This document shows positions 1 through 56,690 of a stretch of 56,690 nucleotides of DNA, piece by piece. How positions within the stretch are numbered: the stretch's first letter is position 1; the number at the start of each line of letters is the position of its first letter. Made by a program: the position numbers and the translations under genes. The notes under the pieces were generated by a model that was given only the letters and a program-made list of their open reading frames with translations, ran no database searches and was not told the origin of the DNA. The DNA lies in contig CAVQGX010000025.1 in NCBI GenBank assembly GCA_963712115.1, positions 1-56,690 on the forward strand, given 5' to 3'. The stretch comes from an uncultured delta proteobacterium (GTDB lineage Bacteria > Desulfobacterota > Syntrophobacteria > BM002).

Positions 1-66
1 GGCGGGGGTAGCAGGCCAAACCCCCCGCCGCTCGGTGGGTTTTGTAGGAGGGGAATAGCCCCTCCT
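1..66. other. Two GC-rich hairpins downstream of the CoA-transferase operon
   Basis: GGCGGGGG..CCCCCGCC (1-29) and AGGAGGGG-AATAG-CCCCTCCT (46-66). No U-tract on the minus strand, so possibly mRNA-stabilising rather than a terminator. Confidence 0.4.
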
Positions 67-78
67 GGGTGGTGAATC

Positions 79-504
79 TTATGGAGCAATGAAATCAAGG
101 ACGAAGCTTAGCTTCATCTTGTCCTCAGGCCACATCTTGGTGCTAATCTGGTCTTTGCCGGGCCAGACATCCTTGTCATTGATCTTCTCAACGATCAGCT
201 CCAGAAAATGAAACTCCGTGAGCTGGTACTTGACTATGGCCTCAGGCGGAAGCAGCACCGCAAGCCCCGATTCCATGGACAGTTTCCACTCAAAGGTTTC
301 ATTGGGCTCATGGGTCATCTCCCCAGTTTTGCCGGTAAATACCTTGAGCAGCTTACCAGAGATCTTGTCATTGGGCTTGACTCCGTACTCTTCATAGATC
401 TCGTCTGATATGTGCCACCACAGACCGCGAAAGCCTGTCTTCACATACCCTTTGACGAGCATGGGATCGAACCCGCAAACACCCACGCGGCATTTCTCAG
501 GCAT
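79..504 (-). CDS. Hypothetical protein (141 aa), last visible gene of the CoA-transferase operon
   Basis: AGGAGG RBS before ATG; codon usage like the neighbouring genes; no recognisable family. Confidence 0.8.
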   Translation of the reverse strand: MPEKCRVGVCGFDPMLVKGYVKTGFRGLWWHISDEIYEEYGVKPNDKISGKLLKVFTGKTGEMTHEPNETFEWKLSMESGLAVLLPPEAIVKYQLTEFHFLELIVEKINDKDVWPGKDQISTKMWPEDKMKLSFVLDFIAP

Positions 505-546
505 GCTCTACCTCCTTTTGGTTCTATTTGCAGCATAAGCTCAAGT

Positions 547-879
547 TCATTTCCGCCAACTGTAACTGGAGTATTCCACAGGCTTATGCTCGGATGCTTT
601 TTCAAGTTGTTTGCTGTTAGCTTCTTCCACTGCCTGGCGTACTTCCTCAACCTGGCTGTAGCAATAGTTGAGAAACTCTTGCGCCTCAGGCCAGGTGAGA
701 TGGTCGTTTTGGAACAACCTCTGGACGAAGGGGGAGACGTGGGTAGAGATCTCATCCCTAAAATCCTCCAGCAGATATTCACCCTGCCCATCGTCCGGCA
801 CCCAGCCGAGATAGCTCCTCTTCCATCTGAGCACCATGGTCTTGAGGGTCTCGAGTTCTTTTACAACGTTCTCTTCCAT
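547..879 (-). CDS. Hypothetical acidic helical protein (110 aa)
   Basis: Starts 1 nt after the upstream stop; operon-like packing. Confidence 0.75.
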   Translation of the reverse strand: MEENVVKELETLKTMVLRWKRSYLGWVPDDGQGEYLLEDFRDEISTHVSPFVQRLFQNDHLTWPEAQEFLNYCYSQVEEVRQAVEEANSKQLEKASEHKPVEYSSYSWRK

Positions 880-880
880 G

Positions 881-1117
881 CTACTTCGCCACCTTCTTTG
901 ACTCGAAGGCGTAACACTTCTTGACCACGTTGAAGTCAGCCACGCCCCAGTAAAACGGCCAGTGAATCTTCATGCAATAGCCAATAAGGTCCGCCGGAGG
1001 AAACTTGGAGCCCTCGATCACAGGCTTGAGGTACCTGCAATCCCAACATACATGATCAGACTCCTTCTCCGGCTTCAATACCTTGTCAAGGAATTCTTGC
1101 GGCGTTAACTCTGCCAT
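881..1117 (-). CDS. Small 4-Cys protein (78 aa), possible [4Fe-4S] subunit (BssC-like pattern)
   Basis: C-x2-C-x20-C-x19-C-YAF; AAGGAG RBS. Confidence 0.75.
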   Translation of the reverse strand: MAELTPQEFLDKVLKPEKESDHVCWDCRYLKPVIEGSKFPPADLIGYCMKIHWPFYWGVADFNVVKKCYAFESKKVAK

Positions 1118-1135
1118 GCGCTACTCCTTTCTCTA

Positions 1136-1621
1136 TTACCAGTCCTTCACTTCGCCCTTTTTCTTCTTCTGCTGATACTCCTCCCATACCTCAGGCGACA
1201 GCCTCTGGATATCCCAGTTGAATGGGTAGCTTCCGGCTATGCCGCCGTCGGGCGGCTGCGGCCGCCAGCCCCTTACCGGCCTGCCCCGTATGCTGAACTT
1301 CACCATGTCCGGCACACCCAGGTAAATGTCCCTGGGCAGACACTGGAAGGGTCTGGTCCTGCCCTCTACACCCGGACTATAGTTGGAGTAGCCGTCCAAG
1401 GGCTTGTCCGCATAAAGCGGGCTGGTGTCAGGCTTCTCGCCGGGCCTGTCCTCCGGGCCCTTGTACATGTGGCCCTGGATCATGTGGATGTAGTAGACTG
1501 CACCGCATTCGGCACAGTTGATTTTACCTTCCCAGTTCCAGAAACAGTAAGGATCCAGGTAGTTAACCGTGTTACAGGGTTTTCCACCCACATCTTTTTT
1601 GCACCAGATTATGTCACACAC
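1136..1621 (-). CDS. Cys-rich hypothetical protein (161 aa), putative metal-binding
   Basis: N-terminal Cys cluster including CAEC; GTG start after an AGGAGG RBS. Confidence 0.8.
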   Translation of the reverse strand: MCDIIWCKKDVGGKPCNTVNYLDPYCFWNWEGKINCAECGAVYYIHMIQGHMYKGPEDRPGEKPDTSPLYADKPLDGYSNYSPGVEGRTRPFQCLPRDIYLGVPDMVKFSIRGRPVRGWRPQPPDGGIAGSYPFNWDIQRLSPEVWEEYQQKKKKGEVKDW

Positions 1622-1635
1622 AGTTCATCCCTCCT

Positions 1636-3066
1636 TTATATCCAGGCTTTCTCATACCACTCTTCGATGGTCTTGGTTGGATAGCCGAGCAGCTCGTGGT
1701 AGATCTTGACGTTGTCAGCACCAACCGGCCGCCAGATCCAGTAAAGTCTCCTCGGGGTTTTCTCCATCAGGCCGGCACCGTAGGTACCCATCACACCTAC
1801 ATCTCCAAAGATGGGATCCTCCTGCCACCTGACGGTCCCCCTGGTCCTCCAGTGCTCGGACTCGTAGACCTCCTTGTCGTTCATCACCGGTTCGGCCAAA
1901 AGCCCGGCATCCTGGCAGACCTTTACCACCTGGGACCTGGACTTGTCCTTAGCCCACTGTTCCAGAGCCGCGTAGATTTCCACCTGAGCCTCGGCCCTGA
2001 CCCTCTGATCGTGAGCCTTGTATTTGTCGAGAAGGCCTTTGTTGCCGGTGATCTTGCAGAGCTCTGCGAAGTCCTCATCCTGGAAGGCACTGATCATGGC
2101 ATACCTGGCGCAAAACTTTTCCTGCGGGTTCTTGGCATCCGGAAAGTCGGACTTGCCGCAGAGAATGATGCCGTGGGCGCAAAGCTGGGTGTCCCAGTTG
2201 CCCCACCTCTGGCGCACAATGCCGAACCTGCCGTAGAGCGGCGCCGCAAAGCCCAGACACCTGGTGGCCGCCTGCACCTGGGAGAACTCGATCATGGTGC
2301 CCAGCCCGGTCTTCCGCCGCCAGTGGAGGGCTGCCAGAATCCCGAAGGTGATCTGGGTGCCGGAGTACCAGTCGATGCACCAGTTGGAGTGCTTGGCAGC
2401 GTGGCCGCCAAAGCTTTCGTGGAAGCCGGTTACCGAGGCGAGCCCGGCGTGGGCCTGCCCCAGAATGTCGTAGGAGCCGCCGAATACCTTGGGCCCATAG
2501 CCGAAACCTCCACCCCACACATAGATGAACCGGGGGTTCATCTCGAGCAGGTAGCGGTAGCTCTGTCTCCACCTGTCAAAGGTGCCAGGGCGGTAGCATT
2601 CGGTAAGACCATCGGACATCTTCACCAGGGAGTAGAAGGCCTCCTTCATCTCGTCCAGGTGATAGTCCATACTGATGTGGTACTCGTTGGGATTGGCGTT
2701 CAAATATCCCATACCCGTGCCGGTCATGGGCCTGGTGTCGTGCAAGGGATAGAGATAGGTCTCGTTGAAAGGAGCACAGTGCCGCATGGGATCACCCATC
2801 CGCGGCATCTCCACCTTGATCACGTCGGCCCCGAGCTCAGCCAAATTGCTGACGGAATGAGGCGTGAAGATGTACATGGTGGTGCTCATCCACCGGATGC
2901 CCTTGAGAGACTGGGGCTTGCCGAACTCATTGCCCGGATCGAACTTGGCCCGGCAGTACTCCTCATAGGGCATCTTCATCTCTTCGAGCTCTTCCTTGCT
3001 CTTGGGGCCCGGCAGATCCTCAAGTCTTGTTTCACGTGGATCTTTGTTATACTTGAGTTTATGCAT
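1636..3066 (-). CDS. Class III (CaiB/BaiF) CoA-transferase, subunit 2
   Basis: [33 protein letters not shown] motifs; Asp at the expected catalytic position (CIDWYSG). Confidence 0.85.
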
Positions 3067-3067
3067 C

Positions 3068-4555
3068 TTATATAACCCCCTTCTCCTTGAGTTCGTTGAC
3101 TTCTGTTTGACCTATACCGCACAGCTTCATAAAGACCTCATAGTTATCGTAGCCGAGGGGCCTGCCCAACTGCTTGACCCGGTGCGGTGTCCTCATCTGG
3201 TAGTTGTTGGGTGACACCGAGAAAAGCAGGGTCCCATAGTGATCGGTATCAATGGTGCAGACCCAGGGGCGATACACGAAGTGGGGGAACTCGGAGACCT
3301 CGTCGATGAACAGAACCGGACCGGCTGCAATCTCGTACTCCAGAAGCTTCTGCTCGGCCTCGATGCGGTTGATGTCCCTCAGCCAACGGGTGGTGAGGGT
3401 ATAGGTCTTGATCAGCATCTCCAGGGCGTTCCTGCCGCCCATCTCTTTGAGGATGGGATCTTCGTGGATCAGCCGGCCAAACTGGGGGAAATCACGCTCA
3501 ATGCACATGCCGATGCGGTACCACAGCCGGTCGGTCTGCCCGCCGATCATCATGTAGCCGTCCCGGCAGGGGTTCCACTCGTACTGGTTCAGGTTGGGGT
3601 CCCAGCCGCCGGTCCTCGCCTTGATGGAGGCGTTGAACATATACCAGCTGATGTCAAAGTCCAGAATGTCCATCTGGGTCTCGGCACCGGTCACCTCACA
3701 GAACTGACCCTCACCGGTGAACTCATCTCTCCAGTACAGGGCTGCCAGCAGGGTGTTTGCCCCCTGCTCACCGGCAACAAAATCAGCAAACCAGACACCG
3801 GACCTGGTGGGCGAGCCGCCGCTCTCTCTGGGGAGCTGGTCCTGGGGAAAGCCGGTGTTGTGGACGAAGGCGTTGGAGCAGCCACCAAAGGGCTCCAGGG
3901 TCCACTGGCCGAACTTGGACGTCTTATCCTTGTAGGGGCCCCAGGTGCCGCGCACGGCTATATTCAGATAGACCAGCCTGGGGAACTCCTTGCGAAGGTG
4001 CCGGTAGCCCAGACCAAGGCTGTCCATGTAGCCCGCAGGCATCTCATCGATCACCCCATCGGCCATGCCGACCAGCCTCCTGTAAATCTTACGACCCTCC
4101 TCGGTCTCGAGGTTCAGGGTTACGGACTTCTGTCCCCTCATCTCGTGGATGAAGTCCAGGCCGCATTTTTCGCCGGTAATCTTGCTCTCCAGCATGTATT
4201 CCTTTCTGCCAAAGGGAGTGAGTTGCCTTGCGGGGTCTCCTTCGGGGGGCTCGATGTTGATCACCTCGGCCCCGGCCTCGCAAAGCAAACCGCCGCAGAA
4301 CTTGTGGCCCATTCTCCAGAGCCCTACACAGACAAACCTGAATCCTTGCAGGGCCTCGGGTTTAGCAAAGCAGTACTCATACCTGAGGTTGTCCTCGCAC
4401 CATTTGCCGAAATCTTCCGCCTTCCTTCTGGCGTACACCTTTGCCACTTCTTCCGGCGAAGGAGGCGGCGTCACCGGCCAGGGCCTGATGTCGGGATGCA
4501 TCAGATCGATGGTGTCCGCCCTGCTGTTTATTTCTACATCTTTCTTTTCTGCCAT
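3068..4555 (-). CDS. Class III (CaiB/BaiF) CoA-transferase, subunit 1
   Basis: [28 protein letters not shown] motifs; FADFVAG Asp. Start moved to ATG 4555 (GGAGG RBS). Confidence 0.85.
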
Positions 4556-4896
4556 GTTTTGACCTCCCATCTTTCGGTTTTTCTGAAACCAATGCCACAG
4601 TCCTCCCCTAGTCGATAATCAGGTTCGGTAATTCAGACCCGCAAGGTCACTTAGCGTTAAATAGAAACCTTAACTGGGAGGAGGCGGTCTTTTGTTTTAG
4701 TTCTCACCTCCTTTCTACTAGTGTAAATGGTTGTATACTGAATTGGGTCAATTGAGCTGAAAAACCAGCTATAACCCAGCCTTTTGGTCACCGCTGAAGA
4801 AGTTGATCCGCTGTCAATCAGCCTTTGGATGCCAAGCACTTTTGATTTAATATCTTGAGCGGATGCTTATGAGCGAATGAGAAGTAAAACGGCTTG

Positions 4897-5276
4897 CGTC
4901 TTACTGGTGGATTTATTACAAGTTTCCTGCCAGGAATAGAGCATCAAAGCGACTTTTTATAATATGTCTTAATTTGATGTAATTTTAAATAGTTGCTGGC
5001 TGGAAGGAAATGCAGTTTCTGGGCTCTGGCAGGGTTGAAACTTGGGGAAGATCACCATCGCTGTATCAAACCGGACCCTATTTTAGCAGAAGATTGGCGA
5101 ATACCCAGACAAGGTAGGGTTTTCTGGACTGTCAAAAAAAGGACCCCTTTCTGTTCGTATTTCAAACAGGAGCAGTTCCTTTCTTCAGACTGTAGCGCCG
5201 AATTTTGCTATGCAACGTACTACGGCTGATTTTGAGGCTTCGAGCAGCTTCATGCTTGTTCCAGTTGGATTCCTGG
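4897..5276. repeat. 380-bp diverged direct repeat, copy A (promoter region plus 3' HTH stub of the sigma54 activator)
   Basis: Colinear with 8974-9353. 5161-5276 encodes [37 protein letters not shown] on the minus strand. Confidence 0.9.
4918..4932 (-). promoter_or_regulatory. Candidate sigma54 promoter for the CoA-transferase operon (variant -12)
   Basis: TGGCAG-GAAAC-TTGT, identical in repeat copy B (8995-9009) although the flanks have diverged; GT instead of GC at -12. Confidence 0.5.
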
Positions 5277-5277
5277 T

Positions 5278-5577
5278 TTATTCGCTCCTGAGCTTTTCAA
5301 GTAGTTCTTCTAGTTCTTCATGCTGTCCCGTTTTATCAAGATGGCCGAGTGATATAAAAGCGTCTAGGATGAAACTTAGATTATCTGCCTTACTTCTAAA
5401 AACCTCCATCAGCATTGCTACTATCAGACTCTGCTTGCCACCATAAGCAGCCCTGATCACATCGCCTGTTTTTCTTTCCGACTGGGGGTTTTCGGCGATG
5501 ATCAGAAAGTTTTCAACGTCGTGACTCTGTAGTGTCTCAACGGCCTGCCTTAAGAAATCGCTATGCTTATCTCCCAT
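5278..5577 (-). CDS. Hypothetical protein (99 aa)
   Basis: AGGAG/AAGGA upstream of ATG; plausible protein composition. Confidence 0.65.
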   Translation of the reverse strand: MGDKHSDFLRQAVETLQSHDVENFLIIAENPQSERKTGDVIRAAYGGKQSLIVAMLMEVFRSKADNLSFILDAFISLGHLDKTGQHEELEELLEKLRSE

Positions 5578-5674
5578 TCCTTTTTCTCCTTACCTCAAAG
5601 TGTTCTGTCATGGATTTTCAGATATCATCTAACACACCTTCCTCTTATTAGCCCGCAAAATGTCAACCGACAAA

Positions 5675-6361
5675 TCAGAGCGATAAACGTTTTGCGCAGG
5701 AGGCTGATCCAGAATAAGGAGTTTCGGTCACTTCGTAGATATAGTAAAGCCTCAAATAGTTGTAGTATTTGTAGTTGAGCGTCGGAACAAAGGTTGCCTT
5801 AGCAAAAGCAGGCGGTAAAGAGCTAAGCATGCCCCGTTTCATCACATTCTCTCCGACAAATTTATGGATTAATACAGAGCCTGGTAAATCTACCCAATGG
5901 CTCTCCAAGACTTCTGGTAAGTGGGCTATGAGAGCAATGCCCTCGTCAACAGTTAGAGCAAATCTTTCCTCATCATTGAAGGTCTTAACGCACTTCTTGG
6001 GTGTTGTATTCTTCATGGCGTAACCGTTTTCGACATCTATTAAAAGATAGGGTTTGTCCGGAGTCGACACACCTTTGGCGTTCTCGAACCACTCGGGCTT
6101 GATGATATGCTCCAATTGAATGTCATTGATACTTTGCCTTATTCTTTCGAGTTGGTAACTTAGAGGCACAATAATATTAGGTAAAACGATCAAAATGGGA
6201 ATATGGTTCTCTTCTATCTTAGTATCTTTGTCATTCTCAACGAGCAGTTGTTTTAAGGGCATGATGTGGCGGTTGACAAAATCACTTTCGCTCAGACCAG
6301 TAGGTATATGGAACTTTCTTTCTATAATTGTGCTTACTTGTTTAGCAAAAAGCTCTACCAA
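5675..6361 (-). CDS. Hypothetical protein, resembles DUF5701 family
   Basis: PYLLIDVENG and LTVDEGIAL..PEVL segments recalled from DUF5701 proteins; start uncertain. Confidence 0.6.
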   Translation of the reverse strand: MVELFAKQVSTIIERKFHIPTGLSESDFVNRHIMPLKQLLVENDKDTKIEENHIPILIVLPNIIVPLSYQLERIRQSINDIQLEHIIKPEWFENAKGVSTPDKPYLLIDVENGYAMKNTTPKKCVKTFNDEERFALTVDEGIALIAHLPEVLESHWVDLPGSVLIHKFVGENVMKRGMLSSLPPAFAKATFVPTLNYKYYNYLRLYYIYEVTETPYSGSASCAKRLSL

Positions 6362-6646
6362 AATATCTACGGCTCCTCCATGAAATATCCGGGCTATTTT
6401 TTAGCATTGACATCTTTTCTGTGTTCTGACTATCCTGATTGTAAGCAGCTTTCTTTTTCTAGTTGGTCCGAACTCAGAAAACCTAAATTCTGCATTTCCT
6501 CGCGCATATTGTTCCAACACCCCCGAAAAATCAGAGACAAGTGAGAAGGATATTCTCTCTCCTTAGTGGCTGCATGCCATCTGGCAAAACTGGCACTTTA
6601 GAACAGGTTTCCGCTCCGACCCAAGTGCATTGAAAGGAGAGCAGTC

Positions 6647-7090
6647 ATGAGCGCTAGATTCGCCAACAAGAATGACATTAACAAAGTATTGGAAATAGAG
6701 CGTCTGTCGTTCTTACAGCCGTGGGATTATCATATCTTCAAATTGGCATTAGACGATATATTTCTGGTCTTTGACGAGCAAGACATCTCGGGTTACTTAA
6801 TTGCTGTTTGTTGTTCTAAGAATATCAGATCTACTATTATGAAAATGGCTGTTCACCCTGAGCACAGACGAAAAGGTGTAGCCACAGCCCTACTCAATCG
6901 AGTTTTGGAAATACTGAAGGAAAAGAAAATCATAGATGTCTGCCTGAATGTTGAAATGATAAGAAAACCAGCAATAGCATTATATGAGAAATTTGGGTTT
7001 AAGATTATGCAGACAATTCACCTGGATTATGAAGATGATCTTGCCGATGATGCCTTCTATATAATGAAGTTAATTCTTGCCGAGAGTTAG
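6647..7090 (+). CDS. RimI-like GNAT acetyltransferase
   Basis: IERLSF..PW, AVHPEHRRKGVA (acetyl-CoA motif A), AIALYEKFGF. Confidence 0.85.
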   Translation: MSARFANKNDINKVLEIERLSFLQPWDYHIFKLALDDIFLVFDEQDISGYLIAVCCSKNIRSTIMKMAVHPEHRRKGVATALLNRVLEILKEKKIIDVCLNVEMIRKPAIALYEKFGFKIMQTIHLDYEDDLADDAFYIMKLILAES

Positions 7091-7093
7091 ATT

Positions 7094-7414
7094 TTAATTC
7101 TCACGCCTGATCACTCTTATACCATCATCTGTCATTATGACCTCCTTTCTCCCAGGCTCCTCTAGAACATTTTTCAAATTTCGCTTTTCAAACAAATCAA
7201 TGACCTCATCCGGTGTGTTATGATGCAAGTAATCATAGTCAAGACTGAAAAAATGTTCGATCTTATGACCACGGTCTTCAAGGCGAAATATGTGTTTTCT
7301 AAAGAGTTGGCATCTGAGAGCGTCCTCTATCTTTTCGATTAGACATTCTGGAAATAGTGATTGAAGATAAGATGCAATGGCTTCAAGCTTGTCTGCCCAT
7401 TCTTGATAAGTCAT
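7094..7414 (-). CDS. Hypothetical protein (106 aa)
   Basis: Purine-rich RBS; convergent with the GNAT gene. Confidence 0.6.
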   Translation of the reverse strand: MTYQEWADKLEAIASYLQSLFPECLIEKIEDALRCQLFRKHIFRLEDRGHKIEHFFSLDYDYLHHNTPDEVIDLFEKRNLKNVLEEPGRKEVIMTDDGIRVIRREN

Positions 7415-7499
7415 CCTCTTTTCCTTCTTTTCTTCTTCGGTTATCCCCGACTTGCTCTGGGATTAAGTTCTCTTTGCTGTATCGCAGTTCGCCAAAGCC

Positions 7500-7617
7500 G
7501 TCATTCCTGACGAGCACCGCTTTGCGGGGCGAGATCCGGAGTCCAGTGAAAAATCAATATAATCAAATTTCTCCTGGATCCCGGCTCGCGTCCGCAGGCG
7601 GACTTGGCCGGGATGAC
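7500..7617. repeat. GTCATTCC...GGGATGAC palindromic REP-like element
   Basis: Inverted ends with internal hairpins; related elements at 38737-38827 and 39746-39809. Confidence 0.6.
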
Positions 7618-7784
7618 GAATTGCTACACAGCTTCTTTTACGGGCAACTCCTGGGCCCATCCCATTCTCTTCGCTGAACGGAAATGTTAATATTTTGTCT
7701 AATTATCTTCTACCTAGGTCGACAAATTGCAATTCTACAGATTATGATATTTTTCTAAACAAGCATCAGAAAGGGTTGAAAAAA

Positions 7785-7955
7785 ATGTGGATTGCGAGAC
7801 TTTCTAGTGGTGTTGAGATCGATGTTTCCGGCAGTCTAAGAGTTTTAGAGATCGAAAATCGCTTTTATGTGGTAGGGCAGGAAATGTTGATTCCGGTGAA
7901 AAGCCGTGAGAGAGGCCGAGAAGAAATCAGGAAGATAAAAGAGGGTGAATGTTGA
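7785..7955 (+). CDS. Small hypothetical protein (56 aa)
   Basis: MWIARLSSGVEIDV..; ATG at 7785 is in frame with the track ORF. Confidence 0.5.
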   Translation: MWIARLSSGVEIDVSGSLRVLEIENRFYVVGQEMLIPVKSRERGREEIRKIKEGEC

Positions 7956-8438
7956 AGGCCGCCGCTTACTGCCGTGTAAGTAGTAGTAGATAAAGAGAAA
8001 GAAATCAGTATCCCTTGATACTCTGCAACTATGGTTAATGAAACCGGCAGGAAAAACCCAAAGGACAAGGCCCTGAAACTGGCCTTGAATGCCCTTGGCT
8101 GGGCGGATGACCCCATCCGGGAATTTGTCTCACTGGAATCTTTACTTTTCATGGCTCCCAGAGTATCCAGGGGGCCCTGGTTTAATTTTAGCCCGGATAT
8201 TTCACGAGTTGCCTGCTACGACCGCTTCAGGAACTCAGATTTTAGATTTTAGATTTCAGATTGAAGGGTGTCTGATTCATATTGGTTATTTGAATCAAAC
8301 AAGAATGCAACTTTAACTTCAACCGTGTGCTTTGTCTTACTCGATCTTGTGCAATCTCAAATCCGCAATCCGCATTCGTCGACCCGGTGGCACGCCCATC
8401 TCCACGGTCTCGCGACAGCAATTCATGAAACACCCGGT

Positions 8439-8627
8439 CTAGAACTTGATCTCAAAAGGCTCGATCTTTTTATTGCACCGGCTGCAGATGTATTCAGTTT
8501 CCCTCACATCATCAGCGGAATATGAATCCGTTATACCCCTCTGCGCCGAGATCATTTCTTCCATTCTAAGGCAATCCCTGCAAACGACCTCATCTCCAAC
8601 CTGAACCGCCGAAAAGATCTCTGCCAT
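8439..8627 (-). CDS. Small zinc-ribbon protein (62 aa)
   Basis: CRDC...CSRC; GGAGG RBS. Confidence 0.7.
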   Translation of the reverse strand: MAEIFSAVQVGDEVVCRDCLRMEEMISAQRGITDSYSADDVRETEYICSRCNKKIEPFEIKF

Positions 8628-8973
8628 TGTCTAATCCTCCCTCTGTTTGACTGTTAAAGATAAACGAAGGACAATAGCCATCTGCTCCAAAAAAACGTTG
8701 GCTTGCCGAACCCCGTGTGATCGATCAGGTATCACAAAGGCGAGAAAGTGAACTTTAGCACAATCTTTCCCAAATCGCAAAGAGAAAATTATCCCCGAGG
8801 GCGAACAAAAATGCAGACTACGACTTCAATCTTCATCCAGGATGGGATACAAAAAGTCACACGGTGACGATCGCTTGGGATCGGATTGAAAATCTCTATG
8901 TCCATGGCCTCGTAATATCTGCCGGAAAGATGCAGGGCCATGCCCTTGTATAATTGAGATCTAATACGGATTT

Positions 8974-9353
8974 CGTCTTACTGCAGGACCAATTACAAGT
9001 TTCCTGCCAGGGAACAAGGCACCAGGGCAACTTTTCAAGATGTGTCTTAATTTAACGTTATTTTAAATAGTTAGTGGATGGAAGAGAAAAAGTTTGGGCG
9101 CTACGGCTGGATCGAATTAGGGGATAGGTGGGTGATGCTGTATTAATTTGGACCCTATTTGGGCAGAAAAGTCCTGAACACTTACTCACAGACAGGTTTC
9201 CTGGACTGTCGGGAAAAAGACCCCTTTCTGTTCGTATTTCAAACAGGGACAGTTCCTTTCTTCAGGCTGTAGCGCCGAATTTTGCTATACAAAGTACTGC
9301 GACTGATTTTGAGGCTTCGAGCTGCTTCATGCTTGTTCCAGTTGGATTCCTGG
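8974..9353. repeat. 380-bp diverged direct repeat, copy B
   Basis: Colinear with 4897-5276; includes the intact 3' end of the activator gene. Confidence 0.9.
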
Positions 9354-11527
9354 AGCACTCCGAGAATCAACCGCCGCTCGTTTTCGGCAAGAGAGGTGGA
9401 GGGTGGATCTGCGGGGGTCTGCTTGAGGAACTGGGGCAGATGCCTTCTCTCCACCACCGAATCCTGGGCGAGAATAACAGCGTGGCTTATGGCGTTTTCC
9501 AACTGGCGGACATTGCCAGGATAGTCGTGATCCATAAGGAGTTGCATAGCACCGGATGAGAAAGAGTGGATCGCCTTCCCCTCTTTGAGGGTGTACTTGC
9601 CGAGAAAATGTTTGGCTAGAAGGGGAATGTCTTCTATACGATCGCGGAGAGGAGGCAAGTGTATAGAGATGACGTTGAGCCTGTAATAAAGGTCATCCCT
9701 AAATCGCCCTTCTTCAACCTCGCGGTAAAGGTCACGATTTGTCGCAGCCAGCACCCTTACGTCAGCCTCGAGGGTTTCCTCCCCACCCACTCGTTCAAAG
9801 GAGTGATCCTGGAGAAATCTGAGCAATAACACTTGAGTGGCCGCAGCAATATCACCAATTTCATCGAGAAAAAGGGTGCCTCCCTTGGCACGTTCTATGC
9901 GTCCCATCTTTCTCTTGATAGCGCCGGTAAAGGCTCCTTTTTCATGGCCGAAAAGTTCACTCTCCAAAAGGGTGGGCGAATAGGCTGAGCAGTTGGCAGC
10001 GATAAAGGGCCCTTTTCGGCGGTGACTTTGTCGGTGGATGGCTTGGGCGACCAGTTCTTTGCCTGTGCCGTTTTCGCCCGTGATTAGTACGGTTGCATCG
10101 GAAGCGGCTACCAGATCAATCAGTTCATAGACGCTCTGCATCTCGTCACTCTGACCAATAATTTTTCCGTGAGAGGTTTTCTCGGCTACTTTTTCGCGGA
10201 GATGATTTATTTCATTTTGGTGAACAATGAGATGACGGATGTATCCGGCTATTTGACTGAAAAAAGTCAGGAGGAAGTGCAAATCATCCCGGGCGTATTC
10301 TTGATGGATTGATGAGCCCAAAAGTGAATAGCCAATGCATTGGTGGGGTGAGGAGATGGGCAGACCAAACCAATTAGTATAGCTCTTTGAAATGACTTTC
10401 AGGAAGGTGGGAATGTCATTACTGTGTTCAGAACTGACTATGCGGTGTTTATTGAGCGTTCTCAGATATTGGAGAAAATCTGCAACTAATTCAGATCGCT
10501 CGATTTCTTTTTGGGCACGATGCGAAGGCTCCACCCGATCAGAGTGAACATCAGCCAATGGGAGAAAACCTGTGCTTTCTGAATCTAAAAAGAAAAGGAG
10601 AAGGTCTGAGTTGGGAAAGAGTTGCTGACTAGTTTCCTGGATGAAATCAATCAACTCCGAAAGAGAATTTTTGTTGTTAACCTGGCGAGAGAGCTCGAAG
10701 AGTGTTTCCAGCTGATGCTGGGTCTTCTGTAATTCTTTGGAACGGAAGGCCAGGGCCTCCTCCATTCTCCTTTTTTCCGTGACGTCCCGCTCCAGGCGAA
10801 TGATCGAGCTTATCTCACCCTGAGCATCTAAAAGCGGATAAGTTGCAATTTCGAGCATGCGATCCACGCCCTCTGCATTTGGATAGATCTTATCCGATAA
10901 GGCCGGACGTTTGGTACGTATAGTCTCCTCCATTGGACACTTAATGCCCGATTCCTTACAGGGTGTTGGCCTGTCAAGCATAATCTCATGACATCTTTGA
11001 CCAACTGATTTTGGCGACTCCAACCCTACGCGAGCATTAAAGGCGTCGTTCGCCTGTAAAATGGTGAAGTTATCGGGATCCACAACAATCAGGCTGTCGG
11101 TGATGCTATTAATGATCTCCTCGTTGAATTCTCTAGCTGATTGCAGCTGGCTTTCGAGTTGTTTACGCTTAGAAATATCTATTGCGTGCTCCACCGCCTG
11201 CGTAGTTACTCCATGGTGATCATTGATTGGATAAGAATACACTTCAAAAATGCGCTCTTTTCCATCTGGCACAGGGACTCGCTTTTCGAGCATCAGCGTC
11301 TCACCGGTGCGGAAAACCTCCTGCACGTGACAAGCATCGCAAATGGCCGAGCGCTGGTAGAATACCTCATAGCAAAATTTGCCCAGCAACTGCTCTTCGT
11401 CCAGGTGAAAGAGCTCCATTAAAGCTTTATTGACCTTGAGAATGCGAAACTCCCGGTCATAGATGGCAAAGGGATCGGTTACGCTGTCAAAAACCCTGGT
11501 GAGGAATTTTTCATCGTAGGCGCTCAT
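9239..11527 (-). CDS. Sigma54-dependent activator (PAS-PAS-GAF-like-AAA-HTH)
   Basis: [22 protein letters not shown]-terminal Fis HTH; two Cys-bearing PAS domains. Confidence 0.95.
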
Positions 11528-11606
11528 ATGTGCCTCCCTGTTCAGTTGGGTAAGGCCAGGAAGTTCCGGTTTTTGCCCATACCGTCCGAAGGTCGCTGGT
11601 GCTCTA

Positions 11607-11842
11607 ACCCGGATGTTTCATGAATCGCTTACTGCGACCACGGATATGGCTGTCCTTCCGTGCGTCCTCGGGTGTCGGTCCCTGCGACGTACCATTCAGG
11701 TACGCCTCGGAACCAATCCCGCGGTACCGCGGGACGGTTGCCCGGTGGCCCGCCCGCCTCGCCTGAGCGAGCAGGCTCGCGATGGCGGGCAGGCACGCCC
11801 ATCTTCGTGGTCTCGTGACACCAATTCATGAAACATCCGGGT
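11607..11842. mobile_element. MITE-like element with perfect 19-bp terminal inverted repeats
   Basis: ACCCGGATGTTTCATGAAT (11607-11625) / ATTCATGAAACATCCGGGT (11824-11842); partial right ends at ~8389-8442 and ~23760-23778. Confidence 0.7.
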
Positions 11843-12136
11843 CAAAGGAGAATCATATACGGGCGAAGGTTGCTGTTTCGTTCATGCAATGAGCAGTAAC
11901 AGAGCATGGCGGCAAGAGTTCAGATTCCGGTATAAGAGTGTATTGAATTTGTATTAAATACGGGTCGTATTTTGTTCATAGTCGCATGGTTTGCAGTTTG
12001 CTGTCAACCACGATTTTCTTTGTTATTGAATGTAGCTGGCTTAAATAGGAAAGATGTTTGTGAGTCGAAAATAATACAGGTAAGGAATTGAAAGGCGTGA
12101 GAAGAGGGATTTCTACCTCAGAAAAGCAAGGGAGAT

Positions 12137-12276
12137 AACCAAAGAGCACACAGAGAGATGCAATTTCAGATTGTGGATTGTAGATGGTAGATTGCGAAAT
12201 CTTCAGGTGCCATACTCTCTAAATCTACAATCTTAGATCTAAAATCTAAAATATCTCTCTGTGTTCTCTGTGGTTT
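12137..12276. repeat. Intergenic palindromic element with heptamer-periodic arms
   Basis: AACCAAAGAGCACACAGAGAG...CTCTCTGTGTTCTCTGTGGTT ends around AGATTG/AAATCT heptamers. Confidence 0.6.
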
Positions 12277-12324
12277 AAAATCCTAAGGCTTTGAGCCGCT
12301 AGGCGTTTTTTTTCTCTTTCATGC

Positions 12325-13128
12325 TCAAATTGCTGCTGGCGGTTCGGCTATTTTGTGGAGGGGAGACTGTTCAGTCTGCTCTATCCCCGATCTGAATTGG
12401 AAGTGAGTCTCAACGATGTCATTGACCTTTTTGTAGAGTGCTCTCAGCGGAATGCTTGCTGGACAGGCTTCTTCGCATAGTCCACAATCCACACAGCGAC
12501 CGATCATATGGAGGGCCCTTACCAGATGGAACATGGGAAGGTCCGGTGGGATTTCCCCTTTTGTTACCACATCCTCACTTTCAAGGCTGCATTCTTTGCA
12601 AAAGCACATTGGACAAACATTTCGGCAGCCATAACATTTAATGCATTTTTCAAATTCGGCTCTCCAATCCTTGAACCTTTGCAGGGGGGGTTTTTCTTCC
12701 CACTCCACCGGTCGGGGATCCTTTGGTGCCACCTGTTTACCTTCGAGCCATTCATCAGGATAGGGCAGTCCGCAGTTGCACGCTTGAGCCAACTCTTCAG
12801 AGCAAGCCACCCCTATGACCACTACCTGTTGGAGTGAGATCTGATTCCATGCGGCGAGCGCCCTCAAGGCCCGCTGGTCGCAACCTCTAACTAGAATGCC
12901 AAAGTTTGCCTCTGAATGGTTCTGAAGCAGTTTGGTCAGGATTTTGCTGAGAGGATAGCGGGCGTCACCAGTTCTTACTCCATCACCAATAGATAGTTGG
13001 TCGACTTCATCGGGGGAAACAAAAAGGTGCGGTTTGATCTGTCCATTTTCCTTCTTGAGTGCGAGAAAACCTTTTATTTGCTCGGTGGTGAGAAGTTCCT
13101 TCACTTTGGTCTTGATGGCATCATGCAT
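12325..13128 (-). CDS. Fe-S protein of FdhB/FrhB-like type with 2x[4Fe-4S], Hdr-associated
   Basis: VRGCD, CIKCYGCRNVCPMCFC, GRCVDCGLCEEACP; ATG 13128 with GGAG RBS. Confidence 0.85.
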   Translation of the reverse strand: MHDAIKTKVKELLTTEQIKGFLALKKENGQIKPHLFVSPDEVDQLSIGDGVRTGDARYPLSKILTKLLQNHSEANFGILVRGCDQRALRALAAWNQISLQQVVVIGVACSEELAQACNCGLPYPDEWLEGKQVAPKDPRPVEWEEKPPLQRFKDWRAEFEKCIKCYGCRNVCPMCFCKECSLESEDVVTKGEIPPDLPMFHLVRALHMIGRCVDCGLCEEACPASIPLRALYKKVNDIVETHFQFRSGIEQTEQSPLHKIAEPPAAI

Positions 13129-13203
13129 CTTGCTTCTCCACGTTAAGCCCTGAAGGTCAGCTTTGCTCTGTTTAGCTTCTTGTCCCAAAAATCCATTAAG
13201 GAG

Positions 13204-13662
13204 TTAGGTTCGGAGACTCTCAGCTTGCAGCTCAGAACCTGGAATGGACCACTCGGAACTGTAATTAAGAGGGCCTAGATCCCTAATTCTCTCTGTGAAT
13301 CGGGTAATTTCCTCGGCAAAGCGAGGTCCTTCAGCCGATGAAACCCAAACTAGATTCAATCGCTCACCTTCAATGCCAACAAATTCGAGTAGATCCTTCA
13401 GTACGGACACTCTTTGCGCTGTCAGATAATTACCATACTGGTAATGACATTCACCCAGGTGTCAGCCTCCAACGAAAACACCGTCTGTTCCCATTTGAAA
13501 GGCCTTCAGAATGTTTTCAAAAGAAACGGACGAAGAGCACATGACTCGAATAGCCCGCACGTTGGCTGGGTACTGAAGGCGACCCACGCCAGCCAGATCT
13601 GCACCTGCGTAAGCGCACCAGTTACAGAGAAAAGCCAGAATCTTAGGTTCAAAATCCGCCAT
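13204..13662 (-). CDS. mvhD: MvhD/FlxD-type [2Fe-2S] subunit, selenoprotein (152 aa, Sec67)
   Basis: Two track ORFs join through in-frame TGA 13464-13462, giving FLCNWC..VMC..GG-U-HLGECHY..WVSSAEG. The TGA sits at the conserved GC(H)xGxCHY Cys. Confidence 0.92.
13420..13449 (-). promoter_or_regulatory. SECIS-like hairpin of mvhD
   Basis: TGTC-ATTACCA-GTA-TGGTAAT-TATCT-GACA just downstream of the UGA. Confidence 0.7.
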
Positions 13663-13678
13663 GTTCTCTCTCCCTTAG

Positions 13679-16600
13679 CTAGATTCCTCTCATGGATGCA
13701 ACTATCTGAGCGTTGAGTTGCTGGCGGGCAAAACCAGCCAACCGCGCGCTCCCAGAAGGACAAGACGCGGCACAGGAGCCACAACCTTTACAGATGGCTA
13801 TGTTTACCTGGCAGATGTGTTTATCAGCGAGAAAGTCGATGGCCCCGTAGGAACAGGCGTTCAAACACCCCTGACAACCCACGCAGGTTTCCGCATCTAT
13901 GTGTGCCACCAGAGCGCTGCTCACCCAGACTTTCTTGGCCAGTACGGACACGGTTCGCGCTGCCGCCGCCATGGCCTGAGCCAAAGTTTCCTCAATGTCT
14001 TTTGGGTAGTGAGCAAGGCCGCAAACAAAAATACCGTCCGTGGCGAAGTCCACCGGTCTCAACTTCACATGCGCTTCGGCAAAGAAACCGTCTTGATTGA
14101 GGGGAACTTTGAGATGCCGGGCTATCTCTTCGTTTGCAGCCGGTTCCATGGCAGTGGCCAGGTTTATGAAGTCCGCCTGTATAGATATTGGGCGCCGGAA
14201 CATCTGATCGATCACCTCGACCTCTAGCTCCCCCTTTTCTCCTACGGCCACTTTGGGTGGTTCTTCTAAGCCATACCGGATGAACATGATCCCCTTGGCC
14301 CGAGCCTCGGTATAGAGTGCTTCCTTAAACCCATAAGTGCGTATGTCCCGATAGAGAATGTAGATATCAATGTCCGGGTTGATTTCCTTTATCTTCATAG
14401 CAGTGATCAAACTATTGGAACAGCAAATTTGGCTGCAATAAGGACGTTCGTCGTTCCTTGAGCCCACACACTGAATAAAAACGCAACTTCTCCCCTCGGT
14501 GATCATGGGGTCTTTGCTAACAACCAGATCGTCTAGTTCATGAGATATGAAAACACCAGGATGTTCTCCGTACAGGTACTCTTTGGGGCGATGGGGCACG
14601 CCGCCGGTGGCAACCACCACCGCCCCGTGATCGATGGTCGTTGCTTCCTGGCTGGTGCTTACACTGGTGAGGGTGGTGCGAAAGTTTCCGACAAAACCAC
14701 TCATGTAAGCTACTTGCACACCGAGGTGCACTGTTATTAGGGGGTGTTGACCCACCGCCTCCTGCAAATTCATTCGAAACGATTGGACATCTTCACCTTT
14801 CCATGTCCAGTAGATGTGATTTGCCTGCCCACCTAGGGAATGAGTTTTTTCTACCAGATGAACCTGATAACCACTCTCGGCAATGCTTAAAGCGGCTCTC
14901 ATTCCGGCAAGGCCGCCCCCCACCACCAAAGCCACCGGGGTAATGTTCAGGTGCTGCTCCTCAAGAACTTCCAGGAGGGTGGCCTTGGCTACTGCCATGC
15001 GAACCAGGTCTTTGGCCTTATCGGTGGCAGCATCCGGATCATTTTGGTGCACCCAGGAGTTCTGGTTCCGGATGTTGGCCATCTCAAAGAGATATTTGTT
15101 GAGGCCAGCCGCCTTCATAGTTTCCTGAAAAAGCGGTTCATGGGTCCGGGGCGAACAGGCGGCCACCACTACCCGGTTCAGCTTCTGTTCAGCAAAGACC
15201 TGCCGCATCTTGTCCTGGGCATCCTGGGAACAGGAAAAAAGGTTCTCTTCCGCATACACCACGTTGGGCATAGTCCTGGCATACTCTACCACCTCGGAGA
15301 CCCTCACAACGCCGCCGATATTGACCCCGCAGTCGCAGACAAAGACCCCCACCCGTGGTAACTGAGCAGCAACGTCCAGTTCTTTAGGGTAAGTCTTCTC
15401 TTGGACCAGCGTGCCTCTAGCCGTGGTCAGTTGGCAAGAGGCAGCGCTGGCAGCGGCGCTGGCCTGCATCACCGAGGATGGAATGTCCTTAGGCCCCTGG
15501 AGGACGCCACAGGCGTAAATACCAGGCTTTGAAGTGGACACCGGGGTAAAGCTGCTGGTCTTGGCAAAGTCGTGATGATCCAATTCGATGCCGAGCTTCT
15601 CTGCCAGACCTTTTACACCAGGGTCTGGCTCAAGGCCGACAGATAGCACCACCAGGTCAAATTCCTCTTCAACCCTCCTGCCAGCTTGGTCCGTGTAGCG
15701 GATGAGTTGGTTTCCGTTTTCATCCACTGGGACAATGTTGCTGATCTTCGATTTAATGAAACGCACTCCGATCTCTTTGGCTCGGTTGTAGTATCTCTCA
15801 AAGTCTTTGCCGTAAGTTCGCATGTCAATGTAGAATATGGCCGTATCAAGCGAGTTCTTACTGTGCTCTTTGGCCACAATGGCCTCTTTTATGGCATAGG
15901 TGCAGCAAACCGCTGAACAATAGGGTTTAGTCTCCGGGTGGATATCCCTGGAGCCCACACACTGAAGCCAGGCGATTTTCCTCGGCTCCTTTTCGTCGGA
16001 AGGTCTCACCAGGTGGCCCTGGTAGGGGCCGGTAGCTGCAAGGATTCGTTCAAATTCCAAACTGGTTACCACATTGGGGGATCTATTGTAGCCATAGATA
16101 TCGCGGATAGCCGGACTGAAGGCCCTGGAGCCCGAGGCCAACACTACCGCTCCTACTTTGATGGTTAGTTCTGTTTCCTGGTCCTCAAAATTAATAGCCT
16201 CACTGGGGCAGAGTTTCTCGCATGCCTTACATTTGCCTTTCCCCTTGACGAAATAAATACAATTCTCAGCATCGATCACGTATTTGAGAGGAACTGCCTG
16301 GGCGTATTGCACATAGATGGCTTTGCGCTTGGCGAGACCAGCGTCATATGCATTCGATACCTTCTTGGGACATTTCTCAGCGCATATACCGCAGGCAATA
16401 CATTTCTCCATATCGACATAGCGGGGATACTGCCTGACTCCTATTTCGAAATTTCCTACCTCCCCAGAGATGCTTTCCACCTCAGAGAGGGTTAGAAGCT
16501 CAATGTTGAGATGCCGGCCGACCTCGACCAGCTTGGGCGAGATAATTCACATGGAACAGTCATTGGTGGGAAAGGTCTTGTCCAGCTGGGACATCATGCC

Positions 16601-16726
16601 TCCTATGGATGCGGACCTTTCCACCAGGTAGACATAGTAGCCGGAATCGGCCAAGTCCAGGGAAGCCTGCATGCCGGCAATGCCACCACCTACCACCATC
16701 ACTGCACCGGTTTTCTTCTGTGTCAT
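13679..16726 (-). CDS. hdrA: Large heterodisulfide reductase subunit A, selenoprotein (1015 aa, Sec60)
   Basis: True start ATG 16726 (AGGAG RBS): [39 protein letters not shown] 16549-16547 in frame with the 933-aa track ORF; two FAD modules (QCVGSR..YCS..CC) and ferredoxin motifs. Confidence 0.93.
16513..16532 (-). promoter_or_regulatory. SECIS-like hairpin of hdrA
   Basis: GCTGGTCG-AGGT-CGGCCGGC starting 14 nt after the UGA; G-rich apical loop. Confidence 0.75.
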
Positions 16727-16793
16727 TTTTCTCCTGCCTTAGATCACCAGAGTAGGTTTATGCTTTTCTTCAACTTTCATGATTGGTGATCTC

Positions 16794-16987
16794 AAATTCG
16801 AAATCCGAAGCACGAAATCCTAAACAAATTCAAATGACCAAAGCACCAAATTCAAAACAAAAAGGCAAACTGAGGAATTAACACACTGAACTGTTGCATT
16901 ACCGAATTCTTTACTCTTTAGAGTTTTGGACATTTGATATTTGAATTTCGGATTTGTTTCGGATTTAGATATTCGGATTTAGGATTT
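16794..16987. repeat. Heptamer-periodic imperfect palindrome between hdrB and hdrA
   Basis: AAATTCGAAATCCGAAGCACGAAATCCTAAAC... / ...GGATTTAGATATTCGGATTTAGGATTT; same family as 51275-51434. Confidence 0.7.
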
Positions 16988-17029
16988 ATTATCCTCCGTC
17001 AAAGCAATAAAATTAGGGCTAAAGAGTAT

Positions 17030-17962
17030 TCACACTTCCGCTACCTCTTCCATTTCCTCTTCCTCTGGCTCTGGTACAAAGAAAAAATGCTCGATGCCGT
17101 CAATAGACAACTGATTCATGCTGAGTCCCAGGGTTTTTCCATCCATACCCATGCTCAGTCCCAAGAGCTGGGGATAAAGAACAGAGGGAAGGTTGAGATT
17201 ATTCCCGCGGCTGGAGAGAATCATCTTCTGTACTGTATCAAACTGAATGTGACAGTAAGTGCAGGCAGCACACAGGTACTCAGCTCCCGATTGCTTGCCG
17301 TCTTTGAGTTTCTTCTCAGTCAAATCCATGGATAGATCATCGTTGATTCCCCAGACAGGGGCCCCACAACAATCGAGCTTGGCTGGCCAGGAGATGCTCT
17401 CAGCTCCGGTCACTTCAACCAGTTGATCAAATATGGCTGGGGCCACCGGATCGTCAAAGGCAACGATCTGGCTTGGCCTGAGAGCGTGACAGCCGTAGTG
17501 GGTGGCGATGTTAAGGCCGGAAAAGGGTTTTTCTATCTTCTCTTTGATAACCCCAATACCCACATCATGGTACAGAAGGGAAAGAAGATGCTTGACCTCA
17601 ACATCTCCCCTGTATTCAAGATATTCCTTCTTGAGAATCCCGTTGATTTCTTCCCGCAAAGAAGCATCTTCCTTGAGGAGATGGTCCGCCTTTTTGAGGC
17701 TGCCGTAACAACACTTGCACAGACTCAAAAGATTCAAATTGTTCTTTTCCGCTAGGGCCAGATTTCTTGCCGCAGCAAGAACAAATGTCTTGTAGTCAAG
17801 ATTCCTTATGGGATAGCCACAGCAGTTAAACTGCTTTATGTCAGCCAATTCCACGCCGAGTCTGGTCAAAATAGCCCTGGTGGAAGTCTCGTATTGACCG
17901 AGACGAGCCGGTATGTTGCAACCGAGAAAGAGTGCGAATTTCATTAGCTTGTCCCCATCCAC
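17030..17962 (-). CDS. hdrB: Heterodisulfide reductase subunit B
   Basis: FLGC, CCGYP, CKCC, HYGCH, CCGAP, CTYC (two CCG domains); may start at ATG 17944. Confidence 0.92.
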   Translation of the reverse strand: MDGDKLMKFALFLGCNIPARLGQYETSTRAILTRLGVELADIKQFNCCGYPIRNLDYKTFVLAAARNLALAEKNNLNLLSLCKCCYGSLKKADHLLKEDASLREEINGILKKEYLEYRGDVEVKHLLSLLYHDVGIGVIKEKIEKPFSGLNIATHYGCHALRPSQIVAFDDPVAPAIFDQLVEVTGAESISWPAKLDCCGAPVWGINDDLSMDLTEKKLKDGKQSGAEYLCAACTYCHIQFDTVQKMILSSRGNNLNLPSVLYPQLLGLSMGMDGKTLGLSMNQLSIDGIEHFFFVPEPEEEEMEEVAEV

Positions 17963-19713
17963 TATGAAGCCTTTTGTCTTACCTGTTTGACCGCCACATT
18001 CTTGAGTTCATAGAGCACGTCTGTAATGCAGACCCCTTGGGGGCATTGCTCCTGACAGTGGTAACAGGTAAGGCAGTCCCAAAGCATATTTGAGCCCAAG
18101 GCCAGATCCCTCACTCCCAAGCCACAGGCATGCATGATCTGATGTGGCAACATACCCAGGACCTCTTCGGGGTTGTCATAGTTAGCCACTACCGGACACA
18201 CGGTGGTACAGCTCTGACAGCCAAAGCAAACCGAGAAGGTGCTTGCCTGAGCTGAAAGGCTCAGACCACTCTTAAACTCTCTGTCGGCAGGGCTTAGAGG
18301 TATGAGTTTATCCGGGCTCATTAAATGGCATTCAGCAGCTATGGCCCCCCTGGCCCTATCCAATGGCTCTCGGTAACCATCTTCAACCAGAGCCTGCTGC
18401 ATGAGCCCACGGTAGTAGGAAAAAGGCGAGAGCATGAAAAACTCAGGGTAACCTCGCTCAAGGAGAGCTTCTCTTACGCTGAACCACATATCCTGCAAGT
18501 TGATTCCGACCGGACAGACAACGGTGCACCTTTCACAATTGGTACAGAGAAAGATCCCTTCTTGCACCTGTTTGAGCTGTTGTTCAGTCAGGTGGTTTCC
18601 CGAGGCAAGTTTTTTTAAGGAGACTATTTTTTCGGATGGCAGAATGTTCAGATTTGGAATGGACTCAAAAGCAACGCCAACCGAGCAATGGACCGTACAA
18701 CTTCCACAATGGGTGCAAGCATCCAACTCCAAGACCTGCCTGGTGGCGATATTGGCAGGACTTGAGCTTTCCTTGTCCATCACTGAATTGGCTAGAAGAC
18801 TGAGGGGACTGGCAAAGATGTGAAACATCTTACTGAAAGGAAGATAGGCCAGACCCAGCCAGCAGGCGAGAAAGTGGATGTACCAGAGGATCTCGGGTAT
18901 ATTTGCTCGGTCCAATGCCAAAGCTATGGCGCTGATGGTTTTGGCTGTGGTGTAACCCAGAAATGCCCATTGAGGCTTCGAGTGGCATTGGGCGCAAGTC
19001 ATCTCATGGGCTTCCTTACCCGACTCCAGGAGCTTCTCCTCAAAGGGCCCCTTTACAGTGGGGGAGACAACAGCAAATTCCTTGACCCAATAGGTTTCCA
19101 GAGCTCTGAGCTCTTCTTCGTCAGCCGCAACTGTGTATTCTTCCACCATCTCCTGGTATGTGGAATAAGAAGTTATCTTGGTGGCCTCCAAAAGAACGCC
19201 AGAAATCATAATCACCGCAAGGATGATGAGGGCGTAGTAGTCCTGGCCACCGGTGCGCACACGGGGTACCTTCAAAATAAAGCGACGATAGAGCGCAATG
19301 GCTATGCCAACGATTACCAGGAGACCAAAGAGATCCCTCAAAAACATAAAGGGATTGATGGTCGAATAGTATTCTGGAAAGAGCACAGCGGTGACGAACT
19401 TGTCCAAGGCATGCATCAGAAGGAGCAGCATAAAGCCAACATATAGACAGATGTGCATGAGCCACCTGAGAAAGTCTTGGCGTAAAACTCTTATCTGCAG
19501 GAGTACATCGAGAATAAAGACTCGGAGGAGAGTAAAGATTTTGCCGCTGAACAGGGTTAAAGTGATCCCTTTGATGGCAGCGGAGGTCCTTTCTGCGGCC
19601 GACAATTCTCTGGCAGTTAAGCCGATTCGGTAGCGAAACCAGGTTGATATTTTATAAAGCAAACCGAGTCCGAAGACTGCCAGGGCAAGGTATAACGAAA
19701 TAGTGAAAAACAT
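17962..19713 (-). CDS. NarI/DsrM-like membrane domain with a CxxCH insertion, fused to two HdrC-like Fe-S domains
   Basis: Hydrophobic helices with His (WLMH..MH, HFL..KMFH), CAQCH in a loop, four CxxCxxCxxxC motifs. Confidence 0.85.
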   Translation of the reverse strand: MFFTISLYLALAVFGLGLLYKISTWFRYRIGLTARELSAAERTSAAIKGITLTLFSGKIFTLLRVFILDVLLQIRVLRQDFLRWLMHICLYVGFMLLLLMHALDKFVTAVLFPEYYSTINPFMFLRDLFGLLVIVGIAIALYRRFILKVPRVRTGGQDYYALIILAVIMISGVLLEATKITSYSTYQEMVEEYTVAADEEELRALETYWVKEFAVVSPTVKGPFEEKLLESGKEAHEMTCAQCHSKPQWAFLGYTTAKTISAIALALDRANIPEILWYIHFLACWLGLAYLPFSKMFHIFASPLSLLANSVMDKESSSPANIATRQVLELDACTHCGSCTVHCSVGVAFESIPNLNILPSEKIVSLKKLASGNHLTEQQLKQVQEGIFLCTNCERCTVVCPVGINLQDMWFSVREALLERGYPEFFMLSPFSYYRGLMQQALVEDGYREPLDRARGAIAAECHLMSPDKLIPLSPADREFKSGLSLSAQASTFSVCFGCQSCTTVCPVVANYDNPEEVLGMLPHQIMHACGLGVRDLALGSNMLWDCLTCYHCQEQCPQGVCITDVLYELKNVAVKQVRQKAS

Positions 19714-19813
19714 AAGCTCACAATCCTTGAATTGGGTTTAATTCAGGTTGGTACTGAAAAAACCGCCTTACCTTTATTTTCTGGGCAGAGGTGGGCGGAG
19801 TGGTAAGGCAGAG

Positions 19814-19972
19814 CCGGCCGACCTCAACGAGGACCGGCGAGACACTTGGGATGACGCATTTACAGGTGGAGAGGGTGCTGTCGAGTTGTGTCATTGTCCC
19901 GCCCATGGCAGGTGACTTCTCAAGCAGATCGGAGTAGAAGCCGTAATGTGCCAGGTTCGGATCAGCTTGCAT
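19814..19972 (-). pseudogene. Degenerate remnant of an hdrA 5' end
   Basis: MQADPNLAHYGFYSDLLEKSPAMGGTMTQLDSTLSTCKCVIPSVSPVLVEVGR aligns without gaps to HdrA residues 19-71 (27/53 identical by my count). Confidence 0.8.
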
Positions 19973-20489
19973 AGCGCGATTGGTGTTTGAAATAGCTAGA
20001 CTAGAGCAGCAAACATTTTCGTGCTGACTGATACTTTTTAATCGGCGGAGCCCACATGAGATCTCCCAAGAATAGAGTTCTAGCAACTTTTCCAGCGGGG
20101 CAAAACGGAGCGAGAGGTCGAGATTGAAGAGAGCGGAACGAGAGGAACAATAAGAATGGGATCAAGAATTGGCAAGCAACATAGTGTGTTGGATACCTAC
20201 ACTTGATTAACCGAGTTCCAGCACGCACAGGTCGGCCAGATGAATCTCGTCGCTTGTGTCAATAAATATTATATTATAAATTATATATTATAAGATAAAG
20301 AAAAATTGAAATAGTTATTTATATGTCAGTTGACCAAATCATTTTGCTCACAAGGGCTGACAAACATGGCTCCTTAAAAGCTGTGACCGGGACTGGGCAG
20401 AGATGAGCTCTACCAGTAAAGCGCTGCGAGCCGATCACAGGAGCCAATGAGGTGATCTTAGTGAGATAACAAATGGGAGGTATGACAAC

Positions 20490-20855
20490 ATGGCTCGGAT
20501 TTTGGTTCTGGACGATGTGAAGGAGGCCGTAAACGCCGTTCGTAAAGTATTGGAGAAAAGAGGGCATGAGATAATTGGATTTACAGATGAAATTGAGGCT
20601 ATTGATCACGTGAACAACAATCCGGTTGACCTGGCTATCCTGGACATAAAGCTGAAAAAGATGGATGGTGTTGAGGTCTTGGGCAGACTAAAAGAGGTTC
20701 AACCCGGTATTAAGATTATTATGCTCACAGGTTACCCCACGCACGAAACAGTGGAGGAAGCAATGCGACTTGGCGCGAAAGCCTACTGCCTTAAACCCAT
20801 CGACCGAAGCGAACTCGAAAGGAAGGTGGACGAAGTATTGAGTCAGGCAAGCTAA
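20490..20855 (+). CDS. Single-domain response regulator
   Basis: ILVLDD, LDIKL, MLTG, LKP. Confidence 0.9.
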   Translation: MARILVLDDVKEAVNAVRKVLEKRGHEIIGFTDEIEAIDHVNNNPVDLAILDIKLKKMDGVEVLGRLKEVQPGIKIIMLTGYPTHETVEEAMRLGAKAYCLKPIDRSELERKVDEVLSQAS

Positions 20856-21271
20856 TTATAGTTAGCACTGAGCTATCAGCTTTCTCCCTTCTGAACGTGC
20901 CCCCCATATCTGGGTGATTCTACTCTCTTGGACCACTGGCGCTTAGCTTGCTGACTTTTCCACAATAAGGCTGACCGCTGAAGCCAACTCGACTATGTCG
21001 CCGAGGTTAGAAAGTTGAGTGCTTGGCCGGTAAAGTTCTTACAGTCGCTCCGAAAAACCATTGAAGCGCCGGGCTACTTCCGAAAAAACGAAGTCACAAG
21101 AACTGTTTGTGATCAAAAAGGGTGTGATATAGGCGGTCGAGGGTTGATCCATCCCCTATTTAACAGGTCTCTCATGTTAGAGAAACCTCTGATGGTTGGT
21201 AATGAAGGGCGAGGTTAGATTTTTTGCGAAAATAGTCGCTTCCTGACAAATACTGTAGAGGTAAAATTTCT

Positions 21272-23725
21272 ATGAAGTACAAAAATTACAATAAGTTACA
21301 AGAAAAGATCAAAGAGCTTGAAGATGAAATTGTAAGGCTCAAGACGGAAGAGTCCAGGTCAACGTTGATAGAAGAGGCGCTGCAGGAATCACTTGCCGAT
21401 TATGAACTATCGCTCGGTAATATCCCTGGCGTTGTCTACAAGGGATACAAAAATTGGGAGGTTGATTTTTTTGACGATAAGGTTGAGATCTTAACCGGGT
21501 ATCCAAAAGAAGTCTTTAATTCTCGACGGATGAAGTGGTCTGATTTAATTGTTGAGGATGACTTTGAAGCTGTCAAAGGCACAACAAAAATGGCCTTGAG
21601 GAGAAATGGATCCTATATCAGAGAGTACAGAATAAAGATCAGAAATGGTCGAACAAGATGGATTCGGGACAGAGGTTCCATAGTGTATGACTCGGATGGC
21701 GGCATTCAGCATTTCAGCGGTGTTTTCTTTGATGATACTGAAAGAAAGGAGGCTAGAGACGAAGTGACCAGGACCAAGATGGAGTTGGAGCAGATCTTTC
21801 GTACAGCAGCGGACGGAATGCGGGTAGTGGACAAGGATTTCAACGTGCTCAGAGTCAACGATACTTTTGTTGCCCTATCGGGTGTGAGAGAAGCAGAATG
21901 CCTGGTAAAGAAGTGTTACGAAATTTTCCCGGGACCCCTCTGTCACACACGCGAATGTAATATTAGACAGATTTTGGAAAGTGAGAACAGGATAGAATAC
22001 GAAACCGAAAGATACCGGATGGACGGCACCACCATCCAGTGTATCTCGACAGCAACGCCTTTCCGAAATGAACGGGATGAGATCCTGGGTATTGTGGAGG
22101 ACTTCAAAGATATTACGTATCGCAAGCGGATGGAGGAGTCTTTAGCGCAATCTGAGGCAAACTATCGGTTGTTGCTCAGTACGATTCCTTCTATTGTTTT
22201 TAAAGGATATAAGGATTGGTCCGTTGACTTCTTGGATGACAAGATCGAGAAACTGAGCGGCTATCCTAAGGAAGACTTCAATTCAAGAAAACTTAATTGG
22301 TACGATATTGTTGTTGAAGAGGATCTTCAATCGATACAAGAGTTATTTAAGAAGGCGCTGGAGGCCGATAAAGTCTATCTGCGAGAATACAGGATAAAAA
22401 CTAAATTAGGCGATGTTCGGTGGATTCGGGAGAGAAGCCACATTGTCCTGGATGAAAAGGGCGAGCTCGCCAATATAAGTGGCATTTTTTCTGACATCAC
22501 CGAAATGAAATTGATGAGCCAGCAGCTGGAAAGGTCTCATGAAGAACTGGAAGCTCGTTACCAGGAGATCAACGAGCTGAATGCCAATTTGGAGATGATG
22601 GTTGAGTTACGCACAGAAGAACTTGTCAACTCAGAGAAGAAGTACAGCCGGCTTTTCGAGGATTCAAAGGACATGGTCTATATATGCAATAAGCACGGAG
22701 AGGTCATGGAAATCAATCCCAGCGGTTTGGAGCTGTTGGGCTACGACTCCAGGGAAGATTGCCCACACCTCACCCTTGAGGATGTGTTCCGGAATCCGGA
22801 TGAGGCTCACAATTATCGTCTGACCCTGGAAAATCAGGGCTTCATCAAAGATTATGAGGTAGAGTTCAGGAAAAAAGACGGCGGAATCCTTAATATGCTG
22901 ATCACTGCAAATGCCATCTTAGATGAAGTGGGGCAATTCGCTGGATGCGAAGGGATTGCCAAGAATGTCACAGAACTCCGAAGAGTCACTGAACGTTTAA
23001 TTGAATCACAAAAAATGGCCACGGTAGGACAGTTGGCAGCAGGAGTAGCCCATGAGATCAACACCCCCCTTCAGATTATCTTGACCCATTCACAGCTTCT
23101 AGCAGACGAATTCCCGGATGGAAGTGAGGCTATTGAAGATCTCAAACTGATCGAGACACAGACCAAGATATGCGGCAAAATTGTCGCCGATCTTCTACTC
23201 TATTCGAGAAGAGGCGAAAGTGTTATTGGCTCTATTAATATCAACCAAACAATTGAAGAAGTGCTAGCGGTGATGGAGCATTCCCTAAACATAGACCGAA
23301 TCTATATCGCAAGGAACTTCGAATCTGATCTCCCCTCTATCTCTGGTGACGTTGAAAAACTGAAACAGGTTTATATTAATATGCTCAATAATGCTCATGA
23401 GGCAATTGGTACCGATGGTGCCATTGGCATTACTACCCACCACGACAGAGAAGCAGGAGAAATAGTTACGTGTTTTATTGATTCGGGGACAGGTATTAAT
23501 CTGGAAATAATAGACAAGATTTTTGATCCATTTTTTACAACCAAAGGGGTGGGAGAAGGTACTGGGCTTGGGTTATCAGTAATCATTGGAATTATTAAGG
23601 ATCACGGAGGGCATATTGAGGTTGAGAGTCCACTCTCTGCTGAAAGGCTGAAAATATTAGAAATCGGAGAAGGAGACAAAAGAGGTCCAGGTACTGCTCT
23701 TATCATCCACTTGCCTTCAACCTAA
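21272..23725 (+). CDS. Multi-PAS sensor histidine kinase
   Basis: Four PAS domains; AHEINTPL, DSGTG, FFTTK, GTGLGL. Confidence 0.95.
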   Translation: MKYKNYNKLQEKIKELEDEIVRLKTEESRSTLIEEALQESLADYELSLGNIPGVVYKGYKNWEVDFFDDKVEILTGYPKEVFNSRRMKWSDLIVEDDFEAVKGTTKMALRRNGSYIREYRIKIRNGRTRWIRDRGSIVYDSDGGIQHFSGVFFDDTERKEARDEVTRTKMELEQIFRTAADGMRVVDKDFNVLRVNDTFVALSGVREAECLVKKCYEIFPGPLCHTRECNIRQILESENRIEYETERYRMDGTTIQCISTATPFRNERDEILGIVEDFKDITYRKRMEESLAQSEANYRLLLSTIPSIVFKGYKDWSVDFLDDKIEKLSGYPKEDFNSRKLNWYDIVVEEDLQSIQELFKKALEADKVYLREYRIKTKLGDVRWIRERSHIVLDEKGELANISGIFSDITEMKLMSQQLERSHEELEARYQEINELNANLEMMVELRTEELVNSEKKYSRLFEDSKDMVYICNKHGEVMEINPSGLELLGYDSREDCPHLTLEDVFRNPDEAHNYRLTLENQGFIKDYEVEFRKKDGGILNMLITANAILDEVGQFAGCEGIAKNVTELRRVTERLIESQKMATVGQLAAGVAHEINTPLQIILTHSQLLADEFPDGSEAIEDLKLIETQTKICGKIVADLLLYSRRGESVIGSININQTIEEVLAVMEHSLNIDRIYIARNFESDLPSISGDVEKLKQVYINMLNNAHEAIGTDGAIGITTHHDREAGEIVTCFIDSGTGINLEIIDKIFDPFFTTKGVGEGTGLGLSVIIGIIKDHGGHIEVESPLSAERLKILEIGEGDKRGPGTALIIHLPST

Positions 23726-23748
23726 AAGGGGGGTTTCTTTACCCCCCC
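23724..23748 (-). terminator. Probable terminator between convergent genes
   Basis: GGGGGG/CCCCCC stem followed by TTTT on the minus strand. Confidence 0.5.
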
Positions 23749-23774
23749 AATAGGCAATGCATGAAACATCCTGG

Positions 23775-24689
23775 CTAGCTTACCACCCAAACCGCATTCC
23801 ACTTCGCTAGCTGTAAAACCTTTTTGCTCACACGACCCATAAAGAATTCTTCCACCCGGGACAAACCTCTTCGCCCCACAACAATAGTGCCACAGCCGGA
23901 GTTTCTGGCTTCTTCTACGATGGACTCAGCTCGACTGGCCGCTCCAGAGCGGATTTCAGTGGAGATACGATCGCGATTGAGGCCGGCCCTTTCCAAACGA
24001 TCTATAGACTCTTCCAAAAGAGTGGTTGCAGCTATTTCAGCTGTACGCAATTCTTCACTGGCCTCCACGGTCCAAGATTCGATGCCTCGAATGACATGTA
24101 AGACCTTTATCTCACAATCCGTAATGTCCATCATGCTTCCAGCAAAGTCCAAAACCTTCTTGGCCTCCTCCGAGGTGTCCATGGCTACTAGTATCTTGCC
24201 AGCTTGTGGGCTACCTCCTACGACACAGACGGGGACATGGGTCAGTCGCCCCATGAGCTTGTTGGCAACGCTTCCCCAGACAAGATCTTTTAGCTGGCTT
24301 TTTCCCAAGCGTCCAACAACTACTGCGTCATAACCCCGCTGTGACTCAGCGATAATGTCTCTGGCTATGCCCTTTTTCCTTTCCTCAATCTTGACACTGA
24401 CCTTATCCTCTGGGACGCCCTGATTCAAGAATAGCTGACGTGCTCTCTCCATGAATTCCTGGATCACTGTCTGTTCCCGCGTCGCCCAAGCTGCTGCGCT
24501 GCTGAGCTTGTGTTTGAATACTGGGCTTTTCTCCACATCCCAGAAACCCTCGGGAACTTTGCTCAGCGCATGGAAAAGAACAACTTCCACACGCTTAGGC
24601 GGAAACAATTGGCTAACATAGCGCACCGCCTCAAAAGCCTGATCTGAACCATCCACAGCCAGTAAGATCTTTCCTTTGTGTTTGCCCAT
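23775..24689 (-). CDS. Tandem universal stress protein
   Basis: Two USP domains (ILLAVDGS..VVGRLG..WGSV; ILVAMDTS..VGRRG..MGRVS). Confidence 0.92.
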   Translation of the reverse strand: MGKHKGKILLAVDGSDQAFEAVRYVSQLFPPKRVEVVLFHALSKVPEGFWDVEKSPVFKHKLSSAAAWATREQTVIQEFMERARQLFLNQGVPEDKVSVKIEERKKGIARDIIAESQRGYDAVVVGRLGKSQLKDLVWGSVANKLMGRLTHVPVCVVGGSPQAGKILVAMDTSEEAKKVLDFAGSMMDITDCEIKVLHVIRGIESWTVEASEELRTAEIAATTLLEESIDRLERAGLNRDRISTEIRSGAASRAESIVEEARNSGCGTIVVGRRGLSRVEEFFMGRVSKKVLQLAKWNAVWVVS

Positions 24690-24975
24690 GGGATACTCCT
24701 TTGATGATTCTGAGGTTAACCTATGAATACCAAACGGGAACCTATTATGGATACCGGGTCAGGTCAAAGCAAAACAAAAGGTGTCAAGTGAAAGGAAAAC
24801 AGATACTTATACTATTAGGCTACATTAGAGGCTGCAATCATGTCAATGTAAAAACCCCGCCTCGAGAGCAGAATCTTACTATTAGAAAACTCTCGCTCTT
24901 ATAGCTTTATAGCGCTCAGATATTAAGAGGACATTTACCCCAAGAAAACCTCTTGTTGAATTCCCTCACAATAAC

Positions 24976-24993
24976 GTTGTAAAAAATTACAAC
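24976..24993. promoter_or_regulatory. Palindrome, candidate enhancer for the promoter at 25179
   Basis: GTTGTAA-AAAA-TTACAAC about 190 bp upstream of the sigma54 site. Confidence 0.45.
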
Positions 24994-25178
24994 TCATGTT
25001 GCCGAATTAAACAGTTGATAAAGCACTAATATAACAGAACTTTTTCCCATCTTGCCCACGAGATCTTCTCCGAGTGTAGCTTTTTTAATCAATGAGCTTC
25101 CCACGCTCGCTTTTGAATAATCACTAATAATTACGAAATTTCAATAGTTTACAAAAATAATAGTGGTCCGACAAATGG

Positions 25179-25193
25179 TGGCACTCTCATTGC
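25179..25193 (+). promoter_or_regulatory. Sigma54 -24/-12 promoter
   Basis: TGGCAC-TCTCA-TTGC, perfect consensus. Confidence 0.85.
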
Positions 25194-25236
25194 TCTTAAG
25201 AGTAAGCGCACGACAACAACTCCAGACGAAAAGGAG

Positions 25237-25443
25237 ATGGCCATGAACGCCACTAAAAGAATCAAGAAAGATCAGGAAAAAAAGGCTGGGGTGCAAATCT
25301 GCATCTGGTCTGAGGCCGGGGTCGTTAGTAGCCGAGGCTGCACCAGACGACTGCACTGCGAGCGCTGCCTCTTTGACCAGAACATGATGGATTTCTTTGC
25401 CTACAATTTAACTCCACTACCTGCAATGCCTCATGCTGCATGA
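25237..25443 (+). CDS. Small protein consisting of one C-x12-C-x5-C-x2-C repeat
   Basis: CIWSEAGVVSSRGCTRRLHCERCLFDQNM matches the N-terminal repeats of the downstream GcvH-like protein; AGGAG RBS. Confidence 0.7.
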   Translation: MAMNATKRIKKDQEKKAGVQICIWSEAGVVSSRGCTRRLHCERCLFDQNMMDFFAYNLTPLPAMPHAA

Positions 25444-25502
25444 AATTAGATTGGCACTGTGGGAGCGTGCATTAAGAGCACATGAAGGGAGGTGTTACTA
25501 TC

Positions 25503-26426
25503 ATGGCTGGTAAAAGCAAAAAGAGCAAAAAGGCCAAAAGAGTTCAGGGTTTCAATATCCTGGAAGATGAGTGTATCTGGATGAAAGCAGGGGTGATCAA
25601 CTTCAGGCTTTGCGACAATGCATTCGATTGTACCAACTGCCCGTTTGATACTGCCATGACCCGGGCCCTTGAAAAGACAGGACCGCTGGTGAAGCAAAAA
25701 GATCAGGAGAGTTGGCGAGACCGGATGCGGCTCCGCTATGGGGATGAGCGTGAGTGCCGTCACATGCTTTCTGGTCGGGTGCAATACAAAATCTGTACCA
25801 ACGATTTTCGTTGTGATGTGTGCGAATTTGACCAGAGCTTGGATGAAGCCGAACTCCATGAACATCTGGGCAAGCCCGCTATCCACCGGGTACTAGGTTA
25901 CCAAGTGCCGGACAACTACTACTACCATCGCGGTCATGGCTGGGCTCGTGTAGAGTATGGCGGGCGCGTAAGATTGGGCTTAGATGATTTTTCCCTGAAG
26001 CTGGTGGGACCGGTGGATGAGTATCGTCTTCCTTCCTTAGGAAAGAAGGTGGGGCAAAGCGATGTCGGCCTCAGTTTGGCGCGAGAGAGTAATGAGGCCG
26101 AGGTGCTCTCTCCCATAACTGGCACAGTTGTAGCGGTTAACCATAAAGTCTTACGCCAGCCCCAGTTGAGCAACACGAGGCCCTACACCGAGGGCTGGTT
26201 GGTTGTTGTGGAACCTGAAAGACTAAAGGGCAACCTGAAAAACCTTCTCTTTGCTAAGAAAGAAGTGGATGGTTGGATGGAGCATGAGGTCCAAAGGCTT
26301 CACAATCTGGTAATGGCAGAGCATGGACCACTGGCAGCCACAGGTGGTGATCCCATCGATGACATCTATGGTAATGCTCCAGAGGTCGGCTGGAAAACTC
26401 TAGTGCACGAATTCTTGCTGACCTAA
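25503..26426 (+). CDS. GcvH-fold protein with tandem 4-Cys N-terminal domain, no lipoyl Lys (copy 1)
   Basis: YYHRGHGWARVE..VRLGLDDF..SPITGTVVAVN..PYTEGWL; Ser at the lipoyl-Lys position; ATG 25503 after GGAGGTG. Confidence 0.85.
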   Translation: MAGKSKKSKKAKRVQGFNILEDECIWMKAGVINFRLCDNAFDCTNCPFDTAMTRALEKTGPLVKQKDQESWRDRMRLRYGDERECRHMLSGRVQYKICTNDFRCDVCEFDQSLDEAELHEHLGKPAIHRVLGYQVPDNYYYHRGHGWARVEYGGRVRLGLDDFSLKLVGPVDEYRLPSLGKKVGQSDVGLSLARESNEAEVLSPITGTVVAVNHKVLRQPQLSNTRPYTEGWLVVVEPERLKGNLKNLLFAKKEVDGWMEHEVQRLHNLVMAEHGPLAATGGDPIDDIYGNAPEVGWKTLVHEFLLT

Positions 26427-26459
26427 CCGGGTCAGAGAACAGTGTAAATCTATATCAAG

Positions 26460-26497
26460 ATTTTGGCCGAGCAACTTGCTCGGCCAAAATGTTTTAT
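26460..26497. terminator. Long perfect hairpin, probable bidirectional terminator
   Basis: ATTTTGGCCGAGCAA-C-TTGCTCGGCCAAAAT then GTTTTAT, between convergent genes. Confidence 0.7.
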
Positions 26498-26692
26498 CCC
26501 TCCGCCAAGGTCAGGGCAAGCTGGCAGCAGACAGCGGGCAGCAGGCAGAGAAAAGCTAAGTACTAGGCCGAGTTCTGGGACTCTATGGTCTATGCTTTTT
26601 CAAATCCGCAATTCGCAATCCGAAATCCCAAATTCCCCAATGCTCCATGCCCCATGCAGGTGAGTGAAGCGTTCAGACGCTTCGCTCGGCCG

Positions 26693-27325
26693 TCAATCAG
26701 GCAGCCTCTGGATCTCATACCTCCGGTAAGCTTCTTCAAGAAAGGCCTCGCAGTATTCACAGAAAAACAAAGGTAATTCATCCAAATCGCTCGGCCCCGA
26801 GGAAATCCTCATTATGCATTCGGCTTGCCTACAATGAACCAGATCAAAGGTGTGCGCCACTTCATGGAGGGCCACTTTCACCGCACGTTCGTAGAAAGTA
26901 TCCAAAGATGCCCGACTCCCTTCTTCCTTCTGCTTGAGACGATGGAGTGAGACCACAGCGGCGCGTCCTCCCATTTGCGCTTCTCCGAACACGTGGGTCA
27001 GCACCGGAATAAAGAGGTCGACGCTCACTAGGGCCAAAATTCGAGGATGGGGGCGACTGCTTTCAGCGAGTTTCTTCAGAATCAGGGCGGCGTGGTACTG
27101 CTTACGCCTATCATTGTAAGCAAATTCGGGGGTTTGACGGGCGGGGAGAATATCCACCGGCACATGGAAAATCTCCTGTAGGTTGGCGGCAACAATGTTT
27201 AAGACCGCTTCGCCTACAGCGCCCAAGCGCACAACACCAACAACTCCATGTTTTGGCAGTGAAGTGGAATTGTTTGCCCCAGGGTTATCTGTTGGTGTTC
27301 GGGCCCGGGTATTCACAGGAGACAT
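26693..27325 (-). CDS. Archaemetzincin-like (M54) zinc protease, copy 1
   Basis: RKQY, VDLFIPVLTHVFGEA, HEVAHTFDLVHC-x4-CIM...FCEYC. Confidence 0.85.
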   Translation of the reverse strand: MSPVNTRARTPTDNPGANNSTSLPKHGVVGVVRLGAVGEAVLNIVAANLQEIFHVPVDILPARQTPEFAYNDRRKQYHAALILKKLAESSRPHPRILALVSVDLFIPVLTHVFGEAQMGGRAAVVSLHRLKQKEEGSRASLDTFYERAVKVALHEVAHTFDLVHCRQAECIMRISSGPSDLDELPLFFCEYCEAFLEEAYRRYEIQRLPD

Positions 27326-27331
27326 CTCAGA

Positions 27332-28687
27332 TCAGTTGCTGGCCCGGTCTGGGCGTAATTCATATTTTTTTATTTTCTTGTGGAGGGTGACCCGATTGAT
27401 TTCTAAGGCCTGCGCAGCCTTGGTGATATTCCAGTCAAATTCCTTGAGCACTTTATGGAGGTGAGCGATTTGAGTCTTTTCAAGGGAGTAGGTTTCCGCT
27501 GCTGCCAATAGATGAGGTGCTAGGAAGGAAAACTCCTCAGGGCCAAGGCGTCTCTTTTTGCTAATGACCACCGCCCGCTCAATGGCATTTTCCAATTCAC
27601 GAACATTTCCTGGCCAGTCATACTGTCTGAAAAGGGCCATGGCTTCTTTGCTAATGGTATCGATATCCTTGTTGGTCTCACGAGAATAGCGATCAAGAAA
27701 ATGATCTGCCAATAAAGGTATGTCATCCCGCCGCTGCCGAAGTGGGGGGATATGTAAAGAGATCACATTGAGGCGGTAGAAGAAATCCTGGCGAAATTCT
27801 CCTTTTTTAATGGCCTGTTGCAGATCTCTATTGGTGGCGGCAATTGTTCGGAAATCCACCTCGATTTCCGTGGTCCCGCCTAAGCGATGAAACTCCTTGG
27901 TTTCCAGGACGCGAAGAAGATCAACCTGCATCTTGAGAGGCACTGTGCCCACCTCATCCAGAAAGAGAGTTCCATGGTGGGCCAAATCCAGTCGTCCTTT
28001 CTTTGCCCGGTGAGCGCCGGTAAAAGCGCCGCGCTCATGACCGAAAAGCTCGCTCTCCAATAAATGCTCTGGGAATGCACCACAATTGATGGGAATAAAA
28101 GGACCATTATGCCTGGCACTTTTTGCGTGGATAGCTTTTGCTACCAATTCTTTGCCCGTACCGGTCTCCCCCGTTATCAAGACTGGGGAATCACTCTCAG
28201 CCACATCCTGGATCATAATGAATAACTCCTGCATAGCCTCAGAGCGACCCACAAGGTTCTCGAAGCGAATCGCTTCAGCCATCTGCTCACGGAGAAAAAT
28301 GTTTTCGTCCAGGATCTTCTTTTGCTGAATGAGCTTTTCCGTCAGCAAAGAGAGTTGATCAGGATCAAAGGGTTTCATGAGATAGTCAATGGCTCCCCTT
28401 TTCATAGCCTGAACGGCTGTTTCCACCGAACCATAGGCAGTGATCATCACCACTAGAGTCTGAGGATAGTCCTCTTTGACCACCTCGAGAACCTCGATCC
28501 CGCTCATCACCGGCATCATAATGTCCAGAAAGAGGAGGTCGTAAGGGGTTTTCTCCAACATAGCCAGGGCAGCGCTGCCACCCTCTGCGGTGTCTACTTT
28601 ATAACCACTTTTTTTCAGCCAGCCATGGAGTGACTCGCGAATGACCAGTTCGTCATCTACCACCAGAATGCTAATTTTGTTTGCCAT
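27332..28687 (-). CDS. NtrC-family sigma54 response regulator
   Basis: Receiver domain, GETGTGKE, GAFTGA, HTH. Confidence 0.95.
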   Translation of the reverse strand: MANKISILVVDDELVIRESLHGWLKKSGYKVDTAEGGSAALAMLEKTPYDLLFLDIMMPVMSGIEVLEVVKEDYPQTLVVMITAYGSVETAVQAMKRGAIDYLMKPFDPDQLSLLTEKLIQQKKILDENIFLREQMAEAIRFENLVGRSEAMQELFIMIQDVAESDSPVLITGETGTGKELVAKAIHAKSARHNGPFIPINCGAFPEHLLESELFGHERGAFTGAHRAKKGRLDLAHHGTLFLDEVGTVPLKMQVDLLRVLETKEFHRLGGTTEIEVDFRTIAATNRDLQQAIKKGEFRQDFFYRLNVISLHIPPLRQRRDDIPLLADHFLDRYSRETNKDIDTISKEAMALFRQYDWPGNVRELENAIERAVVISKKRRLGPEEFSFLAPHLLAAAETYSLEKTQIAHLHKVLKEFDWNITKAAQALEINRVTLHKKIKKYELRPDRASN

Positions 28688-28788
28688 GGTATTCCCTTAT
28701 CTAAATGGCGAGTGAATAACGCCCACCAAGAGATCTGTGCACCATACCCGCCCAGGGATGAGAGCACCGTCTCATTTTGGGGTATTGC

Positions 28789-30396
28789 TTAGGGACCTTT
28801 ATTTACTATGGGAAATCTAATAGTAAAGGTTGATCCGGACCCCACCTTGCTGTCCACAAAAATGCTTCCCTGGTGTTCTCGAATGATTCCATAAACCACA
28901 GAGAGCCCTAGACCGACCCCTTTACCCTCCTCTTTAGTCGAGAAGAATGGCTCGAAGATTATCGAGAGGTTTTCGGCGGGAATGCCGCAGCCGGTGTCAC
29001 TAATTTTAATGTGGACCATACGTTTTTTCCTCTCGAAAGAGGTGCTGAGGGTCAATTTGCCACCATCGGGCATGGCCTCCATGGCGTTGAAGATCAGGTT
29101 CATAATACATTGCTGGATTTGATTATAATCTCCAGTTATTTCGGGGAGGTCAGGATCCAACTTTTCGATGATGGCAATGTTTTGCAGCTGCATCCGGTGT
29201 CGGCAAAGAAGAATCACTGAGCGGATGATGTCGTTGATATCGACTCGGCGACGTTCCAACTCTTTCTGGCGAGAGAAAGAGAGCAAATTGGATACAATCT
29301 GGCCGCAACGGGAGGACTCGTGAGCAATAAGTGCCAGATAACGGCGGAACTCTTCAAGCTCCTCTGCTTCAAGCTGACCCTCTTCCAAGGTGCGGAGCAT
29401 TAGTTTGGCCAGGGTATGTATCCCGGCGATGGGATTATTGATTTCGTGCACGCTACTGGCAACCAATTTGCCCAGGGCAATCATTTTGTCTTCATGTACC
29501 AATCTGGCCAAATCTTTTTTGACCTGCTTTGCTTTACGCTCAAGCCGAGACTCGAGCTCATCCGTTATGTCCCGATAAAACTCAAAAACCATGTTGACTT
29601 GGCCATAATTATTTTTCAAGGGGTAAGTGAATACCTCTAGATAGCGGGGCTTGTTTTGGCGATCCAAATGCTCGTGAATAGCGTGGGCGGAAAGGCCGGT
29701 TTTAATGGTTTCCTTCATGGGACAGTGGCAGGCTTTAGAATCGCAGGGCTGCAAGGAACGATGGCTGAGCTCATGACAGGTCCTACCAATTACTTCCTCT
29801 TTGGGCAAACCAAGCAGGCTGAGCATGGGCTCATTGGCATCGAGAATGCGAAAATCTTGTCGCAAAAGGAATAAAGGTTCTCTCATTCCAGCGAATAAAG
29901 TATTGATCATACTTTGGGAAAAATCCAGGTCACGTTCCCGAGCCTCAAACTCTCCACTAAAGTTGATCATATCTCCTATAAGTCGCGAGATGGTGAAATC
30001 CAGAACCTGGACCTGGGGTGGTTTGTTCCTGATTAGGTCATCAAGCAGTTCCTCTTTGCCTGTTAGCTCAACAATCAAGTCCAGGTTATCCAAGTGAGGG
30101 AGATCACGGTAGTCGGTAGTAGTGTAGATACCCTGCTCTTTGGCGAGACGAAAGCCCGGAGCCTCCGGATTGATGTCTACCACTGCGACGATTTTGGCTT
30201 TAAGATGTTCAAAGCGCCCCGCTGCAAACATTTCCAAAAGGGCCCTACACCTTGTTCCGCCTCCGATGATGGCGATGTTCGCCCCCTTCCTGGATTTATT
30301 TTTTTTCTTCCGGGAGTTGGATGGGGGAAGATGACTCTTGTCGGCTGACTTGGCGGATTGACGGTGTTTACCTTGACTTCTGCGCACTTTGGCCAT
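28789..30396 (-). CDS. Histidine kinase with N-terminal Rossmann-like domain and Cys-PAS
   Basis: [24 protein letters not shown]; PAS; VHEINNP, FFSTK, GVGLGL. Confidence 0.92.
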
Positions 30397-30770
30397 GGAG
30401 ATAGACTCCCCAAAAATGTGTAACTTGTTTTACTATATCGGAAAGTGTAGCATTTCGCAACATTAGCTTGGGCCATAAAAACGATATGAGAAGAGATTAG
30501 TAGTTTTAAAAGATACCGGCTGTGCCAGTAGATCCGCGAGTGAATAGCTTTGCTGGTAGAGATGGCGAGCTATTTTGGAGTAGTGGAGTGCTAGCGTGGC
30601 TAAGAATTCCAAATAACAAGGACTAAGGTTTCTGTGTTCAGGTTTAAGGTTTCAGCTTTTGTGTTTTTCCTCCCTGACACCTGACACCTGATCCGCCTCC
30701 GGCGGAACACCTAAAACCCTGAGAATTGGTGGGTGTAATTTGACATTTTAAAATGCTCCACCAGTGTCAT

Positions 30771-31034
30771 TCAGTGTTCCAGATCAAAAAGACCGATGGC
30801 TGGTTCGTACTTTGTTCTGAATTGTGGATAGATTTCTGAGAGTAACTGGTAATATGGTGAGATGAACTTGAGCTTCTTACAAACCAAGTCTAACCTGAGG
30901 TTTGGACATTTCTCGCAGGTCCAAGCTCTCCAATCGTGTTTGGCAGCATGCATCAGACAATCCCCATAAAAAGGGCATTCAATGAATCTTTGTCCTTCCC
31001 GGTTAACTGGGTGGGCTGACTCTGCTGTGTACAT
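30771..31034 (-). CDS. Small Cys-rich protein (87 aa)
   Basis: ATG 31034 with GGGAG RBS, downstream of a sigma54 promoter; CPFYGDC...CEKC. Confidence 0.7.
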   Translation of the reverse strand: MYTAESAHPVNREGQRFIECPFYGDCLMHAAKHDWRAWTCEKCPNLRLDLVCKKLKFISPYYQLLSEIYPQFRTKYEPAIGLFDLEH

Positions 31035-31098
31035 TTTTCTCCCGCAGCCAATTTTCGACTCCGAAAGGAGCCGGGTTATCATGCGATTGTTTAAAATG

Positions 31099-31113
31099 GC
31101 AACAATCGTGCCA
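31099..31113 (-). promoter_or_regulatory. Sigma54 -24/-12 promoter
   Basis: TGGCAC-GATTG-TTGC on the minus strand. Confidence 0.85.
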
Positions 31114-31255
31114 TTATGACTTTTATCCTTAAAATAATGATTTAATTGTATTTTTTGTGCCATCGCTAAATTAGATAGGAATGGAAGCAAGTAAATCTTG
31201 GGGGAGGATTTCGGTACAATAATAAGATTAATTAATTAAATCAAATAGTTAAAAA

Positions 31256-31473
31256 GTTGCACCCTTGCAACCATCTTTGTGAACTTTGTATCAAATCGAT
31301 AGCGAATTGGTTACACCAGGTCGATTGCGGGCAGACCTTTACTGTGGGACCAAGGTGTTCCCTTTGCAGTCTCCACTTCAAAAAAATATGGAAGATATAC
31401 TTTCCTTGGCGAATCATCTCAAAAAGTAGCAATTTTGCAACATTTGGGGAATAAAAAGTAGCAGCTTTGCAAC
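31256..31473. promoter_or_regulatory. Three GTWGCA-N4-TGCAAC palindromes (candidate enhancer sites)
   Basis: 31256-31271, 31426-31441, 31458-31473, each preceded by AAAAA. Confidence 0.7.
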
Positions 31474-31632
31474 GTTTACTGCGAATTTCTTGAGTCATAC
31501 GGGTTAAGACCGTTGAATATCGAATGCCCGCCCGCCTCGCCTGATCGGCTCGCGATGGCGGGCAGGTAGAACAAGGAACCGCAGAATCATGAAGTGTTCA
31601 CTTCAATCCGCCTGAGGCGGGATCGGGTGTGG

Positions 31633-33006
31633 TCATCGGGTGGCAATCCCGTAGCGCTTGATCTTGCGCCAGAGGGTGGACCGGTGGACTCCCAGTTCTT
31701 TGGCTGCACCGGCGCTGCGTCCCCTATGTCGTTCCAGTGCTCGAACGATTAAATCGCGCTCGACATTATCCAGGACGGACATGTCCTCTCCTTCAGGGAG
31801 ACTGGCGGAAGCGGGAGATACTTCATGCTTGCGCGCTAGGTAAGAGGGAAGATGTCTAGATTGAATCTCGATTCCCTTCGTCAGGATCGTTGCGTGCTCG
31901 ATAATGTTTTCCAGCTCACGGACGTTGCCCGGGAAATCATAATCAAAGAGGGTTTTCAGGGCTGAGGAGGAGACCTTCTTAATCTGTTTGGACTGCTTCA
32001 GATTAATGCGCTCAATGAAGTGATCAAGCAGCAGGGGAATGTCTTCGCGCCGCTCTCGCAATGGCGGGATACTGAGCCGGATAACGTTGATGCGAAAGAA
32101 GAGGTCTTCGCGAAACTCCCTTCGATGCATCATCTCCATAAGGTCCCTGTTTGTAGCAGCGATGATTCGTACATCTACCCTCTCTGTTTTGTTGCTGCCG
32201 AGGGGTTCGTACTCTTTCTTCTCGAGAACTCGAAGCAATTTCACCTGGGTTCCCTTGCTCATGTCACCTATTTCATCCAAGAAAATAGTCCCGCCATGGG
32301 CTTGGCGAAAGCGGCCTGGTTTATCCTTTTTTGCGTCGGTGAAAGCCCCTTTCTTGTAACCAAAAAGCTCGGATTCCAGTAGGGTCTCTGGGAGGGCGGC
32401 GCAGTTTACTTTGATGAGGGGCTTATCCTGGCGGCTGCCCAAGTTATGGACCGCCGTGGCAAAGAGTTCCTTTCCTGTACCGCTTTCTCCTTCTATGAGT
32501 ACAGTGGCATCGCTCTGGGCGATGTCAGGTAATATCTGGAAAAGTTTGAGCATCGGTTTTGAGCGCCCCAGAATATCCTGGAATGAGTATTGTCTGTAGA
32601 TCTCTTTATGCAGTTCCTTGATCAGAGAGAGGTCGCGAAAGGTCTCCACCGCTCCCACCACCTTTCCTTCATGATCCTTGACAACTGCTGTGGAGATACT
32701 GATAGGAATCTCTTTGTTATCGCGGTTGAGGATGTTGACTTCCAGATTGATAATGGTCTCCGTGGTTTCAGCGGTATGTTTCAGAGGGCAGGCTTCAAAG
32801 CAGGTGTTGGCTCTGAAGATCTCGTGGCAGTATTGGCCAATGGCTTCATCCTTGGAAAACCCAGTGATTTTTTCTGCGGCTCTGTTGAAGGAGGTAATCC
32901 GCCCCTGGTGATCGACGGTAAAGACTCCGTCAGCGATACTATCTAATATGAGGCTTGTCCAGGAGGAGTCATCCTGTATGCTAGAGTAGTTTTGTTTCGG
33001 GGTCAT
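31633..33006 (-). CDS. OrpR-like PAS sigma54 activator
   Basis: PAS with [31 protein letters not shown]; divergent from the ORP cluster. Confidence 0.9.
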   Translation of the reverse strand: MTPKQNYSSIQDDSSWTSLILDSIADGVFTVDHQGRITSFNRAAEKITGFSKDEAIGQYCHEIFRANTCFEACPLKHTAETTETIINLEVNILNRDNKEIPISISTAVVKDHEGKVVGAVETFRDLSLIKELHKEIYRQYSFQDILGRSKPMLKLFQILPDIAQSDATVLIEGESGTGKELFATAVHNLGSRQDKPLIKVNCAALPETLLESELFGYKKGAFTDAKKDKPGRFRQAHGGTIFLDEIGDMSKGTQVKLLRVLEKKEYEPLGSNKTERVDVRIIAATNRDLMEMMHRREFREDLFFRINVIRLSIPPLRERREDIPLLLDHFIERINLKQSKQIKKVSSSALKTLFDYDFPGNVRELENIIEHATILTKGIEIQSRHLPSYLARKHEVSPASASLPEGEDMSVLDNVERDLIVRALERHRGRSAGAAKELGVHRSTLWRKIKRYGIATR

Positions 33007-33061
33007 TCACATTCCTTTATTTAGCAGCATTTTCGAGCAAATGTTGCGGATCAATAATCTT

Positions 33062-33135
33062 GTTGCAAAAATGCAAAAAAATATAATTTCCTGCCATGAT
33101 AAGCAATTATAAGTCTTAAGTTGCAATATTGCAAC
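33062..33135. promoter_or_regulatory. Two GTTGCA-N4-TGCAA(C) palindromes
   Basis: GTTGCAAAAATGCAAA (33062-33077) and perfect GTTGCAATATTGCAAC (33120-33135). Confidence 0.7.
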
Positions 33136-33223
33136 AACCCTCTTACTTTTCCCTTCCAAGCGATTCAAACAATCTTTGATAATTATTGTGTAAATTAAAT
33201 AGCTTAATCAATAAATGGTTATT

Positions 33224-33238
33224 TGGCACGCATGTTGC
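33224..33238 (+). promoter_or_regulatory. Sigma54 -24/-12 promoter of the ORP cluster
   Basis: TGGCAC-GCATG-TTGC. Confidence 0.88.
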
Positions 33239-33305
33239 CCCTTTGAAAGGCGGCAAGAAGTTATCGGGTTAGAGATTTTATTCCTTTCACCTCCGGGAGT
33301 CGAAG

Positions 33306-33665
33306 ATGAAAGTGGCCATTATGCTTTACGGCACGAGAGTCTCTCCCAGATTCGGCTACAGTCAGGGGGTCATGGTGGTGGAGGTCAGTGGCCACCAGGA
33401 AATCCGTAAGAAGACTCTGGAGACTGATGATTACTACCCTGAACAGATTCCCACCGTTCTCGGCAAGGAGGGGGTGGAGGTAGTGATTAGCGGCGGGATG
33501 AACAGGCATTTTCAAGATCTTTTTCGATCACAGGGTATCCAAGTGATATGGGGCATCATAGGGGAGGCAGATGATGTGCTGGCGGCTTTTATGACCGGCC
33601 GGCTGATTCCAGGAATGGGTTGCTGTCCTAGGCGCAGACGAAAACGCTTTGGCAGCAGAGGTTAG
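33306..33665 (+). CDS. NifB/NifX-family protein
   Basis: KVAI..VSPRFG..GVEVVISGGM. Confidence 0.85.
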   Translation: MKVAIMLYGTRVSPRFGYSQGVMVVEVSGHQEIRKKTLETDDYYPEQIPTVLGKEGVEVVISGGMNRHFQDLFRSQGIQVIWGIIGEADDVLAAFMTGRLIPGMGCCPRRRRKRFGSRG

Positions 33666-33732
33666 ACCCACATAAGGCACAAATCACAAACATTTCGTGG
33701 CCGATGAGGGTTAAAAAAAGGAGGAATGTATC

Positions 33733-34080
33733 ATGCCAGGATTAGACCGAACAGGGCCTGCAGGGATGGGTCCGATGACAGGATGGGGGCGCGGACTTTG
33801 TACCCCATATGGTAGGCGATTAGGCCGCCAAACTTTTGGAGGGGGGTTCGGCTGGGGCGGCCGGGGTAGAGGTTGGCGACATTGGAATTGGGGTTATGGT
33901 TCACCTCGATGGGGAAGGGGCGGGTTTTCACCCTTCCAGGAACCCGATTACGAGAACTTCTACACAAGGGATGAAGAGATGGCCATACTTAAAGAAGATG
34001 CTGCCCGCTTGAAGGAAGAACTAAACGCTGTCGAGGAGCGGCTAAGCGAGTTAGAGAGTAGGCAACGGGACGAAGGTTAG
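33733..34080 (+). CDS. DUF5320-like protein
   Basis: MPGLDRTGPAGMGPMTGWGRGLC, Gly/Arg-rich middle, C-terminal coiled coil. Confidence 0.8.
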   Translation: MPGLDRTGPAGMGPMTGWGRGLCTPYGRRLGRQTFGGGFGWGGRGRGWRHWNWGYGSPRWGRGGFSPFQEPDYENFYTRDEEMAILKEDAARLKEELNAVEERLSELESRQRDEG

Positions 34081-34104
34081 AAAACCGAGTAGAAGGGAAC
34101 AAGA

Positions 34105-35013
34105 ATGGAAAAGGATAAATGCGACGAAAGCAAGAGCTGCGACAGCTGTGAAAAGGAAAGAACCTGTTCCAGTAAAGAGAAAGAAGAACATGAGGAAGAG
34201 AGGCTGGTTCAAAAACTGTCTCACATCCGCAACAAGATCATGGTGATGAGTGGCAAGGGAGGGGTGGGCAAGAGCACTGTAGCGGTGAATTTGGCAGCCT
34301 CCCTTGCCCTCCAGGACTATGCGGTGGGTATTCTGGACGCTGATATCCACGGCCCAGACATTCCCAGAATGTGCGGGGTGGAGAACAGGCCATTGCTGAG
34401 TCATGGAGTTGGCGTCAATCCTGTGAGGGTATTCAAGGGACTCCAGATTGTCTCCATGGCGCTTCTTTCTCAGGATCCTGACAAAGCTATAGTCTGGAGA
34501 GGGCCTCTAAAGCACAAGGCCATCAAACAGTTTCTCGGCGACGTGAACTGGGGTGATTTGGATTTTCTCGTCATTGACCTTCCCCCAGGTACGGGCGATG
34601 AGCCTCTCAGCATAGCCCACCTGATCAAGAATGTGGACGGCTCGATCATAGTGACTACCCCCCAGGATGTGGCCCTGCTGGATTCCAGAAAAGCGGTAAG
34701 TTTTAGCAGGCTCATCAATGTTCCTGTACTGGGGATTATAGAAAACATGAGCGGTATGGCCTGCCCTAAGTGCGGCGAGAGGATCGATCTTTTCAAGGTG
34801 GGTGGAGGTGAAAGAGCAGCTCGAGAGATGGGAGTTCCCTTTTTGGGCCGCATCCCCATTGACCCTAAGATGGTGATCTGTTGCGATGCAGGGACACCCT
34901 TCGTGATTGATCCAGGCCCATCAGAGGTAAGCAAGGCTTTTGAGAACTTAACTCAAGTTGTGGTCAGGGCAACGGAGAAAGCAGAAGATAAGATAACTTC
35001 TGCAGCTCAGTGA
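34105..35013 (+). CDS. mrp: Mrp/NBP35 Fe-S carrier ATPase
   Basis: [37 protein letters not shown]. Confidence 0.95.
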
Positions 35014-35032
35014 AATTATGGAGACATGACCT

Positions 35033-35395
35033 ATGATTATCGCGGTGACAGCCCAAGGGAGAGATCCAAAAGGAGAGATAGACCCTAGGTTCGGCAGGGC
35101 CAAACACTTCCTGCTTGTGGATTCTGATACCATGCGGTTTGAGGTGGTAGAGAATGAGCAAAACCTTAGTCTTCCGCAGGGGGCTGGTATTCAGGCAGCT
35201 CAAATAGTGACAAATCACCGAGCAGATGTGGTCCTTACTGGAAACTGTGGCCCCAAGGCCTTCAAGACTTTAGAAGCTGCCGGGATTAAAGTCGTGGTTG
35301 GCGTGAGCGGAAGGATAGAGGATGCCATCCAGGCTTATCTTCAGGGAGATCTGCGACCTGCTGCGGCGGCCAATGTGGAGGGACACTGGGGGTGA
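35033..35395 (+). CDS. NifB/NifX-family (Orange-protein-like)
   Basis: DPRFGRA, GAGIQAAQ, TGNCGPKAF, ANVEGHW. Confidence 0.9.
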   Translation: MIIAVTAQGRDPKGEIDPRFGRAKHFLLVDSDTMRFEVVENEQNLSLPQGAGIQAAQIVTNHRADVVLTGNCGPKAFKTLEAAGIKVVVGVSGRIEDAIQAYLQGDLRPAAAANVEGHWG

Positions 35396-35491
35396 AGGGA
35401 AGGACGGCGGAGACGCGGCGAGGTGAATCAGTCTTGTTGAGGCGTGTCTTGTTGGAACTCATGAAAACCTTGGGAAAGAAGGAGGAGAGAT

Positions 35492-35824
35492 ATGAAATTT
35501 GCTATTCCATTGGCAGAGGGTGTGCTTTGTGCTCACTTCGGCCATTGTCAGCAGTTTGCCATTATTGAGACGGAGGATGGTCGAATCAAGGACAAGGAAC
35601 TGCATACTCCGCCACCCCACGAACCTGGAGTCCTGCCTAACTGGTTGGCCGCGTTGGGAGTAAGCGTGGTGATAGCCGGAGGTATGGGGCGGAGAGCGCT
35701 TGGCCTCTTCAGTGAGAAGGGTATTCAGGTGACTGTTGGGGCTCCCAGTTCTCCGCCAGAGGCACTTGTGGAGCAATATCTGAAGGGAATCTTGATTACG
35801 GGTCAGAATATCTGCGACCACTAG
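35492..35824 (+). CDS. NifB/NifX-family protein
   Basis: HFGHC, PPHEPG, IAGGMG, NICDH. Confidence 0.9.
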   Translation: MKFAIPLAEGVLCAHFGHCQQFAIIETEDGRIKDKELHTPPPHEPGVLPNWLAALGVSVVIAGGMGRRALGLFSEKGIQVTVGAPSSPPEALVEQYLKGILITGQNICDH

Positions 35825-36046
35825 TGAGGGTCCACCCGGAAATCAGTGATTCCCGGATGGAGCAGTCAGCACTCAGCTGTCAACGGTCAGCTTAACCTTA
35901 TGTTTTTAAATGTATTTTGCTGAGAGCTGAAAGCTGCAAGCTGATAAACTAATTAACCCTGCAGGAAACTGGCAGGCGCCTTATGGCGGGTCCTGATACC
36001 CGCCCTGAGGTTAAATTTCCACCCGTTTAACAAGGAAGGAAGCGTT

Positions 36047-36640
36047 ATGAGAATCGCAATTTCATCCACAGGACCGGATCTGGATGCCCAAATCGATCCG
36101 AGGTTTGGTCGCTGTCAATGCTTTGTAGTGGTTGATCCCGCAACCGAAGAGTTGGAAGTGCTCGACAACGAGGCCGCTATGATGAGCGGTGGTGCGGGGA
36201 TACAGGCTGCTCAAATGGTAGCCAACTCGGGAGTGGATGCGGTGATAACCGGGAATCTGGGTCCCAATGCCGCTGATACCCTGGCGGCCACCGGCCTGAA
36301 GGTCTATCTCGGCGTGGCAGGAACCGTGCGCGAAGCACTGCAGCAATATATGGAAGAACAATTACAGGAGGCCACTGGCCCCTCGGTGGATGCCAATTTC
36401 GGCACAGCCACCCCAGGCGGTGGAACCGGTATGGGTGCGGGTCGGGGTATGGGCCGAGGAATGGGTCGAGGCATGGGCAGAGGTATGGGCATGGGTCGCG
36501 GAATGGGCCGAGGCTATTCATCTGGCCCAAAGGTCACCCCTGCCAATGACCTGGAGGAATTGAAAAACCAGAAAGACCAGCTCCAAGAGCAGATGAAACG
36601 GATTGAGGAGAGGATAAGCAAGCTGGAAAAGAAGAAATAG
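36047..36640 (+). CDS. NifB/NifX-family protein with GMGR repeats and coiled-coil tail
   Basis: DPRFGRC, GAGIQAAQ, (GMGR)n, C-terminal heptads. Confidence 0.88.
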   Translation: MRIAISSTGPDLDAQIDPRFGRCQCFVVVDPATEELEVLDNEAAMMSGGAGIQAAQMVANSGVDAVITGNLGPNAADTLAATGLKVYLGVAGTVREALQQYMEEQLQEATGPSVDANFGTATPGGGTGMGAGRGMGRGMGRGMGRGMGMGRGMGRGYSSGPKVTPANDLEELKNQKDQLQEQMKRIEERISKLEKKK

Positions 36641-36652
36641 GAGGTGATCAAC

Positions 36653-36919
36653 ATGCCAAGATTTGACGGAACCGGACCGGGAGGTATGGGGCCCATGATG
36701 GGCAGGGGACGTGGTTTTTGCGCCATGCCCATGCGAGGTCCTAGCTACAACCGTCCATCCTTTCTCCCCTGGCGACGGGGAGCCGGTTATGGCGATCCCC
36801 GCTATGATTCTCCCAGCCCTGGCTTCACGGGGTGGAGAGGATTTCGCCGGGGTGGCGGCCGCGGCCGCTACTGGGGTGGAGGATTCGGCTTTGGAAGAAC
36901 CTTTGGCCGAAGGTGGTGA
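36653..36919 (+). CDS. DUF5320-like Gly/Arg-rich protein
   Basis: MPRFDGTGPGGMGPMMGRGRGFC; GGAGGTG RBS. Confidence 0.75.
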   Translation: MPRFDGTGPGGMGPMMGRGRGFCAMPMRGPSYNRPSFLPWRRGAGYGDPRYDSPSPGFTGWRGFRRGGGRGRYWGGGFGFGRTFGRRW

Positions 36920-36949
36920 TAGACCAGCAGATAGGAGAGGGACACTAGG

Positions 36950-37798
36950 ATGATCATTGCGGTAGCGAGCGGCAAGGGCGGAACCGGCAAAACCACCATA
37001 GCCACAAATCTGGCCAAGTCCATCGGCGATGGAGTTCAGCTCATCGACTGCGACGTGGAAGAGCCGAACTGTCATCTTTTTCTCAATCCCCGAATAGAAA
37101 GGACCGAGGAAGTTCACCTACCCAATCCCAGAGTGGACCTGAGCAAGTGCACCTTCTGCGGTGAATGCGCCAAAATTTGCCGCTTCAGCGCTATTGTGGT
37201 GATCAAGAGTAATGTTCTCACCTTTCCTGAATTGTGCCATGGCTGTGGTGGTTGCGTTCTGGTGTGCCCTGAAGATGCCATTTCGGAAATCCCTAGACCC
37301 ATTGGCATATTGGATCAGGGCAGGTCAGACTCTTTGAGCTTCATTCATGGTCGGCTTAAGGTGGGTGAGGCCATGTCACCTCCGCTCATAAAGGCAGCAA
37401 GGTCGCTGGCTAGAGAAAATGGAGTGGTTATCATCGATTCCCCACCAGGCACCTCATGTCCGGTAATAGCAGCAGTTAAAGGAAGCGACTTTTGCATACT
37501 AGTCACAGAACCCACCCCCTTCGGTCTTAACGATCTTGAACTTGCGGTGGAGGTGGTCGAACAACTCAAAATCCCTATCGGGGTGGTGATAAACCGCTCT
37601 GACATTGGCGACCTGGCGGTCAAAGAGTTTTGCGAGAGGCGGGACATCCCTATCTTGATGGAGATTCCCGAGGATCGGAAAATCGCCGAGGCCTACTCAC
37701 GCGGGGTAATGATCATCGACGTTATTCCTGAGTATAGGGAGAGATTTCAACAGCTTTTTGCAACGATTGAACGCATATCAACCGGCATAACCGGCTAA
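36950..37798 (+). CDS. MinD-like P-loop ATPase with inserted ferredoxin (ORP complex), 1
   Basis: SGKGGTGKT, DCDVEEPN, two CxxCxxCxxxC, DSPPGTSCP. Confidence 0.92.
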   Translation: MIIAVASGKGGTGKTTIATNLAKSIGDGVQLIDCDVEEPNCHLFLNPRIERTEEVHLPNPRVDLSKCTFCGECAKICRFSAIVVIKSNVLTFPELCHGCGGCVLVCPEDAISEIPRPIGILDQGRSDSLSFIHGRLKVGEAMSPPLIKAARSLARENGVVIIDSPPGTSCPVIAAVKGSDFCILVTEPTPFGLNDLELAVEVVEQLKIPIGVVINRSDIGDLAVKEFCERRDIPILMEIPEDRKIAEAYSRGVMIIDVIPEYRERFQQLFATIERISTGITG

Positions 37799-37837
37799 AC
37801 TGGCTAAACCGGCCAAGCGAGTGAGAAAGGTAATGTT

Positions 37838-38707
37838 GTGAAGGAAGTTGTCATTGTCAGTGGTAAGGGGGGGACCGGTAAGACCTCCATTGCGGGTTGC
37901 TTTGCAGCCCTGGCCAGGAACAAAGTGTTGGCAGATGCGGATGTGGATGCAGCGGATCTTTTTATCCTGCTGGAACCGAGCATTCAGTCACGAGAGTCCT
38001 TTCGCGGCGGGCACACCGCCTTCATTGATATGGACGCATGCGTGGAGTGCGGCGAATGTCTGGAGCTTTGCCGCTACGATGCCATCAGTCAGGACTATGT
38101 GGTGGACAAGGTGGATTGCGAAGGGTGTGGGGTGTGCGCCCACTTCTGCCCGGCTGAGGCCATCGAGATGCAGGAGAACATCTGCGGCGAGTGGTTTGTG
38201 TCGGACACCCGCTATGGTCCCTTTGTCCACGCGAAATTGGGTATTGCCGAAGAAAACTCCGGCATGCTGGTTACCATAGTCCGCCACAACGCCAAACTGA
38301 TAGCCGAGGAAAAGGGGCTGGGTCTCATTATCGTGGATGGCCCTCCCGGCATTGGGTGCCCGGTGATCTCGGCGATTACCGGTGCCAACCTGGTGTTCAT
38401 CGTCACAGAACCAACCCTTGCCGGGCTACATGATATGCAGAGGGTGGCGGCTTTGGCCAAACACTTCAATATTCCTGCCGCGGCCTGCATCAACAAGTAC
38501 GATCTGAATCCTGAGATGAGTGACAGGATTCGCGGCTACTGTGAGGAAACAGGAGTTAATTTAGTTGGGATGATTCCCTACGATAATGTGGTTTCTAAGG
38601 CCCTGGTTGAGAAAAAAATTATGGTTGAGTATGGCAATGGCGTCGTCTCTGATGAAATCAAAAAGATTTGGATCGCTCTTGCAGATATTCTAGGAGTCAG
38701 CAACTAG
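37838..38707 (+). CDS. MinD-like P-loop ATPase with inserted ferredoxin (ORP complex), 2
   Basis: SGKGGTGKT, DADVDAAD, two ferredoxin motifs, DGPPGIGCP. Confidence 0.92.
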   Translation: MKEVVIVSGKGGTGKTSIAGCFAALARNKVLADADVDAADLFILLEPSIQSRESFRGGHTAFIDMDACVECGECLELCRYDAISQDYVVDKVDCEGCGVCAHFCPAEAIEMQENICGEWFVSDTRYGPFVHAKLGIAEENSGMLVTIVRHNAKLIAEEKGLGLIIVDGPPGIGCPVISAITGANLVFIVTEPTLAGLHDMQRVAALAKHFNIPAAACINKYDLNPEMSDRIRGYCEETGVNLVGMIPYDNVVSKALVEKKIMVEYGNGVVSDEIKKIWIALADILGVSN

Positions 38708-38736
38708 TGTTCATCCGAGAACCCTTGCAATTCCAT

Positions 38737-38827
38737 GTCATTCTGAGGAGTTCCGAGCGCGTCGGGACGACGAAGAATCCCGAGATCCTTCGCGGAGTTC
38801 ATTTTGAGTTTGCCGAAGGAATGACAT
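38737..38827. repeat. GTCATT...AATGAC REP-like palindrome
   Basis: Nested within TAGTGTTCATCCG...CGGATGGACACTA inverted ends. Confidence 0.55.
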
Positions 38828-38869
38828 TGAATCATTTCCGGATGGACACTAACTAGGAGAGTTGGTCTC

Positions 38870-39157
38870 GTGGATTTGTTAGAGAAGATTAAAGAAAGTC
38901 TGACCCAGGTAATAGATACCGAGACTGGTATGGATGTGATGCGGATGAGACTCGTTCGGGATTTAAAGGTGGATCGGCGCGGAGATGTTGAACTTACCTT
39001 TCGCCCCTCCTCGGTCTTATGTCCGCTGGGTTTTCAACTGGGAATAAATATCAAAGAAGCAGTCCTGGATGTGCCGGGAGTCAAAAGTGTACAGGTTCAC
39101 GTGGATGGTTTTATCCACGGCGAGCAACTGAAGAAGATCCTGGAAGAGATGGACTGA
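38870..39157 (+). CDS. DUF59/SufT-like Fe-S assembly protein
   Basis: LTQVIDTETGMDV..LV, SVLCPL. Confidence 0.8.
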   Translation: MDLLEKIKESLTQVIDTETGMDVMRMRLVRDLKVDRRGDVELTFRPSSVLCPLGFQLGINIKEAVLDVPGVKSVQVHVDGFIHGEQLKKILEEMD

Positions 39158-39179
39158 AAGAAGATTAAAGGGATTTACC

Positions 39180-39425
39180 ATGCCGATTTATGAATACCAG
39201 TGCCAGGAATGTGGGGCTGTCTCAGAGAAACTGCTTGTGGGTGGAGAGAGCGTAACGGATATCTGCTGTAGTCACTGTGGCAGCCAGAGAGTGAGCAGAA
39301 TTCTGTCAGTTGCCTCTCTTTTGACCAAAAAAGTGACTAGCAGCGCAGGCCATACCTGTTGTGGCCAAGAGGAGCGATGCGATACTCCACCCTGTTCGTC
39401 TGGAGGAAGCTGCCGCCGGGGTTAA
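39180..39425 (+). CDS. FmdB-family zinc-ribbon protein
   Basis: MPIYEYQCQECG..CSHCGS, Cys-rich tail. Confidence 0.85.
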   Translation: MPIYEYQCQECGAVSEKLLVGGESVTDICCSHCGSQRVSRILSVASLLTKKVTSSAGHTCCGQEERCDTPPCSSGGSCRRG

Positions 39426-39450
39426 AGATCGGCGATAAGATAGGAGGAAA

Positions 39451-39666
39451 ATGATGCAAGGACGTGGTGAAAGCGGATCCAAACGAGGTGGCGCCGGCCG
39501 CGGTGGCGGCAGGGGCGAGGGACGTGGCCGAATGGGTGGTACTGGTCGGGGGCCTAATGGCGAATGCGTCTGTCCCAGTTGTGGCAAAAAGGCACCACAT
39601 AAACGCGGTGTTCCATGTAATGAGGTGCGCTGCCCCAAGTGTGGTACCGCCATGACCCGTGAGTAG
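39451..39666 (+). CDS. Small Gly/Arg-rich protein with C-terminal Cys cluster
   Basis: GPNGECVCPSCG..HKRGVPC..CPKCG; AGGAGG RBS. Confidence 0.8.
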   Translation: MMQGRGESGSKRGGAGRGGGRGEGRGRMGGTGRGPNGECVCPSCGKKAPHKRGVPCNEVRCPKCGTAMTRE

Positions 39667-39745
39667 TGATGCAGTCACGGCCGTTTCAGTTCTTCAGACC
39701 AGGGCAAAATGAAATGCCCCGCAGCAAGCTGCGGGATAGCAAAAC

Positions 39746-39809
39746 GTCATTCCGGAATCCGCCGGAGGCGGATATCCGGAATCTGGATTCCCGCTTTCGC
39801 GGGAATGAC
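39746..39809. repeat. GTCATTCC...GGAATGAC REP-like palindrome
   Basis: Contains CTGGATTCCCGCTTTCGCGGGAATGAC. Confidence 0.6.
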
Positions 39810-40012
39810 ATTAACGAAACATCTTCGGCAAAATAGACCCACAGCCACTAAACCGCGAAAATCGCGAAGGGCATCAAGGGTTAGGATGTGAAATATGCGA
39901 TTTGAGATGAGATTGGGTGGCAAATACCAAGCTTTTGCGATCCCACATCTCACATCCCACATCCTAGACCCTTCGTGTCCTGATACCTCACATAGAGGAG
40001 ACACGACTGAAT

Positions 40013-40459
40013 ATGAAAAATCCCATGGATGATTTTGTCGACAAGCTACAGGAGCAGATTTTTGAAGAGTCGAAAGAGGTCTACGGTGAGGAAGTCTTTA
40101 GCAGGTGGCAAAACCCAAAGTTTATGGGGAGAATGACCAATGCCTCCTGTGTCGGCCGACTAACCGGCAACTGTGGGGATAGGATGGAGATATATCTCCG
40201 AATAAAAGATGATCACATTGAAGAGGCGAGATTCTTTACAGACGGCTGCGGTTCGAGTGTGGCCTGTGGTTCAGTAGTAGCGGAGTTGGCTACGGGCAAG
40301 GATCTCGAGGAAGCCGCCCAGATTGGCGGTGACACTGTTCTCATGACCTTAGGAGGATTGCCTGAGGAAGAAAAGCACTGTGCCTTTCTTGCTGCCGAAA
40401 CGCTCATGGCTGCCATTCACCAATGGATGGTGGCGAGGATAGACACCGATAAGCGTTGA
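40013..40459 (+). CDS. NifU/IscU-like Fe-S scaffold
   Basis: GNCGD, DGCGSS, HCAFLA. Confidence 0.9.
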   Translation: MKNPMDDFVDKLQEQIFEESKEVYGEEVFSRWQNPKFMGRMTNASCVGRLTGNCGDRMEIYLRIKDDHIEEARFFTDGCGSSVACGSVVAELATGKDLEEAAQIGGDTVLMTLGGLPEEEKHCAFLAAETLMAAIHQWMVARIDTDKR

Positions 40460-40465
40460 GGTTAA

Positions 40466-40516
40466 ATAACCCCTGTCCATGTACGCTCCACAGCCAACCA
40501 CAATGAGCTTCTTCAT
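40466..40516 (-). pseudogene. 5' stub of a gene, probably a CGGC-domain protein
   Basis: AAGGAG RBS + MKKLIVVGCGAYMDRGY; shorter stub MKKLIVFGCEGEK* in the second repeat copy. Family from recall. Confidence 0.5.
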
Positions 40517-41042
40517 AAAGAAGCTCCTTCAAACTTCCTGTCCACTGTTCCTTGTCCCGGGAAGCCTTGTTGTCACTTCTCAGGTCAAAAGAAGTTTTAC
40601 CTGTATATTCAAGTAATATTAAATAATTTGCTTATATGTTGTATGATAAAAGATGGTCAAAGGATGTATTATCTAGAGGATTATGGCAAGGCACCCTCAC
40701 AATACATGCCTGATTCTTTTTGCAAAAGATGACGGCTTCTACTATAATCAGCTTGTACATTTTTGAACAATCACAGTGGTCATTTTTCCAGACATGGTTC
40801 ATCGAGGCCGGGAGTTGGGGTTGATTTGGGTTAACCAGTTACCCGGTTTGGTGATAAGGACGAGAATAAGAGCTCAGATGCAAGAATTAATACACCCCAA
40901 GCAACTGCTTCGGGGGATATGACTGCCATAACTGGGCTGGATCTAACGTACCCCTGGCGTATCTTTGCCACCTTCCCCGACCCAGTAATGGTGGTCAACA
41001 AGCAAGGACGGGTGGTTTTCATGAACCCTGCGGCCGAAGACC
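40489..41042. repeat. ~550-bp direct repeat, copy 1 (promoter plus truncated 5' end of the 47287 kinase)
   Basis: Colinear with 46936-47479; encodes MTAITGLDL..PAAED and then diverges. Confidence 0.92.
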
Positions 41043-41127
41043 AACTCGGTTTTTCGTTGTCGGCCTGGGAGTCCACTCGCTCCTGCAGCCAGCGCAAATT
41101 AATCTGACCAGATAGAATATATCTCGA

Positions 41128-43599
41128 GTGCGTGTCATGAGACGGAAACTGCCATTGGCTCTGATAAATCGGAGTCTGAGCGTCAAGCTCTTCCTGGCTG
41201 TGACCACGGTCATTGGCCTCACTATAGTGGCCTTTGTCCTGGTAAAGGTAGAGCATGAGAAGAAGACGCTAATCAGCCTTTTTCTGTGCCTCTCAGCCGG
41301 CCTTTATTTCTGCCTGCACTTTCTGGTGCTCAGGCCGGTGCGACGTTTGGCCGACATGGCCAAGCAGATTGACCACGGCGACTATGATGGGCGAGTCTCT
41401 GTTGGCAGTGAGGATGAATTGGGACAGTTAGCCGTGAGCCTCAATGAATTGAGCCGCAAGCTCAAAGTGCGCACCGCAGACCTGATTAAAAAGCGCGTGG
41501 ATTATCAGGCTCTGATCAGCAGCGTCAGCAACTATGTTGTGGCGATCAACCGCAATTTTGAAATAATTATGGTCAACGAGCGCTTTCAGAGTGAGTTTGG
41601 TATGCACGCGGAAGGCATCTGCTACCGGGATTGGAAGAATCGTTCCACCAAATGTGAGAATTGTCCGGTGGAGAGGAGCTTTCTGGATGGAAAAATCCAC
41701 ACCAGCGAGGAGACTGTTGTCTTTAAAGACGGCCGGCAGGGGCAAATGGAAGTGAGAACTACCCCCGTGAAAAACGAGCAGGGTGAAGTAATCTACGTGC
41801 TGGAGGCGGCCACCGACATTACCGAAAAGAGGAGACTGGAAGAAGAATTGGGTCCAGGGGCAGGTTCGCTGGAAGAGCGGGTGGCCGAGCGGTTTAAGCA
41901 TCTGCAGACATCGGAAGAGAAATATCGCACCATGTTTGAGCGCTGCCAGGATATGATTTTGTTCGCCGATCCCCAGGGAAAGATGGTGGATATCAATGCG
42001 TGCGGGGTCGACATGCTCGGGTATCGCAGCAAGGACGAACTACTCGCGGTTGGTTCCTTAAGCGAGCTTTTCGAAGATCCCGGTGAACTGGCGCGTTTTC
42101 GCCAGCAGTTGCTGGCAAATGGAATGGTGAGAGAGTTGGTGACTCGCTATAAGACCAAACAGGGTAACGCTTTAGATATTTCGCTCTCGGCGAATTTGAT
42201 CAGCGATGAGAATGGTCGGATCATCGGCTATGAGGGTATTGCACGCGATATTTCCCGACAGAAGCAGATGGTTGATGAGATGCGCCGCAACAGTGAGCAG
42301 CTTTCTGCCTTGAACCGAATTTCTCTGACGCTAAGCAGTTCACTCCAGGTGGAGGAGGTCCTGGCCAATACCATCGATCTCATTATTAGTGTGCTTCAGG
42401 TGGGAAGTGTTCGGGTCTATCTCCTGGCTGAGGGAGGAGAGCATCTTTACCTTGCTGCAGCCCGCGGCTTGTCACGTGAATTTGTCGAAAACCCACTTGT
42501 CCAGCGGAGAGCCCTGGGAGAAGGATTGCTGGGGGAGGTGGCCCAGCAGGGCGAGACGGTGATCGCGGAAGATACCAGCCAGGTGGGAACCCTCTACCGG
42601 GACGCGGTGCAAAAGGAAGGGTTACAGTCAGTGGCGTACATCCCTCTTCTCACCAAGGGGCGCACCGTGGGTGTTCTTAGTGCTTCCAGTCATTACAGTG
42701 AGAAGTTTTCCAGCCAGCAAATAGAGTTCCTCACCTCCATCGGCAACCAGATTGGCATGGCGGTGGAGAATGCCAATCTCTACGAAAAAACCAGGAAAGC
42801 ACTTGAAGATGTAAGCGCGGCCCAGGAGCAAGTGATGCGCACCGAGAAATTGGCTTCCCTGGGTAAGCTGGCGGCCACCATCGCGCACGAGATCAACAAT
42901 CCCCTTGCAGTGGTCCTCACCTACATCAGATTGATGCTCAAATTGATTGGCCGGCAGCACTTCACCCCGGAACGGCTGGAGGACATCAACCGCTACCTGG
43001 CCACCATGGAAGCAGAGACAAGTCGCTGCGGCGAGATTGTCAAGAACCTGTTGGCCTTTGCCCGCCAGTCCCAAATTGATATGAAAGCAAATTCGATCAG
43101 GAAGATTATTGACAGGACCTTGCCGCTCGTCTCACATGATCTAGAACTGCGGGGCATAAGGCTGGTGAAAAAGCTGGAAGAGCACCTACCTGACGTCCGA
43201 TGCGATTTCAAGCAGATTCAGCAGGTGCTTCTCAATGTTCTGGGTAATGCTGCCGAGGCGATGACCGAAGGGGGCACGCTGACCTTGCAGGTCTGCCAGG
43301 CGGCAAAAGGCGACTATGTGGAGGTGGCTGTCGCCGACACTGGCTGTGGTATTCCCCCTGAAAACCTGAAGGATATATTTGAACCCTTTTTCACCACCAA
43401 AGAAGAAAGGAAAGGGGTTGGTCTGGGTCTGGCCGTGGTATACGGCATTGTCGCCCGACACCATGGGACGGTAGAGGTGGAAAGCCCGCCTGTGGACGGG
43501 GAAAGCGGTAGCCGATTTCGCATCCGCTTGCCTATTGCTGTAGAGACCGGGGAGGCTGATGAGCCAGAAGGGGACAGCCAGATCTCGCACCAACTCTGA
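41128..43599 (+). CDS. Membrane histidine kinase (2TM-HAMP-PAS-PAS-GAF-HK)
   Basis: DELGQLA HAMP, PAS domains, GAF, AHEINNPL, FFTTK, GVGLGL. Confidence 0.93.
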   Translation: MRVMRRKLPLALINRSLSVKLFLAVTTVIGLTIVAFVLVKVEHEKKTLISLFLCLSAGLYFCLHFLVLRPVRRLADMAKQIDHGDYDGRVSVGSEDELGQLAVSLNELSRKLKVRTADLIKKRVDYQALISSVSNYVVAINRNFEIIMVNERFQSEFGMHAEGICYRDWKNRSTKCENCPVERSFLDGKIHTSEETVVFKDGRQGQMEVRTTPVKNEQGEVIYVLEAATDITEKRRLEEELGPGAGSLEERVAERFKHLQTSEEKYRTMFERCQDMILFADPQGKMVDINACGVDMLGYRSKDELLAVGSLSELFEDPGELARFRQQLLANGMVRELVTRYKTKQGNALDISLSANLISDENGRIIGYEGIARDISRQKQMVDEMRRNSEQLSALNRISLTLSSSLQVEEVLANTIDLIISVLQVGSVRVYLLAEGGEHLYLAAARGLSREFVENPLVQRRALGEGLLGEVAQQGETVIAEDTSQVGTLYRDAVQKEGLQSVAYIPLLTKGRTVGVLSASSHYSEKFSSQQIEFLTSIGNQIGMAVENANLYEKTRKALEDVSAAQEQVMRTEKLASLGKLAATIAHEINNPLAVVLTYIRLMLKLIGRQHFTPERLEDINRYLATMEAETSRCGEIVKNLLAFARQSQIDMKANSIRKIIDRTLPLVSHDLELRGIRLVKKLEEHLPDVRCDFKQIQQVLLNVLGNAAEAMTEGGTLTLQVCQAAKGDYVEVAVADTGCGIPPENLKDIFEPFFTTKEERKGVGLGLAVVYGIVARHHGTVEVESPPVDGESGSRFRIRLPIAVETGEADEPEGDSQISHQL

Positions 43600-43688
43600 T
43601 ATGACCACTCGAGTAGTGGGTAGATCTTCTATGCAGGTGTCCGGCATTAGAGATAAAACTGATAACCAACGGGATCGGAGGTTGCTGG

Positions 43689-45035
43689 ATGAGCAAAAAG
43701 ACCCGCATTCTTATAGTTGATGACGAGACTGCCATGAGAGAGTGCCTCCGGGACTGGCTTCTGGAGGACGGATATGAAGTGGGGCTGGCGGCCAGCGGTC
43801 CCGAGGCTATTGCCATGGCCAAGGATTACTCCTGGCATGTGGTGCTCTTGGATCTCAAAATGCCCGGCATGGACGGACTCCAGGCTCTGGCGGAATTGCG
43901 CCAGGTGGCTCCCGACGCCGAGGTGGTGATGATGACCGCCTATGCCACAGTGGATACTGCGGTGCAGGCCATGAAGAGTGGGGCTTTCGACTACCTGGTA
44001 AAACCCTTTGATCCGGATGAGGTGGAACTGCTGATCAAAAAGATTGTTTCCCACCATGAACTGGTGCTGGAAAACATTCTGCTTCGGCGGAGGCTGGAGG
44101 AGCGGGAAGAGTTTGATGAGATTATTGGGCAAAGTCAACCCATGCTGAATCTCTTTGAGACGCTGTCCCGGGTGGCGCCAGCGGATTCCACGGTGTTGAT
44201 CACAGGGGAGAGCGGCACCGGCAAGGAACTGGTGGCCCGGGCCATTCACGGAAACAGCCCTCGCTGTTATTATCCATTTATTACCGTGAGTTGTGGCGCT
44301 CTGCCCGACTCACTTTTAGAAAGCGAATTGTTTGGTCATGAGAAGGGGGCCTTTACCGGCGCCGACCAAACCCGCAAGGGCCGAATCGAGATGGCCAATG
44401 GCGGCACTCTCTTTCTGGACGAGATAGGTGAGATAAGCGCTAAGACCCAAGTGGATCTGTTGCGGGTGCTCCAGGAGAAGAAGATCCAGCGTCTTGGGAG
44501 CGAAGGGGAGATTCCGGTTGATGTTCGGATCCTCGCTGCCACCAATCGGGATCTGCTAAAGGCCATAGGTGAAAAACGCTTCAGGGAAGACCTATACTAC
44601 CGGCTCAACGTGATCTCCATCCATCTGCCCCCTCTGCGCGAGCGGCAAGAGGACATCCCAATCCTGGCCGAGAGTTTCATCCGCAAGTTCTGCCTGGAGA
44701 TGAACAAGGACCTGGTTAAGATCGGCCCGGAGGCCATGCGATTACTGACAAACTACCACTGGCCCGGTAATGTTCGGGAGCTGGAAAATATCATCGAGAG
44801 AGCCCTGGTTATCGGTACAGGCAAGGCCATCGTACCCGGTGATCTTCCATTCGGGCGTGGGCAGATGCAGGAAGCTGAACTGCCTGAATCGATCCAGGAG
44901 ATGGAGCGTCTGCATATCAAGCGCATTTTGAATAATACAGCGTGGAACATCAGCCAGAGCGCCCGTCGTTTGGGGATCGACCGTCAGACACTTTATAACA
45001 AAATGGAGAAATACGGCCTCAGCCGTGCTGAATAG
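43689..45035 (+). CDS. NtrC-family sigma54 response regulator
   Basis: Receiver, [17 protein letters not shown]. Confidence 0.95.
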   Translation: MSKKTRILIVDDETAMRECLRDWLLEDGYEVGLAASGPEAIAMAKDYSWHVVLLDLKMPGMDGLQALAELRQVAPDAEVVMMTAYATVDTAVQAMKSGAFDYLVKPFDPDEVELLIKKIVSHHELVLENILLRRRLEEREEFDEIIGQSQPMLNLFETLSRVAPADSTVLITGESGTGKELVARAIHGNSPRCYYPFITVSCGALPDSLLESELFGHEKGAFTGADQTRKGRIEMANGGTLFLDEIGEISAKTQVDLLRVLQEKKIQRLGSEGEIPVDVRILAATNRDLLKAIGEKRFREDLYYRLNVISIHLPPLRERQEDIPILAESFIRKFCLEMNKDLVKIGPEAMRLLTNYHWPGNVRELENIIERALVIGTGKAIVPGDLPFGRGQMQEAELPESIQEMERLHIKRILNNTAWNISQSARRLGIDRQTLYNKMEKYGLSRAE

Positions 45036-45047
45036 CAGAAATAGGGA

Positions 45048-45611
45048 ATGAGCATTCGCACGGATCACCCACCAGGCGTGATCATCCACCCACTTGGCCC
45101 GGTACCTGCGGGAATCCTCCAGCATCTGGCCATCAGTGTGCAGGATCGCTGTCAGATATCTTGCCTGGTGGGTGAACCCATGGAAAATCCGGGTTACGCT
45201 CAGGATCCTGAACGGGCACAGTACAGCTGCAAACGCATTTTGCAGCGATTGCACCGTTGCTGCTCGCCGCATTCCTGGCGGGTCCTGGCTGTGACCGAGA
45301 TAGATCTCTTTGTCCCCATCCTCAAATACGTTTTTGGCGCCGCCCAGATGGAAGGGAGATGTGCAGTCATCTCGCTCCATCGACTCCGCCCGCAGTTTTA
45401 CGGCGGCGAGGAAGATGAGCAACTCCTTCTGGAGCGGTTGGTAAAAACGGCTCTTCACGAACTAGGTCACTCCCTGGGACTTACCCACTGTCGGCGGCGC
45501 ACCTGTGTGATGTACTCCTCCACCCGCATTGATGATACTGATGCCAAAACGGCTGATTTCTGTACCACCTGCCGGGAACTTTTCCGCTGGCGTCTGCAAG
45601 GAGCAGTCTAG
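45048..45611 (+). CDS. Archaemetzincin-like (M54) zinc protease, copy 2
   Basis: RAQY, IDLFVPILKYVFGAA, HELGHSLGLTHC-x4-CVM...FCTTC. Confidence 0.88.
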   Translation: MSIRTDHPPGVIIHPLGPVPAGILQHLAISVQDRCQISCLVGEPMENPGYAQDPERAQYSCKRILQRLHRCCSPHSWRVLAVTEIDLFVPILKYVFGAAQMEGRCAVISLHRLRPQFYGGEEDEQLLLERLVKTALHELGHSLGLTHCRRRTCVMYSSTRIDDTDAKTADFCTTCRELFRWRLQGAV

Positions 45612-45836
45612 CCCACCAACTTCCAATTATGCCTATATTTTCGACAATGCGCCTATTTTCTAGACAGTAACAAAATTATATAATTATATCAGCATAATAA
45701 AAATTGCTTATGGCGAGAATCCTCGGAAGGAGTGTCGAATAATCCACCAATCCAAACCAGGGAGCCGAGAGAATTGTTGGTGGCATAAAGTGCAAAGTTG
45801 CAATATTATTAATCGGTTACTGAAGTAATCCATTGT

Positions 45837-45851
45837 TGGCATACTGTTTGC
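45837..45851 (+). promoter_or_regulatory. Sigma54 -24/-12 promoter
   Basis: TGGCAT-ACTGT-TTGC, 50 bp upstream of the GcvH-like gene. Confidence 0.85.
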
Positions 45852-45901
45852 TCTAAAGGGATAGCGAAATGAGATAATAATCCATACAGGAGGAGGATAT
45901 C

Positions 45902-46834
45902 ATGGCCGAAGCTAGCGAAAAGAAGTCTTTTAAGGTGGTGCCGCCAGGGAAGAAGAAGTGTATCTGGATGGAGGCCGGTGTGGTCTCTTACAAACTTTGC
46001 GACCATAACTTTGATTGTCCGACCTGCTCGTACGACCAGGGCATGCAGCTCAAGGTAGCCCGGCAGCGGGCGTCTCTAGCCGCTTTTCCGGTGGCCGAGC
46101 CCCTTCCCGAGGAATTTACCCCGACCTGGGTGGAGAAGGAAATGCAGTTGGCGGCCCACAGGCGCAGGTGCCGCTATATGCTCACCGGGGAAGTGGATCG
46201 AAAAATCTGTGCAAATGCTTATGAATGTGGCAACTGTGCTTTCGATCAGATGATGCAGGATCGGCTGCAGCCTTCAGAGCTTCCCGCCCAGGCCCACGCC
46301 TCTGTTGGTGGTTTCGAGCTTGCCGAGGGATTTTACTATCATGACGGCCACACATGGGCTCGACCGGAGTATGGTGGTCGTGTCCGTGTCGGTTTGGATG
46401 ACTTTGCCCGCAAACTTCTAGGGCGGCTGCGTCAGCTCAGTGTTCCCGAGGTGGGGCAGGCAGTGAAACAGGGTGAGGCCGCCATGGAGCTGCAGCGCAA
46501 CACCTCTCGGGTTAGAGCTCTGGCGCCGGTGGACGGCATTGTCACGCACGTCAACTACGAGGTATTGAACAATCCAAGTTTGATCCAGGAATCTCCCTAC
46601 GAGGCGGGCTGGCTTTTCATCATTGAGCCCACCCGACTGCGAAAAAATCTGAAGAACCTCTACTTCGGCGAGGAGGCCCAGAGCTATGTCGAGGAGGAAC
46701 GGGAACGACTTCTTGCACGGGTCCATCAGGATGACCGAATCGCAGCTGACGGTGGTCCGTCCGTGGATGACGTTACAGGGAATCTCAAGGATGAGGATTG
46801 GTCAAAATTGGTTAAGGAGTTTCTCAGAAGCTGA
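45902..46834 (+). CDS. GcvH-fold protein with tandem 4-Cys N-terminal domain, no lipoyl Lys (copy 2)
   Basis: YYHDGHTWARPE..VRVGLDDF..APVDGIVTHVN..PYEAGWL; Thr at the lipoyl-Lys position. Confidence 0.85.
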   Translation: MAEASEKKSFKVVPPGKKKCIWMEAGVVSYKLCDHNFDCPTCSYDQGMQLKVARQRASLAAFPVAEPLPEEFTPTWVEKEMQLAAHRRRCRYMLTGEVDRKICANAYECGNCAFDQMMQDRLQPSELPAQAHASVGGFELAEGFYYHDGHTWARPEYGGRVRVGLDDFARKLLGRLRQLSVPEVGQAVKQGEAAMELQRNTSRVRALAPVDGIVTHVNYEVLNNPSLIQESPYEAGWLFIIEPTRLRKNLKNLYFGEEAQSYVEEERERLLARVHQDDRIAADGGPSVDDVTGNLKDEDWSKLVKEFLRS

Positions 46835-46868
46835 CACCGAGGACTTCGAGTCTCAAGGTTTTGCTAAA

Positions 46869-46902
46869 CTCTCCCGGCCCCGCAACCGGGAGAGTTTTTT
46901 TT
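46869..46902 (+). terminator. Rho-independent terminator
   Basis: CTCTCCCGG-loop-CCGGGAGAG followed by T8. Confidence 0.85.
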
Positions 46903-46935
46903 GTGGTGAATCTTTCCATTCTTACTTTTCACCTT

Positions 46936-47479
46936 CACAGCCAAACACAATGAGCTTCTTCATATTGAAGCTCCTTCAAACTTCCTGTCAGCTTTTCTTT
47001 GTCCAGGAAAGCCTTGTTGTCACTTATTAGGTCAAGAGAAATTTTGTCTGTATATTCATGAAATATTAAATAATTTGTTTATATGTTGTATGATAAAAGT
47101 GGCTAAAAGATGAATTATTTTGGCAAGGCACCACCCTTATATATGTCCGATTCTTTTTGCAAAACATGATGGCTTCTACTATAATCGACTTGTACATTTT
47201 TGAACAAGCACGGTGCTATTTTTTCAGACATCGTTCATCGAGGCCGGGAGTTGTGGTTGATTTGGCTTAACCAGTAACCCGGTTTAATGATTAAGGACGA
47301 GAATATGAGCTCAGATGCAAGAATCAATACACCCAAAGCAACTGCTTCGGGGGATATGACTGCCATGACTGGGCTGGATCTAAAGTACCCCTCGCGTATC
47401 TTTGCCACCTTCCCCGACCCAGTAATGGTGGTCAACAGGCAAGGACGGGTGGTTTTTATGAACCCTGCTGCCGAAGACC
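46936..47479. repeat. ~550-bp direct repeat, copy 2
   Basis: Colinear with 40489-41042. Confidence 0.92.
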
Positions 47480-49689
47480 TCTTTGACTGTTCCGTGGGTG
47501 CTGGGGAAGAGTACCCTCTCTGCAGCGAAATTTTTGAAACCGATATAAAAGAGCACCCCTTTTCCATTGAACAGTGGTTGCGAGGCCGAGTACCCTTGAA
47601 CCGCGCCCCCCTTAGGTTGCGAAATCGTCAGGGGGGGTGGTCATCTTTGTCGGTTACCGTGACCCCCATTGAGGACGATGCAGAAAACGTTGTCGGCTGC
47701 CTGGCAATACTAAGGGATATTCACTCGGATCTCGAAGCTTGCCCCGAGATCCGAAACGAGCTCTCCACCCTGTCGAACATCCTCGACAACTTCCCCACGC
47801 CATTCTTCACCGTCGATCCCAATCTTGTCATCACCCATATGAATGAACTCATGGAAAAGCTCACGGGCTATACCAAGGAGGAGGTAGTCGGGCGCATGGA
47901 CTGTGCCAGGGTGCTCTGTGCGGACCAATGCCAGACAGACGCGTGTGTATTGCTCCACGCCATGGTGGATAGACGTCCCATTGCCGGGCTTCGGACGGTT
48001 CTCACCGATCGTCGAGGCAGGAGGATTCCGGTAGTAGTCAATGCTTCCCTCATCAGCGACGCGGAGGGAAATGTCATCGGAGGTTTCGAGGCCGTTCGTG
48101 ACATCAGTCGGCGAGTGGAAGCCGAAAAAAAGATCGAATTGCTCGCGGAGATGACCCAAGAAGGCATCCTGATGGCGGATGAAAACCATCGCGTCATCTT
48201 CGCCAACTCCCGGCTGGCGGAAATCACCGCACTGCCGAAGGAAGAGATTGTCGGCATGAGTATAAGTGAGCTCCTTTCTCCCCAACATGATGAGATGATT
48301 GCAAACCTACTGAGCGAACCGGATCCTGAGAATCTAGGGCACCTGTGCTTTTGCAGCACCCTGCAGGCAGACTTCAATCTGGAAGACACCTACCGCAGAT
48401 TTGAGACCTGCATAGGGGTTTCCCGCGTGGGTAAAAGCAGAATCACCTACCTGTACCTTCGGGACCTTACAGAGCGGATTGAGATCGAACGGGAACTCCG
48501 CAAGGCCAATACTTTTCTCAATAATATTATTCAGAGTTCCGTGGATGGTATCGTGGTTGTGGACACCAAGGGAAATGTCCTTGTTTTCAATGAAGGAGCC
48601 GAACGCATTTTGGGATACAAGGCCACGGAGTCCGTGGGCCACTCAGAAGTGCTTCTCAAGTTCTACGATCTAGATTTGGCTCGCGAGATGATGCGGCGGA
48701 TACGCAGCAGTGAATACGGGCCTCCTGGCAAACTAAACCCCACCCGCATCTCCTTTACCAGCAAGAGCGGTGAGGAGGTGCCGGTTAATTTCTCCGCTGC
48801 CATTATGAAGGAAGGAAATCGGGAAATTGGTAGTGTGGGCATCTTTTCCGACCTCCGTGAACACGAGCGGATGCGGCAGGAATTGGCCGACCTCCGTGAA
48901 CACGAGCGCATGCGGAGGGAGTTGGAACAGACCCAGAGGCAGTTGCTTCAAACCGAAAAGATTTCCTCCCTGGGCCGTCTGGCCGCTGGTGTGGCCCATG
49001 AAATCAATAATCCCCTCGCCGGGGTGCTCATTTATGCTGACATGCTGATGAAAGAAATCAAACACAATGAGCATTGGCGGCAGGATTTAGAGGAAATCAT
49101 CAACCAGACTCTGCGCTGCAAGCAGATTGTCTCGCGGTTGTTGGAGTTCAGTCGGCAATCTTTGGAGGAACGAGTCGTTTTTGATGTCAACGAGGTTATC
49201 GGTCACTGCGTGGAGCTGTTGGGGCGCCAGGCACTCTTCCACAATATCGAGATCATCCAGGATCTTGATTCAGCTCTCCCTCAGGTTCTGGGAAATCCAG
49301 GCGAACTCGAGCAGGTCTTCACCAACCTCATGATCAATGCTGCAGACGCGATGGATGGAAGCGGCAAGCTTACTATCAGCAGTCGCTCAGATTTGAAAGC
49401 AGAGCAGGTAATTTTGAAATTCACTGACACAGGCCCAGGGATCTCCCCGGCTATCAAGGACAAAATATTTGAACCCTTTTTCACCACCAAGCCTTTGGGC
49501 AAGGGAACCGGACTGGGGTTGTCAGTTGTCTATGGGGTTATTCAACGGCATGGCGGCCATGTACAGGTGGACAGCCCTAGTGATGGTGGCGCTACCTTTA
49601 CTATAAAGCTGCCTCTGGAGTCACCCTTTGTAATGTCCTACATGTTGAAGGAAGGCCCGGACTCAGATGAATCAAAGATGCTGAAGTAA
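47287..49689 (+). CDS. Multi-PAS sensor histidine kinase
   Basis: Four PAS domains; AHEINNPL, DTGPG, FFTTK, GTGLGL. Confidence 0.95.
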   Translation: MIKDENMSSDARINTPKATASGDMTAMTGLDLKYPSRIFATFPDPVMVVNRQGRVVFMNPAAEDLFDCSVGAGEEYPLCSEIFETDIKEHPFSIEQWLRGRVPLNRAPLRLRNRQGGWSSLSVTVTPIEDDAENVVGCLAILRDIHSDLEACPEIRNELSTLSNILDNFPTPFFTVDPNLVITHMNELMEKLTGYTKEEVVGRMDCARVLCADQCQTDACVLLHAMVDRRPIAGLRTVLTDRRGRRIPVVVNASLISDAEGNVIGGFEAVRDISRRVEAEKKIELLAEMTQEGILMADENHRVIFANSRLAEITALPKEEIVGMSISELLSPQHDEMIANLLSEPDPENLGHLCFCSTLQADFNLEDTYRRFETCIGVSRVGKSRITYLYLRDLTERIEIERELRKANTFLNNIIQSSVDGIVVVDTKGNVLVFNEGAERILGYKATESVGHSEVLLKFYDLDLAREMMRRIRSSEYGPPGKLNPTRISFTSKSGEEVPVNFSAAIMKEGNREIGSVGIFSDLREHERMRQELADLREHERMRRELEQTQRQLLQTEKISSLGRLAAGVAHEINNPLAGVLIYADMLMKEIKHNEHWRQDLEEIINQTLRCKQIVSRLLEFSRQSLEERVVFDVNEVIGHCVELLGRQALFHNIEIIQDLDSALPQVLGNPGELEQVFTNLMINAADAMDGSGKLTISSRSDLKAEQVILKFTDTGPGISPAIKDKIFEPFFTTKPLGKGTGLGLSVVYGVIQRHGGHVQVDSPSDGGATFTIKLPLESPFVMSYMLKEGPDSDESKMLK
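48848..48925 (+). repeat. In-frame 39-bp tandem duplication
   Basis: DLREHERMRQELA/DLREHERMRRELE. Confidence 0.9.
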
Positions 49690-49740
49690 AAAGTGCGGCT
49701 AGAGTTCTAGGACATCCATGGCCAAATAAGCAGGTATTCC

Positions 49741-51219
49741 ATGTCGGCACAAGAGACGGTTTTGGTAGTTGACGATGAAAGGGTGGTTCGAGATGGCTGT
49801 TGTCGTATCCTCAAACCTGAGGGTCTTCAGGTTCTAACCGCAGAAAACGGCCAGGAGGCTTTGGAAGCCCTTGAGAGAGAAACCGTCAATCTCATTCTTT
49901 GCGACCTGAAGATGCCCGTCATGGGAGCCCTCGGGGTGCTGGAGAAGATTGGGGAGAGGTACCCCAATATCCCGGTGATCATTATTACCGGTCACGGTAC
50001 GGTCGAGAGTGCGGTAGAATGTATGAAGAGGGGGGCTTACGATTTCATTACCAAACCTTTCAGGGCCGACCATCTCGTTCTGATTGTCAGAAGAGCGCTG
50101 GAAAAGCAAGCACTCGAACGGAGAGCCCGGCAGCTTCAAGAGGAGCGGGCCAGAAGCCTCTATGATCTGGCCGCGGAGCAGAGCCGCATCCGCACCATAG
50201 TGAGTTGCATGGCAGACGGGGTATTGGTGACCACACCTGATCTGGAAGTGGTACTTCACAACCCAGCGTCCACTAGGCTTTTGGAGTTCTTGCCGCCAGC
50301 GAGTCCGGGAAGAGCAATCTCCGACTACATAGATGATCACAATCTCGGTAAGGCACTCAGGAACCTTTTGGCGAATGCCCAGGGGGAAGAAGAATGTATT
50401 GCCCAAGAATTGTTCGCGGGCGGTAAACATCTCAGGGCGCTTTCCGCCTTGGTCTATGGCCCCGAGCGCCAGGTACTCGGTACGGTCACGGTTCTCCACG
50501 ACGTGACTTCCTTTAAAGAATTGGATGAAATGAAATCCAATTTCGTCCACCATGTGTCTCACGAACTGCGGGCTCCCCTCTCGGCTATTAAGCAGCAACA
50601 TACGGTGATTTTGGATGGCTTAGCGGGGGAATTGACTGGCAAACAGAGAGAGCTCCTGAGCCGTGCCCAGGATAAAATTCAGGGATTGTTAGATATGATC
50701 AAGGACCTGCTCGACGTTGCCAAAATTGAAAGTGGCCATGGAGTTCAGCAGCAAGTTCCGATGAACCTTGCGGACATCCTAGGGCAAACAGTATCTCTGA
50801 TGAAAGCCAAGGCTGAGGAGCGGGGGCTTTCCCTTGAACTGGAGCTACCGTCAGATCTACCTTTGGTTCAGGCAGATGAACGAAGTATTGAGGAAGTCTT
50901 TACCAATCTGGTGAGTAACGCCATCAACTATACCCCGGACGGAGGTACTGTTAATGTCTTAGCAATCCCCCATGAGGAATACCTGGAGGTGCGGATCAGT
51001 GACACCGGCGTAGGCATTTCAGCGGAGGAGATTCCTAAGATATTTGACAAATTTTATCGGGTGAAACATCCTGAGACCAGACAGGTAATCGGAACCGGCC
51101 TCGGTCTTTCCATTGTGAAAGCAATCATTGAGGCGCACCGCGGCTCAGTGGAAGTGGAAAGTGAACCAGGGGTAGGCACCACCTTTAGAGTGCTACTCCC
51201 TACGATTGCGGGGCAATGA
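49741..51219 (+). CDS. Receiver-PAS-histidine kinase
   Basis: N-terminal receiver; VSHELRAPL, FYRV, GTGLGL. Confidence 0.93.
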   Translation: MSAQETVLVVDDERVVRDGCCRILKPEGLQVLTAENGQEALEALERETVNLILCDLKMPVMGALGVLEKIGERYPNIPVIIITGHGTVESAVECMKRGAYDFITKPFRADHLVLIVRRALEKQALERRARQLQEERARSLYDLAAEQSRIRTIVSCMADGVLVTTPDLEVVLHNPASTRLLEFLPPASPGRAISDYIDDHNLGKALRNLLANAQGEEECIAQELFAGGKHLRALSALVYGPERQVLGTVTVLHDVTSFKELDEMKSNFVHHVSHELRAPLSAIKQQHTVILDGLAGELTGKQRELLSRAQDKIQGLLDMIKDLLDVAKIESGHGVQQQVPMNLADILGQTVSLMKAKAEERGLSLELELPSDLPLVQADERSIEEVFTNLVSNAINYTPDGGTVNVLAIPHEEYLEVRISDTGVGISAEEIPKIFDKFYRVKHPETRQVIGTGLGLSIVKAIIEAHRGSVEVESEPGVGTTFRVLLPTIAGQ

Positions 51220-51237
51220 TCAGTGAAGGAGAAAACT

Positions 51238-51458
51238 GAACCACAAAGAGCACAATGGCAGTGATACCACTGCCAAATTCGCAATCCTAAGCACGAAACA
51301 CTAAACAATACCAAAATACAAATGTTCCAACGCTCCAAACGACAAGAGCCTAAAATTCATTGAAGTAGGTTTTGATCATTTGAATTTTGAAAATTTGAAT
51401 TTGTTTAGGATTTAGATATTCGGATTTCGGATTTCTTCTTCTCCGTGTGCTCTGTGGT
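51238..51458. repeat. Composite palindromic intergenic element
   Basis: AACCACAAAGAGCACA...GTGTGCTCTGTGGT ends (as at 12137-12276) enclosing a copy of the 16794-16987 family. Confidence 0.65.
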
Positions 51459-51511
51459 AAGAGCACCCTATTTTGACGCCGACAGGATCATAGAAGGTAA
51501 GGCTGCCGATT

Positions 51512-52882
51512 ATGGCAAAGACAAAGAGAAAACCCAAGGTACTGGTAGTAGATGATGAAGCAGTAGTGCGGGCAGGAATCTCTCGGGTTCTGGAAAAGCA
51601 GGGTCTATCGATTCACACTGCTGCCGATGGCAGTGAGGCCCTGGAAATAATGGCAGAGTATCACATTAATATCGTTTTATTAGATATCAAAATGCCAGGT
51701 CTAGACGGAATTGAGGTCCTGCGACATATACGCGCCACCTATCCTGACACGGTGGTGATAATGATTACAGGACATCCCACCATACAGAGTGCTATTGAGT
51801 GCACCAAGCTGGGGGCCATAGACTACCTAGTGAAACCCTTCAGAGTTGACGAACTGGAATCCCTCATCCTGAAAGCTCAAAAGCAAGTGACTAAAGATAC
51901 AGAATCCAAGGCCGCTCCTGAGGAAGGGGCAAAGGTTGGGGATGTTCCATACATCGTAGGCAGTAGTCAGGCCATGCGAGAAGTCTTCTCCAAGGTAAGG
52001 AGAGCCGCCCCCAGTGACAGCACTGTGCTCCTCACCGGTGAAAGCGGCACAGGTAAAGAACTAGTAGCTCGGGCAATCCACACCCTCAGTGATCGGGCAG
52101 AAAAAGAATTTGTGCCAGTAGATTGTTCCGCCCTGGTTGAAAGCCTCCTGGAAAGTGAGCTTTTTGGTCACGTCAAAGGTTCTTTCACTGGAGCTTTTCA
52201 GACAAAACACGGTCTTTTTGAACTGGCCAACCATGGTACCTTTTTCTTTGACGAAATCTCTAATTTAAGTGTCAACATCCAGGCAAAACTGCTCAGAGTA
52301 ATCCAGGAACGGGAATTCATGAAGGTGGGGAGCCAGAAACGGATAAGATTGGACATTCGCATTATCGCCTCCTCCAATCGTGATCTCAAAGAGGCTATAA
52401 AAGATGGGTCCTTTCGCGAAGACCTTTACTATCGTCTGAGTGTTATTCCCATTAGATTGCCGCCCCTTCGTGATAGAATTGGTGACGTGCCGCTACTTGT
52501 GGGCCACTTTCTCAAATCGCACTCTCAAAAAAGAAACGGGCGGCAGCGGGACGTCTCCAAGCGAGCCCTGGAGATGCTCTCGGCTTATTCATGGCCAGGT
52601 AACGTTCGGGAGTTGGAACACACAATCGAGCGCATTCTTATCCTGGAGGATTGCGACGTAATCGAACCCGAGCACCTACCCGCCTTTATCAGCCAGAGAC
52701 AGGGTGAGTTCCAGGTGTTCTCAGAAGAGAGCTTCAGTCTAGAGGAGCTCGAGAAGAGGTATATCCAATTCGTTCTTCGTCAGACCAAAGGTAGGCGGCA
52801 AGAAGCGGCCCGTATTCTGGGTATCAACCGAAAGACTCTCGCCGGCAAGATCAAGAAATACGGCCTGCGGGTAAATTGGTAA
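51512..52882 (+). CDS. NtrC-family sigma54 response regulator
   Basis: Receiver, [17 protein letters not shown]. Confidence 0.95.
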
Positions 52883-53051
52883 CGGATGGGACATTTTTAC
52901 CCAATAAGTAAATTATTCATGTAATACAGTACCTTGTAAAGATAGCCCAGTAAAATCCGGGGTATATCCCCCGGTCCTTTTCCCCAATTCCCCTCACCCC
53001 CACACAGTCTATCCTATCGAAATAAAATAATTTTTTAGATTTTACTTGAAT

Positions 53052-53066
53052 AGGCACAGGGTTTGC
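53052..53066 (+). promoter_or_regulatory. Sigma54 -24/-12 promoter
   Basis: AGGCAC-AGGGT-TTGC. Confidence 0.75.
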
Positions 53067-53123
53067 TCAAGTGGAGTAGGGTCAGTTGAGTTTTGGGAAT
53101 CTCCCCCTAACAGGTAGGAAGCA

Positions 53124-53507
53124 GTGACAGAGTGCGGAACCTTGTTGATAGGTGAGTCAGGTTGCAAGCTGGCGACTGAGCTTGAGCCGTGGGTCACCGA
53201 AAAAGGGTACAAGGTCAGAGCTGTTGAAAATATCAAGGATGTTTTCCTCGCCCTCCAGTGCGAGAAGATCCATGTCCTGGTAATGGATGTTTGTCTGCCG
53301 GAGGAGATGGGCTGTGAGGCCATTTCCATAATCAAGAGTATGCACAGTAAGTTACCTATTATTGTCACCACGGACGAGAATAACCCGGAACTGGAGAGTA
53401 GCGTCAGACAGATGGGTATCTTCTACTATCACGTGAAGTCTTTTGGAATGGACGAACTCATGCTCGCCATTTCTAATGCCATGGCGCGCTCCACACGGTT
53501 GAGATAA
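53124..53507 (+). CDS. Atypical single-domain receiver protein
   Basis: VMDVCLP, IIVTT, HVKSF; the acidic pair after beta1 is degenerate (LLIGES). Confidence 0.75.
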   Translation: MTECGTLLIGESGCKLATELEPWVTEKGYKVRAVENIKDVFLALQCEKIHVLVMDVCLPEEMGCEAISIIKSMHSKLPIIVTTDENNPELESSVRQMGIFYYHVKSFGMDELMLAISNAMARSTRLR

Positions 53508-53517
53508 GGGAGGTCCT

Positions 53518-54393
53518 ATGCAGATGGAGAAAAAAATGACCTCGGGAGAATTCCTGGTACTGGCGGAAATGGAGCCTCCCAAGGGGGTGGATGTTTCGCA
53601 GATGGTTGCTAACGCCACCAGGGTGCGGGGCAGGGTTGATGCATTTGTGGTTCCGGAGATGAGCAATGCCGTTATGAAGATGAGCTCCCTAGGCGCTGCC
53701 ATCCTGCTGCAGAGTAAGGGATTGGAAACTGTCATGCAGCTCTGCTGTCGCGACCGCAATCGACTGGCCCTGCAGGCGGACCTGCTTGCAGCCCAGGCCT
53801 TGGGGGTGGCAAATGTCATGGCCGTTACCGGGGAGGATCCCACCTATGGGGACCATCACCGTGCCCGGGCTGTCTATGACATCGATCTGGTTGAACTGTT
53901 GGAAGTGATCAAAAATCTTCAGAATGGTCGAGATATGGCGGGTGTTGAGCTTAACGGCGCACCACATTTCCTCGTGGGTTCCACGGTAAATTCCGGCGCC
54001 AGTGGTGGCGCTCTCGATATGGAGCTGGCGGAACTTGACAGGAAAATAGCCGCTGGCGCCAAGTTTTTTGTGACGCCGCCGGTTTTTGACCTGGAATCGT
54101 TCTCCGGGTTTATGAGGAAGGTTGCCGGCCGGGAGGCCAAGGTCATTCCCACCGTGCTCCTGCTGAAATCAGTAGGCATGGCGCGATACATCGACCGTCA
54201 TCTCGATAATGTCACCGTTCCGAGTGAAGTTGTGAGTCGGATTCAGAAGGCTCAAGACAAGGTGGGTGAATGCATTGACATTGCCGCAGAATTAGTTTCC
54301 GGCCTGAGGAAAATGGGCTGCAACGGTGTGCTCATCGTCCCCCTTGGCTGGGAACACAAACTCCTGGACATCTTAGACGGAGCAAAAGCGTAA
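53518..54393 (+). CDS. metF: Methylenetetrahydrofolate reductase (MetF-like)
   Basis: AEMEPPKG, CRDRNRLALQADL, VTGEDP, KIAAGAKFFVT. Confidence 0.85.
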   Translation: MQMEKKMTSGEFLVLAEMEPPKGVDVSQMVANATRVRGRVDAFVVPEMSNAVMKMSSLGAAILLQSKGLETVMQLCCRDRNRLALQADLLAAQALGVANVMAVTGEDPTYGDHHRARAVYDIDLVELLEVIKNLQNGRDMAGVELNGAPHFLVGSTVNSGASGGALDMELAELDRKIAAGAKFFVTPPVFDLESFSGFMRKVAGREAKVIPTVLLLKSVGMARYIDRHLDNVTVPSEVVSRIQKAQDKVGECIDIAAELVSGLRKMGCNGVLIVPLGWEHKLLDILDGAKA

Positions 54394-54428
54394 GAATTCC
54401 ACCTCCAACCCTTACAGGAATATTAACC

Positions 54429-56690
54429 ATGGCGAGCAGAAAGAAAAAACAAAAGGCGAAAAGCGGCAAGACCAGCAAGGCCACTAAGGCCACCAAGACC
54501 GTTGGCTCAGTGATGGTTGTGGGTGGTGGCATCGCTGGCGTCCAAGCAGCTTTGGATTTGGGCAATTCCGGCTTCTATGTTCACTTAGTGGAAAATTCTC
54601 CAGCCATCGGTGGAGTCATGGCGCAGCTAGACAAGACCTTTCCCACCAATGACTGCTCCATGTGCATTCTGTCCCCCAAGCTGGTGGAATGCGGGCGGCA
54701 TCCTAATATTAGACTCCATACCTGCACTGAACTGGAAAAAGTCACTGGTGAACAGGGCCGTTTTCAAGTAACGCTGCGCCAGAAACCACGATACATCAGC
54801 CTGGACAAATGTACTGGCTGTGGCGACTGTGCCGAAGTCTGCCCGGTGGCATTACCCAGCCAGTTTGACCAGGGGCTAGGGACGAGAAAAGCCACCTTCA
54901 AACCTTACGCTCAGGCGATCCCTGGAGGATATGTCATTGAGAAGCTGGACACCGCCCCCTGTAGGATGGCATGTCCTGCTCACCTCAACGTGCAAGGCTA
55001 TGTGGCCATGGTAAAGATGGGCAAATACGAGGAGGCGGTGAAGATTATCCTCGAGGATCTGCCGCTCCCCGGGGTGCTTGGCCGTGTCTGCCCCCATAAG
55101 TGCGAGAATAGCTGCAGGCGGCTGGAGTTGGATAGCGCCATTGCCATCCGCGAGCTCAAACGTGTGGCAGCCGACCATGTGAATCTGGAGGAACTTCCCC
55201 TGCCGGAAATCACTCCTCGGGAGGAGCAAGTGGCCATTGTAGGCTCTGGGCCTGCCGGCTTGACAGCGGCCTACTATCTCGCCCTTGATGGCTACCAGGT
55301 GACCATTTATGAGGCAATGCCTGAACCGGGCGGTATGTTGCGTTATGGTATCCCGGAGCATCGGTTGCCACGTTCCGTATTGGACGCCGAAATCGCCTTG
55401 ATCCAGCGAACGGGTGTAAAAATCCAGACCAATGCGCGTCTAGGCAAGGATCTGACCATCGATGAACTGCGATCCCACGGAGCCAAAGCAATATTCCTGG
55501 CCATCGGAGCCTGGAAAGGTCTTAAACTCATGCTGGAGGGGGAAGATGCTTATGAGGGAGTGGCAGACGTCACCTCTTTTCTTAGTCAAGTTCACCTGGG
55601 AAAGCTGAAAAAACTCACCGGAAGTGTGGTGGTCATCGGCGGTGGCCACTCGGCCATTGACGGCGCCCGGGTGGCAAGGCGCCTCGGGGCCGAGGAGGTG
55701 CGGATTATTTACCGTCGTTCGCGCAGGGAGATGCTGGCCGAGCAGGAAGAAGTGGAAGAAGCGGAAAAGGAGGGAGTGGAGATCCTCTTTCAAGTGGCGC
55801 CTCTAAAAATTGTGGGCGAAAACGGCAAAGTGAGCGGTATCAAATGCATCCGCACTCGTCTTACCGAACCAGACACCAGCGGGCGTCGCAAGCCCATTCC
55901 CATAGAGGGCTCAGAGTTTTTCATCGAAGCTGAGCACATTATCCCCGCCATCGGCCAGGAACCGGACCTGGGCTTCCTCGGAACCGATCCCGAAGTTGAG
56001 ATCTCCAAGTGGAATCTTCTGGTGGTGAATCCCGAAACCTTGCAGACAAAACAGCCAGACGTCTTTGCTGGCGGCGATGCGATTACCGGCCCTGCAACAG
56101 TAATAGAGGCCGTGGAGGCCGGGAAGAGGGCCGCGCGCTACATGGCGAAATATATTCAGGGTGAAGAACTTCCCACCGAATGGGTCGAAGAACCTCCTGT
56201 CGGTACCAACTGGAAAACCATTTCTTCCGACGAGCCGGTGCGACCACGCCTCCGCCCCCCGACGCGGCCCGTGGAAGAACGCCTGGCAGGATTCGAGGAA
56301 GTCAACCTGCTGGCAAGTGAAGAAGCGACAAGAGCAGAAGCCGAGCGTTGTCTGGATTGTGGGCTTTGCTGCGAATGCATGCAATGCGTGGCCGCCTGCA
56401 AGGCGGAGGCAGTGGATCACAGTATGCAGGAAATGGCGGTCCCTGTGGAGGTGGGCTCTATTATTGCCGCGCCCGGCTTCCAACCCTTCGACCCTAGTCG
56501 TTACGAGACATACAATTACACCAAATTCCCCAACGTGGTCACCAGTATGGAGTTCGAACGTATCCTCAGCGCTTCCGGCCCATACCAGGGCCATCTGATG
56601 CGCCCCTCCGACCACATGGAACCGAAGAAGATTGCCTGGCTACAGTGTGTCGGTTCTCGAGACATCAATCAGTGTGACCACAGTTACTGT
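54429..56690 (+). CDS. hdrL: HdrL-type protein (HdrA fused to a GltD-like NAD(P)H module), runs off the window
   Basis: [18 protein letters not shown], ferredoxin, [37 protein letters not shown]; open to the end, so absent from the ORF track. Confidence 0.88.
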   Translation, partial: MASRKKKQKAKSGKTSKATKATKTVGSVMVVGGGIAGVQAALDLGNSGFYVHLVENSPAIGGVMAQLDKTFPTNDCSMCILSPKLVECGRHPNIRLHTCTELEKVTGEQGRFQVTLRQKPRYISLDKCTGCGDCAEVCPVALPSQFDQGLGTRKATFKPYAQAIPGGYVIEKLDTAPCRMACPAHLNVQGYVAMVKMGKYEEAVKIILEDLPLPGVLGRVCPHKCENSCRRLELDSAIAIRELKRVAADHVNLEELPLPEITPREEQVAIVGSGPAGLTAAYYLALDGYQVTIYEAMPEPGGMLRYGIPEHRLPRSVLDAEIALIQRTGVKIQTNARLGKDLTIDELRSHGAKAIFLAIGAWKGLKLMLEGEDAYEGVADVTSFLSQVHLGKLKKLTGSVVVIGGGHSAIDGARVARRLGAEEVRIIYRRSRREMLAEQEEVEEAEKEGVEILFQVAPLKIVGENGKVSGIKCIRTRLTEPDTSGRRKPIPIEGSEFFIEAEHIIPAIGQEPDLGFLGTDPEVEISKWNLLVVNPETLQTKQPDVFAGGDAITGPATVIEAVEAGKRAARYMAKYIQGEELPTEWVEEPPVGTNWKTISSDEPVRPRLRPPTRPVEERLAGFEEVNLLASEEATRAEAERCLDCGLCCECMQCVAACKAEAVDHSMQEMAVPVEVGSIIAAPGFQPFDPSRYETYNYTKFPNVVTSMEFERILSASGPYQGHLMRPSDHMEPKKIAWLQCVGSRDINQCDHSYC

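Follow-up and report, generated by a model that had tools for sequence, protein, structure and literature searches.

A conserved operon of anaerobes that probably encodes a multi-subunit CoA-transferase with putative metal-binding small subunits

The window, i.e., the whole stretch of 56,690 nucleotides analysed here, carries near its left end six tightly packed open reading frames on the minus strand: gene A (3068..4555, 495 aa), gene B (1636..3066, 476 aa), gene C (1136..1621, 161 aa), gene D (881..1117, 78 aa), gene E (547..879, 110 aa) and gene F (79..504, 141 aa). From A to F, they are separated by 1, 14, 18, 1 and 42 nt and each is preceded by a purine-rich GGAG, GGAGG or GGGGG site, in agreement with the layout and ribosome-binding sites described in a sequence-only reading of this DNA. 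The two small partners which that reading had called Cys-rich are C and D, with seven and four cysteine residues, respectively. All four small frames are coding, since their differences from same-length homologues fall mostly at codon position 3 (positions 1/2/3: 742/583/2349 for C, 52/40/135 for D, 333/260/510 for E and 405/259/950 for F). The GC3-rich codon pattern, previously attributed to the whole operon, was recovered for A–D (GC3 0.71–0.78, NNC share 0.60–0.83, versus 0.42–0.66 and 0.38–0.56 for 23 other ORFs of the window), while E (GC3 0.63, NNC 0.57) and F (GC3 0.66, NNC 0.47) are at or within the ordinary range.

After F, two hairpins (1..66, minus strand) fold with −33.2 kcal/mol. 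The second one (1–29) is GC-rich, and the four nearest relatives (L001–L004) have a T-run after it; this hairpin is probably the stem of an intrinsic terminator, and in this lineage the operon probably ends at F rather than continuing past the left edge, as had been suggested. Approximately 157 nt upstream of A lies a stand-alone perfect Shine–Dalgarno sequence, AAAGGAGGTGA (4704..4714, minus strand), with no start codon behind it. Such a site is present in 38/64 leaders (35 of the 38 likewise without start codon), when ∼0.9 would be expected from background, and it is possibly an mRNA stabiliser. Together with the codon bias, this conserved element suggests that the module is highly expressed. 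A sigma54-like −24/−12 element with a relaxed −12 box is located at 4918..4932 (minus strand). The relaxed pattern, chosen after the window's own site, occurs in 12/64 leaders (shuffle mean 0.98, maximum 4); the strict consensus was not enriched (4/66 leaders, shuffle mean 1.3, maximum 5). Scanning for sigma70 promoters and terminators gave chance-level results, and an Rfam search of positions 1–9300 returned nothing. A PAS-domain sigma54 activator (9239..11527, minus strand; 54–87% identity to relatives among the loci listed) is the counterpart of the activator whose gene immediately precedes A in 39 loci, and is probably the regulator of the module.

Conservation was assessed on the 80 best GTDB loci, 181 further relatives lying outside the counts. 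Across these 80 loci, the module occurs in Desulfobacterota and in six or more further named phyla, and B, for which a quick tree was built, is 71–96% identical; A–D share 60–96% identity across at least seven phyla, with a median divergence of 0.23–0.28. All 64 loci with room for the full module contain A-B-C-D-F in the same order, and gene order is kept in 75/75 loci. Among loci with room, A is present in 75/75, C in 77/77, D in 74/74, F in 69/69 and E in 67/72. C and D are thus never lost, and their conservation is about that of the catalytic subunits. A seventh gene, G, encoding an MBL-hydrolase-TPR protein, follows F in 45/58 relatives with room; the five loci devoid of E are also devoid of G, and E and G distances correlate (0.76, 28 loci). 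Judging from these counts, E and G are dispensable. The operon is a real, conserved unit: the synteny check proposed earlier showed that small genes travel with the transferase pair, which applies to C, D and F in every case, whereas E is accessory and not part of the core. Five loci are labelled Desulfobacca, a genus of acetate oxidisers. A plasmid search found no C and, among the best matches listed, at most 31% identity for A and 28% for B. Full-text literature searches, some of them broad and with few subscription papers covered, returned no description of the module.

Both A and B match the Pfam family CoA_transf_3 (PF02515) with 198 and 215 bits (cut-off 23.3). Family III CoA-transferases form interlocked dimers in which the active site consists of the large domain of one subunit and the small domain of the other, and their nucleophile is the Asp at the position of Frc Asp169. 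When aligned to solved members, this residue is D232 in 79/79 B sequences and D258 in 66/67 A sequences. A and B are, on this basis, family III CoA-transferase folds which retain the catalytic Asp, B probably carrying the main active site. The N-terminal extensions noted in both proteins (∼65 aa in A, ∼50 aa in B) are real, because the domain starts at residue ∼69 in A and ∼54 in B, versus residues 5–12 in several solved chains. B is 26% identical to A, extension included, and the extensions are homologous. In the small domain of A (residues 296–430), 67% of the columns are at least 95% conserved; this domain is the predicted docking surface for C. Canonical motifs appear to have been altered and then frozen, i.e., the 'YIFTP' loop of B and 'WDPNLNQY' of A, the latter at what we take to be the position of the Frc glycine loop, and the loops around the active site are rich in aromatic residues. 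The pair falls outside the curated subfamilies, with scores far below every cut-off: the best NCBIfam scores were 123/442, 114/700, 93/750, 80/522 and 70/413 (score/cut-off), and no cut-off was reached among Frc, UctC/YfdE, CaiB, succinyl-CoA:mesaconate, succinate-glutarate and Mct models.

Several known systems resemble the pair in part. BbsEF, the succinyl-CoA:benzylsuccinate CoA-transferase (PDB 9fn0), also comes from an anaerobe and pairs two non-identical family III subunits, and its chain B is the best profile match of B (9fn0_B, E 9e-30), while A matches Frc-like chains better than 9fn0. The relationship is nevertheless distant (phmmer E 4e-21 and 1e-14); the ∼410-aa chains of 9fn0 lack the extensions of A and B, no bss/bbs-type context was found in the 229 flank ORFs scanned and, to our knowledge, BbsEF has no small partners. 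PhtSab/SptAB, a succinyl-CoA:phthalate CoA-transferase, works with a UbiD decarboxylase. According to the accessible part of PMC11659651, it is likewise a family III pair of anaerobes; compared by description, it differs from the module, which has no UbiD or UbiX beside it in the 229 flank ORFs scanned. The 'Magic' benzene pair WAC08371/WAC08372 is another uncharacterised, highly expressed class III pair from Desulfobacterota (PMC13101534). In contrast to the module, it has a narrow range and is flanked by FAD oxidoreductases (an FAD/Fe-S trimer) and MaoC dehydratases. Its proteins begin directly at the transferase domain, unlike A and B, and the PMC13101534 supplements contain none of three motifs taken from A, B and C. 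This cluster is thus ruled out by the genes it holds, its narrow range, the starts of its proteins and the missing motifs.

Family III CoA-transferases have been described either as plain dimers or in association with full-size dehydratases, as in HadABC, where the transferase is bound to an Fe-S dehydratase. FldABC provides a precedent for such a transferase as subunit of a larger complex (PMC13416013, in its accessible part). While the partners in FldABC and HadABC are full-size catalytic dehydratase subunits, those of the module are small (8–18 kDa) and belong to no known family. DddD and PtmU4 contain two family III domains and do more than CoA transfer but are single two-domain chains, with no metal subunits described in the part of PMC6006322 consulted.

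C has an N-terminal four-Cys knuckle (C7, C16, C36 and C39), invariant in 68 sequences, and an extended Pro/Gly-rich tail; weak Zn-ribbon Pfam matches were obtained for 21/68 members. Multimer prediction, suggested by the sequence-only reading, was performed on four chains, including A 200–495 and B, with our own alignments and scored for C only. C reached an ipSAE of 0.83 versus 0.38 for the best control, a value which C still had when B was replaced. The ipSAE mark used, reached by 116/157 solved complexes and 2/215 mismatched pairs, is a rough guide for a four-chain job. Runs agreed in at least 82% of contacts, with a partner pLDDT of at least 82. C is predicted to lie across three partners, namely the small domain of A, the large domain of B, and D. 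Its predicted contacts include residues 236–245, 304–314 and 358–393 of A and residues 6, 9, 10, 13 and 14 in the N-terminal helix of D. The predicted interface falls on family-specific insertions. On A, its conservation exceeds that of the remaining residues (0.90 versus 0.83, p 0.01) in the same alignments that were fed to the model; the difference was not significant for B, C and D (p 0.05, 0.05 and 0.22). A PDB sequence search with C retrieved no similar chain of solved structure, so that the model is less likely to have reproduced a complex already known. C is a predicted zinc-ribbon/rubredoxin-like clamp that would bridge A, B and D. An Atlas search with C was uninformative, profile comparison indicated that C and F are unrelated, and a search for longer C forms (7999 candidates scored) gave weak evidence. 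Two apparent fusions were rejected: C-D in L076 is an N-gap artefact and B-C in P0253 looks like a frameshifted record.

D contains the motif CX2CX20CX19C, with H22, C24, C27, C48 and C68 invariant in 73/73 sequences. Its top five Foldseek matches (4pkf_B, 9pzj_B, 9pzj_C, 2y8n_B and 3h31), each weak and individually non-significant (E 0.78–3.9), are all [4Fe-4S] small subunits of glycyl-radical enzymes. With a D model of pLDDT 66, structural comparison gave VIA Z 2.8 (rmsd 2.9, 49 aligned) for 9pzj_C and VIA Z 2.2 (rmsd 2.5, 41 aligned) for 2y8n_B. The Atlas lead was BssC_TutF (0.84, rank 28), while the Pfam BssC/BssB models matched 0/51 members at E ≤ 10. PDB sequence searches with C, D and F gave nothing meaningful, and a 50%-representative search with D returned 12 matches with no fusion to a known domain. 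These comparisons suggest that D is probably a HiPIP-like [4Fe-4S] subunit resembling BSS beta/gamma and HPAD gamma, four-Cys HiPIP-like small proteins, as C resembles the rubredoxin-like knuckle of MASS delta. The small subunits of these glycyl-radical enzymes (BSS, HPAD, MASS beta/gamma/delta) also sit on a large catalytic core; here the core would be a CoA-transferase dimer, and there is no sequence-level match.

F was modelled with a pLDDT of 94 and appears to be an AbrB/RIFT-type beta-barrel, similar to PHS018 (2glw; Z 7.4, rmsd 2.9, 88 aligned) and PG0164 (2d9r; Z 7.0, i.e., <8, rmsd 2.5, 83 aligned), the next row having Z 4.8; Foldseek gave prob 0.99 with E 0.02, and the barrel has no Pfam support. 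As its distances correlate with those of A (0.81) and B (0.77), F is a probable fifth subunit; devoid of the codon bias of A–D, it could also be a regulator. E is helical-looking and fast-evolving, with no family match found. In G, the MBL metal motif is intact in 44/44 sequences and Asp115 is present in 41.

Collectively, these data make it highly probable that A-B-C-D(-F) is the architecture of a single heteromeric enzyme of anaerobes. The converse, a standard heterodimeric transferase accompanied by small regulators or chaperones that stand outside the enzyme, would fit the AbrB-like fold of F, the dispensability of E and the lack of codon bias in both, but is very improbable given that the codon bias of A and B extends to C and D, that both are invariably present and about as conserved as the catalytic subunits, and that the complex prediction passes for C.

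Neighbouring genes suggest either acetate/acetyl-CoA and small monocarboxylates or, through an aryl-CoA-ligase-like gene, an aromatic acid. Acs, an ADP-forming acetate-CoA ligase and a lactate MFS transporter (L077), an acetate uptake transporter (L078), all above cut-off, and an ActP/MctC-like symporter (below cut-off) with a CBS-DUF294 protein (L076) occur in three distant lineages, as single loci (3/80). A benzoate/anthranilate-ligase-like gene adjoins the module in 13/80 loci on several separate branches and is the commonest enzyme neighbour after G. Its best solved relatives are anthranilate-CoA ligase (232 bits) and benzoate-CoA ligase (231 bits); it scores 324–341 bits, below the benzoate-ligase cut-off of 375, and acetate-CoA ligase models score similarly. 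A 4HBT-family (hotdog) thioesterase has a similar position in four loci. Aldehyde/alcohol dehydrogenases or AOR lie downstream in six loci, AOR and Fe-ADH flanking five Desulfacinum/Desulfosoma loci of one clade, and a CooS/Pat context is restricted to one clade. In the 229 flank ORFs scanned, which represent part of the flanks, neither a UbiD, glycyl-radical or benzoyl-CoA-reductase (ring-reductase) family nor a conserved beta-oxidation set was found.

The explanation we favour, which we hold at even chances as a whole, is that of a probably five-subunit, undescribed CoA-transferase with a clamped active site. A and B would form the interlocked dimer of their family and C would strap the small domain of A onto the large domain of B and hold D; as the active site is shared across such a dimer, C would sit over the most conserved site (B Asp232 and A 296–430). 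C may bind Zn or Fe and D a [4Fe-4S] cluster, and both, by analogy with glycyl-radical enzymes, may stiffen or gate a closed active site with no need for carrying electrons. Structural or gating roles of this kind are described for the small metal subunits of those enzymes in the accessible part of PMC13450708. Using the usual acyl-aspartyl anhydride and aspartyl-CoA intermediates, the enzyme would exchange CoA, at no ATP cost, between acetyl-CoA/acetate and another partner, either a monocarboxylate or a labile acyl group, a reaction that we propose tentatively, at slightly less than even likelihood. The acetate/monocarboxylate neighbours of three distant lineages, the AOR and Fe-ADH genes and the Desulfobacca labels would fit it. 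Where present, E and the MBL-TPR hydrolase might clear stalled acyl adducts or hydrolyse a thioester, and the recurring acyl-CoA ligase or hotdog thioesterase might handle the same acyl-CoA pool.

Alternatively, the CoA-transferase fold could be the acyl-activating half of new chemistry yielding an aldehyde, an alcohol or acetate: a transferase/lyase like DddD, transfer of the acyl group onto a nucleophile other than CoA, as PtmU4 does (both precedents taken from the part of PMC6006322 consulted), or redox chemistry through the D cluster. The rewritten and frozen motifs, the extreme cross-phylum conservation of A–D, the dehydrogenases downstream and the presence of metal subunits unneeded by a plain transferase would be consistent with this possibility. 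It is judged unlikely, as the module lacks any conserved electron carrier, flavoprotein, radical-SAM activase or ATPase, D makes its modelled contacts with C, and the clusters of glycyl-radical enzymes have no demonstrated redox role in the accessible part of PMC13450708.

The same complex might otherwise act on an aromatic or heteroaromatic acid, as do BbsEF and PhtSab, the clamp protecting a labile aryl-CoA. The benzylsuccinate CoA-transferase match of B, the adjoining ligase, the 4HBT-family thioesterase and the aromatic-rich loops speak for such a substrate, the kind that the earlier reading had named for known class III pairs. The split neighbourhood does not establish it: the ligase fits acetate-CoA models about equally, the flanks scanned hold no UbiD, glycyl-radical or ring-reductase family, and distant loci are flanked by acetate and lactate transporters. 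This substrate is also considered improbable.

A broader possibility, on the doubtful side, is a new metalloenzyme class in which a HiPIP-like [4Fe-4S] subunit, together with the rubredoxin-like clamp, closes off a transferase-fold core and the aspartyl-anhydride is used beyond CoA exchange, in an unrecognised central pathway. If true, this chemistry might be, for example, ATP-sparing acetyl-CoA entry or exit or the activation of small non-carboxylates, and the pathway would be common to sulfate reducers, syntrophs, several other bacterial phyla and probably archaea.

The favoured CoA-transferase reading gives a first functional context to the C, D, E and F families and to a multi-phylum module of anaerobes whose present annotation reads 'CaiB plus hypotheticals'. 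It is open to direct testing in two cultured carriers, Desulfacinum infernum DSM 9756 and D. hydrothermale DSM 13146. HiPIP-like subunits may extend beyond glycyl-radical enzymes, in which case the module would allow their function to be studied away from radical chemistry. A conserved and apparently highly expressed transferase with dedicated metal-binding subunits would imply an important anaerobic reaction.

Genes A (positions 3068-4555), B (1636-3066), C (1136-1621), D (881-1117), E (547-879) and F (79-504) are all located on the minus strand as six tightly packed ORFs, separated from A to F by gaps of 1, 14, 18, 1 and 42 nt, which confirms the layout proposed by the sequence-only reading. 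A and B encode PF02515 proteins, the two family III CoA-transferase subunits, and genes C-F have no Pfam or NCBIfam match at E≤0.01. The same reading had noted a GC3-rich codon pattern throughout the operon. This pattern was retrieved for A, B, C and D, with GC3 values of 0.77, 0.78, 0.73 and 0.71 compared to 0.42-0.66 in 23 other ORFs of the window (NNC share: 0.60-0.83 versus 0.38-0.56), but not for E and F, whose codon bias is not clear. In the small ORFs, substitutions occur chiefly at codon position 3. In the four closest relatives, a T-run comes after the hairpin located at positions 1-29 of the window, which places the end of the operon at F in this lineage; the sequence-only reading had considered that it may continue beyond the left edge.

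A single scan of a genome collection with B returned 261 relatives, of which the best 80 loci (71-96% identity) were examined, the presence of each gene being counted only in loci with enough contig to contain it. Among these 80 loci, A was found in 75/75, C in 77/77, D in 74/74, F in 69/69 and E in 67/72, with the same gene order in 75/75 loci. Where there was room for everything, A, B, C, D and F were all present (64/64), and E also in 59 of these 64. The synteny of the small genes with the transferases is thus borne out for C, D and F, and largely for E; looser arrangements are possible among relatives more distant than the best 80. Carriers in this set are chiefly Desulfobacterota and unplaced 'Deltaproteobacteria', along with records labeled Acidobacteriota, Deferrimicrobiota, Chloroflexota, Nitrospinota, Aquificota and Methylomirabilota; two of the carriers are cultured Desulfacinum strains. 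Homologs of C, identified by record name and without gene context, also occur in Thermoplasmata, Archaeoglobus, Methanocellales and Hydrothermarchaeota. Three genomes appear twice, as the locus pairs L006/L070, L004/L054 and L001/L012. Eth-SRB2 and ALJrbin.12 each contain two distinct module copies with differing flanks, and the second copy of Spart_124 is frameshifted and located at a contig end.

A and B are 26% identical, share an N-terminal extension and score far below all curated subfamily cut-offs (at best 123 bits for a cut-off of 442). Among solved structures, the nearest to the B profile is benzylsuccinate CoA-transferase chain B (E 9e-30), with Frc-type enzymes close behind, and the nearest to the A profile are Frc-like chains. 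The nucleophilic aspartate is retained in both proteins (B D232 in 79/79 sequences, A D258 in 66/67). Columns at least 95% conserved represent 67% of the A small domain and 56-57% of the B large domain, versus 32-41% of the A large domain. In family III transferases, the active site is formed by the large domain of one chain and the small domain of the other. Considering this two-chain architecture and the asymmetric conservation, the working site is probably composed of B-Asp232 and the A small domain.

From the same conservation pattern, partners would be expected to dock on the half containing the A small and B large domains. Complex prediction was performed with A (200-495), B (12-476), D (3-74) and C, the latter being the scored chain. 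C reached an ipSAE of 0.83 (0.83, 0.82 and 0.85 per run) against 0.38 for the best control, in which B was replaced, and 0.00 for the other two, with at least 82% of contacts common to runs and partner pLDDT of at least 82. The mark used is reached by 116/157 solved complexes and 2/215 mismatched pairs, counts which are only roughly valid for this job. Predicted contacts of C involve residues 236-245, 304-314 and 358-393 of A, residues 98-116, 312-319, 414-424 and 443-476 of B, and the N-terminal helix of D. In A, conservation is higher at the interface than elsewhere in the chain (p 0.01); this difference is marginal or absent in B, C and D. The model supports binding of C to A, B and D.

Four invariant cysteines of C are arranged as in a zinc ribbon or rubredoxin, and the protein also has another invariant cysteine (Cys94) and a Pro/Gly-rich tail. 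In D, residues H22, C24, C27, C48 and C68 are present in 73/73 sequences. Its model is mediocre (pLDDT 66), and the top five Foldseek rows, all weak (E 0.78-3.9), were the beta subunit (twice) and gamma subunit of the glycyl-radical enzyme BSS, the gamma subunit of another one, HPAD, and a HiPIP. An independent structure search returned HPAD gamma (Z 2.2) as the sole chain of 48,161 reaching Z 2, BSS gamma gave Z 2.8 on a second look, and the Atlas proposed BssC_TutF as a weak lead. As no Pfam or PDB sequence match accompanies this likeness, D is graded only as a probable relative of the HiPIP-like small subunits of glycyl-radical enzymes. According to one report, these subunits are HiPIP-like and MASS delta is rubredoxin-like, with roles in solubility, gating and conformational control, a redox role being unproven (PMC13450708). 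F yields a confident model (pLDDT 94), with a resemblance to PHS018 (Z 7.4) as well as to PG0164 (Z 7.0).

Gene G, encoding a metallo-beta-lactamase fold with TPR repeats, follows F in 45/58 loci with room; its HxHxDH-H-D-H site is intact in 44/44 complete copies and Asp115 in 41. E is absent only where G is absent (45 E+G+, 8 E+G- and 5 E-G- loci, the last five forming one clade). Pairwise distances correlate between E and G (0.76) and between F and A (0.81) or B (0.77) across 28 loci, values taken as a lead only, since shared ancestry inflates them. A PAS-sigma54 activator is located directly upstream of the module in 39 of the 80 loci, and its counterpart in the window lies at 9239-11527 (minus strand). 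Thirteen loci contain a 550-aa acyl-CoA ligase, in no case alongside an adjacent activator (0/55), and 4 contain a 4HBT thioesterase. A receiver-like protein follows F or G in 33/80 loci (e.g., L031:15650-16078); it is stand-alone and degenerate, with conserved Cys residues. Upstream of A, a perfect Shine-Dalgarno sequence, AGGAGGTGA, is found at 4704-4714 (minus strand) and in the leaders of 37 related loci, 89-354 nt from A and in 35/38 cases without a start codon behind it. These 38 leaders compare with about 0.9 of 64 expected. The window copy can pair into a hairpin, and this element may be a STAB-SD-type mRNA stabilizer.

Elsewhere in the window, an Hdr/Mvh-type cluster (12325-19713, minus strand), not conserved beside the module in relatives, encodes a fusion of an HdrC-like protein with a NarI-like membrane domain, HdrB, HdrA (13679-16726, minus), an MvhD-like protein (13204-13662, minus) and an Fe-S protein. 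The reading frames of HdrA and the MvhD-like protein each contain a single in-frame TGA, as would be consistent with selenocysteine. At 33306-38707 (plus), Nitro_FeMo-Co, DUF5320, NUBPL/Mrp and CbiA-4Fe-4S ATPase genes lie in a row, adjoined by a sigma54 activator, and resemble the Orange Protein complex cluster. Two similar cassettes (25482-30396 and 41128-46834) contain a histidine kinase, a sigma54 response regulator, an archaemetzincin (M54) and a ~310-aa GcvH-domain protein, a set which also adjoins the module in loci L012, L025 and L026. A 62-aa four-Cys zinc-finger-like protein (8439-8627, minus) and a RimI-like GNAT (6647-7090, plus) lie near the module, in varying positions, in 8/80 and 7/80 loci, respectively.

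The likeliest reading, to which we give about an even chance, is a clamped, metal-stabilized heteromeric CoA-transferase which would perform acyl exchange without ATP via an aspartyl anhydride. Chemistry beyond CoA transfer has precedents in DddD and PtmU4 (PMC6006322), and appears rather unlikely here.

Regarding the substrate of such a CoA-transferase, 229 flank ORFs, including some shadow frames, were compared with Pfam (54 family representatives, 73 of 204 candidates and a third batch of 102, nearly all drawn from 191 listed candidates), and none of them matched UbiD, a glycyl-radical enzyme or a ring reductase. Acetate and monocarboxylate genes occur in distant loci: the L077 flank encodes Acs, an ADP-forming acetate-CoA ligase and a lactate MFS transporter, all above cut-off, as well as aldehyde and alcohol dehydrogenases; L078 has an acetate uptake transporter and L076 an ActP/MctC-like symporter, below cut-off. 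AOR and Fe-ADH lie downstream in five Desulfacinum/Desulfosoma loci, and CooS and a Pat-like acetyltransferase upstream in seven related loci. For the recurring 550-aa ligase, the closest matches are anthranilate and benzoate ligases, which points to an aromatic acid, but it falls under the benzoate cut-off and acetate-ligase models are nearly as close. We regard an aromatic-acid CoA-transferase as unlikely. Weighing the acetate and monocarboxylate neighbors against this ligase, we propose with moderate confidence that one side of the reaction is acetyl-CoA/acetate. It is highly improbable that the pair is a plain dimer and its neighbors unrelated. Within 10 kb of the module, a U32-family (UbiU/TrhP-like) gene occurs in L005, L006, L007, L017, L031 and L077, in the latter co-oriented and in an apparent operon, and four of these six loci contain a histone-deacetylase-family gene. 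A pair of Amidoligase_2 and/or class II glutamine amidotransferase genes is found near the module in L009, L014, L055 and L061, from three separate lineages.

The benzene 'Magic' cluster (PMC13101534) was rejected as the identity of the module after comparison with the accessible portions of its text and supplements. The available parts of PMC13416013, PMC11659651 and bioRxiv 10.1101/197269 contain no description of the module, nor did a literature search covering mostly non-subscription papers return an account of it. New enzyme chemistry is doubtful. The core of the module is an already known family, and it is the assembly of a CoA-transferase pair with small partners that appears to be undescribed.

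Follow-up and report, generated by a model that had tools for sequence, protein, structure and literature searches.

What do a two-component system, a protease and a protein resembling the glycine cleavage H protein have to do with one another? The question is raised by a contig of an uncultured delta proteobacterium (CAVQGX010000025.1), in which genes for all four components lie together twice within the 56,690 nucleotides that we analysed (the window).

Two diverged cassettes in one window

The two cassettes occupy positions 25179-30396 and 41128-46902 (Table 1). Each one encodes a PAS histidine kinase (HK), an NtrC-type sigma-54 activator (RR), an archaemetzincin of family M54 and an H-like protein of 310-314 aa. 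A first-pass annotation had reported these four components in duplicate, and the Pfam and NCBIfam assignments agree with its placement of all eight genes. It had also called the copies diverged, and they share 39% identity in the H-like protein, 36% in M54 and 50% in the RR. All genes of copy 2 are on the plus strand, while in copy 1 the M54, RR and HK genes are on the minus strand and the H-like gene is on the plus strand. Histidine kinase 1 has an N-terminal domain without a Pfam match and no HAMP, GAF or membrane-type domain; histidine kinase 2 combines a HAMP domain with a hydrophobic N-terminus.

A third cassette is found on a different contig of the same genome, and all three PF07998 matches and all three long H-like genes of this genome fall inside cassettes. 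The first-pass annotation was silent on this third copy, as well as on the Cys-rich N-terminal domain and the tail motif of the H-like proteins and on a 68-aa ORF upstream of H-like gene 1. This small ORF has a 67-aa counterpart in the equivalent place of a same-genus genome (G147, L135 6341-6544), and none was seen in 39 M54-centred loci of other families. H-like gene 1 has another possible start near 25503.

Table 1. Features of the two cassettes (positions in the window)
Feature	Position	Strand	Remarks
Sigma-54 -24/-12 element, copy 1	25179..25194	+	TGGCAC-N5-TTGCT, 0 mismatches; kept in the same-genus genome
68-aa ORF	25237..25443	+	One Cys4 motif (C-x-W-x2-A-G-...-C-x5-C-x2-C); between promoter and H-like gene 1
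H-like protein 1, 314 aa	25482..26426	+	PF01597 9.9e-19; H fold
Cys4 motifs of H-like protein 1	25572-25640, 25755-25823		
Tail motif of H-like protein 1	26334-26348		AATGG
Archaemetzincin 1, 210 aa	26693..27325	-	PF07998; NF033823 146 bits (cut-off 145)
Motif of archaemetzincin 1	26750-26866		HEVAHTFDLVHC-x4-C-x-M-x16-C-x2-C; consensus Gly replaced by Asp
NtrC-type response regulator 1	27332..28687	-	REC, sigma-54 AAA+ with GAFTGA, HTH_8
Histidine kinase 1, 535 aa	28789..30396	-	One Cys-rich PAS, HisKA, HATPase_c
Histidine kinase 2, 823 aa	41128..43599	+	HAMP, PAS, PAS, GAF, HisKA, HATPase_c
NtrC-type response regulator 2	43689..45035	+	
Archaemetzincin 2, 187 aa	45048..45611	+	NF033823 164.5 bits (cut-off 145)
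Motif of archaemetzincin 2	45456-45572		HELGHSLGLTHC-x4-C-x-M-x16-C-x2-C
Enhancer-like palindrome	45630..45646	.	TGCCTA-N5-TCGACA, 1 mismatch to family consensus TGYCGA-N5-TCGRCA; at about -207 relative to the -24 element
Second enhancer-like site	45733..45749	.	Match limited to the left half (TGTCGA); at about -104 relative to the -24 element, the proximal-site position in relatives
Sigma-54 -24/-12 element, copy 2	45837..45852	+	TGGCAT-N5-TTGCT, 1 mismatch
H-like protein 2, 310 aa	45902..46834	+	H fold from 46334; Thr at the lipoyl position
Cys4 motifs of H-like protein 2	45959-46027, 46169-46237		
Tail motif of H-like protein 2	46742-46756		AADGG

Conservation of the four-gene unit

The four-gene set recurs in many bacteria of the sulfate-reducer type. 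Among 80 H-centred loci, 63 hold the HK, RR, M54 and H-like genes co-directionally and in this order. Contig ends truncate 15 of the remaining 17, leaving two true exceptions. Both the gene content and the gene order of the unit are conserved by computation, as the first-pass annotation had supposed. The M54 and H-like genes also occur together at the level of whole genomes: among 301 genomes of the phylum, which are related and not independent, M54 is present in 75 of the 83 genomes with a strong H-like match (E <= 1e-30, a cut chosen after viewing the list) and in 33 of the 218 others. The remaining 8 of the 83 have no M54 match. Seen from the protease, in a sample of one genome per family (39 loci), M54 is linked to a two-component system in 23 loci. 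At least one H-like gene accompanies 18 of these, a contig end intervenes in four and the H-like gene is absent from one, so that 18 of 19 assessable linked loci contain it.

The exceptions are L020 with the H-like gene only, L071 with M54 and H but no HK or RR, and L123 with HK, RR and M54 but no H. In genome G088 (99% complete), HK and RR genes adjoin two H-like genes with the GG motif of the tail and M54 was not found, indicating that this motif can persist without an archaemetzincin. Our literature search, in part too loose to test the point, turned up no published description of the four-gene module.

Promoter and enhancers of the H-like gene

The window contains six sigma-54 sites with at most one mismatch, against 2.12 expected, a count reached in none of 100 shuffles; with up to two mismatches the number is at chance level (34 versus 30.6). 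When an element is scored as present from 9 of 11 consensus positions upwards, every one of the 75 M54-H spacers has a sigma-54 element; the opposite strand gives one in 75, and shuffled sequences give 10 in 1,500. A dedicated promoter before the H-like gene, as proposed in the first-pass annotation, is general in these spacers, but the copy 1 promoter at 25179 drives the 68-aa ORF first. Outside the copy-2 lineage, where ORF starts are uncertain, clear elements precede only about 8 of the 30 H-like ORFs.

Of the 75 spacers, 60 have enhancer palindromes, compared with none of 75 shuffled ones; the sites cluster at -110/-120 (47 sites) and at -200 to -220 (40 sites). We counted 91 sites in 26 kb of spacer and 22 in 1,045 kb of flanks, that is, 3.48 versus 0.021 per kb, or about 165-fold. 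This concentration marks the H-like gene as the local target of the regulator. The architecture of promoter and enhancers is established computationally, and the palindromes are the putative binding sites of the regulator.

It had further been suggested that the circuit tunes neighbouring Hdr operons, and the confinement of the enhancer motif to the M54-H spacer speaks against this. The only palindrome in the window with at most one mismatch is the one at 45630, and the genes 3' of the H-like gene differ from locus to locus. Hdr-like genes are located elsewhere in the window, at 13.7-19.7 kb and from 54.4 kb; between the cassettes there is instead a Nitro_FeMo-Co / DUF5320 / NUBPL / MinD-Fer4 / NifU_N cluster.

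The H-like protein and its tail

The description of these proteins as GcvH-like is right for the fold (TM 0.80 to PDB 1onl) and wrong for the size, as the H-protein fold is preceded by two copies of a Cys4 motif and followed by a C-terminal extension of 60 residues. In the alignment to 1onl, the e-s-v-k of the lipoyl site corresponds to q-r-n-t in copy 2, and Lys occupies the lipoyl column in 0 of 45 family members. This supports the first-pass view that they are not lipoyl carriers.

The AADGG tail motif is a new finding of this analysis. All 45 members have A282, G284 and G285, 44 of them have D283, and the GG is retained in all 31 distant H-like ORFs. Across the H-like classes, the conserved part of the tail is the GG and mostly the Asp, A281 being variable in classes 2 and 3.

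The N-terminal Cys region is predicted with a low-confidence fold (pLDDT 50-65), and its Cys4 motifs may bind metal. The same Cys-rich domain is found as the C-terminal, output-position domain of the receiver proteins P0163, P0168, P0189 and P0154 (4 of 10 architectures scanned) and in the N-terminal part of histidine kinase P0225, suggesting a signalling-associated module. In other families, H-like genes neighbour an NrfD/Fer4_11 membrane pair, an arrangement suggestive of a redox-metabolic role. The eventual function of the H-like protein probably lies in signalling or has to do with redox chemistry, metals or Fe-S. In each of four RNA libraries, contigs with 90-99% likeness extend over the H-like ORF, which is weak evidence of expression.

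The archaemetzincin and its modelled complex

The catalytic motifs of the M54 proteins are intact: HExxH with its Glu is found in 41 of 41 sequences of the M54 tree, and H, E, H, H, four Cys and Met are invariant in the alignment (A3), the profile of which matches archaeal AmzA (2x7m) at 5.7e-39. In the tree, 16 solitary M54 proteins form one supported group (98/92), separate from the linked ones. In the portion of PMC3427221 used here, archaeal archaemetzincins show no activity on any tested substrate, so catalysis cannot be taken as given for the present proteins. The Asp that archaemetzincin 1 has at the consensus Gly is a further point against processing in copy 1. The same portion describes a small closed S1' pocket and no known natural substrate, and has metzincin substrates binding to the edge strand.

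Co-folding lends in-silico support to the earlier proposal that the protease may act on the H-like protein. The complex model scores 0.69, which is the model's own confidence and no measurement, and the best of three controls scores 0.00. Among solved complexes 58 of 80 attain this mark, as do 2 of 110 mismatched pairs; these rates apply only approximately here, since the model was built on our own alignments. The runs share at least 95% of contacts, with a partner pLDDT of at least 76. In the modelled interface, H residues 278-288 face M54 residues 92-101 in falling and rising register, antiparallel to the edge strand, and A281 sits beside E138 and H141 of M54. The AADGG tail is thus modelled in a substrate-like position in the active site. 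The exact scissile bond is uncertain, because A281, modelled at the zinc, varies in classes 2 and 3.

A proposed maturation circuit and its alternatives

The cassette is best read as a self-contained signalling-plus-processing unit. We propose that a kinase with Cys-rich PAS inputs would phosphorylate the NtrC-type activator. The activator would then occupy two or three palindromes of the form TGYCGA-N5-TCGRCA, some 100-220 bp ahead of the sigma-54 promoter, and so turn on the H-like gene as the one local target. The product would carry the duplicated Cys4 module, the H-protein fold without a lipoyl lysine and the C-terminal extension. The archaemetzincin, whose gene follows those of the kinase and regulator on the same strand, would take the (A)A-D-G-G segment into its active-site cleft and cut there, and loss of the last 25-30 residues may activate or release the H-fold protein. 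We favour such maturation over turnover and give it about an even chance of being correct. If true, it would pair a little-understood protease with a specific candidate substrate.

The predicted binding of the protease to the H-like tail would also fit a feedback circuit along the lines of the first-pass annotation, in which the H-like protein acts on the kinase or regulator and the archaemetzincin degrades it as a reset. Although the recurrence of the Cys-rich domain in receiver proteins and in P0225 and the H-like gene as the sole consistent local target agree with this, we regard it as unlikely: one defined docking segment with an invariant motif suits a specific cut better than general degradation, and the NrfD/Fer4_11 neighbours elsewhere point to redox metabolism.

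M54 might instead act on another substrate, for example kinase or regulator or a protein encoded elsewhere; the H-like gene would then be a regulon target and the modelled contact a false positive of the kind seen in 2 of 110 mismatched pairs. M54 is in line with HK and RR rather than with H, on the opposite strand to H in copy 1, and G088 and L123 have one partner without the other. This seems quite improbable in view of the genome co-occurrence (75/83 versus 33/218), the H-like genes at 18 of 19 assessable linked loci and an interface that joins the invariant motif to catalytic residues, with all three controls at 0.00.

It is also very doubtful that M54 is a non-proteolytic, zinc-bound regulatory partner of the H-like tail or the activator, although a pseudo-substrate tail would yield an identical complex model and archaeal AmzA is inactive in vitro in the portion of PMC3427221 used here. 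The precedent is Myxococcus CarG, a bacterial homologue of M54 that, according to the same portion, functions in transcription and has no protease activity. In CarG the catalytic Glu is replaced by Gln, whereas the present proteins keep the Glu (41/41) and all zinc ligands; both copies score 86-111 bits with NF033824 (non-proteolytic archaemetzincin-like), far under its cut-off of 250, and lie above the cut-off of the proteolytic family NF033823.

Ordinary lipoylated carriers of glycine cleavage or of an sHdr-LbpA type sulfur pathway, as the H fold, the Hdr-like genes in the window and the automated label of relatives ('glycine cleavage system protein H') might suggest, are hardly tenable given the missing lysine (0/45), GcvH equivalog scores below cut-off (65.5 versus 115.85; 82.2 versus 117), no GcvP or GcvT found in the 94.4% complete assembly and a separate 158-aa H protein with Lys that adjoins a LipB-like gene on another contig.

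Comparison with known systems

The present proteases belong to the same family as the archaemetzincins (MEROPS M54; AmzA of Methanopyrus and Archaeoglobus; human AMZ1/2), by NF033823 and 2x7m, and share the motif HExxHxxGxxHC-x4-C-x-M...C-x2-C including the Cys4 site, with 16 residues from Met to the last CxxC compared to 17 in the published consensus. They differ in being bacterial, inside a two-component operon and paired with a candidate substrate; for the archaeal enzymes, the portion of PMC3427221 used here describes no natural substrate or gene context. CarG of Myxococcus xanthus likewise has the M54 fold, comes from a bacterium of a related lineage and is linked to the control of transcription; it is set apart by the lost Glu and by NF033824. 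Glycine cleavage H protein and LbpA of sHdr sulfur oxidisers have the H-protein fold in common with the H-like proteins, which lack the lipoyl lysine, measure about 310 instead of about 130 aa, add the double Cys4 domain and the AADGG tail and are under sigma-54 two-component control in a genome in which no P or T protein was found.

Hydrogenase large-subunit endopeptidases carry out dedicated C-terminal processing of metalloprotein precursors. We use them as a working analogy: they too are small dedicated proteases encoded with their target, and a short C-terminal extension is predicted to be removed here from a Cys-rich, probably metal-binding protein. The protease family and target are unrelated, and the analogy is not meant to extend to cleavage after cofactor insertion. 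With NtrC-type two-component systems the cassette shares the REC/AAA+ (GAFTGA)/HTH_8 regulator, the HisKA kinase, palindromes at about -100 to -220 and a -24/-12 promoter. It differs in having one H-like gene as the only consistent local target and a protease gene as the fixed third member of the operon.

Two cassettes in the window and a third elsewhere in the genome

We found both of the cassettes that the first-pass annotation had described in the window, and the ORF listing and the Pfam/NCBIfam scans agree on their composition: a PAS histidine kinase, an NtrC-type regulator, an M54 archaemetzincin and an H-protein-like ("H-like") protein. Between copies 1 and 2, pairwise identity is 39% for the H-like proteins, 36% for the M54 proteins and 50% for the regulators. 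A third cassette with the same gene order, all on one strand, lies on another contig of the assembly (C20; positions 4627-10323 of locus L006), and its H-like protein is ~42% identical to those of the window. All three PF07998 matches in this genome fall inside the three cassettes. The nearest public relatives are Syntrophobacteria/Desulfobacterota metagenome bins.

Features of the two cassettes in the window
Feature	Position	Strand	Remark
Sigma-54 element, copy 1	25179		perfect -24/-12 match
Cys-motif ORF, 68 aa, one Cys4 motif, copy 1	25237-25443	+	between sigma-54 promoter and H-like gene 1
H-like gene, copy 1	25482-26426	+	
Archaemetzincin, copy 1	26693-27325	-	convergent on H-like gene 1
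NtrC-type regulator, copy 1	27332-28687	-	
PAS kinase, copy 1	28789-30396	-	
HAMP-PAS-PAS-GAF kinase, copy 2	41128-43599	+	
Regulator, copy 2	43689-45035	+	
Archaemetzincin, copy 2	45048-45611	+	followed by 290-nt spacer
Enhancer-like site, copy 2	45630		one mismatch
Enhancer half-site, copy 2	45733		half only
H-like gene, copy 2	45902-46834	+	

Both regulators have the NtrC-family architecture, with a REC domain (PF00072), a sigma-54 interaction AAA+ domain (PF00158; 8e-72 and 5e-71) and a Fis-type HTH (PF02954), and the GAFTGA motif can be read in both translations. The PAS domains of the two kinases contain a Cys-rich insert of the C-x(7-10)-C-x(2-5)-C-...-C-P type, which is also present in an adjacent activator (31633-33006); the insert is a possible site of redox or metal sensing. 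The 68-aa ORF of copy 1 has a counterpart of 67 aa at the same position in a genome of the same genus (L135, 6341-6544), and none was seen in the loci of other families.

Conservation of the module

We collected relatives of the H-like protein by a pattern scan of contigs from one genome per species, which gave 409 confirmed sequences. The best 80 of these, with 58-93% identity to copy 2, were examined, and the window's proteins were compared by BLAST with the ORFs of their loci. In 75 of the 80 loci an M54 gene immediately precedes the H-like gene in the same orientation. Of the five that remain, four have less than 450 nt upstream, and one (L020) is truly without M54. The regulator gene is upstream of M54 in 71 of these 75 loci, with those of L035 and L062 counted from the ORF listing and not by script. 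Three of the remaining loci are cut at contig ends, and L071 truly lacks the regulator. A kinase gene in turn precedes that of the regulator in 63 of the 71, and the other eight are cut at contig ends. Therefore, all four genes are found together in 63 of the 80 loci, with two true exceptions, and the co-occurrence in other genomes on which the first-pass proposal depended is confirmed. One further locus (L083, 1826-10936) has tandem kinase-regulator-M54 sets, one of the copy-1 type and one of the copy-2 type, followed by a single H-like gene.

The same question was approached from the protease. PF07998 matches are found in 108 of 301 genomes sampled from the phylum, and taking the best match from one genome per family gave 39 loci, which were profile-scanned. 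Sixteen of these M54 genes are solitary, and 23 are accompanied by an NtrC-type regulator, usually with a kinase. Of the 23 linked loci, 18 include one or more H-like genes in their cluster, four lie less than 1.4 kb from a contig end, and one (L123) has room but no H-like gene. A maximum-likelihood tree places the 16 solitary M54 proteins in one supported group (98/92), separate from all of the linked ones. Over the 301 genomes, M54 is present in 75 of the 83 with a strong H-like match vs 33 of the 218 others, where a strong match means E <= 1e-30, a cut set after the list had been seen, and where related genomes are not independent. The other eight of the 83 have no M54 match. In one 99% complete genome (G088), a kinase-regulator pair stands beside two GG-bearing H-like genes, and M54 is not detectable. 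The module is broken in L020, L071 and L123. We conclude that the four genes constitute a conserved signalling module.

The H-like protein and its wider family

The H-like protein consists of a Cys-rich N-terminal region (residues 1-125) with two copies of the motif C-x-(W/Y/H)-M-x2-G-x7-C-x5-C-x2-C, an H fold at residues about 140-260 and a 60-residue extension beyond. The H fold is recognized by PF01597 (1.3e-22) and by Foldseek, in which it aligns with the Thermus H protein 1onl_A at a TM score (target) of 0.80 and an E value of 7.6e-10. The lipoyl-lysine tetrad of 1onl aligns with q-r-n-t of copy 2, placing Thr at the lipoyl position. In 45 family members this column contains no Lys (G in 36, N in 5, S in 2, T in 1 and D in 1), as the first-pass annotation had noticed for the window. 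The GcvH equivalog TIGR00527 scores 65.5 and 63.5 bits for the two copies, below its cut-off of 115.85. Neither GcvP (PF02347) nor GcvT (PF01571) was found in the 94.4%-complete assembly. A standard lipoylated role, the outcome that would have undone the earlier proposal, is thus very improbable: judging from their sequences, the H-like proteins cannot carry lipoate, and they are predicted not to be H proteins in function. A 158-aa H protein with a lipoyl Lys is encoded on contig C26 of the same assembly (L004, 1417-2654), beside a LipB-like gene and an OmpR-type regulator gene. A large family mis-annotated as 'glycine cleavage system protein H' is now delimited; the pattern scan of one-per-species genomes gave 409 relatives, and a protein search gave 524 clusters.

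Three classes of H-like proteins are found beside M54 in other families. Class 1 has two Cys4 motifs, like the proteins of the window; class 2 has one; class 3 lacks them and has a Lys one residue away from the lipoyl position. Genes of classes 2 and 3 are often in tandem, and in four of four loci tested they are accompanied by genes for a Fer4_11 protein and an NrfD membrane protein. In L092, L096, L111 and L119 (and, by ORF size only, L106, L108 and L128), the Fer4_11 (PsrB/DsrO-like) and NrfD genes are within the M54/two-component/H-like clusters, and the H-like genes of these clusters, two or three in tandem, belong to the shorter classes.

We then investigated the N-terminal domain. Its AlphaFold model is of low confidence and its fold uncertain; an ESM Atlas search with the domain found only unnamed clusters (0.79-0.80, under the lead threshold). 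A profile of the domain matches 1,002 cluster representatives at E <= 0.001. Ten of these, chosen for unusual layouts, were scanned: in four, all receiver proteins, the domain is C-terminal, one is a TPR histidine kinase, four are longer H-like proteins and one is a Fer2-Fer4-H fusion. These layouts indicate that the domain accompanies both signalling and iron-sulfur proteins. The receiver proteins, the kinase and the fusion (P0163, P0168, P0189, P0154, P0225 and P0254) contain the double Cys4 domain, for which there is no Pfam family. A new Cys4 domain, recurrent in receiver proteins and a kinase, is thereby delimited.

Regulation of the H-like gene and its genomic surroundings

Every one of the 75 M54-H intergenic spacers contains a -24/-12 element that matches the consensus at 9 or more of 11 positions, with a median distance of 64 nt to the start codon; the same scan gave 1/75 on the opposite strand and 10/1,500 in shuffles. 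The dedicated sigma-54 promoter reported for the window is thus general among these loci. In distant families, the sigma-54 elements before H-like genes are ambiguous for most ORFs. The palindrome TGYCGA-N5-TCGRCA is present with at most one mismatch in 60 of the 75 spacers vs none of the 75 shuffled ones, and its occurrences are concentrated at -110/-120 (47 sites) and at -200 to -220 (40 sites) relative to the -24 element. Over the 75 loci, 91 such sites lie in 26 kb of spacer vs 22 in 1,045 kb elsewhere, and five of the 22 abut the spacer. From this confinement to the spacer, the H-like gene is predicted to be the regulator's only consistent local target. What follows the H-like gene differs over the 80 loci, with an HdrA/GltD-like fusion (about 1,350 aa) in 18, a CCG protein in 14 and an MTHFR in 9. 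The distribution of sites and the variable downstream genes give no support to the suggestion that the cassette tunes neighbouring Hdr operons. A perfect palindrome downstream of the H-like gene, just before an HdrA/GltD-like gene, is seen at position 11137 of L071, the sole such case in the 75 loci scanned.

In the genome under study, a palindrome scan gave no perfect and 66 one-mismatch sites, of which only that of copy 2 is where expected. For copy 1, an alignment of two congeneric genomes has conserved upstream blocks and no clear palindrome. In contigs of RNA libraries from four of four runs (four studies), the H-like ORF is covered at 90-99% likeness, and parts of the stretch are uncovered in some runs. 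Such contigs give no strand, transcript start or level and may include DNA carry-over, so they are a weak sign that the H-like gene is expressed in relatives. Regulator, enhancer, promoter and target here make a clean set for the study of sigma-54 control in uncultured sulfate-reducer-type bacteria.

Other sigma-54 elements are seen in the window. Between the cassettes (31633-40459), a cluster encodes Nitro_FeMo-Co proteins (three Pfam-confirmed), a DUF5320 protein, an NUBPL/Mrp-type NTPase, two MinD-type ATPases with 4Fe-4S domains and a NifU_N protein. It has a sigma-54 element at 33224 and adjoins a divergent PAS sigma-54 activator (31633-33006); it looks like an operon for Fe-S or metal-cofactor handling under its own activator. 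A small Cys-rich ORF without a Pfam family (30771-31190, minus strand) has a sigma-54 element (31098-31113, one mismatch) inside its longest frame, and its true start is probably downstream of this promoter. At 51512-56690, an NtrC-type regulator gene (51512-52882) and a sigma-54-like element (53052) precede an MTHFR gene (53518-54393) and a GltD/HdrA-like fusion gene, which begins at 54429 and runs off the window. These two genes are also found downstream of H-like genes elsewhere (9/80 and 18/80 loci, respectively).

The protease and the tail of the H-like protein

Archaemetzincins are found in archaea, bacteria and vertebrates. The M54 proteins of the cassettes keep the pattern HExxHxxGxxHC-x4-C-x-M-x16-C-x2-C. 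Copy 2 has HELGHSLGLTH, a full HExxHxxGxxH motif, and copy 1 has HEVAHTFDLVH, with Asp for Gly and with the zinc ligands and Glu kept; the four Cys and the Met-turn are present in both. In an alignment of 41 M54 sequences, the H, E, H, H, four Cys and Met are invariant, and the Glu of HExxH is also present in 41 of 41 sequences of a wider M54 set; three distant relatives have Leu for Met. The two copies score 164.5 and 146 bits with NF033823 (cut-off 145) and 89.9 and 61.1 bits with PF07998 (cut-off 24.4). A profile of the alignment finds archaeal AmzA structures (2x7m, 5.7e-39). According to PMC3427221, archaeal archaemetzincins are inactive on standard substrates, their natural substrates are not known, and the S1' pocket is small and closed.

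The C-terminal extension of the H-like protein contains A281-A282-D283-G284-G285. All 45 members have A282, G284 and G285, and 44 have D283. The GG persists in all 31 of the far more divergent H-like ORFs beside M54, where the residue before it is D, T, S, N or A. A predicted M54-H complex scored 0.69, while the best of three controls scored 0.00. This passes the tool's mark; among 80 solved complexes 58 reached that mark, and among 110 mismatched pairs 2 did so, counts that are only rough here since custom alignments were used. The runs share at least 95% of contacts, and the pLDDT of the partner is at least 76. In the model, H-like residues 278-288 contact M54 residues 89-103, H137, E138, H141, H147 and 157-160. 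The pairing is antiparallel, running from M54 101 with H-like 279/280 to M54 92 with H-like 287, and A281 is beside E138 and H141. Antiparallel docking of the tail is the substrate mode described for metzincins in PMC3427221. The residue modelled at the zinc is not conserved outside class 1. In a PDB sequence search, archaemetzincins came up only as single chains; thus, no solved complex is known that the model could have memorised.

The co-folding result supports binding of the H-like tail by M54 and makes a protease-H link plausible. The earlier idea that the protease acts on the H-like protein gains in-silico support from this predicted complex. The sigma-54 two-component system would make a Cys4/H-fold precursor, and the dedicated protease might then arm it. 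A broader and rather doubtful proposal, which we put forward tentatively and as one joint reading, is that archaemetzincins have their first identified natural substrate in the (A)ADGG tail of lipoyl-less H-fold proteins, that the cassette is an undescribed proteolytically gated signalling/redox module of anaerobic Desulfobacterota, and that the shorter same-tail paralogues in sister lineages work with the NrfD/4Fe-4S membrane pair. With a co-encoded candidate substrate bearing an invariant docking motif, the archaemetzincin substrate question becomes testable with two recombinant proteins.

Comparison with known systems

No description of the module was found in the literature searched. Among the matches listed for archaemetzincin, no title or abstract opening links it with a bacterial two-component system, and archaemetzincin with sigma-54 gave no papers. 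Nothing relevant was among the matches listed for GcvH-like/lipoate-binding proteins with NrfD, sigma-54, peptidase M54 or Desulfobacter, nor, by title, for 'glycine cleavage system H' with NrfD or sigma-54. The terms 'glycine cleavage', 'GcvH', 'M54' and the like are absent from the main texts of PMC12316311, PMC3333781 and PMC11887813; the supplementary tables of these papers may list such genes. Archaemetzincin is named only as a structural neighbour of DUF6775 in PMC13325395, and only canonical glycine cleavage genes are listed in PMC5701242. Of the first-pass interpretation as a whole, the conserved signalling module and a plausible protease-H link are retained, and the tie to Hdr operons is not supported.

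The H-like proteins have the H fold in common with GcvH and differ from it in the absent lipoyl-lysine, the sub-cut-off equivalog score and the absent P/T partners. They also differ from LbpA of sHdr systems, since the lipoate-binding lysine is absent; Hdr-like genes occur in the window, but they do not adjoin the cassettes, and no lipoate ligase was seen beside any cassette examined. Unlike the CarG-like non-proteolytic archaemetzincins (NF033824), the M54 proteins keep the catalytic Glu, and they score 86.1 and 111 bits vs a cut-off of 250. The circuit is thus of a known kind, an NtrC-type two-component system, and what is new is its fixed cargo of an archaemetzincin and a tail-bearing lipoyl-less H-fold protein.
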